A stretch of DNA of 40,075 bases from an uncultured Gemmatimonadaceae bacterium (GTDB taxonomy: Bacteria > Gemmatimonadota > Gemmatimonadetes > Gemmatimonadales > Gemmatimonadaceae). The notes beneath the pieces are model-generated. The model worked only from the letters and a program-made list of their open reading frames with translations, had not been told where the DNA came from and did no database searches. Where the stretch lies: positions 1 to 40,075 of the forward strand of contig CBQVAZ010000001.1 in NCBI GenBank assembly GCA_967720205.1. Direction: 5' to 3'. Positions 1 through 40,075 of this stretch are shown piece by piece (position 1 is the stretch's first letter; the number at the start of each line of letters is the position of its first letter). Made by a program: the position numbers and the translations under genes.

Positions 1-95
1 TCCCCGATCACGAGCACGTGCACTTTGCGCGCTCGCTCCAGCAGATCGACGAGACGGGCTCTTTCGATTAGGGGCGTGTGAAGTTGGTCGGCCAT
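1..95 (-). CDS. 5' end of a PfkB/ribokinase-family (RfaE/heptose-7-phosphate-kinase-like) sugar kinase, partial; runs off the window
   Basis: The reverse complement reads ATG (95-93) MADQLHTPLIERARLVDLLERARKVHVLVIGD and stays open to the window edge. A '(K/R)VxVLVIGD' N-terminus is typical of PfkB-family kinases. Only 32 codons are visible. Confidence 0.35.
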   Translation of the reverse strand, partial: MADQLHTPLIERARLVDLLERARKVHVLVIG

Positions 96-172
96 GCCGG
101 GGGTCAACCTAGGGCGGGATGGCCGTGATGGTCAACGAGTGCAGGTTAGCGAGCTTCCGCCGTTAGTTTTGC

Positions 173-200
173 TTTGACCTTTGACCTTTGACCTCTGACC
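173..200. repeat. Tandem heptamer array TTTGACC x3 + TCTGACC
   Basis: Read directly: 173-179, 180-186 and 187-193 are TTTGACC, and 194-200 is TCTGACC. The unit is the same as in the array at 27903-27979 (GGTCAGA is the reverse complement of TCTGACC). Confidence 0.9.
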
Positions 201-272
201 ACTCCCTCATTAGACGTCGTCGTCACACGTGGCTCGATCGTCGAGTCGTACCATCGCGTCCACGCCGCTGTC

Positions 273-1208
273 GTGCGCGACGACGCCATCGTCTCGACCA
301 CGCGCGACCCGGGTCTCGTCGCCTCGTGGCGCTCATGCGCAAAGCCGTTTCAGGTCATGCCGTTCCTGGAAGAGGGCGGGCACACCACGCTCAATTGGGG
401 CGACGACCAACTCGCCCTCGCCTGCGCTTCACACGGCGGTGAACCGGAGCACATCGCGATCGCCAAGGCGATGCTCAAGGACATCGGGCTCGAGGAAGGG
501 GACCTCGCCTGCGGCGTGCACGAGCCGCTCTCCGCGCGCGGCGTGAAGATGCTGCGCGACGCGGGCCTGCGCCCGACGCGCCTGCATAACAACTGCTCCG
601 GCAAGCACTCGGCGATGCTCGCGCGCGCGCACCTGGCCGGCTGGTCCACGCACGGCTACGAGCGCGAAGGTCATCCCGTCCAGGAAGGATGCCTAACGAG
701 CGTCGCTGAATGGACCGGCGTGCCGCCGAGTGACATCGATCGTGGTGTCGATGGCTGTGGTGTGGTCGTCTTCAACCTTCCGTTGGAAGCGATGGCTCGC
801 GCCTACGCACGCTTCGCAGCTGCCGTCGCACGCGGCGAGCCTACGCCCACGCGCATATCAGCCGCGATGAGTGCGCGGCCATTCCTGGTCGGCGGCAGCG
901 ACCGGTTCGATACCGTGATCATCGAAGAAACGCGCGGCAACGTGATCGCCAAGATCGGCGCCGAGGGCGTTCACTGCGCGGCGGTCATCGATCAGGGGAT
1001 CGGCATCGCTGTAAAGGTCGAAGACGGTGCTGCACGCGCACAGTATCCGGCACTACTCGAGGTTCTGCGGCGCTTCGGCGTTTGTGATCCGCTACCCGCG
1101 CGGCTTGTCGATTTCGCGCGCCCGAAGATTCGCAACACGCGAGGCGAGAACGTTGGTGAGGTCTGTCTGGCTTCCGCGAGCACCGCGGGTGCCGCGGCGC
1201 TGCGTTAG
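273..1208 (+). CDS. Asparaginase-family protein (L-asparaginase II type)
   Basis: ORF track 273..1208. The product resembles the Rhizobium-type asparaginase family (CSGKH, GAEGV segments). Family-like N-terminal sequence (DVVVTRGSIVESYHRVHAAVV) continues in frame upstream to the stop at 189-191. The true start is therefore probably upstream of 273, and the only candidate there is CTG at 195. Confidence 0.7.
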   Translation: MRDDAIVSTTRDPGLVASWRSCAKPFQVMPFLEEGGHTTLNWGDDQLALACASHGGEPEHIAIAKAMLKDIGLEEGDLACGVHEPLSARGVKMLRDAGLRPTRLHNNCSGKHSAMLARAHLAGWSTHGYEREGHPVQEGCLTSVAEWTGVPPSDIDRGVDGCGVVVFNLPLEAMARAYARFAAAVARGEPTPTRISAAMSARPFLVGGSDRFDTVIIEETRGNVIAKIGAEGVHCAAVIDQGIGIAVKVEDGAARAQYPALLEVLRRFGVCDPLPARLVDFARPKIRNTRGENVGEVCLASASTAGAAALR

Positions 1209-1253
1209 GCAACTTCCACCACGCGGCGCCAAGTATCAGGTCGCAATGATTCG

Positions 1254-1907
1254 ATGACGTCTTCCAAACCCACATCGACTACTGTGCCAGCGCTCAACGC
1301 TGAGCTGCGCGCACTGGTAAGGCTGGCCGGTGCAATCTGTGGCTCGTCAACCAGCGTGGTGCGCACCGCACTCGAAGACGCTGTGCGATCGGTCCGTCCG
1401 GTCTGGGCGGAGGAGGTGATTCTTCAGTCGTATCTGTTCGCGGGCTTTCCGCGCACGCTCAATGCGATGCGTGAATGGCGTCGTGCGTCGGGTCGAGCCG
1501 TGCAAGCAGATGCGCTTGTCGAGAATTGGGATGACGTCGCGGAATGGACGCGTCGTGGCGAGGAGACATGTCGTGCCGTGTACGGCTCGCACTATGAGAA
1601 ACTGCGAGAGAACATCCGGGCGCTGCATCCCGCGCTCGACGCGTGGATGATCACCGAGGGCTACGGCAAGGTGCTTTCGCGCGGCGCGCTCGATCTACTC
1701 GTGCGCGAGCTGTGCATTGTGGCGGCGTGTGCGGTGTCGGGCCAGGAGCGTCAACTGCGCTCGCACTTGCTTGGCGCGCGGAACGTCGGCGCGAGCGCCG
1801 CGCAGATCGAAGGTACGCTCGATGCGATTGCGGATCTTATGTCGGAGCGTGATGCGCGTGAGGCAAAGAGCCTTTGGCAGCGACTCCAAGTCGTGGTCTT
1901 AGGCTGA
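1254..1907 (+). CDS. Carboxymuconolactone decarboxylase (AhpD-like) family protein
   Basis: 217-aa ORF with an ATG start. The helical sequence has a CMD-like C-terminal half (ELCIVAACAVSGQERQLRSHLLGARNVGAS). Assigned by family resemblance only. Confidence 0.5.
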   Translation: MTSSKPTSTTVPALNAELRALVRLAGAICGSSTSVVRTALEDAVRSVRPVWAEEVILQSYLFAGFPRTLNAMREWRRASGRAVQADALVENWDDVAEWTRRGEETCRAVYGSHYEKLRENIRALHPALDAWMITEGYGKVLSRGALDLLVRELCIVAACAVSGQERQLRSHLLGARNVGASAAQIEGTLDAIADLMSERDAREAKSLWQRLQVVVLG

Positions 1908-1932
1908 CACCCAACTCCAACCCCTAACCATT

Positions 1933-2952
1933 GTGTTTTTAGACCGTGTCATCGTTAGGGTCGAGGCCGGAACCGGTGGGAGTGGTGCGTCGTCCTTCCG
2001 TCGCGAGACGTACGTCCCCATGGGCGGGCCCGACGGCGGCGACGGCGGTCGCGGCGGCGACATCATCGCGCGTGGAGACAACAATCTCGCGACGCTGCTC
2101 GACTACACATACAAAGACCAGTGGGTCGCCGAGCGCGGTCAACATGGCAAGGGCGCAAACAAGACGGGGAAGTCCGGAGCCGACGTCGTGCTTCCCGTCC
2201 CGGTGGGCACCGTTATCCGCGACGCAAACAGCGCCGAATGGTTAGGCGAAATCCTCGAGTCCGGCGCCGAGATCATCGTTGCGCGTGGCGGCCGCGGTGG
2301 CCGCGGCAATGCGTTCTTTGTTACCGCCACGCACCAGTCCCCACGCGAATGGCAGCCAGGGGAAGAGGGACAGAAGCGCACGCTGGAGCTGGAGCTCAAG
2401 CTCATCGCCGACGTCGGTCTGGTCGGTGAGCCTAACGCCGGCAAATCCACGCTGCTGTCTGTCATCTCGGCGGCGCGTCCCAAGATCGCCGATTATCCGT
2501 TCACGACACTCGTTCCAAACCTTGGAGTCGTGCAGCTCTCAGATCACCGCACGTTCGTCGTCGCCGACATCCCGGGCATCATCGAGGGTGCGCACGAAGG
2601 GAAAGGACTCGGCCTGCGATTCTTGCGACACATCGAGCGCACGCGTCTGCTCGCGTTTCTCATTCCGGTCGATTCGCTGGATTGGCAGGAAGAGTACAAG
2701 CGGCTGCGTCACGAGATCGCCAGCTACTCGCCGGAGCTAGCCGAGAAGCCACACTGCGTCGTGTTCACGAAGATGGATTTGTTAGGCGGTGACCCGCCTC
2801 CCGAGATCGACGCGTCCGGCGCGTTCGGCGTATTCGCGATCAGCGCCGCGGCACGCACGAGTCTCGACACCTTACTCGCCGCGTGGTGGACGAAGCTGCT
2901 GCAACTGCGCGCTGACGCAGAGAAGGCGAGTCGTGCAGACGCCGTCCTCTAA
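1933..2952 (+). CDS. obg: GTPase Obg/CgtA
   Basis: N-terminal Gly-rich Obg fold (GGDGGRGGDII, ARGGRGGRGN), G1 motif GEPNAGKST, and DIPGIIEGA. Confidence 0.93.
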   Translation: MFLDRVIVRVEAGTGGSGASSFRRETYVPMGGPDGGDGGRGGDIIARGDNNLATLLDYTYKDQWVAERGQHGKGANKTGKSGADVVLPVPVGTVIRDANSAEWLGEILESGAEIIVARGGRGGRGNAFFVTATHQSPREWQPGEEGQKRTLELELKLIADVGLVGEPNAGKSTLLSVISAARPKIADYPFTTLVPNLGVVQLSDHRTFVVADIPGIIEGAHEGKGLGLRFLRHIERTRLLAFLIPVDSLDWQEEYKRLRHEIASYSPELAEKPHCVVFTKMDLLGGDPPPEIDASGAFGVFAISAAARTSLDTLLAAWWTKLLQLRADAEKASRADAVL

Positions 2953-3832
2953 CGCCTCAGCGACCAACTGCAACGCATCGATAATCGCCGCAGATGACGA
3001 GCGGTACCCCGCGATGCTGCGCACACTGCGCGACCCACCCCCTCGTATCTTCACGCTAGGCAACACAACGCTGCTTTCGCAGACGGCCGTTGCAATCGTA
3101 GGAACTCGCAATGCTACGGCCTATGGCCTCCGCACTACCAAGAACATCGCGAGCGCTTTGGCTCGCTCCGGCGTTGTGATCGTGAGTGGAATGGCCCGCG
3201 GCATCGATGCCGCAGCGCATGAAGCCGCACTCGATGCGAACGGTCCGACCATCGCCGTACTCGGCACAGGCGTCGACGTGCCGTATCCAGCGAGCCACCG
3301 GGCCCTGCACGCGCGCATTGCCAAACACGGTCTCATTATGTCGGAGTTGCCCTGCGGCGCACGCGCTCATCGCGGATCTTTTCCTCGGCGCAATCGACTG
3401 ATCGCAGGGCTCGCTCGCGCGGTGATCGTGACGGAAGCTCCCGTGAAGAGCGGCGCGCTGATCACAGCCAACGTTGCCAACGATATCGGGCGTGACGTCG
3501 GCATGGTGCCGGGGAACATCGATTCGCCGGCGAGTGAAGGGAGCAATCGCCTGCTGCGCGACGGTGCCACGCCGATCTTGAGCCTGGCTGACGCGCTCAC
3601 GTTAGGCGGCGTCTCAGCAGATGCTACCGCGGCCGTGCGCCCGAATGCCGCCGAGCTGACAGAAGACGCGCAATTGCTTTGGCGTGCGCTATCCGCCAGC
3701 GGCCCGCTCTCTGCCGACGCACTCGCCCGAGCGGGCGGGCTCGAGGCGCGTCGCGCTGGACCTGCGCTGGCCGCGCTGGAGATCGCGGGATGGGTCGAGA
3801 TCGATCATGCCGGAGTGATCTTCGCCAAGTAG
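2933..3832 (+). CDS. dprA: DNA-processing protein DprA
   Basis: DprA Rossmann core (IVGTRNATAYG, VVIVSGMARGIDAAAHEAAL, FPRRNRLIAGL). The track ORF starts at 2789, inside obg. The in-frame GTG at 2933 gives a 20-nt overlap and a normal N-terminus, but the start remains uncertain. Confidence 0.85.
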   Translation: MQTPSSNASATNCNASIIAADDERYPAMLRTLRDPPPRIFTLGNTTLLSQTAVAIVGTRNATAYGLRTTKNIASALARSGVVIVSGMARGIDAAAHEAALDANGPTIAVLGTGVDVPYPASHRALHARIAKHGLIMSELPCGARAHRGSFPRRNRLIAGLARAVIVTEAPVKSGALITANVANDIGRDVGMVPGNIDSPASEGSNRLLRDGATPILSLADALTLGGVSADATAAVRPNAAELTEDAQLLWRALSASGPLSADALARAGGLEARRAGPALAALEIAGWVEIDHAGVIFAK

Positions 3833-3833
3833 C

Positions 3834-4964
3834 TTGAACGGTGTGAGCAGCACCGCTCGTCACCTTTATGTGCACGTGCCGTTTTGCGCGCGGCGCTGCT
3901 CCTATTGCGACTTTGCCATCGCTGTGCGCCGCGACCTCCCCGTGCAACACTATGTGGACGCGCTTGGCGCCGAGCTGTCGCTGCGTCTCGGGGCCGGCGC
4001 GCTCGAAGTCGACACGATCTATCTCGGCGGTGGCACGCCCTCGATCCTCGGATCTGACGGCGTTACTGCGCTGCTCACGCTCCTCAGACGATACGTCAGC
4101 GACGCACCTAACGCCGAAGTCACAATCGAAGCGAATCCTGAAGACGTTAGTCAAAACGCCGTGCGCCAGTGGCGTGAGATTGGCGTCACGCGTGTCTCGT
4201 TAGGTATCCAGTCCTTCGAGCCTCGCGTGCTGGAATGGATGCACCGGGTGCACGACGCCGCGACGGCACGGCACGCCGCCGGCATCATCGCGAACGCCGG
4301 CTTCGCGTCCTGGTCGCTGGACCTCATCTTCGCGCTTCCTGACCACCTGGAGCGCGACTGGCAACGCGATCTCGATCAAGCGCTCGCGCTCGATCCGCCA
4401 CACATCTCGGCGTACGGCCTAACGGTTGAGCCGCATACTGCGCTCTCGAAATGGGTCGCGCGAGGAGCCGTGACCGATACACCCGAAGAGCGATACGAGA
4501 ACGAATTCCTTGTGACGCACGAGCGACTCGTGGCGGCCGGCCTCGAACACTACGAAGTGTCGAACTATGGAAGGGCGGGCCACGAGAGCAGGCACAACTC
4601 CGCCTATTGGTCCAAGGCGCCGTACATCGGTGTTGGACCGTCTGCGCATTCGTTCGATGGACGTGAGCGGCGCTGGAACGCACGCGAATACCAGGCATGG
4701 GCCGCCCAAGCGGCAGCAGGCAGCGATCCTCTGGCAGGAAACGAGGTATTAACAGCCGAGCAGCGGTTCCTGGAGGATTTGTACCTCGGACTTCGCTCGT
4801 CCAGCGGTCTCAGCGTTGACCAGGTTCAGCCAGAGATCGTCGAGAAATGGCGGGAACAAGGGTGGGCTCAGGCTGAGCGCTCGCGCGTGCGCCTTACGCC
4901 GCAGGGTTGGCTGAGGCTCGACGCCCTCGTCTCAGCCTTGACCGCTTACTCAAACCATTGCTAG
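3834..4964 (+). CDS. hemW: Radical SAM heme chaperone HemW / oxygen-independent coproporphyrinogen-III oxidase-like
   Basis: CxxxCxxC radical SAM motif (HVPFCARRCSYCDF), about 376 aa, located upstream of hrcA as in many bacteria. Confidence 0.88.
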   Translation: MNGVSSTARHLYVHVPFCARRCSYCDFAIAVRRDLPVQHYVDALGAELSLRLGAGALEVDTIYLGGGTPSILGSDGVTALLTLLRRYVSDAPNAEVTIEANPEDVSQNAVRQWREIGVTRVSLGIQSFEPRVLEWMHRVHDAATARHAAGIIANAGFASWSLDLIFALPDHLERDWQRDLDQALALDPPHISAYGLTVEPHTALSKWVARGAVTDTPEERYENEFLVTHERLVAAGLEHYEVSNYGRAGHESRHNSAYWSKAPYIGVGPSAHSFDGRERRWNAREYQAWAAQAAAGSDPLAGNEVLTAEQRFLEDLYLGLRSSSGLSVDQVQPEIVEKWREQGWAQAERSRVRLTPQGWLRLDALVSALTAYSNHC

Positions 4965-4974
4965 GTTTGCACTT

Positions 4975-6024
4975 ATGCCACGTCCCGAGCTCTCGGATCG
5001 CGAACGCCGCGTGCTCGAAGCAGTAATCCAGTCTTACGTGGAAACTGCCGAGCCTGCAGGGTCGCGCAATATTGCGCGACGGTTCGGCCTGGGCGTCTCT
5101 CCCGCCACGATCCGCAACACAATGAGCGATCTGGAGGAAAAAGGCTTTCTCTATCATCCGCACACGTCGGCGGGTCGAGTGCCCACCGACCTGGCGTATC
5201 GCATCTACGTCGACTCACTGACGCGACGAGCCGGCGCGACGGCCGCCGAAACAGGCCGCCTGACCGACGAGCTAGGCGGCGTTGGCCCATCTTCGACAAT
5301 CGCAACGATTCTGCGACGCGCCGCGCAGAGCTTGTCGGTCGTATCGCAGGAGCTGGGCGTGGCGTTAGGCCCGCGACTGGATCACGCAGTCCTGCAGCGG
5401 CTCGAGCTGACGCGACTGTCGCACGAGCGTCTGCTGCTCGTTCTGACGCTCCAGGCCGGGGGCGTGCGCACGATTTTCGTCGAGGTTGGCGGACAGATCG
5501 CCGATAGCGCCGTCGCTGAAGTCGCCCACGTACTCAACGAACGTCTCGCCGGCCTTTCCCTCTCGGAAATCCGCACCACGCTGGCGTCGCGGGTGCGCGA
5601 TTCCGCGCCATCGCGCGATGCGCATGAGCTGCTCAACGTCTTCGTGCAGGAAGGGGACGTTCTCTTCGATGTCCCGCTGGTCCCGGACGATGACGCCGTT
5701 GTGCTAGGGCAGACGTCGGTGCTCGCTGAACAGCCCGAATTCGCGAGCGGCGATAACATGCGGCGACTGATCGCGCTGACAGATCGGCAGGAACAGTTGG
5801 CCGAGATGCTGCGTCGGCGCAGTGAAAGCTCAGGCATTTCGATTACTATTGGGAACGAACACGCCGATCCACGAATGGAGCACCTGACGCTAGTCACCGC
5901 GTCGTACCACGCGGGTCCGCTTTCGGGCGTGATCGGTGTGATCGGCCCGACTCGCATGCCGTACGAGAAGGTGATCGCGCTCGTTAGGCACGCCTCGCAA
6001 CTGGTTTCCGAAGTCCTGCAATAA
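4975..6024 (+). CDS. hrcA: Heat-inducible transcription repressor HrcA
   Basis: N-terminal winged helix (LSDRERRVLEAVIQSYVETAEPAGSR) and C-terminal GVIGVIGPTRMPY, both typical of HrcA. Confidence 0.92.
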   Translation: MPRPELSDRERRVLEAVIQSYVETAEPAGSRNIARRFGLGVSPATIRNTMSDLEEKGFLYHPHTSAGRVPTDLAYRIYVDSLTRRAGATAAETGRLTDELGGVGPSSTIATILRRAAQSLSVVSQELGVALGPRLDHAVLQRLELTRLSHERLLLVLTLQAGGVRTIFVEVGGQIADSAVAEVAHVLNERLAGLSLSEIRTTLASRVRDSAPSRDAHELLNVFVQEGDVLFDVPLVPDDDAVVLGQTSVLAEQPEFASGDNMRRLIALTDRQEQLAEMLRRRSESSGISITIGNEHADPRMEHLTLVTASYHAGPLSGVIGVIGPTRMPYEKVIALVRHASQLVSEVLQ

Positions 6025-6027
6025 TCC

Positions 6028-7170
6028 ATGGCCGATTTCTACAAGACCCTCGGCGTCTCGCGCGACGCGTCGGACGACGACGTCAAGAAGGCGTACCGCA
6101 AGCTTGCGGTGAAATACCACCCCGATCGCAATGGTGGCTCGCACGATTCCGAGGAGAAGTTCAAGGCAATTACGGAAGCGTACGACGTGTTGCGCGATCC
6201 GCAGAAGCGTGCCGCGTACGATCGCTACGGCGAGGAAGGGCTTCGCAGTGGTGGCATGCCAGGAGGCTTCCACCACGTCGATCTCAGCGAAGCGCTCAAC
6301 ATCTTCATGCGCGACTTCGGCGGCTTCGCCGGAGGGTTGGGCGATCTTTTTGGGAGCGCGCGCCGCTCGTCAGGCGGTCCGCGTGCCGGTGCCGACGTAA
6401 AGGTCACGATCGAGTTGACGTTGCCTGAGGTGGCAACTGGTATCACCAAGACCGTCACGGCTAAGCTGCTCGATCCTTGCGATGCGTGCTCCGGCTCGGG
6501 TGCGGAAGCCGGAACCAAACCACATCGCTGTCAGACATGCGCCGGCAGCGGCGAAGTACGCCGCGCGGAGCGCTCGTTCTTCGGCCAGTTCGTGAGCGTC
6601 GTGCCGTGTCCGACGTGTTCCGGCGAAGGCGTGGTGATCGGCGCCGTCTGCAAGAAGTGCCGTGGCGAGGGACGCATCCGCGGCGAGCACACGATCCCGA
6701 TTCAGATCCCTGCGGGTGTCGCGACAGGTCAGTACATGACGCTTCGCTCCGTCGGTAATGCGGGTCCTCGCGGTGGACCGCGCGGGGACGTTCTCGTCGT
6801 GTTCGACGTGCTCGACGATCCACGCTTCGAGCGCGACGGTGAAGATCTCTACACCGAAGTTCTCGTGTCCTATCCGCAGCTCGTGTTAGGCGCGGACGTC
6901 GAGGTACCTGCTGTGCACGGCACACTGCGCGTGCGTATCCCAGCTGGGACGCAGAGCGGTCAGATGCTGCAGCTGCGCAGCCGAGGTCTGCCACGGGTGA
7001 ACGGTGGTGGCATCGGCGATCTGCACGTGCGCGTGCAGCTCTGGACGCCGAGCTCCCTCGCGCCGGAAGAAGAGGCACTCATCGCGCAGCTCGCGACGAT
7101 GCAGCGCGTGCCGGATCAGCCACGCGAAAAGGGATTCTGGACACGTATGAAGGAAGCGTTAGGCGCGTGA
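6028..7170 (+). CDS. dnaJ: Molecular chaperone DnaJ
   Basis: J domain (DFYKTLGV ... YHPDRN), a Gly-rich linker, and four CxxCxGxG zinc-finger repeats. Confidence 0.95.
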   Translation: MADFYKTLGVSRDASDDDVKKAYRKLAVKYHPDRNGGSHDSEEKFKAITEAYDVLRDPQKRAAYDRYGEEGLRSGGMPGGFHHVDLSEALNIFMRDFGGFAGGLGDLFGSARRSSGGPRAGADVKVTIELTLPEVATGITKTVTAKLLDPCDACSGSGAEAGTKPHRCQTCAGSGEVRRAERSFFGQFVSVVPCPTCSGEGVVIGAVCKKCRGEGRIRGEHTIPIQIPAGVATGQYMTLRSVGNAGPRGGPRGDVLVVFDVLDDPRFERDGEDLYTEVLVSYPQLVLGADVEVPAVHGTLRVRIPAGTQSGQMLQLRSRGLPRVNGGGIGDLHVRVQLWTPSSLAPEEEALIAQLATMQRVPDQPREKGFWTRMKEALGA

Positions 7171-7997
7171 GCTGGTCGGCGGTTCGCATACTGCCGAGCG
7201 AAAGCCAAGCGGGCCGCGACGCGATCGTCGCGGCCCTTTTTGCGTGCGGTGCACAGGCCGTTGTCGAAGACGGTCCTGCAATCGTCACTCACTTTCGAGT
7301 AACGTCCGACCTCGCACCGATCCGCTCGGCGATTCTCGCAGCCGACCCCGGCGCGACCATAACTGATGCGGCGATCGGCGATGAAGACTGGAGCGTTGCG
7401 TGGCGCTCGCGGGTGAAGGCGCATGACGCTGGGTCGTTCACCGTTACGCCGCCCTGGCTCGCTGACGCGTTCGATCCGGCCCGGACAATCGTGATCGATC
7501 CGGGTATGGCGTTCGGCACCGGTGACCACGCGAGCACCCGCGGCGTTCTGCGTCTCCTGCCTCGAATGCTCCAGCGGGGCGATGTCGTGGCGGATCTTGG
7601 TGCGGGGAGCGCCGTTCTATCCATCGCTTCGGCCAAACTCGGCGCTGCGCGCGTGTATGCGATCGAATCCGATCCTGATGCGTTCGGCAACGCGACGACG
7701 AATGTGAGCATGAATGGCGTTCAGGAATCGGTGCATCTCATCGAAGGTGATGCGTTCGCGCTTTTGCCACTTGTTGCGCCGGTGCAACTGATTCTCGCGA
7801 ACATCATCTCGTCTGTTCTCATCGAACTGTTGCCGATCATCAAGGACTCGCTGACGCGAGATGGCCGCGCCATTTTGAGCGGTGTGCTCTCGAGCGAAAA
7901 ACTCGAACTCACTCGAGTGCTCGAGGCAAACAACTGGCAGATACTCGACGAGTGGAGCGAGGACGACTGGTGGACGGTGGCAACGGCAGCGGCTTAG
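7167..7997 (+). CDS. prmA: Ribosomal protein L11 methyltransferase
   Basis: PrmA layout with the SAM motif VADLGAGSAVLSIASAKLGA. The GTGA overlap with dnaJ and the dnaJ-prmA-rsmE order are conserved synteny. Confidence 0.85.
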   Translation: MSWSAVRILPSESQAGRDAIVAALFACGAQAVVEDGPAIVTHFRVTSDLAPIRSAILAADPGATITDAAIGDEDWSVAWRSRVKAHDAGSFTVTPPWLADAFDPARTIVIDPGMAFGTGDHASTRGVLRLLPRMLQRGDVVADLGAGSAVLSIASAKLGAARVYAIESDPDAFGNATTNVSMNGVQESVHLIEGDAFALLPLVAPVQLILANIISSVLIELLPIIKDSLTRDGRAILSGVLSSEKLELTRVLEANNWQILDEWSEDDWWTVATAAA

Positions 7998-8764
7998 CAG
8001 CTTTTTTCTGCGCCGATGAGGCGCTGGAACCTGGCGCGACGATCTCGTTAGGCGAGGGGGTCGCGCGGCACATGCGCGTGCTGCGTCTGTCCATCGGCAG
8101 CCGCGTAACCGTACTCGACGGCATAGGGCATCGCGCGCAGGGTCGCGTCACGAAAACGGGAACGTCGTCGGCGACGATCGAGATCGACGAAGTGCTGGCG
8201 CACTTGCCGCCACCGAGCGTGCATCTCCTGGTTCCGATCGCTGATCGCGACCGAATGCTCTGGTTAGGCGAGAAGGTTGCCGAGCTTGGGACCACGAGTT
8301 GGCGGCCGGTGCTCTGGCGCCGCTCGCGCAGTGTGAAACCGCGCGGCGAAGGGATGATGTTCCAGGGACGTTTGCGTGCGCGCATGGTGAGCGCGCTGGA
8401 GCAAAGCGCGGGGACGTGGCTCCCACAGCTTTACCCAGATGCGTCGCTCGATCGCGCGCTCACGGCGCTGCCACAGGGGTTGCGTCTCGTGCTCGATCCA
8501 GGTGCGGAGGCGAGCATCGCGTCGCTCGCAAACATTTCCGCACCAGTGACAATTGCAGTCGGTCCTGAAGGCGGTCTCGAGGCGAGTGAAATCGCGACCC
8601 TCGCCGCGGCTCACTTCCAGCCGGTGAGACTGGGGGGCAATATCCTTAGGTTCGAGACAGCAGCGATAGCGGCGTTAGCGATTGTCCGGTCGCTGCTCGA
8701 CGCACCGAATACCGCCTCGCCCCCATCCGATGTCGCCGACATGTCTATTCTGCAAAATCGTTAG
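7952..8764 (+). CDS. rsmE: 16S rRNA (uracil1498-N3)-methyltransferase RsmE
   Basis: RsmE-like (FFCADEAL ... HMRVLRL; C-terminal GPEGGL ... LGGNILRFETA). The start is uncertain (GTG 7952 or GTG 7970), and both overlap the end of prmA. Confidence 0.82.
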   Translation: MERGRLVDGGNGSGLAAFFCADEALEPGATISLGEGVARHMRVLRLSIGSRVTVLDGIGHRAQGRVTKTGTSSATIEIDEVLAHLPPPSVHLLVPIADRDRMLWLGEKVAELGTTSWRPVLWRRSRSVKPRGEGMMFQGRLRARMVSALEQSAGTWLPQLYPDASLDRALTALPQGLRLVLDPGAEASIASLANISAPVTIAVGPEGGLEASEIATLAAAHFQPVRLGGNILRFETAAIAALAIVRSLLDAPNTASPPSDVADMSILQNR

Positions 8765-9071
8765 GAAGGAGATCCCGGCGCAGATCATCGCCGAGGATGA
8801 GCACTGCATCGCGTTTCGTGACATCAGTCCGCAAGCGCCGGTGCACGTCCTGGTGGTCCCGCGCGAGCACGTCGATTCGCTGGCGCACGCGAAGGATGCG
8901 ACAGCGCTCGGGAGAGTCCTGTTGATGGCGGCGGAGGTGGCGCGCGCGGAACGGATTACCGATGGCGGGTATCGTACGGTTCTAAATACGAATGCCGGGG
9001 CGGGACAGACCGTCTTTCATCTTCATGCGCATGTGTTAGGCGGAAGAAAGATGACCTGGCCGCCAGGCTAG
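8730..9071 (+). CDS. HIT-family (histidine triad) nucleotide hydrolase
   Basis: MSPTCLFCKIV N-terminus and the histidine triad HLHAHVLGG. I chose ATG 8730 over the track start at 8682; it overlaps the rsmE end by 35 nt. Confidence 0.85.
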   Translation: MSPTCLFCKIVRKEIPAQIIAEDEHCIAFRDISPQAPVHVLVVPREHVDSLAHAKDATALGRVLLMAAEVARAERITDGGYRTVLNTNAGAGQTVFHLHAHVLGGRKMTWPPG

Positions 9072-9087
9072 ATCGGGGCAATGGAAC

Positions 9088-9205
9088 AAAGCGGTAGCGC
9101 GGACACACGCGGACGAACACAGGCAGACGCGGAGAACTGCTGTGGTTTAAGAAGGCGTTCGCGTTCGTCCTTGCTTTCTCCGCGTTGGTCCGCGCTCACG
9201 CTTTT
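9088..9205. repeat. Palindromic intergenic element, copy A (about 118 nt)
   Basis: AAAGCGGTAGCGCGGAC-ACACGCGGAC ... TCCGCGTTG-GTCCGCGCTCACGCTTTTG. It shares termini and internal ACGCGGA/TCCGCGT units with copies at 9915, 21684 and 26403. It starts 17 nt after the HIT stop codon. Confidence 0.85.
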
Positions 9206-9908
9206 GATCCTGGCCGTCACGGTGGCTTCGAGCGCGTTAGGTGCCCTCGCCGCGCAGCGCTACATGCGCCTGGAACCCAACGTTCCGTACGACGGCCGTT
9301 TCACGTTCGCGCGCCTGCGCTACGTCCGTTATCCGGGTTGGTCGTATGACTATCCCACCATGGAACGGCACCTCATGACCATGGTGCGTGAGGTAACGTC
9401 GCTCAGGCCACATATGACCGGCAGCAACATCCACACGATGGATGACCCGGCGCTGCTCAAGTATCCCGTCGCCTATCTCTCCGAGCCGGGTTACTGGGTG
9501 CCAAACGAATCTGAAGTGCTGGGGCTGCGCACGTACCTGGCGAAGGGCGGTTTCCTGATCGTCGATGATTTCATGCGCGGCGAGTGGGCGAACTTCGAGT
9601 ACCAGATGCGGCGAGTGCTGCCTAACGCACGGATCGACAGGCTGGACGTGTCGCACCCGATCTTCGACACGTTCTTTCATATCCGGACGTTGGAGATGAA
9701 GTATCCGCACGACCCGTATCTCGACGCCGAGTTTCTCGGGATCCACGAGGACAACGACCCGACCAAGCGGCTGTCCGTCGTCATCAATTACAACAACGAC
9801 ATCGGCGACTATATGGAGTGGTCGGATGACAACTGGTGGCCCGTGAACATCACGAACGAGGCGTACAAGTTCGCGATTAACTACATCATCTACGGTTTGA
9901 CGCGATAA
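9204..9908 (+). CDS. DUF4159 domain-containing protein
   Basis: Matches the DUF4159 pattern (FTFARLRY ... W.YDYP, GGFLIVDD, HPIF). The track start at 9081 would translate repeat copy A. The in-frame TTG at 9204 gives a short hydrophobic N-terminus (ILAVTVASSALGALAA). ATG 9261 is an alternative start. Confidence 0.65.
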   Translation: MILAVTVASSALGALAAQRYMRLEPNVPYDGRFTFARLRYVRYPGWSYDYPTMERHLMTMVREVTSLRPHMTGSNIHTMDDPALLKYPVAYLSEPGYWVPNESEVLGLRTYLAKGGFLIVDDFMRGEWANFEYQMRRVLPNARIDRLDVSHPIFDTFFHIRTLEMKYPHDPYLDAEFLGIHEDNDPTKRLSVVINYNNDIGDYMEWSDDNWWPVNITNEAYKFAINYIIYGLTR

Positions 9909-9914
9909 CGACCG

Positions 9915-10036
9915 AAAGCGGCAGGGCGGACGAACGCGGAGCAAGCCGAGACGAACGCGGACTGCAATTGGGCAGAACAACAGTCCCGTCCGCGTGGGTC
10001 TTGCAGTCGTCTGCGTTGGTCCGCGCTCCCGCTTTT
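9915..10036. repeat. Palindromic intergenic element, copy B (about 122 nt)
   Basis: AAAGCGGCAGGGCGGAC-GAACGCGGAG ... CTGCGTTG-GTCCGCGCTCCCGCTTTTG. It starts 7 nt after the DUF4159 stop codon. Confidence 0.85.
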
Positions 10037-10061
10037 GGGACGAAAGTTGCGCGGGAAACCG

Positions 10062-10091
10062 TTGACCGATCCCCCGGTTGCGCCCTAGACT
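10062..10091 (+). promoter_or_regulatory. Candidate sigma70-type promoter for rpsU
   Basis: TTGACC (10062-10067), an 18-nt spacer, then TAGACT (10086-10091), about 50 nt upstream of the rpsU start. A sequence match only. Confidence 0.35.
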
Positions 10092-10142
10092 AAAGACTTG
10101 CTCAACCAGGCCGCGAGGCGGCCGCCCAGGGGGGAATCACGT

Positions 10143-10331
10143 TTGTCCGAAGTCATTATTCACGACGAAGAGAACTTCGAGCGCGCGCTCAAGCGCTTCA
10201 AAAAGAAGATCGAGAAAGCCGGAATCCTTTCCGATCTTCGCAAGCACCGACACTATGAGAAACCGTCGGAGCGCCGGAAGCGCAAAATGAACGCGGCACG
10301 ACGCAAAGGCCGCCGGCCGCGGTCGGCCTGA
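10143..10331 (+). CDS. rpsU: 30S ribosomal protein S21
   Basis: [47 protein letters not shown] is classic S21. TTG 10143 follows an AGGGGGGA Shine-Dalgarno-like run. The track start at 10098 adds an unlikely 15-aa extension. Confidence 0.9.
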
Positions 10332-10448
10332 TCTCGTCGCGACGGCCGCGCCCACGTTAGGCGCCGCCGTGATCGCTTCCCCCGTACTCTCGAGCCCGGT
10401 CCGGCACGAACGCCAGATCGGGCTCGCCGCGTCTCTCCACTCCTCGCC

Positions 10449-12833
10449 ATGAATCGCCACGCCCTCGCGGTTCTCGAGTTCCCTCGCGTACTCGACCTTG
10501 TGGCCGAACGCTGCGCGTCCGGCCTCGGCGCGGAGCGCTTCCGGACCTTCATGCCGCACGACGATCGTGCTGCGCTCGAGCGCGAGCACGGGCGTGTCGC
10601 TGCGGTCCGAGCGCTACTAGACGGGGACGTCGGATGCCCATCGGAGACTATTCCCGACCTCGGCAAGGCGCTGGATCAATTGCGCGTCGTCGGAAGCGTG
10701 CTCACCGGGCAGTCGCTCCTCGGAGTCGCGACACTGCTGCGCTCGTCGCGCCTAACGAAAGTCGCGCTGGCCGATGAGCGGCAGCCTGCCATGGCGATCG
10801 CGCTCTTGGAGGACCTGCGCGGCCGGCTGGTCGTCGCGTCGCGCGATGAAGAACGTCTTACGCGCGCGCTCGAGCCCGATGGCACCCTGCGCGACGATGC
10901 GTCTCCGCTGCTTCGCAAATTGCGGCGCGAGTTGCGCGCTGGCGAAGGTGAGCTCGTCTCACTGCTCGAACGCACGATGCAGCGTCTCGATCCGCATCAT
11001 CGTGTTACCGACATGTCTGTCACGATGCGCAACGGTCGCTGGGTGATTCCAATCCGGCGCGAGGCGCGTACAGTCGTCGGGGGGCTCGTGCACGACGCGT
11101 CGGCGACAGGAAACACGCTTTTTGTCGAGCCGCCGGCAGCCATCGAAGCATGCAACCGTTTGCGGGAGCTCGAAGCGGACGAGGTCGCCGAAGTCGAGCG
11201 GCTGCTCGCCGAGCTTACTGACGCCGTTCGACCGCTTCACGAGCAACTCGAGGCCGCCTCGGACGCGCTCGTCGAGCTGGACACGCTTCGTGCACGCGCT
11301 CGGTTCGCGATCGACCTCCGCTGCGGGAGCGTATCGCTCGACGAGCCTGGGACAGGGTTCGCGATCAAGAACGGCCGGCACCCGCGGCTGCTGGCGCAAG
11401 GGATCGATGTCGTCCCCTTCGATCTGAGCATGGCACCTAACGAGCGCACGCTGCTCGTGTCCGGCCCGAACACCGGCGGTAAGACCGTCCTCCTCAAGTG
11501 CCTCGGCCTCTTTGCGGCGCTGGTGCAAAGCGGCATTCCGGCACCGGTTGCCGACGGAAGCCGCCTCGGCGTCTTCGACGATATCTTCGCCGACATCGGC
11601 GACGAGCAGTCCATAGAAGCCAGCCTCTCCACGTTCAGCGCGCACGTGAAGAACCTCGCTGAAATCCTGGACCGCGCGACGCCGCGTTCGCTCGTGCTCA
11701 TCGACGAGCTTGGATCGGGAACCGATCCTGTCGAAGGGGCCTCGTTAGGTGGCGCCATTCTGGAGGAGCTCACCCGGCGTGGCGTCCTGACGGTTGCCAC
11801 GACGCACCTCGGCGCGCTCAAAGACCTCGCCGCCGAGACACCCGGCGTCGTGAATGCATCACTGCAGTTCGACGAAGAAGCCCTGAGCCCGACCTATCAT
11901 CTCATCAAGGGGTTGCCGGGCCGCTCATACGGCATTCGGATCGCGCGGCGCCTCAAACTGTCCGACGCGATCATCGCCCGCGCAGAGGAGCGCGTGCCGA
12001 AGGCCGAACGCGACGTGAATGCGCTGCTGGCGAGCCTCGAGGAACGCGATCGTGCGCTGGCCGCGCGTGAGCGCGACGTCGCATCGTCCCAGGAATCCGC
12101 GTCGGCCCGCGCGAGACGCCTGGCAGAGCGCGAACAGCACGTGCGAGATCGTGAGCGCACTGTCGAACGTCAGTCGAGGCAGGAAGCGCGACGCTACCTC
12201 CTGGACGCCCGGGCCGACATCGAGCGCACGATCCGATCGCTCAAGAAAACAGAGCCGGATCAGATGGATGAAGCGGCGCGCGCGGCACGTCGCTCTGTCG
12301 AGGAGATGGCCGAAGCGCACTCCAAGGGCCTCGAGGCGCTCGACGCCGCGGAGCGCCGCAGCGTGGCACCTAACGAGCGAGCAATGGCCGACGAGCTCGC
12401 GGCCGGCGACACGGTGGATGTCCTGTCTCTTGGAGGGCGACCCGCGCTCGTCGTGGAAGTGCGCGGTGACGCCGCCCTCGTTGCGTTCGACGCAGTCAAA
12501 TTGACCGTTTCACTCTCGGATGTGCGTCGCAGCGCTGCAGGTGCGACGCCCGAGACGCGCATACCAGTGCTCGGCGACATCCCGGAGGTTCGCGCGAGTA
12601 CTGAGATCGACGTGCGCGGGATGCGGGTGGACGAAATCGACGATCTCGTTATGCAGGCGCTCGACGCGGCGATCCGCGCCGACCTCAAGTCGCTGCGCAT
12701 CATTCACGGCAAAGGGACGGGCGCGCTGCGCGCAAGGGTCGCGGAGATGCTCCAGAAGGACACGCGTGTCGCATCGTTCCGTCTTGGCGCCTGGAACGAG
12801 GGCGGTGCCGGCGTTACCGTAGCAGAACTGTGA
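10449..12833 (+). CDS. mutS2: Endonuclease MutS2 (MutS-family ATPase with C-terminal Smr domain)
   Basis: Walker A GPNTGGKT, MutS domain V (IDELGSGTDP), a long coiled coil, and a C-terminal Smr domain (IIHGKGTGALR). Confidence 0.92.
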   Translation: MNRHALAVLEFPRVLDLVAERCASGLGAERFRTFMPHDDRAALEREHGRVAAVRALLDGDVGCPSETIPDLGKALDQLRVVGSVLTGQSLLGVATLLRSSRLTKVALADERQPAMAIALLEDLRGRLVVASRDEERLTRALEPDGTLRDDASPLLRKLRRELRAGEGELVSLLERTMQRLDPHHRVTDMSVTMRNGRWVIPIRREARTVVGGLVHDASATGNTLFVEPPAAIEACNRLRELEADEVAEVERLLAELTDAVRPLHEQLEAASDALVELDTLRARARFAIDLRCGSVSLDEPGTGFAIKNGRHPRLLAQGIDVVPFDLSMAPNERTLLVSGPNTGGKTVLLKCLGLFAALVQSGIPAPVADGSRLGVFDDIFADIGDEQSIEASLSTFSAHVKNLAEILDRATPRSLVLIDELGSGTDPVEGASLGGAILEELTRRGVLTVATTHLGALKDLAAETPGVVNASLQFDEEALSPTYHLIKGLPGRSYGIRIARRLKLSDAIIARAEERVPKAERDVNALLASLEERDRALAARERDVASSQESASARARRLAEREQHVRDRERTVERQSRQEARRYLLDARADIERTIRSLKKTEPDQMDEAARAARRSVEEMAEAHSKGLEALDAAERRSVAPNERAMADELAAGDTVDVLSLGGRPALVVEVRGDAALVAFDAVKLTVSLSDVRRSAAGATPETRIPVLGDIPEVRASTEIDVRGMRVDEIDDLVMQALDAAIRADLKSLRIIHGKGTGALRARVAEMLQKDTRVASFRLGAWNEGGAGVTVAEL

Positions 12834-14701
12834 TTCCAGACGAGGAAGTCGATCGCATCCGCGAGTCGGCAGACATCGTTCAGATAATCGGCGAGCACGT
12901 TGCTCTCCGTCGCGTGGGGAACGACTGGCGCGGCCCGTGTCCCTTTCATCAAGGGACGCATCGCAACTTCTCGGTCTCGGCGCGCCGCAAGCTGTACCAC
13001 TGCTTCGTCTGCGACGAGAAGGGAAGCGTCTTCACGTTCCTGCAGCGGCGACTGGGTGTGGATTTCCCAACCGCCGTGCGCATGGTGGCTGAGAAGTCGG
13101 GGCTCGAAGTCCGCGAAGTGCGGCAACAGCGCGAGGGTCCCGATCCGCGCGAGCCGTTGTGGGAGATTCAGACCGCGGCGTCGGAATTCTTCACGTCCGT
13201 GCTTTGGGACGATCCGTTAGGCGCACCGGCGCGTGAGTACATCGCCGAGCGCGGCGTCTCCAAGGAGCTCGCCGATCGTTTCGGGCTCGGCTTCGCACCG
13301 CGCGAGATCGGTCTGCTGCGCGCGCATCTGACCTCGTTAGGCTACGAGGAGCCGAAGCTCCTGGAAGCTGGATTGCTCGTGCAGCGCGATGAGGGGGCCG
13401 AGCCCCGCCCGCGCTTCCGCGGCCGACTCATGTTCCCGATTCACGACCTGGCCAGCCACATTGCCGGCTTCGGCGGCCGTCTCATTGGGCCGGGCGAGCC
13501 CAAGTACCTCAACTCGGCCGAGTCGCCGATCTTCGTCAAGGGAAAACTGCTATACGGATTGCACACCGCCCGTTTGGCGGCGCGGCGCGAGGATCGCATC
13601 CTGCTCGTCGAGGGCTACTTCGACGCGTTGCGGATCGTCTCGGCCGGGCTAGAAAGCGTCGTGGCGCCGTTAGGCACCGCGCTCACCGGCGATCAGGCGC
13701 AGCTTCTCACTCGCTACACGAAGAACACCTATTTGCTGTACGACGGCGACCCGGCCGGACTCAAGGCCACATTCCGAGCAGGTGACGAGCTGCTGCGCAT
13801 GGGGGCGACGGTTCGCGTCGTGACGTTCCCCGACGGGGATGACCCCGACACGTTCGTCGCGCGCAACGGCGGTGCTGCCCTCGAGAAGCTGCTGGACCGC
13901 TCCCTCGACGTGTTCGAGAGAAAAATGCAGATCCTCGAGCGGGGTGGGTGGTTCGCGGATCTCCCGAAGCGTCGTGCCGCGTTGGATCGATTGCTGCCGA
14001 CGTTGCGCGCGACGGCTGATCCGCTGCTGCGCGAGCTCTATATTGCGAGAGCGTCCGAAACGTCTGGCGTCGATCGGACGGTGCTAACTCGGGAGGTGGG
14101 TGGTGGACAGCCGGCTGAAACCCCGGCGCGAGGAGTTGAGCCTCGCAATGCGCCTCCTCCCACGAGGGGCACTGTTGCTGGGGGGGAAACGCCAGATCGG
14201 ACCGTGCGTCGTGGCGACTTGGGGCGGCGCCCCACAGCGCGCGCAACGCCGGGAGGGGCAGCTGAGCGCGAGCTAGTGAGAGCGCTACTCAGGTTACCGC
14301 CGCTGGCGCCAAGTGCCGGTGAACGTTTACGATCGCACGCGATCACACTGCGTGATGCACGTTACCGTGAGATCCTGGAGCTGTTAATTGCGCGTGGAGG
14401 AGACGTGACACCTGAAATGGTCGCGAACGGCGGCGTGTTGAGCGACAATGCGATGTCGACGTACGACGAGCTTGTCGCCGCTCCCGAGGCGATTCAGGAC
14501 GTACAGCGGACGATCGACGACGCGATCGCTCGGCTCAGAGTGCGCGCTCTCGAGGACGAGGCGGCGGATATCGATCGTCAGGTAGCGATCGCAAACGCGT
14601 CGGAGCAGGATGCGCTGATGCAACGCAAAACGCTGGTCCGAGACGAGATAAAATCGTTAGGCGGCATCGGCGCTCGGCGCTATGGGGTCCGAGGACGCTG
14701 A
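12830..14701 (+). CDS. dnaG: DNA primase
   Basis: CHC2 zinc finger (CPFHQGTHRNFSVS ... YHCFVCDEKG), RNA polymerase core and TOPRIM (LVEGYFD, YDGDPAG). GTGA overlap with mutS2. Confidence 0.93.
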   Translation: MIPDEEVDRIRESADIVQIIGEHVALRRVGNDWRGPCPFHQGTHRNFSVSARRKLYHCFVCDEKGSVFTFLQRRLGVDFPTAVRMVAEKSGLEVREVRQQREGPDPREPLWEIQTAASEFFTSVLWDDPLGAPAREYIAERGVSKELADRFGLGFAPREIGLLRAHLTSLGYEEPKLLEAGLLVQRDEGAEPRPRFRGRLMFPIHDLASHIAGFGGRLIGPGEPKYLNSAESPIFVKGKLLYGLHTARLAARREDRILLVEGYFDALRIVSAGLESVVAPLGTALTGDQAQLLTRYTKNTYLLYDGDPAGLKATFRAGDELLRMGATVRVVTFPDGDDPDTFVARNGGAALEKLLDRSLDVFERKMQILERGGWFADLPKRRAALDRLLPTLRATADPLLRELYIARASETSGVDRTVLTREVGGGQPAETPARGVEPRNAPPPTRGTVAGGETPDRTVRRGDLGRRPTARATPGGAAERELVRALLRLPPLAPSAGERLRSHAITLRDARYREILELLIARGGDVTPEMVANGGVLSDNAMSTYDELVAAPEAIQDVQRTIDDAIARLRVRALEDEAADIDRQVAIANASEQDALMQRKTLVRDEIKSLGGIGARRYGVRGR

Positions 14702-14720
14702 TATGATGACAGGAGGCGTA

Positions 14721-15425
14721 GTGACACCTGAGATTCAACAACTGCTGGGCCTACAGTCGGTCGATGATCGCGTGGACGCGCTGCAGCGCGAGCTGGATGC
14801 GCTGGCGCCGCGACGCAAAGCGCTGGATGACGCGCGCGCTTCGGCAACGGCTGAACTGGCGGTGACAGAAAGCGGCATCGTTAACGACGACAAACGGCGC
14901 CGCGAGCTGGAGGAGCGACTTACCGATCATCGCTCGAAGCAGGAGCGCAACCTCGCCGCGCTGGATCAGGTAAAGCGCATCCGCGAGGCGACAGCCGCCA
15001 TGGCGCAGGTCGAGGCCGGCAGGCGGGTGCTGATCGAGGAAGAGCAGGAGCTGGATACGCTTGTTAGGCGTGTCGTCACCTCGCGCGACTATGCCGTCAA
15101 GCAGCGTCGTGCGATCGAAGCGCTGGAAACGGCGCAGGCTGACGAGCGCAAATCGCTGGATGAGCAAGGCGCGAGCATAAGCGCAGAGCTAGCAAAGGTG
15201 CGCGGAGACCGCGCGCAGCAGGCGGGAGGGATCGGCCGCACAATCCTTTCGCGCTACGATCGCATCCGTGCTCGGCGCCGCGGTCACGCCGTTTTTCCGC
15301 TCTCGGGCGGTGCGTGTGCCTGTTGCGATACGGCGATCCCGATGCACCGCCGGAATGCGATGGCGACATCCGGTGGCATCGATGTGTGCGAGGCTTGCGG
15401 CGTGCTGCTCTACGCGGAGAAATGA
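14721..15425 (+). CDS. C4-type zinc-ribbon coiled-coil protein (DUF164/COG1579-like)
   Basis: Long coiled coil followed by C-terminal CxxC ... CxxC (CACCDT ... CEACG). GTG 14721 lies 4 nt after a strong AGGAGG (14711-14716). The track start at 14682 is an alternative. Confidence 0.7.
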   Translation: MTPEIQQLLGLQSVDDRVDALQRELDALAPRRKALDDARASATAELAVTESGIVNDDKRRRELEERLTDHRSKQERNLAALDQVKRIREATAAMAQVEAGRRVLIEEEQELDTLVRRVVTSRDYAVKQRRAIEALETAQADERKSLDEQGASISAELAKVRGDRAQQAGGIGRTILSRYDRIRARRRGHAVFPLSGGACACCDTAIPMHRRNAMATSGGIDVCEACGVLLYAEK

Positions 15426-15463
15426 TGCTTGTTGCGTCACTCGCGCATTTCTAAGTTGCGCGT

Positions 15464-17191
15464 GTGACGCTCCCTTCAACCGTGCCTTGGGTTCGACCCG
15501 CGGCTCGCTGGATTTTTTCTCCGAGTGTGGATGAAGCGGTCGTGCGTCTGCTGGAACAAGAGGTCAAACTCCCCGCTCGCGTGTGCGCGCTTCTCGCGGC
15601 CCGCGGTTTCGGCGGACCAGACGCGGCCAAGCTCTATCTTCGCCCGCGCCTGAACCAACTGATCGACCCCGCACGAATGACGGGAGTCGACATAGCGGTG
15701 GAGCGCATCTCCCGCGCGATTGATACCGGGGAGCGCATTCTCGTGCACGGCGACTATGACGTCGACGGGATGTGTTCCACGACAATCATTACGCGTACGC
15801 TGCAAGCGCTGGGCGGGCAGCCGATTCCATTCATCCCGCACCGTCTGACTCACGGCTACGACCTAACGAGTGCCGGCGTTCAGGCAGCGAAGGAAAATGG
15901 CGTAACGCTCGTCATCACGTGTGACTGCGGCACGAGCGCGCTGCAACCGGTTGCCGAGCTCAAGGCGGCTGGGATCGACACGATCATCTGCGATCACCAC
16001 TTACCCAGTGGGCCACTCCCCGCAGCCGTCGCCGTGCTCAATCCGCGCGCGCTACACTGTGAGTACCCAGACAAGGATCTGTGCGCAGCGGGCGTCGTGT
16101 TCAAGCTCGCGCAGGCCCTGCTTCGAGCGCGCGGCCGGAGCGACACGTTCGCCATGCGCATGCTGGACCTCGTGGCGCTCGCCACCGTAGCAGACGTCGC
16201 GCCGCTGCGAAACGAGAACCGTACTCTCGTTAGGTATGGGTTGCGGCTGCTTCAGGAAACGAGCAACGTGGGACTGCGTGCGCTCATCCGCGCCGTGGGG
16301 CTCGAAGGACGTGAGATCAACGCCGGACGCGTAGGCTTCGTGCTCGCGCCGCGCCTCAACGCAGCGGGTCGAGTGGGGCACGGCATAGCGGGAGTCGAGC
16401 TGCTGCTCGAGCGCGACGAAGACGCTGCCCTCTCACGCGCACGCGAGCTGGAAGAGTTGAACCGCGAACGCCAGGCGATCGACAGGCAGACGCTGGACGA
16501 AGCGCGATCGATGGCCGAACAGCTGGATCTGGAATCGACGTACGGCATCGTGCTCACGTCCCCGTCCTGGCACCCGGGCGTCATCGGGATCGTGGCGTCG
16601 CGCCTCGTCGAGGAGTTCACGCGGCCGGTCATCCTCATCGCGACGGACGCCGGCATCGGCAAAGGCTCCGGCCGATCGACGTCGCGTTTCGATCTGCACG
16701 GTGGGATCCTCGCCTGCCGCGAACATCTGCAGCGCTTCGGAGGTCATCGCGTCGCGGCAGGGCTCACGATCGCGCAGGACAAGGTTGCAGCCTTCACCGC
16801 GGCATTCAACGCCGTGGCGCGCGAGCGCCTAACGGCGGACGATCTCATCCCGGAGCAGCGCGTCGATCTCGAGGTCCCCATCGACGACGCGCTCTGGAAG
16901 CTCGAGGGGGCGGTGCGGCACTTCGAGCCATTCGGCATGGGGAATCCGGCGCCGACCTTTCTTTCACGCGGGCTCACGCTCGCGGCACCACCGCGAACGG
17001 TCGGCTCCGATGGGCTCAAGCTGGCGCTTCGCGGGGAGCAGGGCTCGCTCGAGGCGATCGGCTGGGGGATGGCCGATCTCGCCGCGACGCTCGTGCCCGG
17101 AGCCGTGCTCGACGTCGCGTACCGTCTGGAGCGGGACGAGTATCAGGGAGAAGAGCGGATCGTCGCCAGGCTCTGCGCGGTGCGCGCCTAA
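15464..17191 (+). CDS. recJ: Single-stranded-DNA-specific exonuclease RecJ
   Basis: DHH motifs (VHGDYDVDG, ITCDCG, CDHH) and DHHA1 (GGHRVAAG). Confidence 0.93.
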   Translation: MTLPSTVPWVRPAARWIFSPSVDEAVVRLLEQEVKLPARVCALLAARGFGGPDAAKLYLRPRLNQLIDPARMTGVDIAVERISRAIDTGERILVHGDYDVDGMCSTTIITRTLQALGGQPIPFIPHRLTHGYDLTSAGVQAAKENGVTLVITCDCGTSALQPVAELKAAGIDTIICDHHLPSGPLPAAVAVLNPRALHCEYPDKDLCAAGVVFKLAQALLRARGRSDTFAMRMLDLVALATVADVAPLRNENRTLVRYGLRLLQETSNVGLRALIRAVGLEGREINAGRVGFVLAPRLNAAGRVGHGIAGVELLLERDEDAALSRARELEELNRERQAIDRQTLDEARSMAEQLDLESTYGIVLTSPSWHPGVIGIVASRLVEEFTRPVILIATDAGIGKGSGRSTSRFDLHGGILACREHLQRFGGHRVAAGLTIAQDKVAAFTAAFNAVARERLTADDLIPEQRVDLEVPIDDALWKLEGAVRHFEPFGMGNPAPTFLSRGLTLAAPPRTVGSDGLKLALRGEQGSLEAIGWGMADLAATLVPGAVLDVAYRLERDEYQGEERIVARLCAVRA

Positions 17192-17194
17192 CGC

Positions 17195-17710
17195 GTGCGC
17201 ATCATCGCCGGCGAGTGGGGTGGCCGGTCGATCCGCGTGCCGCGCGACGCGCGCGTCCGTCCTACCGCCGATCGGGCGCGCGAAGCGTGGATGTCGATCG
17301 TGCAACCGTCCCTCCCCGGCGCCAAGGTGCTCGATCTTTTTGCCGGGTCGGGAGCGTTGGGGCTCGAGGCCCTGTCTCGCGGCGCGGCCAGCGCCGACTT
17401 CGTCGAGATCACGCCGGCAAGTCTCCAGACGCTGCGCGACAACATCGAGAGCCTGGGTGCCGTGGATCGCGCGCACGTGCATCGCGCCGACGCGCTCCGT
17501 TTCGCTGGAAAGCTCGAGCCCGGGGAATTTGACGTCGCCTTTGCCGATCCACCGTACAACCTTGGGCTCGCGAAGCGCCTAACTTCACTCTGGCTGCACC
17601 GTCCGTTCGCCGCGATACTTGGAGTCGAGCATGACACGCACGAAGAGCTGCCGGACGGCGGCGATACGCGTGTGTACGGCGGCACCGCAATCACCCTCTA
17701 CCGAGCCTAA
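17195..17710 (+). CDS. rsmD: 16S rRNA (guanine966-N2)-methyltransferase RsmD
   Basis: MRIIAGEWGGRSIRVP, LDLFAGSGALGLEALSRGA and DPPY. The rsmD-coaD pairing is conserved. Confidence 0.9.
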   Translation: MRIIAGEWGGRSIRVPRDARVRPTADRAREAWMSIVQPSLPGAKVLDLFAGSGALGLEALSRGAASADFVEITPASLQTLRDNIESLGAVDRAHVHRADALRFAGKLEPGEFDVAFADPPYNLGLAKRLTSLWLHRPFAAILGVEHDTHEELPDGGDTRVYGGTAITLYRA

Positions 17711-17716
17711 CGACGC

Positions 17717-18202
17717 ATGCCGACAATCGGCGTCTACGCGGGCAGCTTCGATCCCATCACGCGCGGTCACGAGGACCTGATCCGCCGCGCGCTCACGTTT
17801 GTCGACACGCTGATCGTGGCCGTCACGACGAACGTGAACAAGCAGCCCTTGTTCTCCGTCGCTGAACGCGTCGCGATGGTCCGCACGGCAGTCGGCGAGG
17901 AGAGCCGCGTGGACGTGCAGACGTTCGAGGGCTTGCTCGTCGACTTTGCTCGCACGAGCGGGGCCAAGCTGCTGATCCGCGGTCTGCGCGCTGTGTCGGA
18001 CTTCGAGTACGAGTATCAGATGGCCCTGATGAACCGGCACCTCGAGCCGGTGCTGGAAACGATCTTCATGGTGCCGACGCTCGATACGTCATACATCTCC
18101 TCGAGTCTCGTGCGCGAGGTCGCGCGGTTCGGCGGCTCCCTGCAATCGCTCGTGCATCCGGAAATCGCGGCGGCGCTGGAGCGGCGCGCGCGCGGCTCGT
18201 AA
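17717..18202 (+). CDS. coaD: Phosphopantetheine adenylyltransferase
   Basis: [18 protein letters not shown] (T/HxGH motif), 161 aa, ISSSLVRE. Confidence 0.93.
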
Positions 18203-18215
18203 CCCTGGGACTCCG

Positions 18216-19220
18216 GTGCATCCGTTTATCGCGGAAGTGCGCAGGCGCGCGTCCGCACAGCGTGTGCGGCTGGCGCTCGCCGAGTCGTGGGATGACCGCG
18301 TGCTCCATGCAGCCAGCTTCCTCGCCCGCTGGGGAATCGCAGAGCCCGTGCTCGTGCTGGATCCCGAGCGACCTGATTCGCACGCGGCCGCCAAGTCCGT
18401 TGGCGTCGACACGATCGATCCGCTGACGCACGGCGGCTTAAAGGAGCTGGAGGACGAGCTGTTGCAGCGACGGCGCCGCCGCGAAGGCGGCCTAACGACT
18501 GAGGAAGCCGCTCGCCTTGCCCGCGAGCCGCTGTTCTACGCCGACTATCTCGTGCGCCGTGGCGAGGTGGCCGGGAGCGTCGCCGGCTGCGTGTACACGA
18601 CTGCGGAGGTGCTGCGCGCCGCGATCTGGCTTGTGGGACCGGCGCCGGGTGTGGCCACCGTTTCCAGCGCGTTCTACATGGCCACGCGCGCGTTTCGCAG
18701 CGATCAGCCTGAAATCGTCACCTTCGCGGATTGCGCCGTGGTGCCGCAGCCCACGGCCGAACAGCTTGCCGACATCGCGATTGCTGCCGCGCGTGATAGA
18801 AAGCGCATTGTGGGTGACGATCCGATCGTGGCATTTCTGTCATTTAGTACACTCGGCAGCGCGACGAACGAATCCGTCGAGCGCGTGCGTCTCGCCGTCG
18901 CCATCACCCGTGAACGCGACAGTTCGCTGCGCATCGACGGCGAATTACAGGCGGATGCGGCGCTGATGCGAGAAGTTGCAGCGCGAAAAGCCCCGGCGAG
19001 CCCGGCTGCAGGTTTAGCGAACGTTCTTATCTTCCCGTCGCTCGACGCAGGGAACATCGCGTATAAGTTGATTGAACGACTAGCGGGTGCGTTTGCGATC
19101 GGTCCGATCCTTCAAGGACTTGCACGTCCGTGCTCCGATCTGTCGCGAGTCGCCTCCGCTGACGACATTATCAACGTCGCCGCGATTACTGCCCTGCAAT
19201 CGCACGACGTAGGGGCGTGA
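18216..19220 (+). CDS. pta: Phosphate acetyltransferase (short PTA_PTB form)
   Basis: [36 protein letters not shown] and CSDLSR are hallmark Pta segments. Confidence 0.85.
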
Positions 19221-19246
19221 ACAGGCAGGCCCAACGGAGAAAGGCA

Positions 19247-19579
19247 ATGAGTTTTGCAATACATAAGGAGGGTGAAGTCTGCGTAGTGGGCGTGGAGGGG
19301 CAGTTGATCGTTGGCAATCGCCAGGAGCTCAAGCAGAAGGTGCTGGATGAGATCGAGCGCGGCGAACGCAAGTTTTTAGTCGACTTCAGTCAAACCGGAT
19401 ACATCGACAGCTCGGGCCTCGGCGTGCTGGTCTCGCTGTCCAAGAAGATTCGTGAGCATGGTGGCGAGCTGCGCCTAACCAACCTTAACGAAGACTTGAA
19501 GACGCTTTTCGAGCTGACCAAGCTCGACACGCTGTTTCAGATCGCGGAGACTCGCGAGCGCGCGCTGGAAAGTTTCTAG
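19247..19579 (+). CDS. STAS-domain anti-sigma-factor antagonist (SpoIIAA/RsbV-like)
   Basis: About 110 aa with the conserved phosphorylatable-Ser context YIDSSGLGVLV. ATG 19247 follows a GGAGAAAGG Shine-Dalgarno. Confidence 0.85.
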   Translation: MSFAIHKEGEVCVVGVEGQLIVGNRQELKQKVLDEIERGERKFLVDFSQTGYIDSSGLGVLVSLSKKIREHGGELRLTNLNEDLKTLFELTKLDTLFQIAETRERALESF

Positions 19580-19610
19580 GCGCAGCGAGATCCGTCGCCT
19601 AACGAGCAAC

Positions 19611-20081
19611 GTGGTCAACCTGCCGGTCCCCCCATCCTCCGGCTCCGCTTCCGCTCCACACGAGTGGGCCGTGTTACCGTACGATCTTCGCTTCCCGAGC
19701 GACGTACGCTTCGTGGAACGCGCCGTCGAGCTGGTCGTCGACCGCTGCCGCTCGGCGGGTTTCCCCGCGCACGCGCTCGCGTTCAACGTTCGCGTCGCGC
19801 TGACCGAGGCGCTGTCGAACGCGATTCTTTATGGCAATCGCGAGGACGAAAACAAAGCCGTGCGCGTGACGGCCAACATCACGGACGCCGGCTTGGTGCT
19901 CGAAGTTTACGACCAGGGGAAGGGATTCAATCTCGACGAATGCACGAATGACCCGACTCGTCTGGAGAACCTGCTGCGCGAGGATGGACGCGGACTCTTC
20001 CTGATGCGGCGGCTGATGGATCGGGTGGAGCAGGTATCGAATGGCCACAACATGGTCCGCCTAACGCTCCGTCGCACGTGA
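19611..20081 (+). CDS. Anti-sigma regulatory factor, serine-protein kinase (HATPase_c, RsbW/SpoIIAB-like)
   Basis: N box EALSNAILYGN, G1 DQGKGF and G2 GRGLFLM in a 156-aa protein next to the STAS gene. Confidence 0.8.
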   Translation: MVNLPVPPSSGSASAPHEWAVLPYDLRFPSDVRFVERAVELVVDRCRSAGFPAHALAFNVRVALTEALSNAILYGNREDENKAVRVTANITDAGLVLEVYDQGKGFNLDECTNDPTRLENLLREDGRGLFLMRRLMDRVEQVSNGHNMVRLTLRRT

Positions 20082-21679
20082 AGGAGCTCGGGGCGATCCT
20101 CGATCGCTTCGCGGAGGCGCTGGGCTGCCCGGCTGTCGTGTGGCAGCACCCCGATGGAGACGACACACTCATCCCCGAGTACGGACGCCCGCGAACGCCG
20201 CTCTTTCACTCGGCGCTCAAGTGGCCAGCGGCGCCGGTGCCGGCCGAGGTGTTGACGGACGACGGCATTTTTATCGTCGCGAGCATTCCGGGCCCGAAGC
20301 GCACGGTTCTGACGTTAGGCCCGACGCAGCATCCAACGCCGCAACTGCACGCGTACGCTGCCTTTCTGGCTCCTGTCATCGCGCACTTCTATCAGTCCGC
20401 GCTCGAAGTCGAGCATGCGGCGTGGGAGCTCGCAGAGCGCTATGAAGAGATCAATCTGCTCTACACGACGAGCGAGATCCTCGGCCGCACGGTTTCGTTG
20501 GAAGAGGCGACGCGGCGCATTCTGAGCGAGATCTGCGAGACAGTTGGAGCGCGTCGGGCGGCGATTCTCGTGCACGATCGCATCACCGACACGTTGCAGG
20601 TCGTCACGGCGCTTGGCTTTGCCGCTGAAGACGCAATACCCATCGCTTCCAGCGACCCAAACGCTGTGTCCGCGCGCGTCTTCCGCGAGCAGCGCGCGGT
20701 GCTCGTGGAGGAAGGGGAGATGCCGTGCGACGCCGAGCGACCGTACCGACGCGGGATGTTGTTGTCGGTGCCGATTCTGTGGACGAATCCCGGATCGTCG
20801 TCAGGGCTGCCGTTAGGTGTCGTGAACCTTTCCGAGCGCCGAACAGGAGAGACGTTCAGCGCCGGGGACGAAAAGCTCGTGTTCTCGATCGCGACGCAGA
20901 TCGGCACGGCAATCCAGAATACGCGTCTCGTGCGCGCGTCCGTGGCGCAGCAACGCTTGCAGCAGGAGATGCAACTGGCGCACGACCTACAGATGAAGCT
21001 GCTGCCGAGCGTGGAGAGCGTCGCTCCGGAAGCGACGGTCGCGGCGCGCGTCGCGCCGGCGGACAGCGTGGGAGGTGACTTCTATCACCTCTTCCGGTTA
21101 GGCGGCGGTCGCACGGGCGTTCTGATCGGCGACGTTTCAAGTCATGGGTATCGCGCGGCGTTGATTATGGCCCTCGCGATGAGCGCTGCAGCCATCCACG
21201 CGGCGGTGACGGAAGCGCCGGCAGATCTGCTCAATCGCATGCGCACGTCATTGCAGGACGAGCTGTCTTCGACCGAGATGTTCATCTCGATGTTCTATGC
21301 TGTCATCGATCCCAAGGCGGGGCGTCTCCGGTATGCCAACACGGGACATCCGCATGCGTTCATTGTACGTGGTAATGGCGTCGCGCAGCGCCTGGCGGCT
21401 TTGGATCCGCCGTTAGGCATGCAGGCGAGCCGGCCAAAGGAGTCGGAGCAGCCCTGGCGTGCCGACGATGACCTGCTCGTCCTTTTCACTGACGGCCTCA
21501 GCGACGCGCGCGACCGCTTCGATCGCAAGCTCGGCGAGCAGCGCTTGTTGGATGTGGTGCGCGAAGCGCGCGACGAGCGTCCGAGCGCTGTCGTCGATCG
21601 CGTCTTCGCGATGGTTCAGTCACACACAGTTGGAACGCCTCGGCGCGACGACCTCACACTCGTTGTGGCTCGCACGTAA
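20078..21679 (+). CDS. GAF-domain PP2C-family (SpoIIE/RsbU-like) serine phosphatase
   Basis: Central GAF-like region followed by PP2C motifs (GGDFYHLF, IGDVSSHG, LFTDGLSDA, DDLTLVV). GTGA overlap with the kinase gene. Confidence 0.85.
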   Translation: MKELGAILDRFAEALGCPAVVWQHPDGDDTLIPEYGRPRTPLFHSALKWPAAPVPAEVLTDDGIFIVASIPGPKRTVLTLGPTQHPTPQLHAYAAFLAPVIAHFYQSALEVEHAAWELAERYEEINLLYTTSEILGRTVSLEEATRRILSEICETVGARRAAILVHDRITDTLQVVTALGFAAEDAIPIASSDPNAVSARVFREQRAVLVEEGEMPCDAERPYRRGMLLSVPILWTNPGSSSGLPLGVVNLSERRTGETFSAGDEKLVFSIATQIGTAIQNTRLVRASVAQQRLQQEMQLAHDLQMKLLPSVESVAPEATVAARVAPADSVGGDFYHLFRLGGGRTGVLIGDVSSHGYRAALIMALAMSAAAIHAAVTEAPADLLNRMRTSLQDELSSTEMFISMFYAVIDPKAGRLRYANTGHPHAFIVRGNGVAQRLAALDPPLGMQASRPKESEQPWRADDDLLVLFTDGLSDARDRFDRKLGEQRLLDVVREARDERPSAVVDRVFAMVQSHTVGTPRRDDLTLVVART

Positions 21680-21683
21680 TCGT

Positions 21684-21795
21684 CAGCGCGGACCAACGCG
21701 GACCACTACAGGACCAACGCGGATTTAATCTTTGAAAACGCCCGAAAATCTGCGTTCGTCCGCGTCCGTCCGTGTGAGTCCGCGCTACCGCTTTT
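21684..21795. repeat. Palindromic intergenic element, copy C (about 112 nt; outer left arm truncated)
   Basis: CAGCGCGGAC-CAACGCGGAC ... CAACGCGGAT ... CTGCGTTCGTCCGCGTCCGTCC ... GTCCGCGCTACCGCTTTTA. It starts 5 nt after the phosphatase stop codon. Confidence 0.8.
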
Positions 21796-21806
21796 AGGTT
21801 TTCGAA

Positions 21807-22673
21807 ATGCACCATAAGGCTCGGAAGCGGCTGGGACAGCATTTCCTCAACGACCGGCGCATTCTCGCGCGCATCGTCGAGGCGGTGGCCCCGAGACCTA
21901 ACGAGACTATCATCGAGATCGGCCCTGGCCAAGGCTCGCTGACGGAGCGGCTCGCGCAGCGCGCGGCGCGCCTCGTAGCCATCGAGCTGGATCGCGACCT
22001 CGCAGCCGGGCTGCGACAGCAATTCGCCGACCGGCCGAACGTGCAGATCGTGGAAGGCGACGTGCTCGATATCCGGCTCGCGGAGTTGAGCGACGGGGCG
22101 CAATGGAGTGTCACGGGGAACGTCCCGTACTACATAACGACGCCGATCCTCTTTCATGCGCTGGCCTCGCCTCGGCCGCGTCGGATTGTCTTGCTCGTCC
22201 AACGCGAGGTCGGCGATCGACTGGCCGCCGCAGCGGGGAGCGAAGCGTACGGCGCGCTGTCGGTGACTGCGCAGGCTGTCGCGCGCGTCGAGCGTCACGG
22301 GCGCGTCCCAGCGGGTTCGTTTCATCCCAAGCCAGCCGTCGATTCGGTGATTGTGAGCCTAACGCCTCTGGATGAGCCGATCGTGACGACACACGAAGAG
22401 CCGGCGTTCAAGAGGCTCGTTCAAGGCGCGTTCTCCCAGCGACGCAAGCAGATGGTACGCGTCGTGCGCAGCTTGTTCGATATCGCGGCAGAGCAGGCGA
22501 CAACGCTGCTCGACGCCTGTGCGATCGACGTCAGTGTTCGTCCTGAAGTCCTGGCTCCGCAGACTTTCGTCGATCTGCTGCGCGCGGCCAAGCGCGCGGG
22601 ATTCGAACAGTTGCCCGAAACTAGCGGTCGCCGCCCAGGCCGCTCCCGGAGCGGTTCGACAGAGCGAAGCTGA
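21807..22673 (+). CDS. rsmA: 16S rRNA (adenine1518/1519-N6)-dimethyltransferase RsmA/KsgA
   Basis: KRLGQHFL, EIGPGQGSLT, GNVPYYITTPIL. The 3' end overlaps the convergent rex by about 53 nt. Confidence 0.9.
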   Translation: MHHKARKRLGQHFLNDRRILARIVEAVAPRPNETIIEIGPGQGSLTERLAQRAARLVAIELDRDLAAGLRQQFADRPNVQIVEGDVLDIRLAELSDGAQWSVTGNVPYYITTPILFHALASPRPRRIVLLVQREVGDRLAAAAGSEAYGALSVTAQAVARVERHGRVPAGSFHPKPAVDSVIVSLTPLDEPIVTTHEEPAFKRLVQGAFSQRRKQMVRVVRSLFDIAAEQATTLLDACAIDVSVRPEVLAPQTFVDLLRAAKRAGFEQLPETSGRRPGRSRSGSTERS

Positions 22674-23280
22674 GTCCTTCCAGCTCCATTGCCATGTTCA
22701 CGCTGCGCAGCGCGACGTCGTTAGGGACGCGCAGCTGAACTGGGGCGAAGTTGAGAATCGCGCGAATCCCGGAGCGCACCAATCGATCGACCAGGCCTTG
22801 CGCGTCTTCGCCGGGCACAGTGAGCACTGCGATGTCGGGCTTGTCGCGCGGCACGTCGCGTTCGATCTGCGCGATGTCGCGCACTGTGTGTTGTTCGCCA
22901 GTTACCGAAACGACCTGACCGACTTTCTGTGGGTCGCGGTCATACACGGCTGTCACGAGGAAGCCGCGTCGCTTGAATCCTTCGTATTGCGCCAAGGCTG
23001 TGCCAATTTTTCCGGCTCCCACAATGATTACGCTCCATTGCCGGCCGAGCCCGAGGATGTCGCGCAGAGATTCGGTAAGCTCGTCGACGGCGTAGCCGAG
23101 TCCGCGTTTGCCGAAGGAACCGAAGAACGACAAGTCTTTGCGTACCTGCGCCGACGTCGTCCCGCCGCGCTTCGCCAACTCATCGCTCGAGATCGTAGTG
23201 ACTCCGCGCCGCGCAGACTCTTCGAGAAAGCGCAGGTAGGCTGAGAGACGACGGACGGTGCTATCGGCGATGCGTTTCAC
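22621..23280 (-). CDS. rex: Redox-sensing transcriptional repressor Rex
   Basis: Typical Rex N-terminus (KRIADSTVRRLSAYLRFL ... SSDELA ... QVRKDLSFFGSFGKRGLGY) and Rossmann motif IVGAGKIG. I chose GTG 23280. The track start at 23355 would translate through the Rex operator. Confidence 0.88.
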   Translation of the reverse strand: MKRIADSTVRRLSAYLRFLEESARRGVTTISSDELAKRGGTTSAQVRKDLSFFGSFGKRGLGYAVDELTESLRDILGLGRQWSVIIVGAGKIGTALAQYEGFKRRGFLVTAVYDRDPQKVGQVVSVTGEQHTVRDIAQIERDVPRDKPDIAVLTVPGEDAQGLVDRLVRSGIRAILNFAPVQLRVPNDVALRSVNMAMELEGLSFALSNRSGSGLGGDR

Positions 23281-23324
23281 GACGGCGGGAGTGGAGCGAG
23301 GCGGGCAGGTCTGGTAGGGATGCC

Positions 23325-23342
23325 TTGTGAATCGTTTCACAA
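23325..23342. promoter_or_regulatory. Rex operator (perfect inverted repeat TTGTGAA-N4-TTCACAA)
   Basis: TTGTGAATCGTTTCACAA read directly. It matches the published Rex box consensus TTGTGAAnnnnTTCACAA. It lies 45 nt upstream of the rex start, in the rex/arcA divergent region. Confidence 0.8.
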
Positions 23343-23546
23343 GATAGCAATCCACTGGTGTCGATACCAGTTAGGTGCGCTGCTATAGGTAGCCATGCAT
23401 CCCCACAAACAGCTTGGAGTCTGCAGTAATGAGTCGTCCGTACTCAGAGCCGACGGATAACGGAGCACTGACCACTGCGGACTCCACGCTGCTTTGGTTC
23501 TGTGGAACTCAGCAGACCGCCCCAACCGTCCGCTTACATTTTGGCC

Positions 23547-24782
23547 ATGCCCGTCAACATTCCGTCGGAAATCGGCCAGCTGAAATCGGTCCTCGTGCAC
23601 ACGCCCGGCGAGGAGCTGCTTGCTGTCACGCCATCCACGGTCGCTGACTACCTGTACGTCGACATTATCGACGTCGAGGGAGCGAATCGAGAGCATCGCC
23701 GGTTCGTTGCCGTGCTCGAGCGCTTCGCGACTGTGCTGCAGGTTGGCGATCTCCTGCGTGATGTGCTGGACGACCCACAGGCGCGTGACGCGGTCATCCG
23801 CGAGACGATGGACTTCTATCCGTCGGAGCCGCTGGGGCGCGAATTGGCCGAGGCGTCCGCGGAGACTCTCTCGCGCTGGCTCATCGAGGGGCGACGGGAC
23901 GCACCCGGCGCGTTAGGCAGTGCGCTGAACGCCGAGGGGTATCAGCTCCCGCCGTTGCCGAACCTGTACTTCACGCGCGACACGGCGATGGCTGTGAACC
24001 AGCACGTGCTGATCGGCGCCATGCGCCACGGCGTTCGCTGGTCGGAAGAGCTCATCATGAGGGCGCTCTTTCGGCATCACCCCGCGCTTGCAAATCGCGG
24101 CGTGCTCTACGACGGCTCGGCGGAGCGGCGATTGTCGTATTCGCTGGAGGGCGGCGACGTTCATCCGCTGCGCCCCGACACGGTCATGCTCGGCTTCAGC
24201 GATCGTTCGAGTCCGGCGGGGATCGACCATCTCGCCCGCCTGCTGTTCGAGCAGACGACCGTTGAGAATCTGGTTGTGGTGGTCATGCCCAAAGAGAACA
24301 CGGCGATCCACTTAGACATGATCTTCACACAAGTCGATCGCGAATTATGTGTGATCTACCCGCCGCATTTCCTGGGTCCCGAGCGGCTGACTGTGCTTGT
24401 GTGGCGTAAGGGAGAGTCGCAGCTGCGGGAGTCGCCTAACGTCTTCGCCGCGCTGGAAGAGTGCGGCCTGCATATGGAGCCGATCTTCTGCGGCGGCAAC
24501 AAGCGGAACATGCAGGAGCGCGAGCAGTGGGCGTCGGGCTGCAACTTCATGGCGTTGCGGCCGGGGCTTGTCACGTCGTATGCGCGAAACGAGGCGACGC
24601 TCCATGAAATGGAAAAGATGGGCTTCTCGCTCGTGTCTTCGGTTTCGTTCCTGACCGGAGGGCGCCGCGTGAGCGATTCCGATCGCGCGGTGATTACGTT
24701 CGAGGGAAGCGAGTTGGTGCGCGGTGGCGGCGGACCGCGGTGCATGAGTTGCCCGATCGAGCGAGACGACCCTTGGGCATAG
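23547..24782 (+). CDS. arcA: Arginine deiminase-like (guanidino-group-modifying enzyme superfamily)
   Basis: N-terminal IPSEIGQLKSVLVHTPGEEL, about 410 aa, and a C-terminal catalytic Cys context GGGGPRCMSCPIERD. ATG 23547 was chosen over the track start at 23502. Confidence 0.72.
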   Translation: MPVNIPSEIGQLKSVLVHTPGEELLAVTPSTVADYLYVDIIDVEGANREHRRFVAVLERFATVLQVGDLLRDVLDDPQARDAVIRETMDFYPSEPLGRELAEASAETLSRWLIEGRRDAPGALGSALNAEGYQLPPLPNLYFTRDTAMAVNQHVLIGAMRHGVRWSEELIMRALFRHHPALANRGVLYDGSAERRLSYSLEGGDVHPLRPDTVMLGFSDRSSPAGIDHLARLLFEQTTVENLVVVVMPKENTAIHLDMIFTQVDRELCVIYPPHFLGPERLTVLVWRKGESQLRESPNVFAALEECGLHMEPIFCGGNKRNMQEREQWASGCNFMALRPGLVTSYARNEATLHEMEKMGFSLVSSVSFLTGGRRVSDSDRAVITFEGSELVRGGGGPRCMSCPIERDDPWA

Positions 24783-24839
24783 CTCAACGATCGTCAACTG
24801 AGAACGCAGCCACGGGTTGCGGAGGCCGGCTAGCCTAAC

Positions 24840-25517
24840 GTGAGGCACACTGAGACTCAGGGAGTTCCGCTAAACGAGCTACGGTTTGCCGTTGTCGACA
24901 CCGAAACGACGGGAACCAGCGTCTCGGGCGGAGACCGGATCACTGAGGTCGCGATCGTGGAGGTACAGGGCGGATACGTTGGGCGGACTTTGAGCACCCT
25001 CGTGTACCCGCAGCGGCCGATTCCACAGTGGATCACGTCGCTCACGGGGATCAGCGACGCGATGGTGCGTCACGCGCCGCCGTTCCTGGAGATCGCGGAG
25101 CAAGTCCGCGAGGCGTTAGGTGCCGGCGTCTTCGTCGCGCACAACGTCGGTTTCGACTGGACCTTCCTCCACGCGGAGCTGGAACGGACGACGGGGGATG
25201 GTTTCGACATGGATGCCCCGCGCCTGTGCACCGTGCGTCTCGCGCGCATTTTTCTCCGTCGTCTCGAGCGCCGCTCGCTGGATCATCTCGCGAGCTACTA
25301 CGGCGTTTCGATCCGAGAACGGCACCGCGCGTTAGGGGACGCCGTCGCGACGGCGCACTGCTTCACGTATCTCCTCGAAGCGGCCCGGCGACTGGGTCTC
25401 ATGACGTTGGATGATCTCGAGTCGCACATTGCGGAGTGGCGCAGTCGTCACCGAGGGCGGCGAAGAAAGCGACGCTCGTTTCTGCCGTCTTCATTCGCGC
25501 CGACGCACATCGCGTGA
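24840..25517 (+). CDS. DnaQ/DEDDh-family 3'-5' exonuclease (DNA pol III epsilon-like)
   Basis: Exo I VVDTETTG, Exo II AHNVGFDWTFL and Exo III HRALGDAVAT, plus a basic C-terminal tail. Confidence 0.8.
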   Translation: MRHTETQGVPLNELRFAVVDTETTGTSVSGGDRITEVAIVEVQGGYVGRTLSTLVYPQRPIPQWITSLTGISDAMVRHAPPFLEIAEQVREALGAGVFVAHNVGFDWTFLHAELERTTGDGFDMDAPRLCTVRLARIFLRRLERRSLDHLASYYGVSIRERHRALGDAVATAHCFTYLLEAARRLGLMTLDDLESHIAEWRSRHRGRRRKRRSFLPSSFAPTHIA

Positions 25518-26398
25518 CTGCGTTAGGCCCGCTCGTGCAGTCGCGTTCACTCGGCGGCTGGCGTATCCACGCGATTCAGGCTGGCGGGCAGAAGCTCGAC
25601 GGCGGTGCGATGTTCGGTGTCGTGCCGAAGCCTCTTTGGCAGCGGCGCATCGCGCCGGATGAGCGCAACCGTATCCAGTTAGGCATGCGCTGTCTATTGA
25701 TAGAGCATCCCGATGGACTCGTGCTCATCGACAGCGGGGCGGGGAACAAGGAGAACGAGAAGTTCCACGAGATCTACGGTCTCGAGAACGCCGGGAGCGA
25801 CGGCCGCACGTGGTTGGAGGACGGCGTGAGAGAGGCAGGCTTTGCGACCGACGATATTCGGATTGTCATCAATACGCATTTTCACTTCGATCACGCCGGC
25901 GGCAACACGTATGACGACGCCGATGGCGTCGTGCGCGCGTCATTCCCGAATGCGAAGTACATGGTGCAGAGCGGCGAGTATGACTTCGCGACGCGACCTA
26001 ACGAGCGGACGTCGGCGAGCTATTTCACGCGCAACTGGGACTGCATCCGCGAAGCCGGCCGATTGGAGTTGGTCGAGGGCGAGCCCGAGATCATGCCGGG
26101 AATCCGGCTCATGCGCACGCCGGGACATGTCCCGCATCACCAGTCGGTATTGCTGACGAGCGCGGGTGAGACCGCTTTCTTCCTGGGAGATCTTTGTCCG
26201 ACCGCGGCGCACCTGCCGCTTGCGTGGATCATGGGGTACGACGTTGAGCCTCTCGTCACGCTGGAGTCCAAGCGTCGCATGCTGACGCGGGCGCGGGATG
26301 AGAGTTGGTTGGTGATCTTCGAGCACGACGCCGCTGTTACCTGGGGCAGGGTTGTTCAAGACGGAAAGGCCTTCGCGCTGAATCCTGCTGCCCAGTAG
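25514..26398 (+). CDS. MBL-fold metallo-hydrolase
   Basis: HxHxDH motif (THFHFDHAGG) and later TPGHVPHH. GTG 25514 overlaps the exonuclease stop as GTGA. The track start at 25436 lies inside the upstream gene. Confidence 0.75.
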   Translation: MTALGPLVQSRSLGGWRIHAIQAGGQKLDGGAMFGVVPKPLWQRRIAPDERNRIQLGMRCLLIEHPDGLVLIDSGAGNKENEKFHEIYGLENAGSDGRTWLEDGVREAGFATDDIRIVINTHFHFDHAGGNTYDDADGVVRASFPNAKYMVQSGEYDFATRPNERTSASYFTRNWDCIREAGRLELVEGEPEIMPGIRLMRTPGHVPHHQSVLLTSAGETAFFLGDLCPTAAHLPLAWIMGYDVEPLVTLESKRRMLTRARDESWLVIFEHDAAVTWGRVVQDGKAFALNPAAQ

Positions 26399-26402
26399 TC
26401 AG

Positions 26403-26513
26403 AAAGCGTGAGCGCGGACGCACGCGGAGAACACCAAGGCCAACGCGGACCGGCTCTTTTTTAATTCGTTCAAGGCCGCGTTCGTCTCGGCAGTTGTCCG
26501 CGCTGCCGCTTTT
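26403..26513. repeat. Palindromic intergenic element, copy D (about 111 nt)
   Basis: AAAGCGTGAGCGCGGAC-GCACGCGGAG ... CAACGCGGAC ... GCCGCGTTCGTC ... GTCCGCGCTGCCGCTTTTG. It starts 5 nt after the MBL stop codon. Confidence 0.85.
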
Positions 26514-26678
26514 GGACTGCCAGCTTGCTTTCGGGACTTAGCCAACTAACTTCAGTCCCTACAACTTGTTAAGCAGAGCGAACGCGCTCTCACCCTCTGG
26601 CCGCGGCCGAAGTGCCGGCGTGCTGCAGGAGTTCTCGACCAGCGACGCCGGCACGCAACGAGCGTGCGGCGCCGTTTG

Positions 26679-26707
26679 CGCGGACTCCTGGTGGGTCCGC
26701 GTTTTTT
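26679..26707 (+). terminator. Intrinsic terminator / attenuator in the infC leader
   Basis: Stem CGCGGAC (26679-26685) pairs with GTCCGCG (26695-26701) around a 9-nt loop, followed by TTTTTT (26702-26707). It lies about 50-100 nt upstream of the plausible infC starts. Confidence 0.6.
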
Positions 26708-26806
26708 GTTGTCCGGCCAGTTGTCGTTAGGCAACGGCCTCAAAACCTCAACGGAGAGATACCGACGCCTCAGCCACAACCGCAAGAAACCGCGAAAACA
26801 CCGCGC

Positions 26807-27301
26807 ATTCGCGTGAATCGGCAGATTCGCATCAGCCCCGTGCGAGTCATCGGAGCCGATGGAGGTCAGCTTGGCATCATGGAGGTCGAGCGAGCCCTCG
26901 CGCTCGCTGACGAAGCAGGACTCGATCTCGTCGAAGTAGCACCGTTGGCGCGGCCCGTCGTGGTCCGCATCATGGACTTCGGCAAGTTCAAGTTCGAGCA
27001 GGCCAAGCAAGCACGGCAGGCACGGAAGAAACAGCACGTGATCGAGCTCAAGGAAGTGAAGTTCCGTCCGGGCATTGATCAGCACGACTTCGCCACGAAG
27101 ACGCGCCACGCGCGGCGTTTTCTGGGCGAGGGCAACAAGGTGAAGGTCACGCTCATGTTCCGGGGGCGGCAGATCGCGCATCCGGAGTTGGGCCACGCAG
27201 TGGTGGAGCGTGTGTCGAACGAGCTCTCGGACATCGCTAAGATCGAGAGTTCGGCGCGCATGGAAGGGAAAACGTTGACAATGATATTGGCCCCGAAATA
27301 G
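26807..27301 (+). CDS. infC: Translation initiation factor IF-3
   Basis: [23 protein letters not shown] ... LDLVEV ... [11 protein letters not shown] ... [13 protein letters not shown] is canonical IF-3. The track start (GTG 26612) would read through the leader hairpins and terminator. A non-canonical in-frame start fits the known IF-3 habit: ATT 26807, ATA 26759, or else GTG 26813. The exact start is uncertain. Confidence 0.88.
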
Positions 27302-27314
27302 TCGAGGTCCCGTT

Positions 27315-27512
27315 ATGCCGAAGATGAAAACACACAAGGGCGCGAAGAAGCGCTTCTCGGTCACCGCGAGAGGCAAAGTGCGTCGCCTGAAGGCTTATAA
27401 GAGCCACATTCTCACGAAGAAAACCGCGAAGCGGAAACGGCGTCTGCGCCGGCCCGCGTTCATCAAGACGTCGGGTGAGGCGAAAGTCTTGAAGCGCCTG
27501 CTGCAGGCCTAG
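27315..27512 (+). CDS. rpmI: 50S ribosomal protein L35
   Basis: [14 protein letters not shown], 65 aa, between infC and rplT. Confidence 0.95.
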
Positions 27513-27520
27513 GAGAGCAT

Positions 27521-27877
27521 ATGCCTCGCGTCAAATCGAATGTCGTTAGGCTGAAGCGCAAGAAGCAGATCATGAAGGCCGCGCGCGGCTATTACGGTGC
27601 GCGCAGCAAGCTCTGGGGACCGGCCAAGGAATCCGTCGAGCGCGCGTGGCGTTATGCTTATCGCGATCGCCGCAACCGCAAGCGCGAATTCCGCCGCCTC
27701 TGGATCGTGCGTATCAACGCCGCCGCTCGCACACACGAGCTGTCGTACGCCACGTTCATGAATGGTCTACGTCGGGCTGGGATCGAAATAGACCGCAAGG
27801 TGCTGGCGGACATAGCAGTGCGCGATTCCTCGGCGTTCGCCGAGCTCGCCGACAAAGCGCGCGCCGCGCTCGCATAA
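27521..27877 (+). CDS. rplT: 50S ribosomal protein L20
   Basis: [26 protein letters not shown] ... [16 protein letters not shown], 118 aa. Confidence 0.95.
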
Positions 27878-27902
27878 CGAGCCGGGTGGGATCTCGAGAG
27901 TA

Positions 27903-27979
27903 GGTCAGAGGTCAGAGGTCACAGGTCAGAGCGGAAAACCGCTCGGCTCGCTCAGACCTCTGACCTCAGACCTCAGACC
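27903..27979. repeat. Inverted pair of 4-unit heptamer arrays (GGTCAGA-type / TCAGACC-type) forming a long hairpin
   Basis: Left arm: GGTCAGA GGTCAGA GGTCACA GGTCAGA (27903-27930). Centre: 21 nt containing GCGGaaaaCCGC. Right arm: TCAGACC TCTGACC TCAGACC TCAGACC (27952-27979). The arms pair with 4 mismatches in about 29 positions. Located between the rplT stop (27877) and the pheS start (27983/27989). Confidence 0.9.
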
Positions 27980-27982
27980 TTC

Positions 27983-29002
27983 TTGCCAATGACGCTCGCC
28001 GCTTTCCTCGCAGCCTGTGACGCGCTTCGCGCCGATGCCGAGCGTAACGTGCAGGCGGCAGCTACGCTGGACGAGTGGACAGAAGTCCGCAATCAGCTCG
28101 TCGGACGCAAGAGCGGACGCCTAACGCAGCTCATGGCGCACGTGCCGGGCCTCGAGTCGGAGGAACGCCGCGCCGCGGGTCAGGCCATCAACGCGCTCAA
28201 GGGTGGCATCGATGCGCTGTTGGAGTCGCGCCACGCGGCGCTGAGCACGAGCAGCCGGGACGGACATCCCAAGGACCTCACGCTCCCCGCGCGCCGCGTA
28301 TGGAAAGGGGCACGGCATCCCGTGTCCATGGTCGTCGACGACATCGTAGCCATCTTCCGCAAGCTCGGCTTTACCGTCGCGTTAGGCCCGGAAGTCGAGT
28401 GGGAGTGGTACAACTTCGGCGCGCTCAACTTTCCGGCGAACCATCCCGCGATGGACCTGCATGACACCCTGTATCTCAAGGGTGACATGCTCCTGCGCAC
28501 ACACACCTCGCCCGTGCAGGTCCGCACGCTGCAGCAGTACGAGCCGCCCATTCGCATCCTCGCGCCGGGGAACGTGTACCGTCACGACATGTTCGACGCG
28601 ACGCACGCGCCAGCCTTTGCGCAGCTCGAGGGAATGGTCGTCGACGAAGGCGTTTCATTCGCGGATCTCAAGGCAACGCTCAGCGTCTTCGCGAGAGAGC
28701 TGTTCGGCGAGACGACGCGCACGCGCTTCATCCCGTCGTACTTCCCGTTCACGGAACCTTCCGCGCAGGTGGAAGTGAGCGTCGACTTCAACGATGGCCG
28801 CGGCCCGCGCTGGATCGAGATCATGGGCTCGGGCTTGATGCATCCCGCGGTGCTCGAAGCCGTCGGACTCGACAGCGAGAAGTACACAGGCTGGGCGTTC
28901 GGCATGGGGCCGGGGCGGATCGCGATGGCGCGCTACGGCATCGCCGATATCCGCTTGCTCTACGATTCCGACGTGCGCTTCCTGGAGCAGTTCGCGCGAT
29001 GA
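27983..29002 (+). CDS. pheS: Phenylalanine--tRNA ligase alpha subunit
   Basis: Class II aaRS motifs (HPV ... FRKLGF, RTHTSPVQVR, GMGPGRIAM). The start is TTG 27983 or ATG 27989. Confidence 0.94.
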   Translation: MPMTLAAFLAACDALRADAERNVQAAATLDEWTEVRNQLVGRKSGRLTQLMAHVPGLESEERRAAGQAINALKGGIDALLESRHAALSTSSRDGHPKDLTLPARRVWKGARHPVSMVVDDIVAIFRKLGFTVALGPEVEWEWYNFGALNFPANHPAMDLHDTLYLKGDMLLRTHTSPVQVRTLQQYEPPIRILAPGNVYRHDMFDATHAPAFAQLEGMVVDEGVSFADLKATLSVFARELFGETTRTRFIPSYFPFTEPSAQVEVSVDFNDGRGPRWIEIMGSGLMHPAVLEAVGLDSEKYTGWAFGMGPGRIAMARYGIADIRLLYDSDVRFLEQFAR

Positions 29003-31443
29003 AGTATTCGCACGAGTGGTTGCGCGCGTTCGTGCCGCATTCGCTCACGCCCGACGAGGCGCGCGAGCTGATGACGAAGCACGTTGCGACGGTCGACGCG
29101 ATGCAGCAGCTGCGCGGCGAGCTAGCGAATATCGTCGTCGCGCGCGTGATCGAGGCGGGGCGGCATCCGAATTCGGATCACCTGTGGCTCACGCAGGTCG
29201 ACGACGGCAGCGGTACATTGCTCGCAGTCGTCTGCGGTGCGCCTAACGTGTCGGTCGGAGCGCTGTATCCGTTCGCGCGCACCGGGATCACGCTGCCCAA
29301 TGGCGTGACGATCGAGCAGCGCAAGATCCGCGGCATCACGTCGAACGGCATGCTCTGTTCGGCGCGCGAGCTCGCCTTGGGCGACGACCAGGCCGGGATC
29401 ATGGAGCTGAGCGTCTCGGCGGAGCCGGGAACGCCGCTGCTCGACGCGATGCCGTTAGGCGATGTCCTGTACGAGGTCGATGTGCTCCCCAACCGCGCGG
29501 ACCTTCTGTCACACCTGGGCATGGCGCGCGAGCTCACGGCTCTCACCGGCGTGCGTTGGCACGTGCCGGACGAAGTTCCGAAACTGCCGCCCGTGCAGAA
29601 AGCGATCAGCGCACCTCATGAAGCACATGCGGCCAACGTACGCGTGGCGATTCACGATTTAGAGGGATGCCCGCGCTACATGGGCGTCGTGGTCCGCGGA
29701 GTCCGCGTAGGCCCCAGCCCGGACTGGCTTGTTAGGCGCCTCGCCGGCATCGGGCTGCGCTCGATCTCGAACGTCGTGGACATTACCAACTACATGCTGC
29801 ACGGCTTTGGACAGCCGATGCATGCCTTCGATCTGGCGAAAATTGGCGGAAACGAAGTCATCATCCGAAAGGCATATCCGGACGAGATCATCCTGACGCT
29901 GGACGGCATTGGCCGAACGCTCTCACCGGACATGACCGTCATCGCCGATGCCGAGCGCGCCGTCGCGATCGCCGGCGTCATCGGCGGGAAGGACAGCGAA
30001 GTCACCGAGGCGACACGCGACGTTTTCCTCGAGGTCGCGTACTTCTCGCCGGCCAACACGCGCCGCACGCGTCGCGCGTTAGGCCTGTCGACTGACGCGA
30101 GCTATCGTTTCGAGCGCGGCATCGACCCAGCCGTGACGCCGTTCGCCCTCAACCTCGCGGCCGGACTCCTGGTCCACGTTGCCGGCGGCAGGATCGACGG
30201 AGCGCCTGTCGACGTCGGCAGCCCGCCCGCTCCGCCGCCGGCCGTCTCGGCACACGCATCGCGTATCGCACGCTTGTTAGGCGACGAGATTCCCGCTGCC
30301 GAAACCGAACGGCTGCTCCTGTCGGTGGGCTTCGGCGTGCAGCGCCCCGGCACGGATCGCTTCACAGTCGCGCCGCCGACGTGGCGCGGCGATGTCACGC
30401 GCGAGTGCGACCTCGCCGAAGAAATTGCTCGGCTCCGCGGCTACGATCGCCTCCCGGATACGCTGCGGCCGCAGCTTCCGAGCGCAGTACCGGACCATCC
30501 GCTGTACCGCGTCTCACAACGCGTGCGCGACCGGCTCGTCGCGCTGGGATACTACGAAGCAGTGCCGCTTCCGTTCGTCGCTGGAAACGACGACACGCAT
30601 CTTCGCGTGACGAATCCGCTCAGCGAAAACGAGCCGCATTTGCGTACGTCGATCCTCGAAACGTTAGGCCCGCGTGCTGAGCACAACATGGGTCGCCTGC
30701 AGCGAGACATCCGCTTGTTCGAGGTCGGCGCGGTGTTCGAACGGCGCGAAGGCGCGCTGCCCAATGAAGAAATCCACGCGGGCGCGCTCGCGATGGGAGT
30801 GCGTCAGCCCCCGCATTTCAGCGTGCCGAACCCACCGCTCATCGATGAGTGGGATGCGAAGGCGCTCGCGCGCGATATCGCAGAGGCCGCATTCCCAGGC
30901 GCCACGATCGAACTCGCGCCGCAGCCCGTGGGGGGGGGCTCGCAAGTGCTTTGGGAAGTTCGTCGCGACTCGCAGCCTATCGGGGCCGTCCGGCGACTGA
31001 GCCTCGACAAGCCGGTGTGGGCGCCTGACGTCTACGGCGTGGAAGTCAGTCTCGGCCGAATGGCGAACGAATTGATCGCGCCGCAAGGGGAGCACGCTCG
31101 CGGCCACGCGCCTAACGAAGCACCCCTCGCGGCGCTGCGAACTCGTCCGCTGCCGACCACGCCGCCTGCGGAGTTCGATCTCGCGCTCGTCGTTCCCGAT
31201 GAGCTTCCCGCTGCCAGCGTTGAAGCCGTGATCGCGCGGAGTGGCGGGGAGCTGCTCGAACGCTTGGAGCTTTTCGATCTCTACCAGGGCGAAGGGCTGC
31301 CGCCGGGCTCTCGCAGCTTGGCGTGGCGATTGACCTTCCGCGACCCGAGTCGCACACTTCGCGACAAGGAAATTGAAGGTCGTCGCCAACGCATCATCAA
31401 AGCGCTAGACAACGAACTCGGTGTCAAACCACGTAGCTCCTGA
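28999..31443 (+). CDS. pheT: Phenylalanine--tRNA ligase beta subunit
   Basis: MKYSHEWLRAFV N-terminus, tRNA-binding, B3/4, B5 and FDX-ACB regions, 814 aa. ATGA overlap with pheS. Confidence 0.94.
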   Translation: MKYSHEWLRAFVPHSLTPDEARELMTKHVATVDAMQQLRGELANIVVARVIEAGRHPNSDHLWLTQVDDGSGTLLAVVCGAPNVSVGALYPFARTGITLPNGVTIEQRKIRGITSNGMLCSARELALGDDQAGIMELSVSAEPGTPLLDAMPLGDVLYEVDVLPNRADLLSHLGMARELTALTGVRWHVPDEVPKLPPVQKAISAPHEAHAANVRVAIHDLEGCPRYMGVVVRGVRVGPSPDWLVRRLAGIGLRSISNVVDITNYMLHGFGQPMHAFDLAKIGGNEVIIRKAYPDEIILTLDGIGRTLSPDMTVIADAERAVAIAGVIGGKDSEVTEATRDVFLEVAYFSPANTRRTRRALGLSTDASYRFERGIDPAVTPFALNLAAGLLVHVAGGRIDGAPVDVGSPPAPPPAVSAHASRIARLLGDEIPAAETERLLLSVGFGVQRPGTDRFTVAPPTWRGDVTRECDLAEEIARLRGYDRLPDTLRPQLPSAVPDHPLYRVSQRVRDRLVALGYYEAVPLPFVAGNDDTHLRVTNPLSENEPHLRTSILETLGPRAEHNMGRLQRDIRLFEVGAVFERREGALPNEEIHAGALAMGVRQPPHFSVPNPPLIDEWDAKALARDIAEAAFPGATIELAPQPVGGGSQVLWEVRRDSQPIGAVRRLSLDKPVWAPDVYGVEVSLGRMANELIAPQGEHARGHAPNEAPLAALRTRPLPTTPPAEFDLALVVPDELPAASVEAVIARSGGELLERLELFDLYQGEGLPPGSRSLAWRLTFRDPSRTLRDKEIEGRRQRIIKALDNELGVKPRSS

Positions 31444-31456
31444 TTCGGCCAAAGCC

Positions 31457-31759
31457 ATGAATGCTGGCGCCGCTCTGCGCGAGCTCGAGCAGCTCGTGCA
31501 TACGCTCGGCGACGAGATGGCGTCCTTTCGCAAACGAGCGCAGTCGGCTGAGACGCGCATCAAGTCAATGGAGTCGTCGTCGCAAAGCGGCGATCTGTTC
31601 GGAGAGCAGCGCGTACACGTACTCGAAGAGGAGAACACCGCCATCCGCGCCCGAACTCAACACGCGATCGACCGCATCCGTGTGCTGCTCGCTCAACTGA
31701 AGTTTTTGCGACAACAGCGCGAAGCGGCTGTCCAGGCCATGTCCATAGCCGATCGATGA
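31457..31759 (+). CDS. Small coiled-coil protein, ZapB-like (putative cell-division factor)
   Basis: About 100-aa all-helical heptad sequence immediately upstream of zapA and overlapping it (ATGA). ATG 31457 was chosen. The functional call rests on context only. Confidence 0.4.
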   Translation: MNAGAALRELEQLVHTLGDEMASFRKRAQSAETRIKSMESSSQSGDLFGEQRVHVLEEENTAIRARTQHAIDRIRVLLAQLKFLRQQREAAVQAMSIADR

Positions 31760-32094
31760 GCGAGAAGCGTCATGTCGTGAAGGTTCGAATCCAGGGCGAG
31801 GAGTACACGCTCCGGACCGACGAGGAACCGGATCACGTCGTCGAAGTCGCTGCATATCTGGACCGCGCAATCCAGCGAGTCGCCGAAGCTGGCGGAGTGA
31901 TCGAGTCGGACCGCGCGGCGATCCTGGCGGCCCTCCAGATCACGGACGAGCTGTTCAAGCTGCGCGACAACGTTGGAGAGTCCGAGCAGGCCATGCGCGC
32001 GCTGAGCAGCGAGATAAGGCGATGGCTGCCGCCAGCGAAACGGGGCGACGCGGCCGTCAGCGGCGAGCACGCTGCGCAAGCCGCTCCAGCCTAA
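31756..32094 (+). CDS. zapA: Cell division protein ZapA
   Basis: VKVRIQGEEYTLRTDEEPDHVVEVAAYLDRAI ... LAALQITDELFKLR fits the ZapA pattern (I.G..Y.L ... A..L). Confidence 0.7.
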   Translation: MSEKRHVVKVRIQGEEYTLRTDEEPDHVVEVAAYLDRAIQRVAEAGGVIESDRAAILAALQITDELFKLRDNVGESEQAMRALSSEIRRWLPPAKRGDAAVSGEHAAQAAPA

Positions 32095-32119
32095 GAGCGA
32101 CGCCCTCGACGCCCTCGAC

Positions 32120-32320
32120 GCACTGGAGGCGGTGGGGGCCCCGTCCGTTGCCTTTTACCGAGCCTATACGTAGCTTCTGGCTGCCGCCGCTCGCGTAGGT
32201 CAAAGCGGCAACGGGAGTTAGCGCTCGAGTTACCCGGTTCGCACCCTATGCCGGTGCCACCCCGGTGACACGACCCGTTGCGAAGCCTTTGTGACGGCGG
32301 ACACATCCTCGCACTCGCGG
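32120..32320 (+). ncRNA. ssrS: Candidate 6S RNA (ssrS) locus; boundaries approximate
   Basis: A 249-nt non-coding gap (32095-32343) lies directly downstream of zapA, the position ssrS occupies in E. coli and many other bacteria. Internal complementarity is present, e.g. CCGTTGCC (about 32145-32152) with GGCAACGG (about 32208-32215). No covariance-model check was possible. Confidence 0.3.
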
Positions 32321-32343
32321 TTGTTGACGCGGTGGAGCTATAC

Positions 32344-33939
32344 ATGGCTTCGACTTTCGGGTTACTCGAGGTTGTTGTTGGCGTGCTGCTCATCGTCCTC
32401 GCCGGCACAACCTTTTTCTTTTTAGGTCGAGTTCGCGGTCGTGCGAGTGAGATCGCCTCGCAACGAGCGGCTCGATCCACCGCCGAGGAAACCTCCAAGC
32501 GGATGCTCGGCGAGGCCGAGCGAGAAGCCGAATCGCTGCGCAAGAACTCCGTGATCGCGGGAAAGGAAGAAGTCATCAAACTCCGCGAGACGTGGGAAGG
32601 TGAGCAGCGACGGCGGCGTGAAGAGGTCGAGCGCGAGGAGCGGCGAGTCGACGACCGCGAAATGCAGCTCGACAAGAAGTTCGAGATCCTCGATCAGCGG
32701 GACAAAGAGATTGGTCGCCGCGCAAGCGATCTAGGTCGACGCGAAAAATTCGTGACCGAGCGCGAAGAAGACCTGGAACGCCTCATCAACGACGAGAAGC
32801 GTCGCCTCGAGGCGCTGGCCGGGATGACGGCTCAGGAGGCGAAGCAGCAGCTCTTGCAGCGGCTCGAACAGGAAGCCGAGGCTGACGCGGCCAACCGCGT
32901 ACGCGAGATCCGCGAGACAGCTAAGCGCAACGGCGAACGCGAGGCCAAGAAAATCGTCGCGCTGGCCGTTCAGCGCATCGCGGCGGAGTACACGGCCGAG
33001 ATTTCCGTGAGCTCAGTGGCGCTGCCTAACGACGAAATGAAGGGGCGCATCATCGGGCGTGAGGGACGCAACATCCGCGCGTTCGAGCTCGCCACCGGGG
33101 TGGACGTGATCATCGACGACACGCCCGACACAGTCGTCGTGTCCTGCTTCGATCCGATCCGGCGTGAAGTCGCGCGGCTCGGACTCGAGCGGCTCGTTGC
33201 CGACGGACGCATTCACCCGGGGCGGATCGAAGAAGTCGTCGCCAAAGCGCGCAAGGAAGTGGATCAGAGCATCGTAGAAGCCGGCGAAGAAGCCGCGTAC
33301 GATACCGGCGTGCATGGTCTCCACGCGGAAATGATCAAGCTCATCGGTCGCATGAAGTACCGCACGAGCTATGGTCAAAACATTCTCGCGCACAGCAGGG
33401 AAGTCGCGCACCTGGCCGGAATCATGGCGACCGAGCTTGGGCTCGACGCCGCGATGGCTCGGCGCGGTGCGCTGCTCCATGACGTCGGAAAAGTTCTGAC
33501 GCACGAGCACGAGGGGACGCACGTCCAGTTAGGCGTCGAAGTGGCGACCAAGTACGGCGAGAATCCGCTCGTCGTGAATTGCATTGCGGCGCACCACGAC
33601 GACGTGCCGCACGAGAGTGAGATCTCGGTCATCGTGCAGGCGGCTGACGCAATCTCGGGATCGCGCCCAGGAGCACGGCGCGAAGCGTTCGAGACGTACG
33701 TCAAGCGTCTCGAGGGACTCGAGAAGATCGCGTCGGCGTACCGCGGCGTGGACAAAGTCTACGCGATTCAGGCGGGGCGCGAAGTGCGAGTCATCGTGCA
33801 CCCCGATCAGATCGACGACGCGCGCATGACGTCGCTTGCGGACGAAGTCGCTCGACGCATCGAGGGCGAATTGCAGTATCCGGGACAGATCAAAGTGGTC
33901 ATGATCCGAGAGACACGCGCTGTGGACGTGGCTCGGTGA
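32344..33939 (+). CDS. rny: Ribonuclease Y
   Basis: N-terminal TM helix ([15 protein letters not shown]), coiled coil, KH domain ([15 protein letters not shown]) and HD domain (LLHDVGK). ATG 32344 follows GGTGGAG. The track start at 32278 is unlikely. Confidence 0.93.
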
Positions 33940-33943
33940 GGAT

Positions 33944-34867
33944 TTGGTGGCTACGATGCAAACGATGACAGCGAGTGCAGAGCTGATCGACGGAACGGCG
34001 ATCGCGAAGGCGGTGCGTGCCGACGTCGCGCGCGACGTGGCGCTCTTGCGCGATCGGGGGATCACGCCCGGCCTAACGGTTGTCCTTGTCGGCGACAATC
34101 CAGCGAGCGCTGTGTACGTGAGCTCGAAGGAGCGGGCGAGCGTGGAGGCTGGGATGGCAGGCGAGACGATTCGTCTTCCTGCGACGACGACGCAAGCCGA
34201 GCTGCTCGAGCACGTGGATCGTCTCAACGCCGACGCAACGGTGCACGGAATTCTCGTGCAGATGCCGCTGCCGCCGCACATCGATCCAAACACCGTGATC
34301 CGTCGAATTGATCCGGCCAAGGACGTCGATGGCTTTCATCCGGTAAACGTCGGCAAGCTACTCATCGGGGAACGCGACGGCTTTGCGCCCTGTACGCCCG
34401 CGGGCGTGCAGGAGCTGCTCGTTAGGTCCGGAATAGAGACCAAGGGGAAGGATGCTGTCATCGTAGGGCGCAGCAACATCGTCGGCAAGCCGATGGCCGC
34501 GCTGCTGATCCAGGATCGTCCTGGCGGCAACTGTACGGTGACGGTCTGCCACAGCCGGACTCATGACCTGGTCGGCCACGTTAGGCGAGGGGACATCGTT
34601 ATCGCGGCGCTCGGCCGACCCGGGTCCATTCATGGCGACATGCTCAAACCGGGCGCCGTCGTGATCGACGTCGGGATCAATCGAGTCGACGACCCGTCGG
34701 CCAAGAAAGGATATCGCATCGTCGGCGACGTAGATTTCGAGAGCGCGTCGCGCGTGGCGTCGCGCATCACGCCCGTCCCCGGCGGCGTAGGGCCGATGAC
34801 GATCGCGATTCTGCTGCGGAACACAGTTCAGGCGGCGCGCCAGCTCGCTGGGCGAGCGCGGACGTAG
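33944..34867 (+). CDS. folD: Bifunctional methylenetetrahydrofolate dehydrogenase / methenyl-THF cyclohydrolase
   Basis: LIDGTAIAK ... [44 protein letters not shown]. The start is uncertain (33944 TTG, 33956 ATG or 33965 ATG). Confidence 0.93.
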
Positions 34868-34868
34868 C

Positions 34869-36140
34869 GTGTCCTCTCGCCAGAGTGCATCGGGCGAGAC
34901 CCACCCCGAGCTGTTCCGGTCCGGCGAGCGGGAGCGGCAGGTAGTGCCTAACGAAGCACGGCTAATCGAGGCGCGCAAGCCGTCCAGCGATCCTGGCGCG
35001 TCTCCGACTACGGCGATCCAGGTCAGCACGCTGACTGGCTTTATCCGCGATCTTCTCGAGGGCGCGTTCGGGAGGATCTGGATCCGCGGTGAGGTCACGG
35101 GCTTCAAGCGTCAAGCCAAAGGGCACTGGTACTTCACGCTGCGCGACGACAATGCCGTCATCAAGTGCGTCATGTGGGCGACAGACGTACAGCGCGTGAA
35201 AGTTCCGCCGGTCGAAGGTATGTCCGTCGTGGCACTGGGACTCGTTAGGGTACACGAGAAGGCTGGCGAGGTGCAGTTCAGCGTGAAGGCTTTGCAGCCG
35301 GTCGGAGAAGGCGCGTGGCGCTTGGCGTTCGAGGAGACACGGAAACGTCTCGACGCCGAGGGGTTGTTTGCTGCTTCGCGAAAGAGACCGCTGCCGCTGT
35401 TGCCGCGTCGCATTGCGATCGTAACGAGCCAGGACGGTGCCGCACTGCACGACATCGTAACAGTTATTCGCAAGCGTTGTCCGATCGTGGAGCTCGTGCT
35501 CGTGCCGGCTCAAGTCCAGGGAGAAGACGCGCCGAAGGCGATGCGCCGTGCGCTCACTCGCGTAGCGAAATGGCGCGGCGCCGATCTCGTGATCATCGGC
35601 CGCGGGGGTGGTTCGCGCGAAGACCTTTGGGCATTCAACGACGAGATGCTGGCGCGTGCTGTCGCCTCATTTCCCGTCCCGACTATCTCGGCAGTTGGGC
35701 ACGAACTCGATGTTACGATCTGCGATCTCGTGGCCGATCACCGCGCGCCGACGCCGACAGCCGCGGCAGAAATTGCGGTACCTGACTTGAACGACTTGCG
35801 CGCGCAGCTGGTCGACTGCGCGCACGTGCTCAACCGCCAGGTTACCCGGCTCACCTCGTTAGGCCACGAACGGCTCGCGTCGATCACGCAGCGGCTGCAT
35901 GGACGCACCGAGCAGTTGTTCGAGCGGCGTCGCATGCGTCTCGAGTCTTGCGCGGGCCGTCTGGATGCGCTCAGTCCGCTCGCTACGTTCCGCCGCGGGT
36001 ACGCCGCCGTGTTCGGGGAAGACGGACGCTCGATCAGTGACGCGCGCGATGTGAACGCCGGCGATGCCGTGGAGGTACGGATGCGGGACGGGTCGTTCGA
36101 CGCCCGAGTCGAGTCCACAAACTTGCAGACGTCGCCGTGA
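34869..36140 (+). CDS. xseA: Exodeoxyribonuclease VII large subunit
   Basis: OB-fold N-terminus (VSTLTGFIRDLLEGAFGRIWIRGEVTGFK ... HWYFTLRD) and catalytic core (GRGGGS.EDLWAFN). GTG 34943 is an alternative start. Confidence 0.92.
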   Translation: MSSRQSASGETHPELFRSGERERQVVPNEARLIEARKPSSDPGASPTTAIQVSTLTGFIRDLLEGAFGRIWIRGEVTGFKRQAKGHWYFTLRDDNAVIKCVMWATDVQRVKVPPVEGMSVVALGLVRVHEKAGEVQFSVKALQPVGEGAWRLAFEETRKRLDAEGLFAASRKRPLPLLPRRIAIVTSQDGAALHDIVTVIRKRCPIVELVLVPAQVQGEDAPKAMRRALTRVAKWRGADLVIIGRGGGSREDLWAFNDEMLARAVASFPVPTISAVGHELDVTICDLVADHRAPTPTAAAEIAVPDLNDLRAQLVDCAHVLNRQVTRLTSLGHERLASITQRLHGRTEQLFERRRMRLESCAGRLDALSPLATFRRGYAAVFGEDGRSISDARDVNAGDAVEVRMRDGSFDARVESTNLQTSP

Positions 36141-36352
36141 CGTTCGAAAGCTCACTTGCGCGTCTGGAAGCGATTGTCAACGAGCTCAATCGCGACGACG
36201 TACCGCTCGACCGCGCGCTCACGCTCTTTGAAGAAGGCATTGGCCACCTCAAGACGGCGTCGGCTGAGCTGCAGCGAGCAGAGGGCGTTTTGAAGACACT
36301 TGTAAAAAAAGCCGACGGCACGTTCGAAACCGTCGACAAGCTCGATGGTTGA
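36137..36352 (+). CDS. xseB: Exodeoxyribonuclease VII small subunit
   Basis: 71 aa, FESSLARLEAIVNELNRDDVPLDRALTLFEEGI. GTGA overlap with xseA. Confidence 0.93.
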   Translation: MTFESSLARLEAIVNELNRDDVPLDRALTLFEEGIGHLKTASAELQRAEGVLKTLVKKADGTFETVDKLDG

Positions 36353-37241
36353 CGTCGGCCTAACGCCGCTCGCCCTCGAGCGTGAGACCGTAGATCGTGC
36401 CTTACGCGACGTCACGGCGCAGCAGCTGGAGAATTGCGCCGGCAGCGTGGCAGACGCTGTGCGGTATGCGCTGGAGGGAAGCGGGAAGCGCATCCGCGGC
36501 GCGATCGTCCTCGCGTCATATCGTGCGTGCGGGGGCCACGGCGACGCGTCACGTCTTGCCGCTGCAGTAGAGATCGTGCATGCGTACTCGCTCGTGCACG
36601 ATGACCTGCCGTGCATGGATGACGATGCCTTCCGGCGTGGACGGCCGACCGTGCATCGTGCCTTCGACGTGCGCACAGCGACGATCGCCGGCGTAGCCAT
36701 GGTTCCGATCGCCGTGCGCAGTGCCTATCGAGCGGCACGAGAGCTTGGCCGCTCAGCGGAGCAAGCAACCGAAATCGTGCGCGAGCTGATGCGCGCGTCA
36801 GGCGCCTCAGGAATGGTTGGCGGTCAGTGGCTTGATCTCGCTGCTGCGGGCGGCGACACCACTGTGCAGGAGTTGGAGCGTATGCATCGCATGAAGACAG
36901 GCGCGCTGCTCTGCGCGAGCGCTCGCATCGGCGCGCGTGCGGCGAACGCGTCGGAGCAGATCGTCGCCGCGCTGGATCGCTTCGGAGCAGAGGTCGGACT
37001 CGCATTTCAGATCGTGGATGACGTGCTGGACGTAACTTCCACGTCTGACGTATTGGGGAAAACAGCGGGGAGCGACGCGTCGCGCGGGAAGCGCACCTTT
37101 CCGGCGCTGCTCGGCGTCAACGGCGCATTGGATCGTGCACGTGAGCATGTTTCGGCTGCGTGTGAAGCGCTCGCGGCGCAGGGAATCCTGAGCGACGAGC
37201 TGGACGCGCTGGCCCGTTACGCTGTGGAACGGCGGGCATAG
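36345..37241 (+). CDS. ispA: Polyprenyl (farnesyl/geranylgeranyl) diphosphate synthase
   Basis: First and second Asp-rich motifs (LVHDDLPCMDDDAFRRG, FQIVDDVLD). The xseB-ispA-dxs order is as in E. coli. Confidence 0.9.
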   Translation: MVDVGLTPLALERETVDRALRDVTAQQLENCAGSVADAVRYALEGSGKRIRGAIVLASYRACGGHGDASRLAAAVEIVHAYSLVHDDLPCMDDDAFRRGRPTVHRAFDVRTATIAGVAMVPIAVRSAYRAARELGRSAEQATEIVRELMRASGASGMVGGQWLDLAAAGGDTTVQELERMHRMKTGALLCASARIGARAANASEQIVAALDRFGAEVGLAFQIVDDVLDVTSTSDVLGKTAGSDASRGKRTFPALLGVNGALDRAREHVSAACEALAAQGILSDELDALARYAVERRA

Positions 37242-37261
37242 GCCCGCCGTACAGGAGCACC

Positions 37262-39145
37262 ATGTCGTTGCTTGATTCGATCCATTCGCCTGACGATTTA
37301 CGCCGCCTGACGAAGGACCAACTTCCGCAGGTGGCGGCCGAGCTGCGCGCGCGTCTGATCGACGTCTGCTCGCGCACGGGCGGGCACATCGGAGCAGGGC
37401 TTGGCGTCGTGGAGCTGACGATCGCGCTGCATTACGCGTTCGACACGCCGCGCGACCAGCTGGTGTGGGACGTCGGACATCAAGGCTATCCGCACAAGGT
37501 GCTCACGGGCCGCAACGAGCAGCTCGAGACGCTGCGCACCGAAGGCGGCCTCTCCGGCTTCCTCAAGCGTTCGGAAAGCGCGTACGACGTGTTCGGCGCC
37601 GGCCACGCGGCCACGGCGATTTCAGCCGCGTTAGGTGTTGCCGCCGGCAGGGACTTGGTGGGGGGCAACTACAAGGTCGTCGCGGTCGTGGGAGATGGCG
37701 CCCTGACATGCGGTCTCGCGTACGAGGGTCTCAACAACTCCGGCGCTTCGGAGCGCGACATCATCGTCATCCTCAACGACAACGAGATGTCGATCGCGCC
37801 TAACGTGGGCGCGATATCCAAGTACCTCACGCAGATCCAGCGTAATCCGCTGTACAATCGCGTGCGCGCCAAGATCGGCGACATCATCGAGCACGCGCCG
37901 GCGATCAACAACCTCGTGCGCAAGTGGGAAGAGTCGATGAAGTCCTTCCTCACGCCGGGCGTGCTATTCGAAGAACTGGGCTTCCGCTACTTCGGCCCCA
38001 TCGATGGCCACAATGTCGCTGCGATGGTCGATCTCTTTTCCGCCATTCGCCCGCACACAGGCGCGCGCCTCGTGCATGTCGTCACGCAGAAGGGCAAAGG
38101 ATTCCCGGCAGGCGAACACGTCGAGAAGTGGCACGCGTTGCCGCCGGGACACGATCCCTCGACAGGCAAGCAGGTCAAATCCTCGTCAGGCAACGCGAAC
38201 TACACCTCGATCTTCGGCCAGGGCTTGGCAGATCTGATGCGCGAGCGCGAAGACGTCGTGGCGATCACCGCCGCCATGCCGAGTGGCACTGGCACGGCCA
38301 CCGTCGCGAAAGCATGGCCCAAAAGATTCTTCGACGTCGGGATCGCCGAGGGGCACGCAGTCACGTTCGCCGCGGGGCTCGCGACGCGTGGCATCCACCC
38401 CGTTTGCGCGATCTACTCCACGTTCCTCCAGCGCGCGTACGACAACATCATCCATGATGTGGCCGTGCAGTCGCTCCCGGTCGTCTTTGCCATGGACCGC
38501 GCAGGACTCGTGGGCGAGGACGGCGAAACGCACATGGGTCTCTACGATATCGCTTACATGCTCGCCGTGCCGGGCATGACTGTCACGGCACCGAAGGATA
38601 GTCGCGAGATGCTGGCGCTCTTGCGCACTGGCGTTATGCATAACGCGGGACCGTTCGCACTGCGCTATCCGCGTGACGCCGCTCCGGACATCCCACCGCC
38701 GATGAGCGAGATCGGGCCCACACCATTCGCGTCGTGGGAAGTCCTGCGCAGCGGCAGCGGCGACTTCGCGATCCTCGCCGTTGGCACGATGGTCCTGCCG
38801 TCGCTCGCCGCGGCAGAGACGCTCGCGCAGGAAGGCTTCGACATCACCGTCGTCAACTGCCGCTTCCTCAAGCCGCACGACGAAGTCACGCTGGCGGCGC
38901 TGTTGTCCAACCATCACCACTTTCTCGTGGTGGAAGAAGGGAGCGTGACGAACGGCTTCGGCGCGTATATAAGCGCGGTCGTGCAGCGAATTGACGCGAA
39001 CGTGCGCGTGGCGACGCACGGTGTTCCCGACCGCATCATGTACGCGGCGCCGCGCGCTCGACAGCTCGCGTCGTGCGGTCTCGATGCCGCCGGCATCGCG
39101 GCGAAAGTGCGAGCGCTGAACGCGACCGAGGCAATGACTCCGTGA
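37262..39145 (+). CDS. dxs: 1-deoxy-D-xylulose-5-phosphate synthase
   Basis: GGHIGAGLGVVELT, GHQGYPHK, GDGALTCG and the transketolase-like pyrimidine-binding and C-terminal domains; 627 aa. Confidence 0.95.
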   Translation: MSLLDSIHSPDDLRRLTKDQLPQVAAELRARLIDVCSRTGGHIGAGLGVVELTIALHYAFDTPRDQLVWDVGHQGYPHKVLTGRNEQLETLRTEGGLSGFLKRSESAYDVFGAGHAATAISAALGVAAGRDLVGGNYKVVAVVGDGALTCGLAYEGLNNSGASERDIIVILNDNEMSIAPNVGAISKYLTQIQRNPLYNRVRAKIGDIIEHAPAINNLVRKWEESMKSFLTPGVLFEELGFRYFGPIDGHNVAAMVDLFSAIRPHTGARLVHVVTQKGKGFPAGEHVEKWHALPPGHDPSTGKQVKSSSGNANYTSIFGQGLADLMREREDVVAITAAMPSGTGTATVAKAWPKRFFDVGIAEGHAVTFAAGLATRGIHPVCAIYSTFLQRAYDNIIHDVAVQSLPVVFAMDRAGLVGEDGETHMGLYDIAYMLAVPGMTVTAPKDSREMLALLRTGVMHNAGPFALRYPRDAAPDIPPPMSEIGPTPFASWEVLRSGSGDFAILAVGTMVLPSLAAAETLAQEGFDITVVNCRFLKPHDEVTLAALLSNHHHFLVVEEGSVTNGFGAYISAVVQRIDANVRVATHGVPDRIMYAAPRARQLASCGLDAAGIAAKVRALNATEAMTP

Positions 39146-40017
39146 TGCGCGTCGGCGTCGTCGGCAACCTGGGCTACGCCGATCTGCAAAGCGTTCTCCG
39201 GCAACTCGGCCGCATGGCGCCGGACGCGGGTGCCGAACTTGTCTTCGAGCCGGAGCTGCAGTCGCTGCTCGGCGAGCACGCGCGTCCATTCGATACCGCG
39301 GGTGTTGATGCGCTCATCACGTTAGGCGGCGACGGGACACTGCTCCGCGCCGCGCGACTGCTCGGTGGACGCGAGATTCCGATCCTCGGCGTCAACTTCG
39401 GCCAGCTCGGCTTTCTCACGGCGTGCCGCCGCGACGATGCGGAGCTTGCCCTCAAGCGGCTGGTGGCTGGTGACTTCCTGGCCGAGTCGCGCATGGTGCT
39501 CGAGGCGTTCACCATGCCGACCAAAGGCGAGCGCTGGTACGCGCTCAACGATGTCGTGCTGCACATCGCGGGCAAGGCGCGTATGATGCGCCTGCGCATC
39601 GAAGCGGACGGCGAGCTTGTCGGTTCATTCGCGGCCGACGGGCTCATCGCGTCGACGCCAACGGGATCCACGGCGTACTCGCTGAGCGCGGGCGGTCCGG
39701 TCGTCGATCCCGCGCTTGATTCGATCATCCTAACGCCGGTTTCGGCGCATACGCTCGCGATTCGGCCTTTACTCCTGCGTCCCATGGCAACGGTCGCCGT
39801 ATGGACCGAAGGCGATGCCGCCGAGCGGCGCCTAACGGTCGACGGCCAGGCTGGACGCTCACTAGCCGATGGCGAGGCGATGTGCGTTCGTCGTGCCGAT
39901 CACCGCGTGCTCCTCGTACGGTTCCCCGATACGAGCTTTTTCCGTCGGCTGCGACAAAAGCTGGCCTGGACCACGCCAGCTGGTAGTGAGGAAGCCGGCG
40001 GCTCCGCCGACGACTGA
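39145..40017 (+). CDS. nadK: NAD kinase
   Basis: GGDGTLL motif (ITLGGDGTLLRAARL), NDVV and STPTGSTAYSLSAGGP. ATG 39145 shares one base with the dxs stop codon. The track start at 39073 lies inside dxs. Confidence 0.9.
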   Translation: MRVGVVGNLGYADLQSVLRQLGRMAPDAGAELVFEPELQSLLGEHARPFDTAGVDALITLGGDGTLLRAARLLGGREIPILGVNFGQLGFLTACRRDDAELALKRLVAGDFLAESRMVLEAFTMPTKGERWYALNDVVLHIAGKARMMRLRIEADGELVGSFAADGLIASTPTGSTAYSLSAGGPVVDPALDSIILTPVSAHTLAIRPLLLRPMATVAVWTEGDAAERRLTVDGQAGRSLADGEAMCVRRADHRVLLVRFPDTSFFRRLRQKLAWTTPAGSEEAGGSADD

Positions 40018-40075
40018 TGTTGACCGAACTCCGCATCCGCGATCTCGCCATCATCAAGGATGTGAAGCTCTCGCT
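40017..40075 (+). CDS. recN: DNA repair protein RecN, 5' end (partial; runs off the window)
   Basis: MLTELRIRDLAIIKDVKLS is a typical RecN N-terminus. The ATG shares a base with the nadK TGA, and nadK-recN adjacency is common. Only 19 codons are visible. Confidence 0.6.
   Translation, partial: MLTELRIRDLAIIKDVKLS

Follow-up and report, generated by a model that had tools for sequence, protein, structure and literature searches.

Distribution of a recurrent DNA word in a Gemmatimonadaceae genome

The stretch of 40,075 nucleotides analysed here (the window), from an uncultured Gemmatimonadaceae bacterium, raises the question of why one short word, GTTAGG or its complement CCTAAC, recurs along its whole length. 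An exact recount gave 49 GTTAGG, 33 CCTAAC, 37 CGTTAGG, 30 CCTAACG and 35 GTTAGGC, reproducing exactly all the hexamer and heptamer counts made by hand in the initial annotation; the copies span positions 692 to 39836. In an unbiased k-mer scan, CGTTAGGC ranked first among all octamers of the window. It occurred 24 times and GCCTAACG 23 times, whereas the expectation for the octamer was 0.8 (first-order Markov model) or 4.4 (third-order) against 47 observed (z = 20). The GTTAGG core of the consensus is strict, the C flanking it on both sides is strong, and the T at −2 is weaker. In addition, synonymous codons were shuffled 1000 times, gene by gene; this null is conservative because the rare codons contributed by the word itself are retained. 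The shuffles gave 5.6 ± 1.8 copies of GTTAGG (maximum 12) and 8.9 ± 2.2 of CCTAAC (maximum 17), far below the 49 and 33 observed. The excess over chance that had been estimated by hand was therefore borne out by both the Markov expectations and the codon-aware null, and the over-representation of the word in the window is confirmed.

Coding contexts of the word

No usable context was left out: the word lay within genes in four frames, formed real stop codons and also occurred between genes. In coding frames, it was read as Leu-Gly (34 copies), Leu-Thr (15), Pro-Asn (13) or Val-Arg (11). Five copies were intergenic, and four (1204, 8760, 17187 and 17706) supplied a real stop codon. The word thus provided the stop codon of 4 of the 38 genes in the window and of 121 of the 977 predicted genes on plasmid 1 (1.1 Mb) of the cultured Gemmatirosa kalamazoonensis. 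Within the window, 34 of the 57 TTA, 15 of the 50 CTA and 11 of the 38 AGG codons lay in the word, which also spelled 13 of the 29 Pro-Asn and 34 of the 119 Leu-Gly dipeptides. The copies between 692 and 17711 are as follows (coordinates, strand, sequence, context).

692..697, minus, CGTTAGGC, asparaginase-II-like gene, Leu-Thr
1204..1209, plus, CGTTAGGC, TAG is stop codon of asparaginase-II-like gene
1923..1928, minus, GGTTAGGG, intergenic, inverted pair with 1954 copy (31-nt gap, window minimum)
1954..1959, plus, CGTTAGGG, obg, Val-Arg
2241..2246, plus, GGTTAGGC, obg, Leu-Gly
2431..2436, minus, CGTTAGGC, obg, Pro-Asn, GTPase G1 loop
2781..2786, plus, TGTTAGGC, obg, Leu-Gly
3601..3606, plus, CGTTAGGC, dprA, Leu-Gly
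4107..4112, minus, CGTTAGGT, radical-SAM (hemW-like) gene, Pro-Asn
4199..4204, plus, CGTTAGGT, radical-SAM (hemW-like) gene, Leu-Gly
4418..4423, minus, CGTTAGGC, radical-SAM (hemW-like) gene, Leu-Thr
5364..5369, plus, CGTTAGGC, hrcA, Leu-Gly
5983..5988, plus, CGTTAGGC, hrcA, Val-Arg
6885..6890, plus, TGTTAGGC, dnaJ, Leu-Gly
7158..7163, plus, CGTTAGGC, dnaJ, Leu-Gly
8047..8052, plus, CGTTAGGC, rsmE, Leu-Gly
8263..8268, plus, GGTTAGGC, rsmE, Leu-Gly
8760..8765, plus, CGTTAGGA, TAG is stop codon of rsmE
9035..9040, plus, TGTTAGGC, HIT-family gene, Leu-Gly
9236..9241, plus, CGTTAGGT, DUF4159 gene, Leu-Gly
9621..9626, minus, CGTTAGGC, DUF4159 gene, Pro-Asn
10356..10361, plus, CGTTAGGC, intergenic, upstream of mutS2
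10751..10756, minus, CGTTAGGC, mutS2, Leu-Thr
11436..11441, minus, CGTTAGGT, mutS2, Pro-Asn
11744..11749, plus, CGTTAGGT, mutS2, Leu-Gly
12369..12374, minus, CGTTAGGT, mutS2, Pro-Asn
13216..13221, plus, CGTTAGGC, dnaG, Leu-Gly
13336..13341, plus, CGTTAGGC, dnaG, Leu-Gly
13669..13674, plus, CGTTAGGC, dnaG, Leu-Gly
14656..14661, plus, CGTTAGGC, dnaG, Leu-Gly
15063..15068, plus, TGTTAGGC, CT398-like coiled-coil gene, Val-Arg
15862..15867, minus, CGTTAGGT, recJ, Leu-Thr
16229..16234, plus, CGTTAGGT, recJ, Val-Arg
16828..16833, minus, CGTTAGGC, recJ, Leu-Thr
17187..17192, minus, CGTTAGGC, plus-strand TAA is stop codon of recJ
17578..17583, minus, AGTTAGGC, rsmD, Leu-Thr
17706..17711, minus, CGTTAGGC, TAA is stop codon of rsmD

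It had been claimed that the word is written by synonymous choice alone, the amino acids being the conserved and expected ones. On the contrary, about two-thirds of the comparable copies differ from the outgroups in amino acid. The host dipeptide was unchanged in 36% of the comparisons with word-less outgroups, no more often than the baseline of 39%, and the replacements led, for instance, from Leu-Ala to Leu-Gly or Leu-Thr and from Thr-Arg to Val-Arg. These comparisons show that many copies arose through replacement, amino acid changes being part of the price of writing the word.

Spacing and orientation of the copies

With both orientations pooled, the copies in the window were more evenly spaced than chance (gap CV of 0.66 vs 0.98, P < 1e-4; 0.60 for the heptamer set), whereas either orientation alone was not (0.90 and 0.84). 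The gap CV was 0.58 in phage L232 (P = 0.002), and on the Gemmatirosa plasmid the spacing z was −3.1, with gaps of 100–300 nt halved. The order of orientations in the window was random, as had been proposed, with 41 runs compared with 40.4 expected. On the complete 1.1-Mb Gemmatirosa replicon there was no leading-strand skew (405 of the 778 copies, 52%), and the mild strand bias of the word tracks gene sense, in agreement with the earlier claim that it has no replication-oriented polarity. Because such polarity is absent, a Chi- or KOPS-type role of the word is disfavoured.

Lineage distribution of the word

The enrichment extended beyond the window to its relatives and to the Gemmatirosa plasmid. 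Densities per 10 kb were 16–21 copies in relatives down to 67% PheT identity, 4–12 in lineages further away and about 0.4 in other Gemmatimonadota. The clade carrying the word had 18.9 hexamers and 12.2 octamers per 10 kb, compared with 0.36 and 0.14, respectively, in the orthologous regions of word-less Gemmatimonadota (50- to 85-fold). CGTTAGGC was also the top octamer in eight relatives and on the complete replicon, Gemmatirosa plasmid 1, which contained 778 octamers versus 39 expected and a word count far above the codon-shuffle null. Across the carriers in the Gemmatimonadaceae, a family of soil bacteria, the word occurred about once per 500–1400 bases in either direction. In a large Gemmatimonadaceae subgroup, CGTTAGGC is a DNA 'watermark' that runs through the whole genome. 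A literature search found no published description of it, consistent with the initial statement that its function is undescribed.

The word was also found in one phage lineage at 32–37 copies per 10 kb, compared with 1.25 in 78 related phages. In a 40%-identical relative of the word-bearing phage, regulators and a resolvase were present and a clear integrase was not found. The phage density was about twice that of the host, and this enrichment above the host level fits a benefit within the cell better than passive drive.

Conservation of individual copies

Copies in the window were conserved at 59–92% of aligned positions, compared with 17–65% for ordinary hexamers. Codon conservation inside and outside the word was 71% vs 9% for TTA, 63% vs 4% for CTA, 60% vs 3% for AGG and 82% vs 14% for CCT. 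Together with the codon shuffles, these values uphold the original view that it is the DNA word, and not the protein or codon bias, that is under pressure. Lineages at 57–60% PheT identity to the window (L411, 60%; L410, 59%; L001, 57%) had 2–4 of their few copies in common with it. At site 31063, the word is present in L410, L411 and L001 and absent from the window, where the copy at 31111 lies 48 bp away. The alignments show that single copies stay in position across deep divergence. The copies between 18491 and 39836 are given below, with the number of aligned relatives in which each was kept.

18491..18496, minus, CGTTAGGC, pta, Leu-Thr, kept 1/1
19474..19479, minus, GGTTAGGC, STAS gene, Leu-Thr, kept 2/7
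19598..19603, minus, CGTTAGGC, intergenic
20060..20065, minus, CGTTAGGC, anti-sigma kinase gene, Leu-Thr, kept 6/7 including L411 (60% PheT identity)
20314..20319, plus, CGTTAGGC, GAF-SpoIIE gene, Leu-Gly, kept 5/7
20812..20817, plus, CGTTAGGT, GAF-SpoIIE gene, Leu-Gly, kept 5/7
21097..21102, plus, GGTTAGGC, GAF-SpoIIE gene, Leu-Gly, kept 0/7, window-private
21412..21417, plus, CGTTAGGC, GAF-SpoIIE gene, Leu-Gly, kept 5/7
21897..21902, minus, CGTTAGGT, rsmA, Pro-Asn, kept 4/7
22358..22363, minus, CGTTAGGC, rsmA, Leu-Thr, kept 5/7
22720..22725, plus, CGTTAGGG, within rex, the sole minus-strand gene
23370..23375, plus, AGTTAGGT, intergenic
23912..23917, plus, CGTTAGGC, ADI-family gene, Leu-Gly (outgroups Leu-Ala), kept 3/7
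24435..24440, minus, CGTTAGGC, ADI-family gene, Pro-Asn, kept 6/7
24834..24839, minus, CGTTAGGC, intergenic
25115..25120, plus, CGTTAGGT, RNase T-like gene, Leu-Gly (outgroups Leu-Glu), kept 3/8
25331..25336, plus, CGTTAGGG, RNase T-like gene, Leu-Gly, kept 2/7
25522..25527, plus, CGTTAGGC, MBL-fold gene, Leu-Gly (outgroups Pro-Thr), kept 5/8
25678..25683, plus, AGTTAGGC, MBL-fold gene, Leu-Gly, kept 2/8
25997..26002, minus, CGTTAGGT, MBL-fold gene, Pro-Asn, kept 7/9
26726..26731, plus, CGTTAGGC, infC, Val-Arg
27545..27550, plus, CGTTAGGC, rplT, Val-Arg, kept 7/9
28120..28125, minus, CGTTAGGC, pheS, Leu-Thr, kept 5/10
28381..28386, plus, CGTTAGGC, pheS, Leu-Gly, kept 9/11 including L410 (59%) and L001 (57%), among the oldest copies
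29242..29247, minus, CGTTAGGC, pheT, Pro-Asn, kept 7/11
29454..29459, plus, CGTTAGGC, pheT, Leu-Gly (outgroups Val/Ala-Gly), kept 8/11
29731..29736, plus, TGTTAGGC, pheT, Val-Arg, kept 3/11
30078..30083, plus, CGTTAGGC, pheT, Leu-Gly, kept 8/11 including L410 and L411
30276..30281, plus, TGTTAGGC, pheT, Leu-Gly, kept 9/11 including L001
30663..30668, plus, CGTTAGGC, pheT, Leu-Gly (outgroups Leu-Ala), kept 3/11
31111..31116, minus, CGTTAGGC, pheT, Pro-Asn, kept 6/11
33025..33030, minus, CGTTAGGC, rny, Pro-Asn, kept 9/10
33528..33533, plus, AGTTAGGC, rny, Leu-Gly, kept 7/9
34072..34077, minus, CGTTAGGC, folD, Leu-Thr (outgroups Leu-Ala), kept 7/9
34421..34426, plus, CGTTAGGT, folD, Val-Arg, kept 7/9
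34580..34585, plus, CGTTAGGC, folD, Val-Arg (outgroups Thr-Arg), kept 0/9, window-private
34947..34952, minus, CGTTAGGC, xseA, Pro-Asn, kept 5/6
35244..35249, plus, CGTTAGGG, xseA, Val-Arg (outgroups Leu-Thr), kept 1/8
35858..35863, plus, CGTTAGGC, xseA, Leu-Gly, kept 7/8
36359..36364, minus, CGTTAGGC, ispA, Leu-Thr, kept 4/7
37630..37635, plus, CGTTAGGT, dxs, Leu-Gly, kept 7/8
37799..37804, minus, CGTTAGGC, dxs, Pro-Asn, kept 7/8 including L410
39321..39326, plus, CGTTAGGC, nadK, Leu-Gly, conserved LGGDG, kept 7/8
39729..39734, minus, CGTTAGGA, nadK, Leu-Thr, kept 1/8
39831..39836, minus, CGTTAGGC, nadK, Leu-Thr, kept 7/8

Candidate functions of the word

Among the functions suggested in the initial annotation, a role in methylation is weakened. 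G. kalamazoonensis carries the word once per 1.4 kb; the m6A motifs in its published SMRT methylome are only RGATCY, ATGCAC and CCAGN7TCA (PMC3974934), and the word is thus not an m6A site in Gemmatirosa. Nucleoid-protein binding is kept as a rival, and an uptake-like signal is preferred. In either case, some protein would read the word on double-stranded DNA in either direction, and the benefit would be counted per DNA segment, such that one copy per few hundred bases suffices and a close second adds nothing. Whether the word serves uptake or is bound by a nucleoid or 'self-mark' protein is decided here by inference. The main rival is an intracellular self-mark or nucleoid-protein site; a nucleoid-protein site would fit the even spacing and the positional conservation equally well, and the phage density above the host level speaks for an intracellular benefit.

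We tentatively suggest that the word may be a signal for DNA uptake or self-recognition, comparable to USS/DUS; no such signal is known from this phylum. The likeliest reader would be the natural-transformation DNA-uptake machinery: word-bearing fragments would be preferentially imported and then recombined, which would tag DNA as 'kin' and drive the accumulation of the word, also in phages co-evolving with their hosts. The DprA encoded in the window was counted in favour of uptake, but it is not diagnostic because dprA is nearly universal. It counts against uptake that no uptake experiment or competence phenotype for any Gemmatimonadota was found in the literature.

Under the uptake reading, the word is likened to the USS of Pasteurellaceae and the DUS of Neisseriaceae. 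Two differences count against it: AT tracts flank the USS and are absent beside the word, and one-mismatch variants of the core were enriched only 1.5- to 1.9-fold, whereas a roughly 10-fold enrichment has been reported for USS variants (PMC1939737). Recognition of the word thus appears sharper than that by known uptake receptors. HIP1, another such word, is now being tied to transformation. On the other hand, published USS/DUS are evenly spaced and lack orientation bias, with 65% of the copies in ORFs (PMC1939737), and the word shares the even spacing and the absence of orientation bias. Uptake words also accumulate in the phages of competent hosts (PMC6776037), as this word does in one phage lineage.

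Over-representation of the word in the window

The initial annotation had counted by hand a strand-symmetric octamer, CGTTAGGC (core GTTAGG; reverse complement GCCTAACG), and these counts were reproduced exactly: 49 GTTAGG, 33 CCTAAC, 37 CGTTAGG, 30 CCTAACG and 35 GTTAGGC. The full octamer was present 24 times as CGTTAGGC and 23 times as GCCTAACG, giving 82 hexamers (GTTAGG or CCTAAC) and 47 octamers in 40 kb, between the start of the first copy at 692 and the end of the last at 39836. CGTTAGGC/GCCTAACG ranked first in an unbiased scan of all 6- to 8-mers of the window, and the 47 octamers observed compare with 0.8 expected from a first-order and 4.4 from a third-order Markov model (z = 20). 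A codon-aware null was obtained from 1000 within-gene synonymous shuffles that kept the proteins and the codon usage of each gene. With the rare codons contributed by the word itself thus retained, the shuffles gave 5.6 ± 1.8 GTTAGG (maximum 12) against 49 observed, and 8.9 ± 2.2 CCTAAC (maximum 17) against 33 observed. The null misses the observed counts by z = 11-25, and the excess over codon bias that had been claimed is therefore real.

The logo of the copies in the window reads t-C-GTTAGG-C/t-g. Conservation ends 2 nt on either side of the word and the flanks further out are uninformative; since no information lies beyond the two flanking bases, the word does not belong to a longer repeat. 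No enrichment was seen for single changes in the six-base core, variation being tolerated only at the two flanking positions. One-off variants of the core occurred in the window at the Markov expectation (26 versus 27.7) and were only 1.5- to 1.9-fold above the outgroup background. Within the longest word-free gap of the window (31111-33025, 1914 nt) lie zapA and a small gene for a hypothetical protein, 180 nt of intergenic DNA and the 5' part of rny. Neither Rfam nor tRNA scans matched anything in the window, this gap included.

Placement of the word in genes

The window holds about 38 genes, all on the plus strand except rex, and 77 of the 82 copies overlap them, the other five being intergenic. 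Stop-free frames hold 73 copies, read as Leu-Gly (34), Leu-Thr (15), Pro-Asn (13) and Val-Arg (11), and in the four copies that use the remaining frame (1204, 8760, 17187 and 17706) the word supplies the real stop codon of the gene. Rare codons are concentrated in it: 34 of the 57 TTA, 15 of the 50 CTA and 11 of the 38 AGG codons of the window lie within the word, which also spells 13 of 29 Pro-Asn and 34 of 119 Leu-Gly dipeptides. The proposal that the word was imposed through synonymous codon choice only proved wrong. In comparisons with orthologues from word-free Gemmatimonadota, the dipeptide that hosts the word was the same in 36% of cases, against 39% for dipeptides generally, and many copies were made by amino-acid replacement (Leu-Ala to Leu-Gly or Leu-Thr, Thr-Arg to Val-Arg, and Pro-Thr to Leu-Gly). 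These results show that the word overrides codon usage, protein sequence and stop-codon choice, and it illustrates how a signal at the DNA level can do so.

The following genes lie in or next to the window:

2953-3832, plus strand: DprA gene (PF02481 and DprA winged-helix domain), between obg and a radical-SAM gene
Elsewhere in the window: mutS2, recJ and xseA
Just past the window, seen in syntenic relatives: recN

DprA is a RecA loader dedicated to transformation, and its gene, in the window, was the only one of a competence machinery to be seen. These genes fit a transformation role without being diagnostic of it; dprA is weak evidence because the gene is nearly universal.

Distribution among Gemmatimonadota and metagenomes

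Loci of other Gemmatimonadota were ranked by their PheT identity to the window, itself part of a Gemmatimonadaceae genome.

Density of the word by PheT identity to the window
Window; 100%; 20.5 hexamers per 10 kb
Eight relatives, orthologous regions; 96% to 67%; 16-21 hexamers per 10 kb, CGTTAGGC the top octamer in each
L411 and L410, sparse carrier lineages; 60% and 59%; 6.2 and 3.6 per 10 kb, almost all full octamer
L001, sparse carrier lineage; 57%; 12 per 10 kb (5 copies in 4.1 kb)
Nine other Gemmatimonadota loci (139 kb); 43-56%; 0.36 hexamers and 0.14 octamers per 10 kb

The word was enriched 50- to 85-fold in carrier hosts over word-free Gemmatimonadota loci, and the density differed about 5-fold among carrier lineages (3.6 to 21 copies per 10 kb), the syntenic relatives being non-independent samples of the genome. 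Outside synteny it was also dense, in a 6.6-kb block (L087) whose genes lie mostly on the minus strand, as called by a simple codon log-odds caller that was used for genes outside the window and validated on only one known gene table; recN, past the window, was dense as well. When metagenomes were searched for pairs of copies spaced by 180-210 nt, dozens of unrelated soil contigs (GC 0.56-0.73) came up; they were chosen for containing such a pair and hold many further dispersed copies. One of them, L163 (GC 0.70), was assigned to Gemmatimonadaceae by its ValRS. The enrichment is thus not confined to the window: it extends to relatives, other genome regions, metagenome contigs and a Gemmatirosa plasmid, and the word is clade-specific.

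A search of the word-free Gemmatimonadota for "dialect" words gave, as top hits, heptamer tandem repeats or sense-strand codon words, none of them strand-symmetric and dispersed. Intergenic heptamer tandem repeats were seen in L001 at 3858-3955, (GACTCGT)n with an inverted copy nearby, and in another Gemmatimonadota locus, L008, at 8427-8470, (ACGTCAT)n. Pattern matches unrelated to the bacterial word were set aside. They comprised low-GC contigs (L210, L194, L134 and others), most likely eukaryotic, whose tandem arrays are telomere-like, (TTAGG)n, or of other kinds, and viral contigs from the pattern scan (L210, L253, L257 and L209) with tandem or repeated protein modules. In the open-access literature we found no published account of the word; queries on the word itself gave only primer and telomere papers, and no earlier description was found in connection with uptake, competence or oligonucleotides in Gemmatimonadota.

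Conservation of the copies in place

Codon-level alignments of the window with its relatives were used to compare the retention of word copies with that of ordinary hexamers.

Retention by PheT identity of the relative (window copies kept in place; ordinary hexamers identical)
96%; 92%; 65%
89%; 88%; 38%
84%; 77-78%; 26%
75%; 59-67%; 22%
71%; 74%; 19%
67%; 68%; 17%

Conservation of codons in relatives at 67-75% identity (inside the word; outside the word)
TTA; 71%; 9%
CTA; 63%; 4%
AGG; 60%; 3%
CCT; 82%; 14%

Within the word, the same rare codons were conserved 5- to 20-fold better than elsewhere, and the copies occupied aligned codon positions without indels. It is apparent that the copies are under constraint at the DNA level. 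Copies were also common to the window and the sparse lineages (4 of 6 alignable copies in L410, 4 of 7 in L411 and 2 of 5 in L001); at site 31063 the word is present in all three and absent from the window, which has a copy 48 bp away. Conservation in place, together with the copies common to the sparse lineages, indicates that the word is old. It has been kept by purifying selection or a continuing drive, and has become denser in the sub-lineage of the window.

The word on plasmids of Gemmatirosa kalamazoonensis KBS708

Plasmid 1 of the cultured strain KBS708 (NZ_CP007129; 1,106,233 bp, GC 72.7%) was examined as a complete replicon. It carries the hexamer 916 times and the octamer 778 times (404 and 374 by orientation). 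There is thus one octamer per 1.4 kb, whereas 39 octamers are expected on the whole plasmid (z = 118), and the word ranks first among its octamers. The codon shuffle left 175 octamers, most of which are intergenic or gene-end copies, because these are largely spared by the shuffle. Every 10-kb interval of the plasmid contained at least one copy, and of its 977 predicted genes 121 end in a stop codon supplied by the word. On plasmid 2, 20 octamers lay in the first 50 kb. A tblastn search of plasmid sequences at large with PheT gave no Gemmatimonadota match.

An intergenic element of about 120 nt was found on plasmid 1 at 14170-14275 of the piece L428 and at about 10 further sites (814-847 kb). 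It consists of GCCTAACG, a GC-rich hairpin and CGTTAGGC, so that two word copies form inverted arms 88-90 nt apart, an arrangement that recalls the inverted DUS and USS pairs in terminators. A 12-nt tandem repeat, (GCGGCGTTAGGC)n, lies at 1,005,342-1,005,430 of NZ_CP007129 (5342-5430 of the piece L432); it would encode (Ala-Ala-Leu-Gly)n, the word appearing head to tail in apparent coding sequence. A second abundant word of the same plasmid, AGGACTGAAG(A), has 81 copies against 0.5 expected, and its relative GATTCGTTA has 64; both probably belong to a dispersed repeat family. The largest word-free stretch, 1,021,207-1,032,069 (10.9 kb), coincides with the minimum of the cumulative GC skew, a putative origin region.

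Spacing and orientation

The 82 copies of the window, pooled over both orientations, were more evenly spaced than random sites (CV 0.66 versus 0.98 ± 0.10, P about 1e-4), and 6 gaps were shorter than 150 nt where 21.6 were expected; for the heptamer set the CV was 0.60. The even spacing persisted when the random sites were limited to Leu-Gly, Val-Arg, Pro-Asn and Leu-Thr positions. The single orientations were uneven (CV 0.90 and 0.84) and no more even than after random relabelling. The order of the orientations was random, as had been noted from the sequence (41 runs versus 40.4 expected). Since only the pooled set is even and the order is random, whatever determines the spacing is blind to orientation. 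On plasmid 1, with tandem clusters collapsed, the CV was 0.825 versus 0.93 (z = -3.1), and 47 gaps of 100-300 nt were found against 97 expected. The primase initiation sites that TTA and CTA in the word might suggest, off-frame "ambush" stop codons, regulation via the rare TTA codon, and promoter or terminator elements were all rejected, because both orientations lie in genes and only the pooled set is even.

No replication polarity was detected, in agreement with the initial annotation. On plasmid 1, whose replichores were set from a weak cumulative GC skew, the leading-strand orientation accounted for 55.6% and 50.1% of copies by replichore and 52% overall. The orientation followed the sense of the genes instead: CGTTAGGC lay on the sense strand in 65% of the copies within plus-strand genes, whichever the replichore, and in 54-66% of those within minus-strand genes. 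The cause is the frequency of the Leu-Gly frame, which hosts more copies (322) than any other, Pro-Asn coming after it (176). In 38 independent metagenome contigs, 149 sense and 116 antisense copies were counted, with 22 and 21, respectively, in minority-strand genes. A strong local bias, far stronger than that of the window, was seen in three metagenome contigs of GC 0.68-0.73 (L143, 14:4; L163, 5:17; L185, 1:10), where GTTAGG lies on the sense strand of co-oriented genes. We attribute this bias to the preference for the Leu-Gly frame, an effect that is inseparable from replication direction on such short contigs.

Phages carrying the word

A scan of viral contigs yielded L232 (IMGVR_UViG_3300050501_000047; 7.8 kb, GC 0.60), which encodes an endolysin and virion proteins. 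It carries 29 dispersed copies (15 plus and 14 minus; 37 per 10 kb), 26 of them with a 5' C, and CGTTAGG is its top heptamer. The copies were evenly spaced (CV 0.58, P = 0.002). A 99%-identical contig, L331, had 32 copies per 10 kb, and the 78 related phages (41-44% identity over a 510-aa virion protein; 808 kb in total) had 1.25. The word is thus enriched about 28-fold in the L232 lineage, at about twice the host density. A complete relative of L232 (40% identity), a phage of 36 kb, encodes regulators resembling repressors as well as a resolvase. It is known that phages of Pasteurellaceae accumulate the uptake signal USS up to host levels (PMC6776037). A word-rich phage accordingly fits an uptake signal, but a density above that of the host fits a benefit inside the cell at least as well.

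Other viral contigs were also recovered. L229 (IMGVR_UViG_3300030095_003343; 11.3 kb, GC 0.50) has 23 dispersed GTTAGG (12 plus and 11 minus) with no preference for a 5' C, and may stem from a phage of another carrier lineage or carry a variant of the word. L218, L221 and L297 (GC 0.59-0.65) have 7-10 copies per 10 kb, those of L297 only in its right-hand 2.5 kb, and may derive from carrier genomes as prophages or as junctions between host and phage.

Possible roles of the word

The leading explanation, which we hold tentatively, is a signal for DNA uptake or kin recognition. A protein would read the word on duplex DNA in either direction, and the benefit of the word would be gained per DNA segment and saturate. 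By their published properties, USS and DUS match the word point by point: they occur about once per kb and equally in both orientations, are evenly spaced, lie in coding sequence with consequences for the peptides, keep their positions, are limited to one family and build up in phages. Against this reading, recognition of the word is unusually sharp, flanking AT tracts are absent and the phage exceeds the host density; competence reports for Gemmatimonadota were not found in the open-access literature.

A mark of "self", or an architectural site, that an abundant protein with sequence-specific DNA binding recognises within the cell is possible, if rather unlikely. This reader might be a nucleoid-associated protein, or a sensor through which a nuclease or defence system leaves word-bearing DNA intact; selection would hold at least one site per few hundred bases, and phages would gain by mimicking the host pattern. 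Spacing that is even and orientation-blind, the deep positional conservation, the absence of any 10-kb window of the 1.1-Mb replicon without a copy and the little enrichment of one-off variants are all consistent with such a mark. The phage lineage at about twice the host density, against 1.25 copies per 10 kb in its relatives, is as mimicry of a protective mark predicts, but phage enrichment is documented for uptake sequences too. The roughly 5-fold range of density among carriers would be odd for a structural requirement, no candidate reader was identified, and neither a protective word that works in both orientations nor a site-specific nucleoid protein is known to us at such density.

The initial annotation had also mentioned a methylation-linked word. 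In such a case, which we consider improbable, the word would be linked to methylation as HIP1 is: an orphan DNA methyltransferase, most likely for m5C, would act on it, and either a repair ratchet or a methylation-dependent sorting of incoming DNA would have amplified and kept it. HIP1 shares its abundance, conservation and non-random spacing and is tied to methyltransferases, and a strict, non-palindromic specificity of 6-8 bp resembles that of Type IIS, Type III or BREX-type enzymes. On the other hand, the word is not a palindrome, and even spacing is not expected from a repair ratchet. Because SMRT sequencing detects m5C poorly, m5C at the word may still occur. For m6A the suggestion fails: the SMRT methylome of the carrier G. 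kalamazoonensis lists only RGATCY, ATGCAC and CCAGN7TCA as m6A motifs, each methylated at >99% of its sites, and CGTTAGGC is not among them (PMC3974934).

A Chi-like site, at which a helicase-nuclease of the RecBCD or AddAB type would halt degradation, promote RecA loading and mark self, is disfavoured and appears very improbable. The word is short, non-palindromic and over-represented, as Chi is; Chi enrichment is established in some phages, as the word is enriched in the L232 lineage, and the plus, gene-carrying strand of the window shows a mild excess of GTTAGG (49 to 33). However, the octamer orientations in the window are 24 to 23, the leading-strand share on a complete replicon is 52% with a bias that tracks gene sense (65% in plus-strand genes of both replichores), and the word is about ten times denser than the Chi of E. 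coli. Chi acts one way only, yet the word is evenly spaced only when its orientations are pooled.

That the word has no function and arose from biased mutation or repair, from preferred codons or dipeptides, or through a dispersed mobile repeat, is close to refuted: lineage-specific oligonucleotide biases are common, and a small Gemmatirosa plasmid sub-family does reside in the repeated intergenic element and the 12-nt tandem repeat, but the codon-shuffle null fails, the uninformative flanks exclude a longer element, rare codons are far better conserved inside the word, close copies are avoided and amino acids have been altered to fit it.

Comparison with known genomic words

To our knowledge, only three hyper-abundant, strand-symmetric and conserved genomic words are well known, namely USS, DUS and HIP1, each of which opened work on how bacteria discriminate their own from foreign DNA.

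The USS of Pasteurellaceae has the core AAGTGCGGT (PMC1939737, PMC2817400, PMC6776037). Like the word, USS occurs far above expectation at about one copy per kb (thousands of copies for USS itself), in equal orientations, with no replication skew and more evenly than chance. Both lie mostly in genes and in particular reading frames, affect the encoded peptides, are conserved in position between related species, are found in one family only and build up in phages of the host. The word differs in its sequence and phylum, in having 8 bp without flanking AT tracts, in a density of up to one per 0.5 kb, in its frequent use as a stop codon and in its little one-mismatch enrichment, 1.5- to 1.9-fold, where the graded mismatch population typical of uptake sequences amounts to about 10-fold.

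The DUS of Neisseriaceae (GCCGTCTGAA and its dialects) is likewise family-specific, non-palindromic, hyper-abundant and orientation-neutral, with a lineage-dependent density, and its intergenic inverted pairs around hairpins resemble the Gemmatirosa plasmid elements. Unlike the word, DUS is 10-12 nt long, lies mostly in intergenic regions or terminators and has sequence dialects, whereas the same word was seen from 97% to 57% PheT identity. The receptor of DUS is the minor pilin ComP, for which no counterpart was identified.

HIP1 (GCGATCGC) of cyanobacteria is also an octamer, is conserved beyond codon and amino-acid constraints, is non-randomly spaced and has spread by substitution, not insertion. 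It reaches more than one copy per gene, is 15- to 300-fold over-represented and, after decades of debate on its function, now has a tentative link to transformation (PMC5861425, bioRxiv 10.64898/2026.06.24.733823). HIP1 is a palindrome with target sites for two methyltransferases, whereas the word lacks this symmetry and is absent from the m6A motifs of a carrier.

Chi (GCTGGTGG and species-specific variants) is short, asymmetric and over-represented, marks host DNA and can be enriched in phages; in contrast to the word, it is oriented by replication, acts in one orientation and is about ten times rarer. Sites of the Chi or KOPS type typically show 65-90% or more leading-strand copies, against the 52% of plasmid 1 with replichores set from a weak GC skew. 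Dispersed repeats of the REP or MITE type have sequence beyond the core, are mainly intergenic and spread by insertion, none of which applies to the word. Targets of restriction-modification are methylated and usually avoided; the word is enriched in hosts and phage and is not an m6A motif.

The word would then be one of two things, a joint proposition that we advance with some doubt: either the first DNA-uptake or kin-recognition sequence outside Proteobacteria (and arguably Cyanobacteria), or, more radically, a new orientation-independent self mark that is read in the cell and mimicked by phages at twice the host density. If the uptake reading is true, natural transformation would be widespread in soil Gemmatimonadaceae and its uptake specificity exploitable; CGTTAGGC added to constructs might render these bacteria transformable, and the culturable carrier G. 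kalamazoonensis KBS708 allows the hypothesis to be tested. Counts of the word offer a simple assignment of metagenomic contigs, plasmids and phages to the host clade. Without claiming membership in the uptake class, we consider the word to be probably the same kind of phenomenon as USS, DUS and HIP1, with a new phylum, a new asymmetric sequence and distinctive traits. A fourth such word, in an abundant, hardly cultivated soil phylum without genetic tools, would extend the phenomenon past the classical models.

Follow-up and report, generated by a model that had tools for sequence, protein, structure and literature searches.

A dispersed family of palindromic elements at gene 3′ ends in soil Gemmatimonadota, with arms homologous to those that bracket GxxExxY nuclease genes

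Among Proteobacteria, interspersed palindromic repeats have been studied in detail. The REPINs of Pseudomonas and Enterobacteria, which depend on RAYT transposases, are doublets of REP sequences that form hairpins of ∼100 nt. Palindromes of the MITE type are represented by the Correia/NEMIS elements of Neisseria, of which the Correia elements duplicate TA, by ERIC/IRU in enterobacteria and by RUP in Streptococcus pneumoniae. A further arrangement is found in the intervening sequences of 23S rRNA, where a small ORF for a four-helix-bundle protein (PF05635) lies in the loop of an extended hairpin. No description of palindromic repeats in Gemmatimonadota was found in the searchable literature. 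Background on the REPIN/RAYT family is given in PMC3116915, PMC2817692 and PMC3733652.

Here we analysed a stretch of 40,075 nucleotides from an uncultured Gemmatimonadaceae bacterium (contig CBQVAZ010000001.1, positions 1 to 40,075; hereafter the window), in which an initial annotation had pointed out four terminator-shaped palindromes directly behind genes. In a repeat analysis of the window, these four copies ranked first among both the direct and the inverted families (D2, D3 and I1-I6). In addition, a covariance model (CM) was built from 34 family members and the window was searched with the filters off. The CM matched 4 places only, namely 9086-9207, 9913-10038, 21675-21797 and 26401-26515, with scores of 81-104 bits and E-values of 1e-18 to 1e-24, in full agreement with the annotated positions. 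The wider search that the annotation had proposed yielded ∼60 further places in 80 loci on soil and rhizosphere Gemmatimonadota contigs, with ∼63 places by the CM count and scores of up to 118 bits. Together with their sharp conserved termini, these further places identify the sequences as dispersed, REP/MITE-like imperfect palindromes rather than GC-rich low complexity. The four window sequences are true copies of a dispersed family of near-perfect palindromes of ∼120 bp in soil Gemmatimonadota (Gemmatimonadaceae).

Conceivably, GC-rich intergenic hairpins could resemble one another by chance without forming a family. The 7-mer CGCGGAC is indeed not over-represented in the window (28 found versus 30 expected), yet 14 of the 28 occurrences fall in the four elements, which cover ∼1% of it. 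With the above E-values and dozens of full-length homologues elsewhere, we regard chance likeness as already refuted. With the count at chance level, the presence of this word in the hairpin of the infC leader, which the annotation had pointed out, is no evidence of relatedness; that hairpin is also kept in a relative without the elements, and it is read through in RNA contigs. Copies that we refer to as class I show full-length homology and a narrow size mode of 117-122 nt at ∼35 unrelated loci, which argues that a single ORF-less master was amplified and that the copies did not decay independently. A strict two-terminus pattern, run against 185,579 species genomes, matched 4 loci in one Gemmatimonadaceae MAG; two loci from the genome scan, L005 (Verrucomicrobiaceae) and L006 (Planctomycetota), were set aside as chance or unrelated matches. 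The right-terminus pattern matched 78 metagenome contigs. The terminus pattern had no matches among the viral contigs of IMG/VR, so the family is not phage-borne in that collection. A search with the Rfam covariance models was negative, both for the whole window at gathering score and for 9060-10060 at E ≤ 1.

Each arm of the element is an array of four units of 10-11 nt that carry the word (A/G)CGCGGAC, the third unit being degenerate. The termini are conserved over 17 nt and read AAAGCG-NN-AGCGCGGAC on the left and, as the mirror image, GTCCGCGCT-NN-CGCTTT(T) on the right; these inverted termini are common to units of 84-524 nt. The centre consists of an inner stem, GACTGC/GCAGTC, and a short A/T-rich loop. 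Inspection of this loop by eye for a promoter or IHF site revealed no consistent motif. The element ends abruptly at CGCTTT(T), and the composition outside is that of the background. Its T-run is TTT, extended by a further T in 61% of 143 ends, beyond which the sequence is no longer conserved. Conservation exceeds 95% within the words but is lost at the intervening spacer positions, which are hypervariable and whose pairing is at chance level (columns 9/128, for example, pair in 15 of 34 sequences versus 17.2 expected). This combination suggests sequence recognition rather than pure structure. The palindrome itself is maintained, since 91.5% of cells pair as compared to 34-43% with the partner slid, and compensated variants occur on both arms (GCAGAT/ATCTGC and CACCGCGGAC/..CGCGGTG).

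The view that every copy folds as a long interrupted hairpin was borne out, with RNA minimum free energies of -60, -75.5, -55 and -50 kcal/mol for copies A, B, C and D, and z-scores against dinucleotide shuffles of -4.8, -6.1, -5.3 and -2.1, respectively. That the hairpin ends in a T-run is correct insofar as the run is present, but it is short, with 3-4 T only. The annotated common orientation of the four copies did not stand: the strand scores of HMM and CM differ by only 0-6 bits at every copy, and in an almost perfectly symmetric element an orientation means little. The sole asymmetry in the window copies, an A-run of 3 on the left and a T-run of 4 on the right, does not follow gene direction in other loci. 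Target-site duplications were not detected among 64 elements at four boundary offsets, where direct-repeat lengths equalled those of the shuffled control.

The words are phased at 10-11 and 21 nt, that is one or two helical turns, and they are conserved as sequence in a symmetric element with free spacer positions. This is what would be expected of an array of sites recognised by a DNA-binding protein of the host, either nucleoid-associated or regulatory, with the inverted arrangement and the hairpin potential being incidental. However, we know of no candidate protein, the elements are located at gene 3′ ends and not at promoters, and the arm-to-arm complementarity continues through the inner stem, which holds no words. 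Since a nuclease gene bracketed by the same arms offers a more specific partner (see below), we consider such binding arrays very unlikely.

Comparison with the described systems places the elements closest to REPINs. Shared with these are the hairpin of ∼100-120 bp built from inverted conserved modules, the dispersed extragenic copies in tens to hundreds without target-site duplication, the long vertical persistence and the genome-specific sequence variants. Unlike REP sequences, the Gemmatimonadota elements have no GTAG/CGTC head, their termini being those given above, and each arm contains four phased words where REP is one palindrome. Like Correia, ERIC and RUP, they are imperfect palindromes in the 100-150 bp class with conserved terminal inverted repeats and size variants that share their ends, and they lie in presumably transcribed intergenic regions near genes, where the former can provide terminators or processing sites. 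Their terminal inverted repeats and their length below ∼600 bp are those of MITEs, whereas the lack of a target-site duplication sets them apart from Correia. Differences from all three are the periodic word structure within the arms, the phylum, the unrelated sequence and the absence of an Rfam match. No parent IS was apparent, as no terminus pair 530-6000 nt apart was present in 549 kb; units at the upper end of the size range, 524-527 nt, encode GxxExxY only, and no DDE-transposase parent with these ends was seen. Integron attC sites (R''/R' core sites, RYYYAAC ... GTTRRRY, behind promoterless cassette ORFs next to intI) were ruled out by the AAAGCG/CGCTTT termini and the housekeeping flanks, and a CRISPR reading by the termini and the context.

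All four window copies are class I, with no strand assigned. They adjoin the stop codons of a HIT gene (9071), a DUF4159 gene (9908), a PP2C/SpoIIE gene (21679) and an MBL-fold hydrolase gene (26398), at the distances that had been claimed. Copy A (9088-9205) is located between the HIT stop and the DUF4159 domain, with its left terminus AAAGCGGTAGCGCGGAC at 9088-9104 and its right terminus GTCCGCGCTCACGCTTT at 9189-9205, and scores 97.8 bits on the plus and 92.1 bits on the minus strand. Its description as an element after a gene is only half of the picture: it does follow the HIT stop, but it also lies in frame within the longest ORF that the following DUF4159 gene allows (9081-9908). There, the right arm encodes part of the signal peptide of the DUF4159 protein, and an N-terminal alignment showed that copy A and its orthologues supply the N-terminal extension and the n/h region of this signal peptide. 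In this respect copy A resembles the Rickettsia palindromic elements (RPE) as an in-frame repeat within a protein-coding gene, the left arm being part of the predicted translation. Unlike in RPE, overlap with an ORF is limited to this copy among the four of the window, and sequence and host are unrelated.

Copy B (9915-10036) starts 6 nt after the DUF4159 stop, scores 104.1 and 103.0 bits on the two strands and lies 26 nt upstream of a conserved promoter-like site of rpsU (10062-10091), which is kept in L085, L087, L088 and L089. Copy C (21677-21795; 97.1 and 93.5 bits) ends 12 nt before the ATG of rsmA (21807). Its left end had been taken to be missing; a degenerate left terminus, TAATCGTCAGCGCGGAC, is nevertheless present and overlaps the TAA stop of the PP2C/SpoIIE gene (21677-21679). 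Copy D (26403-26513; 80.7 and 77.5 bits), located 4 nt after the hydrolase stop, is shorter in its right arm, folds least stably of the four and lies ∼60 nt upstream of the starts of infC RNA contigs (26574-26582 in three metatranscriptomes).

The placement at gene 3′ ends was borne out beyond the window, with an additional enrichment between convergent genes: elements occupy 20 of 90 convergent intergenic regions (22%), compared to 25 of 317 tandem (8%) and 3 of 77 divergent ones (4%). This distribution would suit host-recruited intrinsic-terminator modules, in which a hairpin and a T-run (the CCGCUUUU tail) end operons and the sequence is kept because it works. As in bidirectional terminators, a GC-rich basal stem is set between an A-tract on one side and a U-tract on the other, after stops and in convergent gaps. 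Copies B and D are directly upstream of independent promoters or transcript starts (the rpsU site and infC at ∼26575), and canonical terminator-like sites in the window occur at shuffle level only (14 versus 13.1 and 21 versus 13.1). However, terminators need structure and not a shared 17-nt terminus with phased words and spacers without covariation. The stem of ∼50 bp has regular mismatches, and its primary sequence is common across loci. Although the stem is GC-rich, as in intrinsic terminators, a U-rich tract is lacking, for 3-4 T are followed by background where typically at least 5 U in 8 are required, and a consensus scan for canonical terminators called none of the four copies. Furthermore, copy C ends just before rsmA, copy A overlaps the N-terminal coding region of DUF4159 and related units are located within the kdpFABC and ispDF operons, and at such tight junctions efficient termination would silence the downstream genes. 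Neither the sense-strand excess of G-U over A-C mismatches (70:51) nor the mean difference in free energy between the strands (-1.5 kcal/mol) was significant, and one relative does without elements at the same junctions. The RNA evidence consists of assembled metatranscriptome contigs, none of which overlies copies A-D. We therefore consider it doubtful that the elements are terminator modules in their own right, while terminator or 3′-end activity is plausible as a side effect.

At orthologous sites, site A was occupied in all orthologues that we examined (L009/L059, L018, L041, L085, L087 and L089), with half an element in L088. Copy A is 61-65% identical to its positional orthologues in L085, L087 and L089, and 82% identical to the closer orthologue in L009; the window copies are 66-78% identical to one another in their arms. 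The word variant is specific for the genome and not for the site: AGCGCGGAC is found at every one of the four window sites, the words at A and B in L089 are of the GCAGAT type, and the outer stems at C and D in L098 are of the CACCGCG type; in L098, site C carries a variant with a CACCGCGAAC/GGCGGTGGAG outer stem and site D a decayed element. The check for presence/absence polymorphism that had been suggested uncovered one relative genome (L088/L099) with half an element at A, termini-only remnants at B and C, and an empty site D. Specifically, site B of L088 retains only a mini-hairpin, AAAGCGGGAGCGCG-TTGG-TCCGTGCTGCCGCTGTTT, and site C of L099 only a 40-nt remnant. On a finer scale, orthologue L015, with flanks that are 98-99% identical, has a copy C without 20 nt between two right-arm GTCCGCG words, and the close strains L025 and L030 differ by a unit-number indel of ∼22 nt. 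The genes on either side have housekeeping functions, and their synteny is conserved. Since positional orthologues are occupied across 75-98% nucleotide identity, any movement must be slow or ancient; neither a transposition event nor an excised form was observed, and no pair of identical, recently made copies came to light. A search for empty sites in Logan metagenome contigs gave no joints that skip A or B, the contigs merely ending there.

The annotation had noted that no transposase is nearby, which is true for the window. Elsewhere, the only gene found between family arms encodes a GxxExxY protein (PF13366/TIGR04256) of ∼125 aa with a PD-(D/E)XK nuclease fold. To our knowledge, the GxxExxY proteins form a large family in many bacterial phyla with no known function. 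An AlphaFold2 model (pLDDT 89) had its best fold match with Cas4 and lambda-exonuclease-like proteins, and residues D79, E89 and K91 are conserved; a PDB sequence search gave nothing meaningful, relatives being evident at the PD-(D/E)XK fold level only. A search gave 3,250 homologues at E ≤ 1e-10. Wherever the DNA around a GxxExxY gene was inspected, it showed such arms. In L039/46/60, L048/31, L078 and L037, GxxExxY genes lie between arms that have the family termini. The contigs of these first cases had been picked by the terminus; the unbiased sample comprises five genes, which were selected solely for the similarity of their proteins. All five are flanked by inverted repeats 403-469 nt apart, with CGCGGA(C/T) words in the flanks of four. 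In addition, the class I HMM or the CM matched the arms that flank GxxExxY in L090/L091 and L092. A rough pattern match placed arm-like peptides at the termini of 69 of 120 GxxExxY homologues. GxxExxY genes at kdpA/kdpB are positionally conserved, with 74-91% amino acid identity. No GxxExxY gene lies within the 40-kb window. The ORF-bearing and ORF-less arms are homologous over ∼55 nt, including the degenerate third unit (TGCAGTT). With homologous arms, the same termini and phased CGCGGA(C/T) words, the elements group with the GxxExxY-bracketing palindromes, and this homology establishes, at the level of sequence, that the window elements are the ORF-less form of a unit whose arms bracket the GxxExxY gene.

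As in REPIN-RAYT systems, one small nuclease-type gene lies between inverted repeats, but it encodes a PD-(D/E)XK protein of the GxxExxY family and not an HUH Y1 protein such as RAYT. No RAYT (PF01797) was seen in a non-exhaustive look at the fetched loci (∼550 kb). By analogy, the arrangement also recalls the 23S rRNA intervening sequences, in which a small, scattered and uncharacterised gene likewise occupies the loop of a long hairpin inside a host transcription unit; the present units differ from these in their location at mRNA intergenic junctions, the protein family and the numerous ORF-less copies. The literature contained no paper that links PF13366/GxxExxY to repeats.

Each ORF-less palindrome could alternatively be the relic of a separate insertion of a GxxExxY unit that lost its ORF through palindrome-stimulated deletion, with no non-autonomous amplification. 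Internal deletions are indeed frequent, leaving termini alone at L088 B and L099 C and one arm at L088 A; arm indels occur between words, and the ∼55-nt homology between ORF-bearing and ORF-less arms fits as well. However, the class I copies share an inner stem (GAGACTGC...GCAGTCTC), a similar loop type and the 117-122 nt mode across ∼35 loci, whereas independent deletions would have given heterogeneous junctions, and tblastn detected no intermediate with a truncated GxxExxY in 549 kb. Separate relics are therefore improbable. Our preferred reading, to which we assign a probability of about 0.55, is that the copies derive from a hairpin-bracketed nuclease gene as REPIN/MITE-like elements without an ORF, and that their phased words are recognised by a trans-acting protein. 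The words would be sequence-specific recognition sites, one helical turn apart, and the best candidate for the protein would be the GxxExxY nuclease. It would copy, convert or maintain the palindromes without target-site duplications, as RAYT transposases do for REPINs, and through such protein-driven upkeep each genome would have one word variant throughout, while genomes would differ in their variants. Copies would persist where they are least harmful, or be targeted there, that is to the first nucleotides after stops and especially to convergent gaps. The GC-rich basal stem with UUU(U) on either strand may then serve as a leaky bidirectional terminator or, alternatively, as a hairpin that protects the 3′ end.

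More tentatively, GxxExxY proteins may be the trans-acting partners of ‘word-array palindromes’ in general, which recognise, propagate or homogenise their own arms and the ORF-less copies, with the four window elements as non-autonomous members; we regard this as possible, with the balance against it. A separate (GGTCAGA)x4 palindrome lies at 27901-27981 in the window; if GxxExxY proteins are such partners, it might perhaps also be a non-autonomous member.

Together these findings describe a clean sequence-defined case of a palindrome family, with periodic words, genome-specific concerted variants at orthologous sites and a physical link to a nuclease gene. For genome analysis, the elements break short-read assemblies, as the Logan contigs that end at A and B illustrate, and they mislead start-codon calls, as for DUF4159. 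Furthermore, operon polarity may be influenced by them in this phylum, which is abundant in soil. Should the nuclease link prove functional, it would assign a role to the GxxExxY proteins and imply that ‘resident’ replicators of the REPIN kind have also arisen together with enzymes of another class. If GxxExxY proteins indeed partner the word arrays, the family would represent a second, HUH-independent counterpart of the REPIN-RAYT system.

In all four copies of the palindromic element (A, 9088–9205; B, 9915–10036; C, 21677–21795; D, 26403–26513) we found the architecture described in the initial annotation: a left terminus, ACGCGGA(C/G) words, an A/T-rich centre, mirror-image words and a right terminus. 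The left terminus reads AAAGCG-NN-AGCGCGGAC; more ACGCGGA(C/G) words come after it, then the centre, and the right terminus, GTCCGCGCT-NN-CGCTTTT, lies beyond the mirror-image words. A repeat finder ranked the four copies at the top of the direct and inverted repeat families of the window, and all four folded into long interrupted hairpins that were better than dinucleotide shuffles (z from −2.1 to −6.1). Furthermore, a covariance model of 34 family members, applied without filters to the entire window, returned exactly four places (9086–9207, 9913–10038, 21675–21797 and 26401–26515), the next-best matches having E values of ∼0.5. We therefore conclude that the palindromic element is a real feature and does not reflect low complexity. 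As a bare 7-mer, CGCGGAC was found 28 times in the window versus 30 expected, and half of these occurrences fall inside the elements, which cover ∼1% of the sequence.

The arm consensus, AAAAGCGG-n-AGCGCGGAC-n-AACGCGGAC-AAnnnCAAGAC-n-AACGCGGA, is periodic; each arm consists of four 10–11-nt units, the third degenerate, and then an inner GACTGC/GCAGTC stem. At the consensus level the element is a near-perfect palindrome, and the strand scores of HMM and covariance model differ by 0–6 bits everywhere. The earlier impression that all copies share one orientation therefore comes down to 3 A versus 4 T at the ends, and gene direction is not tracked in other loci. The boundary is sharp: in 143 distinct ends, nothing beyond CGCTTT was conserved except a fourth T in 61%. 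The T-run reported at the right end is thus present, but it amounts to only 3–4 T. Elements with the same termini come in sizes of 84–99 nt, 117–122 nt (the dominant, ORF-less class I of the window), 135–184 nt, ∼250–260 nt, 350–408 nt and 524–527 nt. Those of 350–408 nt are nested giant palindromes (MFE −222 to −240 kcal/mol; positions 1292–1685, 606–1013 and 1204–1553 of comparison loci L007, L050 and L074), in which outer family arms enclose a second array of ACGGAT-type words and a third core palindrome. The layout points to insertion of one palindrome into the centre of another.

Further copies exist outside the window. The right-terminus pattern matched 78 metagenome contigs from soil or rhizosphere, and the sequencing runs containing the window likewise come from soil and rhizosphere metagenomes. 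Flanking DUF4159 and RsmA homologues, where named, belonged to Gemmatimonadaceae, Gemmatimonadales or Gemmatimonadota. When 185,579 species genomes were searched with a strict two-terminus pattern, four loci were recovered, all from a single MAG (Gemmatimonadaceae SAR189); two further matches were unrelated and due to chance. None of the viral contigs searched carried the terminus. Logan contigs from four soil metagenomes with this organism all break at A and B, with a depth of 0 across both (9048–9175 and 9880–10007), which fits with repeats or strain variation fragmenting short-read assemblies.

The family is biased towards gene 3′ ends. According to a simple GC3-based gene caller, crude for starts and exact for stops, most elements have a stop codon 0–20 nt away, on one side or on both, and convergent gaps are often filled. 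Among all deduplicated intergenic regions of the loci, an element was found in 20 of the 90 between convergent genes, in 25 of the 317 between tandem genes and in 3 of the 77 between divergent genes. What emerged was a family of dispersed, sequence-conserved palindromes with sharp ends and without target-site duplication, none being detected at any of the four boundary offsets tested.

The window could be compared with orthologous loci at 98–99% (L015), ∼90% (L009 and L059), 83% (L087) and 78% (L085) nucleotide identity, with the more distant L088/L099 (∼76%; both from GCA_973472135.1) and L018, L032, L041 and L089 (75%), and with L098 (RsmA, 85% amino-acid identity). Sites A and B were occupied in all of them by differing variants, L088 having only a half-element at A and a mini-hairpin at B. 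GCGGAC words were present in the window and L009, GCAGAT-type words at site A of L085, L087, L018 and L089, and a compensated outer stem, CACCGCGGAC/..CGCGGTG, at site B of L087 and sites C and D of L098. Window copy A was 82% identical to its closer orthologue in L009. It shared 66–74% with its own paralogues, which is above the 61–65% shared with its positional orthologues in L085, L087 and L089. The variant thus follows the genome and not the site, which implies that copies have been replaced or converted, or have co-evolved with a factor specific to the genome.

Variants are genome-specific, and one lineage displays both decay and absence of the element. In GCA_973472135.1, site A retains half an element, site B a mini-hairpin of termini only and site C a 40-nt remnant. 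Site D is cleanly empty in L099, with the conserved infC promoter region directly after the stop codon. Near-identical strains have gained or lost 20–22 nt between words in the arms (window copy C versus L015; L025 versus L030), and L067 carries a 21-nt tandem array.

Copy A had been placed immediately after a gene, but it lies inside the longest DUF4159 ORF (9081–9908). This ORF reads through the element in frame, and the DUF4159 Pfam domain begins at residue 75. The n/h region of the DUF4159 signal peptide (PRWSALTLL) comes from the right arm of the element; orthologues have the same arm-derived peptides, and L088 has kept the right arm alone, still coding. Candidate starts are ATG 9081, TTG 9171 and TTG 9204, and public gene calls extend into the element. 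Copy A resembles the Rickettsia RPEs in that it is read as protein.

Conceivably, the elements could serve as general transcription terminators. B and D are at positions suited to a terminator: a promoter-like site (TTGACC-18-TAGACT, 10062–10091), conserved in four orthologous loci, of rpsU (ribosomal protein S21, ∼10098–10331, between element B and mutS2) follows 26 nt downstream of B, and infC RNA contigs from three soil metatranscriptomes begin ∼60 nt downstream of D. However, C and A leave no space for a downstream promoter, related units lie within the kdp and ispDF operons, and the U-tract of the elements is minimal. Moreover, a canonical-terminator scan called none of the four copies, whereas it did call a hairpin at 7211–7236 (T5) and the infC leader hairpin (T6). 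On these grounds, leaky bidirectional termination or 3′-end protection would be a plausible secondary effect. The hairpin at 7211–7236 (11 pairs, of which 10 are GC, followed by TTTTT) follows the dnaJ stop (7170) within the longest prmA ORF; prmA probably starts downstream of 7167. The infC RNA contigs start at 26574–26582 and run through the leader hairpin (26678–26702 plus T6), which thus behaves like an attenuator or a leader structure open to read-through, and does not bring transcription to a full stop. Its core word CGCGGAC had been noted as shared with the family; this does not argue for membership, since the word is at chance frequency and the hairpin, conserved in L098 and L099, is thereby kept in a genome without elements and read through by RNA.

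A second, unrelated word-array palindrome (27901–27981; MFE −52 kcal/mol) separates the rplT stop (27877) from the pheS start (27983). It consists of (GGTCAGA)x4, a GCGGAAAACCGC centre and (TCTGACC)x4. Its design principle is that of the ∼120-nt family, but with a 7-nt period. The pattern was counted 9 times versus 2.5 expected, and a solo (TTTGACC)x4 array is present at 171–200. At the same junction, L098 has a different palindrome and L099 a 16-nt gap without one.

In an alignment of 34 sequences, the 37-pair hairpin showed standard pairs in 91.5% of cells, compared to 34–43% with the partner slid. Double-sided changes occurred in 35 cells versus 15 ± 3 in shuffles and came mainly from a subfamily with the words ACGCAGAT/ATCTGCGT. 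At the hypervariable positions between words, pairing was at chance level only. With elements read in the direction of the neighbouring upstream gene, the excess of G-U-type (70) over A-C-type (51) mismatches was not significant, and the mean MFE advantage was 1.5 kcal/mol. The words, spaced one helical turn apart, are thus constrained as sequence, with no one transcribed strand singled out. This constraint may reflect recognition by a protein.

In L039, and with identical sequence in L046 and L060, family termini enclose an ORF within a unit of 524 nt; this ORF matches TIGR04256 'GxxExxY protein' (1.8e-33) and PF13366 PDDEXK_3 (3e-34). By tblastn against all loci we identified three more distinct GxxExxY homologues (53–61% identity; L048/L031, L078 and L037), with a family arm 40–50 nt from the gene end, on both sides where the contig allows. 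As a control for selection bias, a protein database was searched (3,250 matches at E ≤ 1e-10) and DNA was fetched for five matches chosen by protein similarity only. Some of these hairpin-bracketed GxxExxY genes lie within conserved operons. Orthologous genes (74–91% amino-acid identity) in L090/91 (L090 3567–4086) and L092 (∼6050–6580) separate kdpA from kdpB, run on the strand opposite to them and have the arms AAAGCGTCAGCGCAGAC...GTCCGCGCTGACGCTT, this kdp insertion being positionally conserved between relatives. The gene in L096/97 (59% GC; L096 9962–10428) separates ispD from ispF, shares their strand and is flanked by CGCGGAT words in an inverted pair of 32 nt (97% complementary). The Gemmatimonadaceae gene in L094/93 has the arms AAGCGTTCGCGCGGAC...GTCCGAGCGCACGCTTTT, and that in L095 a 21-nt inverted pair (90%) with other words. 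By sequence comparison, the class I arms are homologous to the arms bracketing GxxExxY genes. In addition, 69 of 120 GxxExxY homologues had terminal peptides of arm-like type, such as MNADERR, TRTHADG and KKIRVDPRESAAN, according to a rough pattern match. A confident structure model of GxxExxY (pLDDT 89.4) gave Cas4 SSO0001 and lambda-exonuclease-type nucleases as top fold matches; the protein keeps the D...E-x-K motif, and E40, D79, E89 and K91 are invariant or nearly so. PF13366 is given as 'Unknown' in function in a PD-(D/E)XK survey (PMC3424549), and our literature search found no paper tying GxxExxY/PF13366 to repeats.

The class I copies would be non-autonomous derivatives, and amplification from one ORF-less master is favoured by their whole-length homology and narrow size mode. 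By analogy with REPIN-RAYT, a protein that recognises the words, the likeliest being the bracketed nuclease, would act on them in trans. REPINs are closest in behaviour, but the family lacks the REP head motif, and the gene associated with it belongs to a different enzyme class. MITEs have terminal inverted repeats in common with the family, which lacks their target-site duplication and transposase parent. The 23S rRNA intervening sequences carry an ORF in the hairpin loop, and the similar bracketed-ORF layout of the family may serve as a lead. Interspersed palindromic repeats are a known kind of element; the partnership of a nuclease with such repeats may be new.
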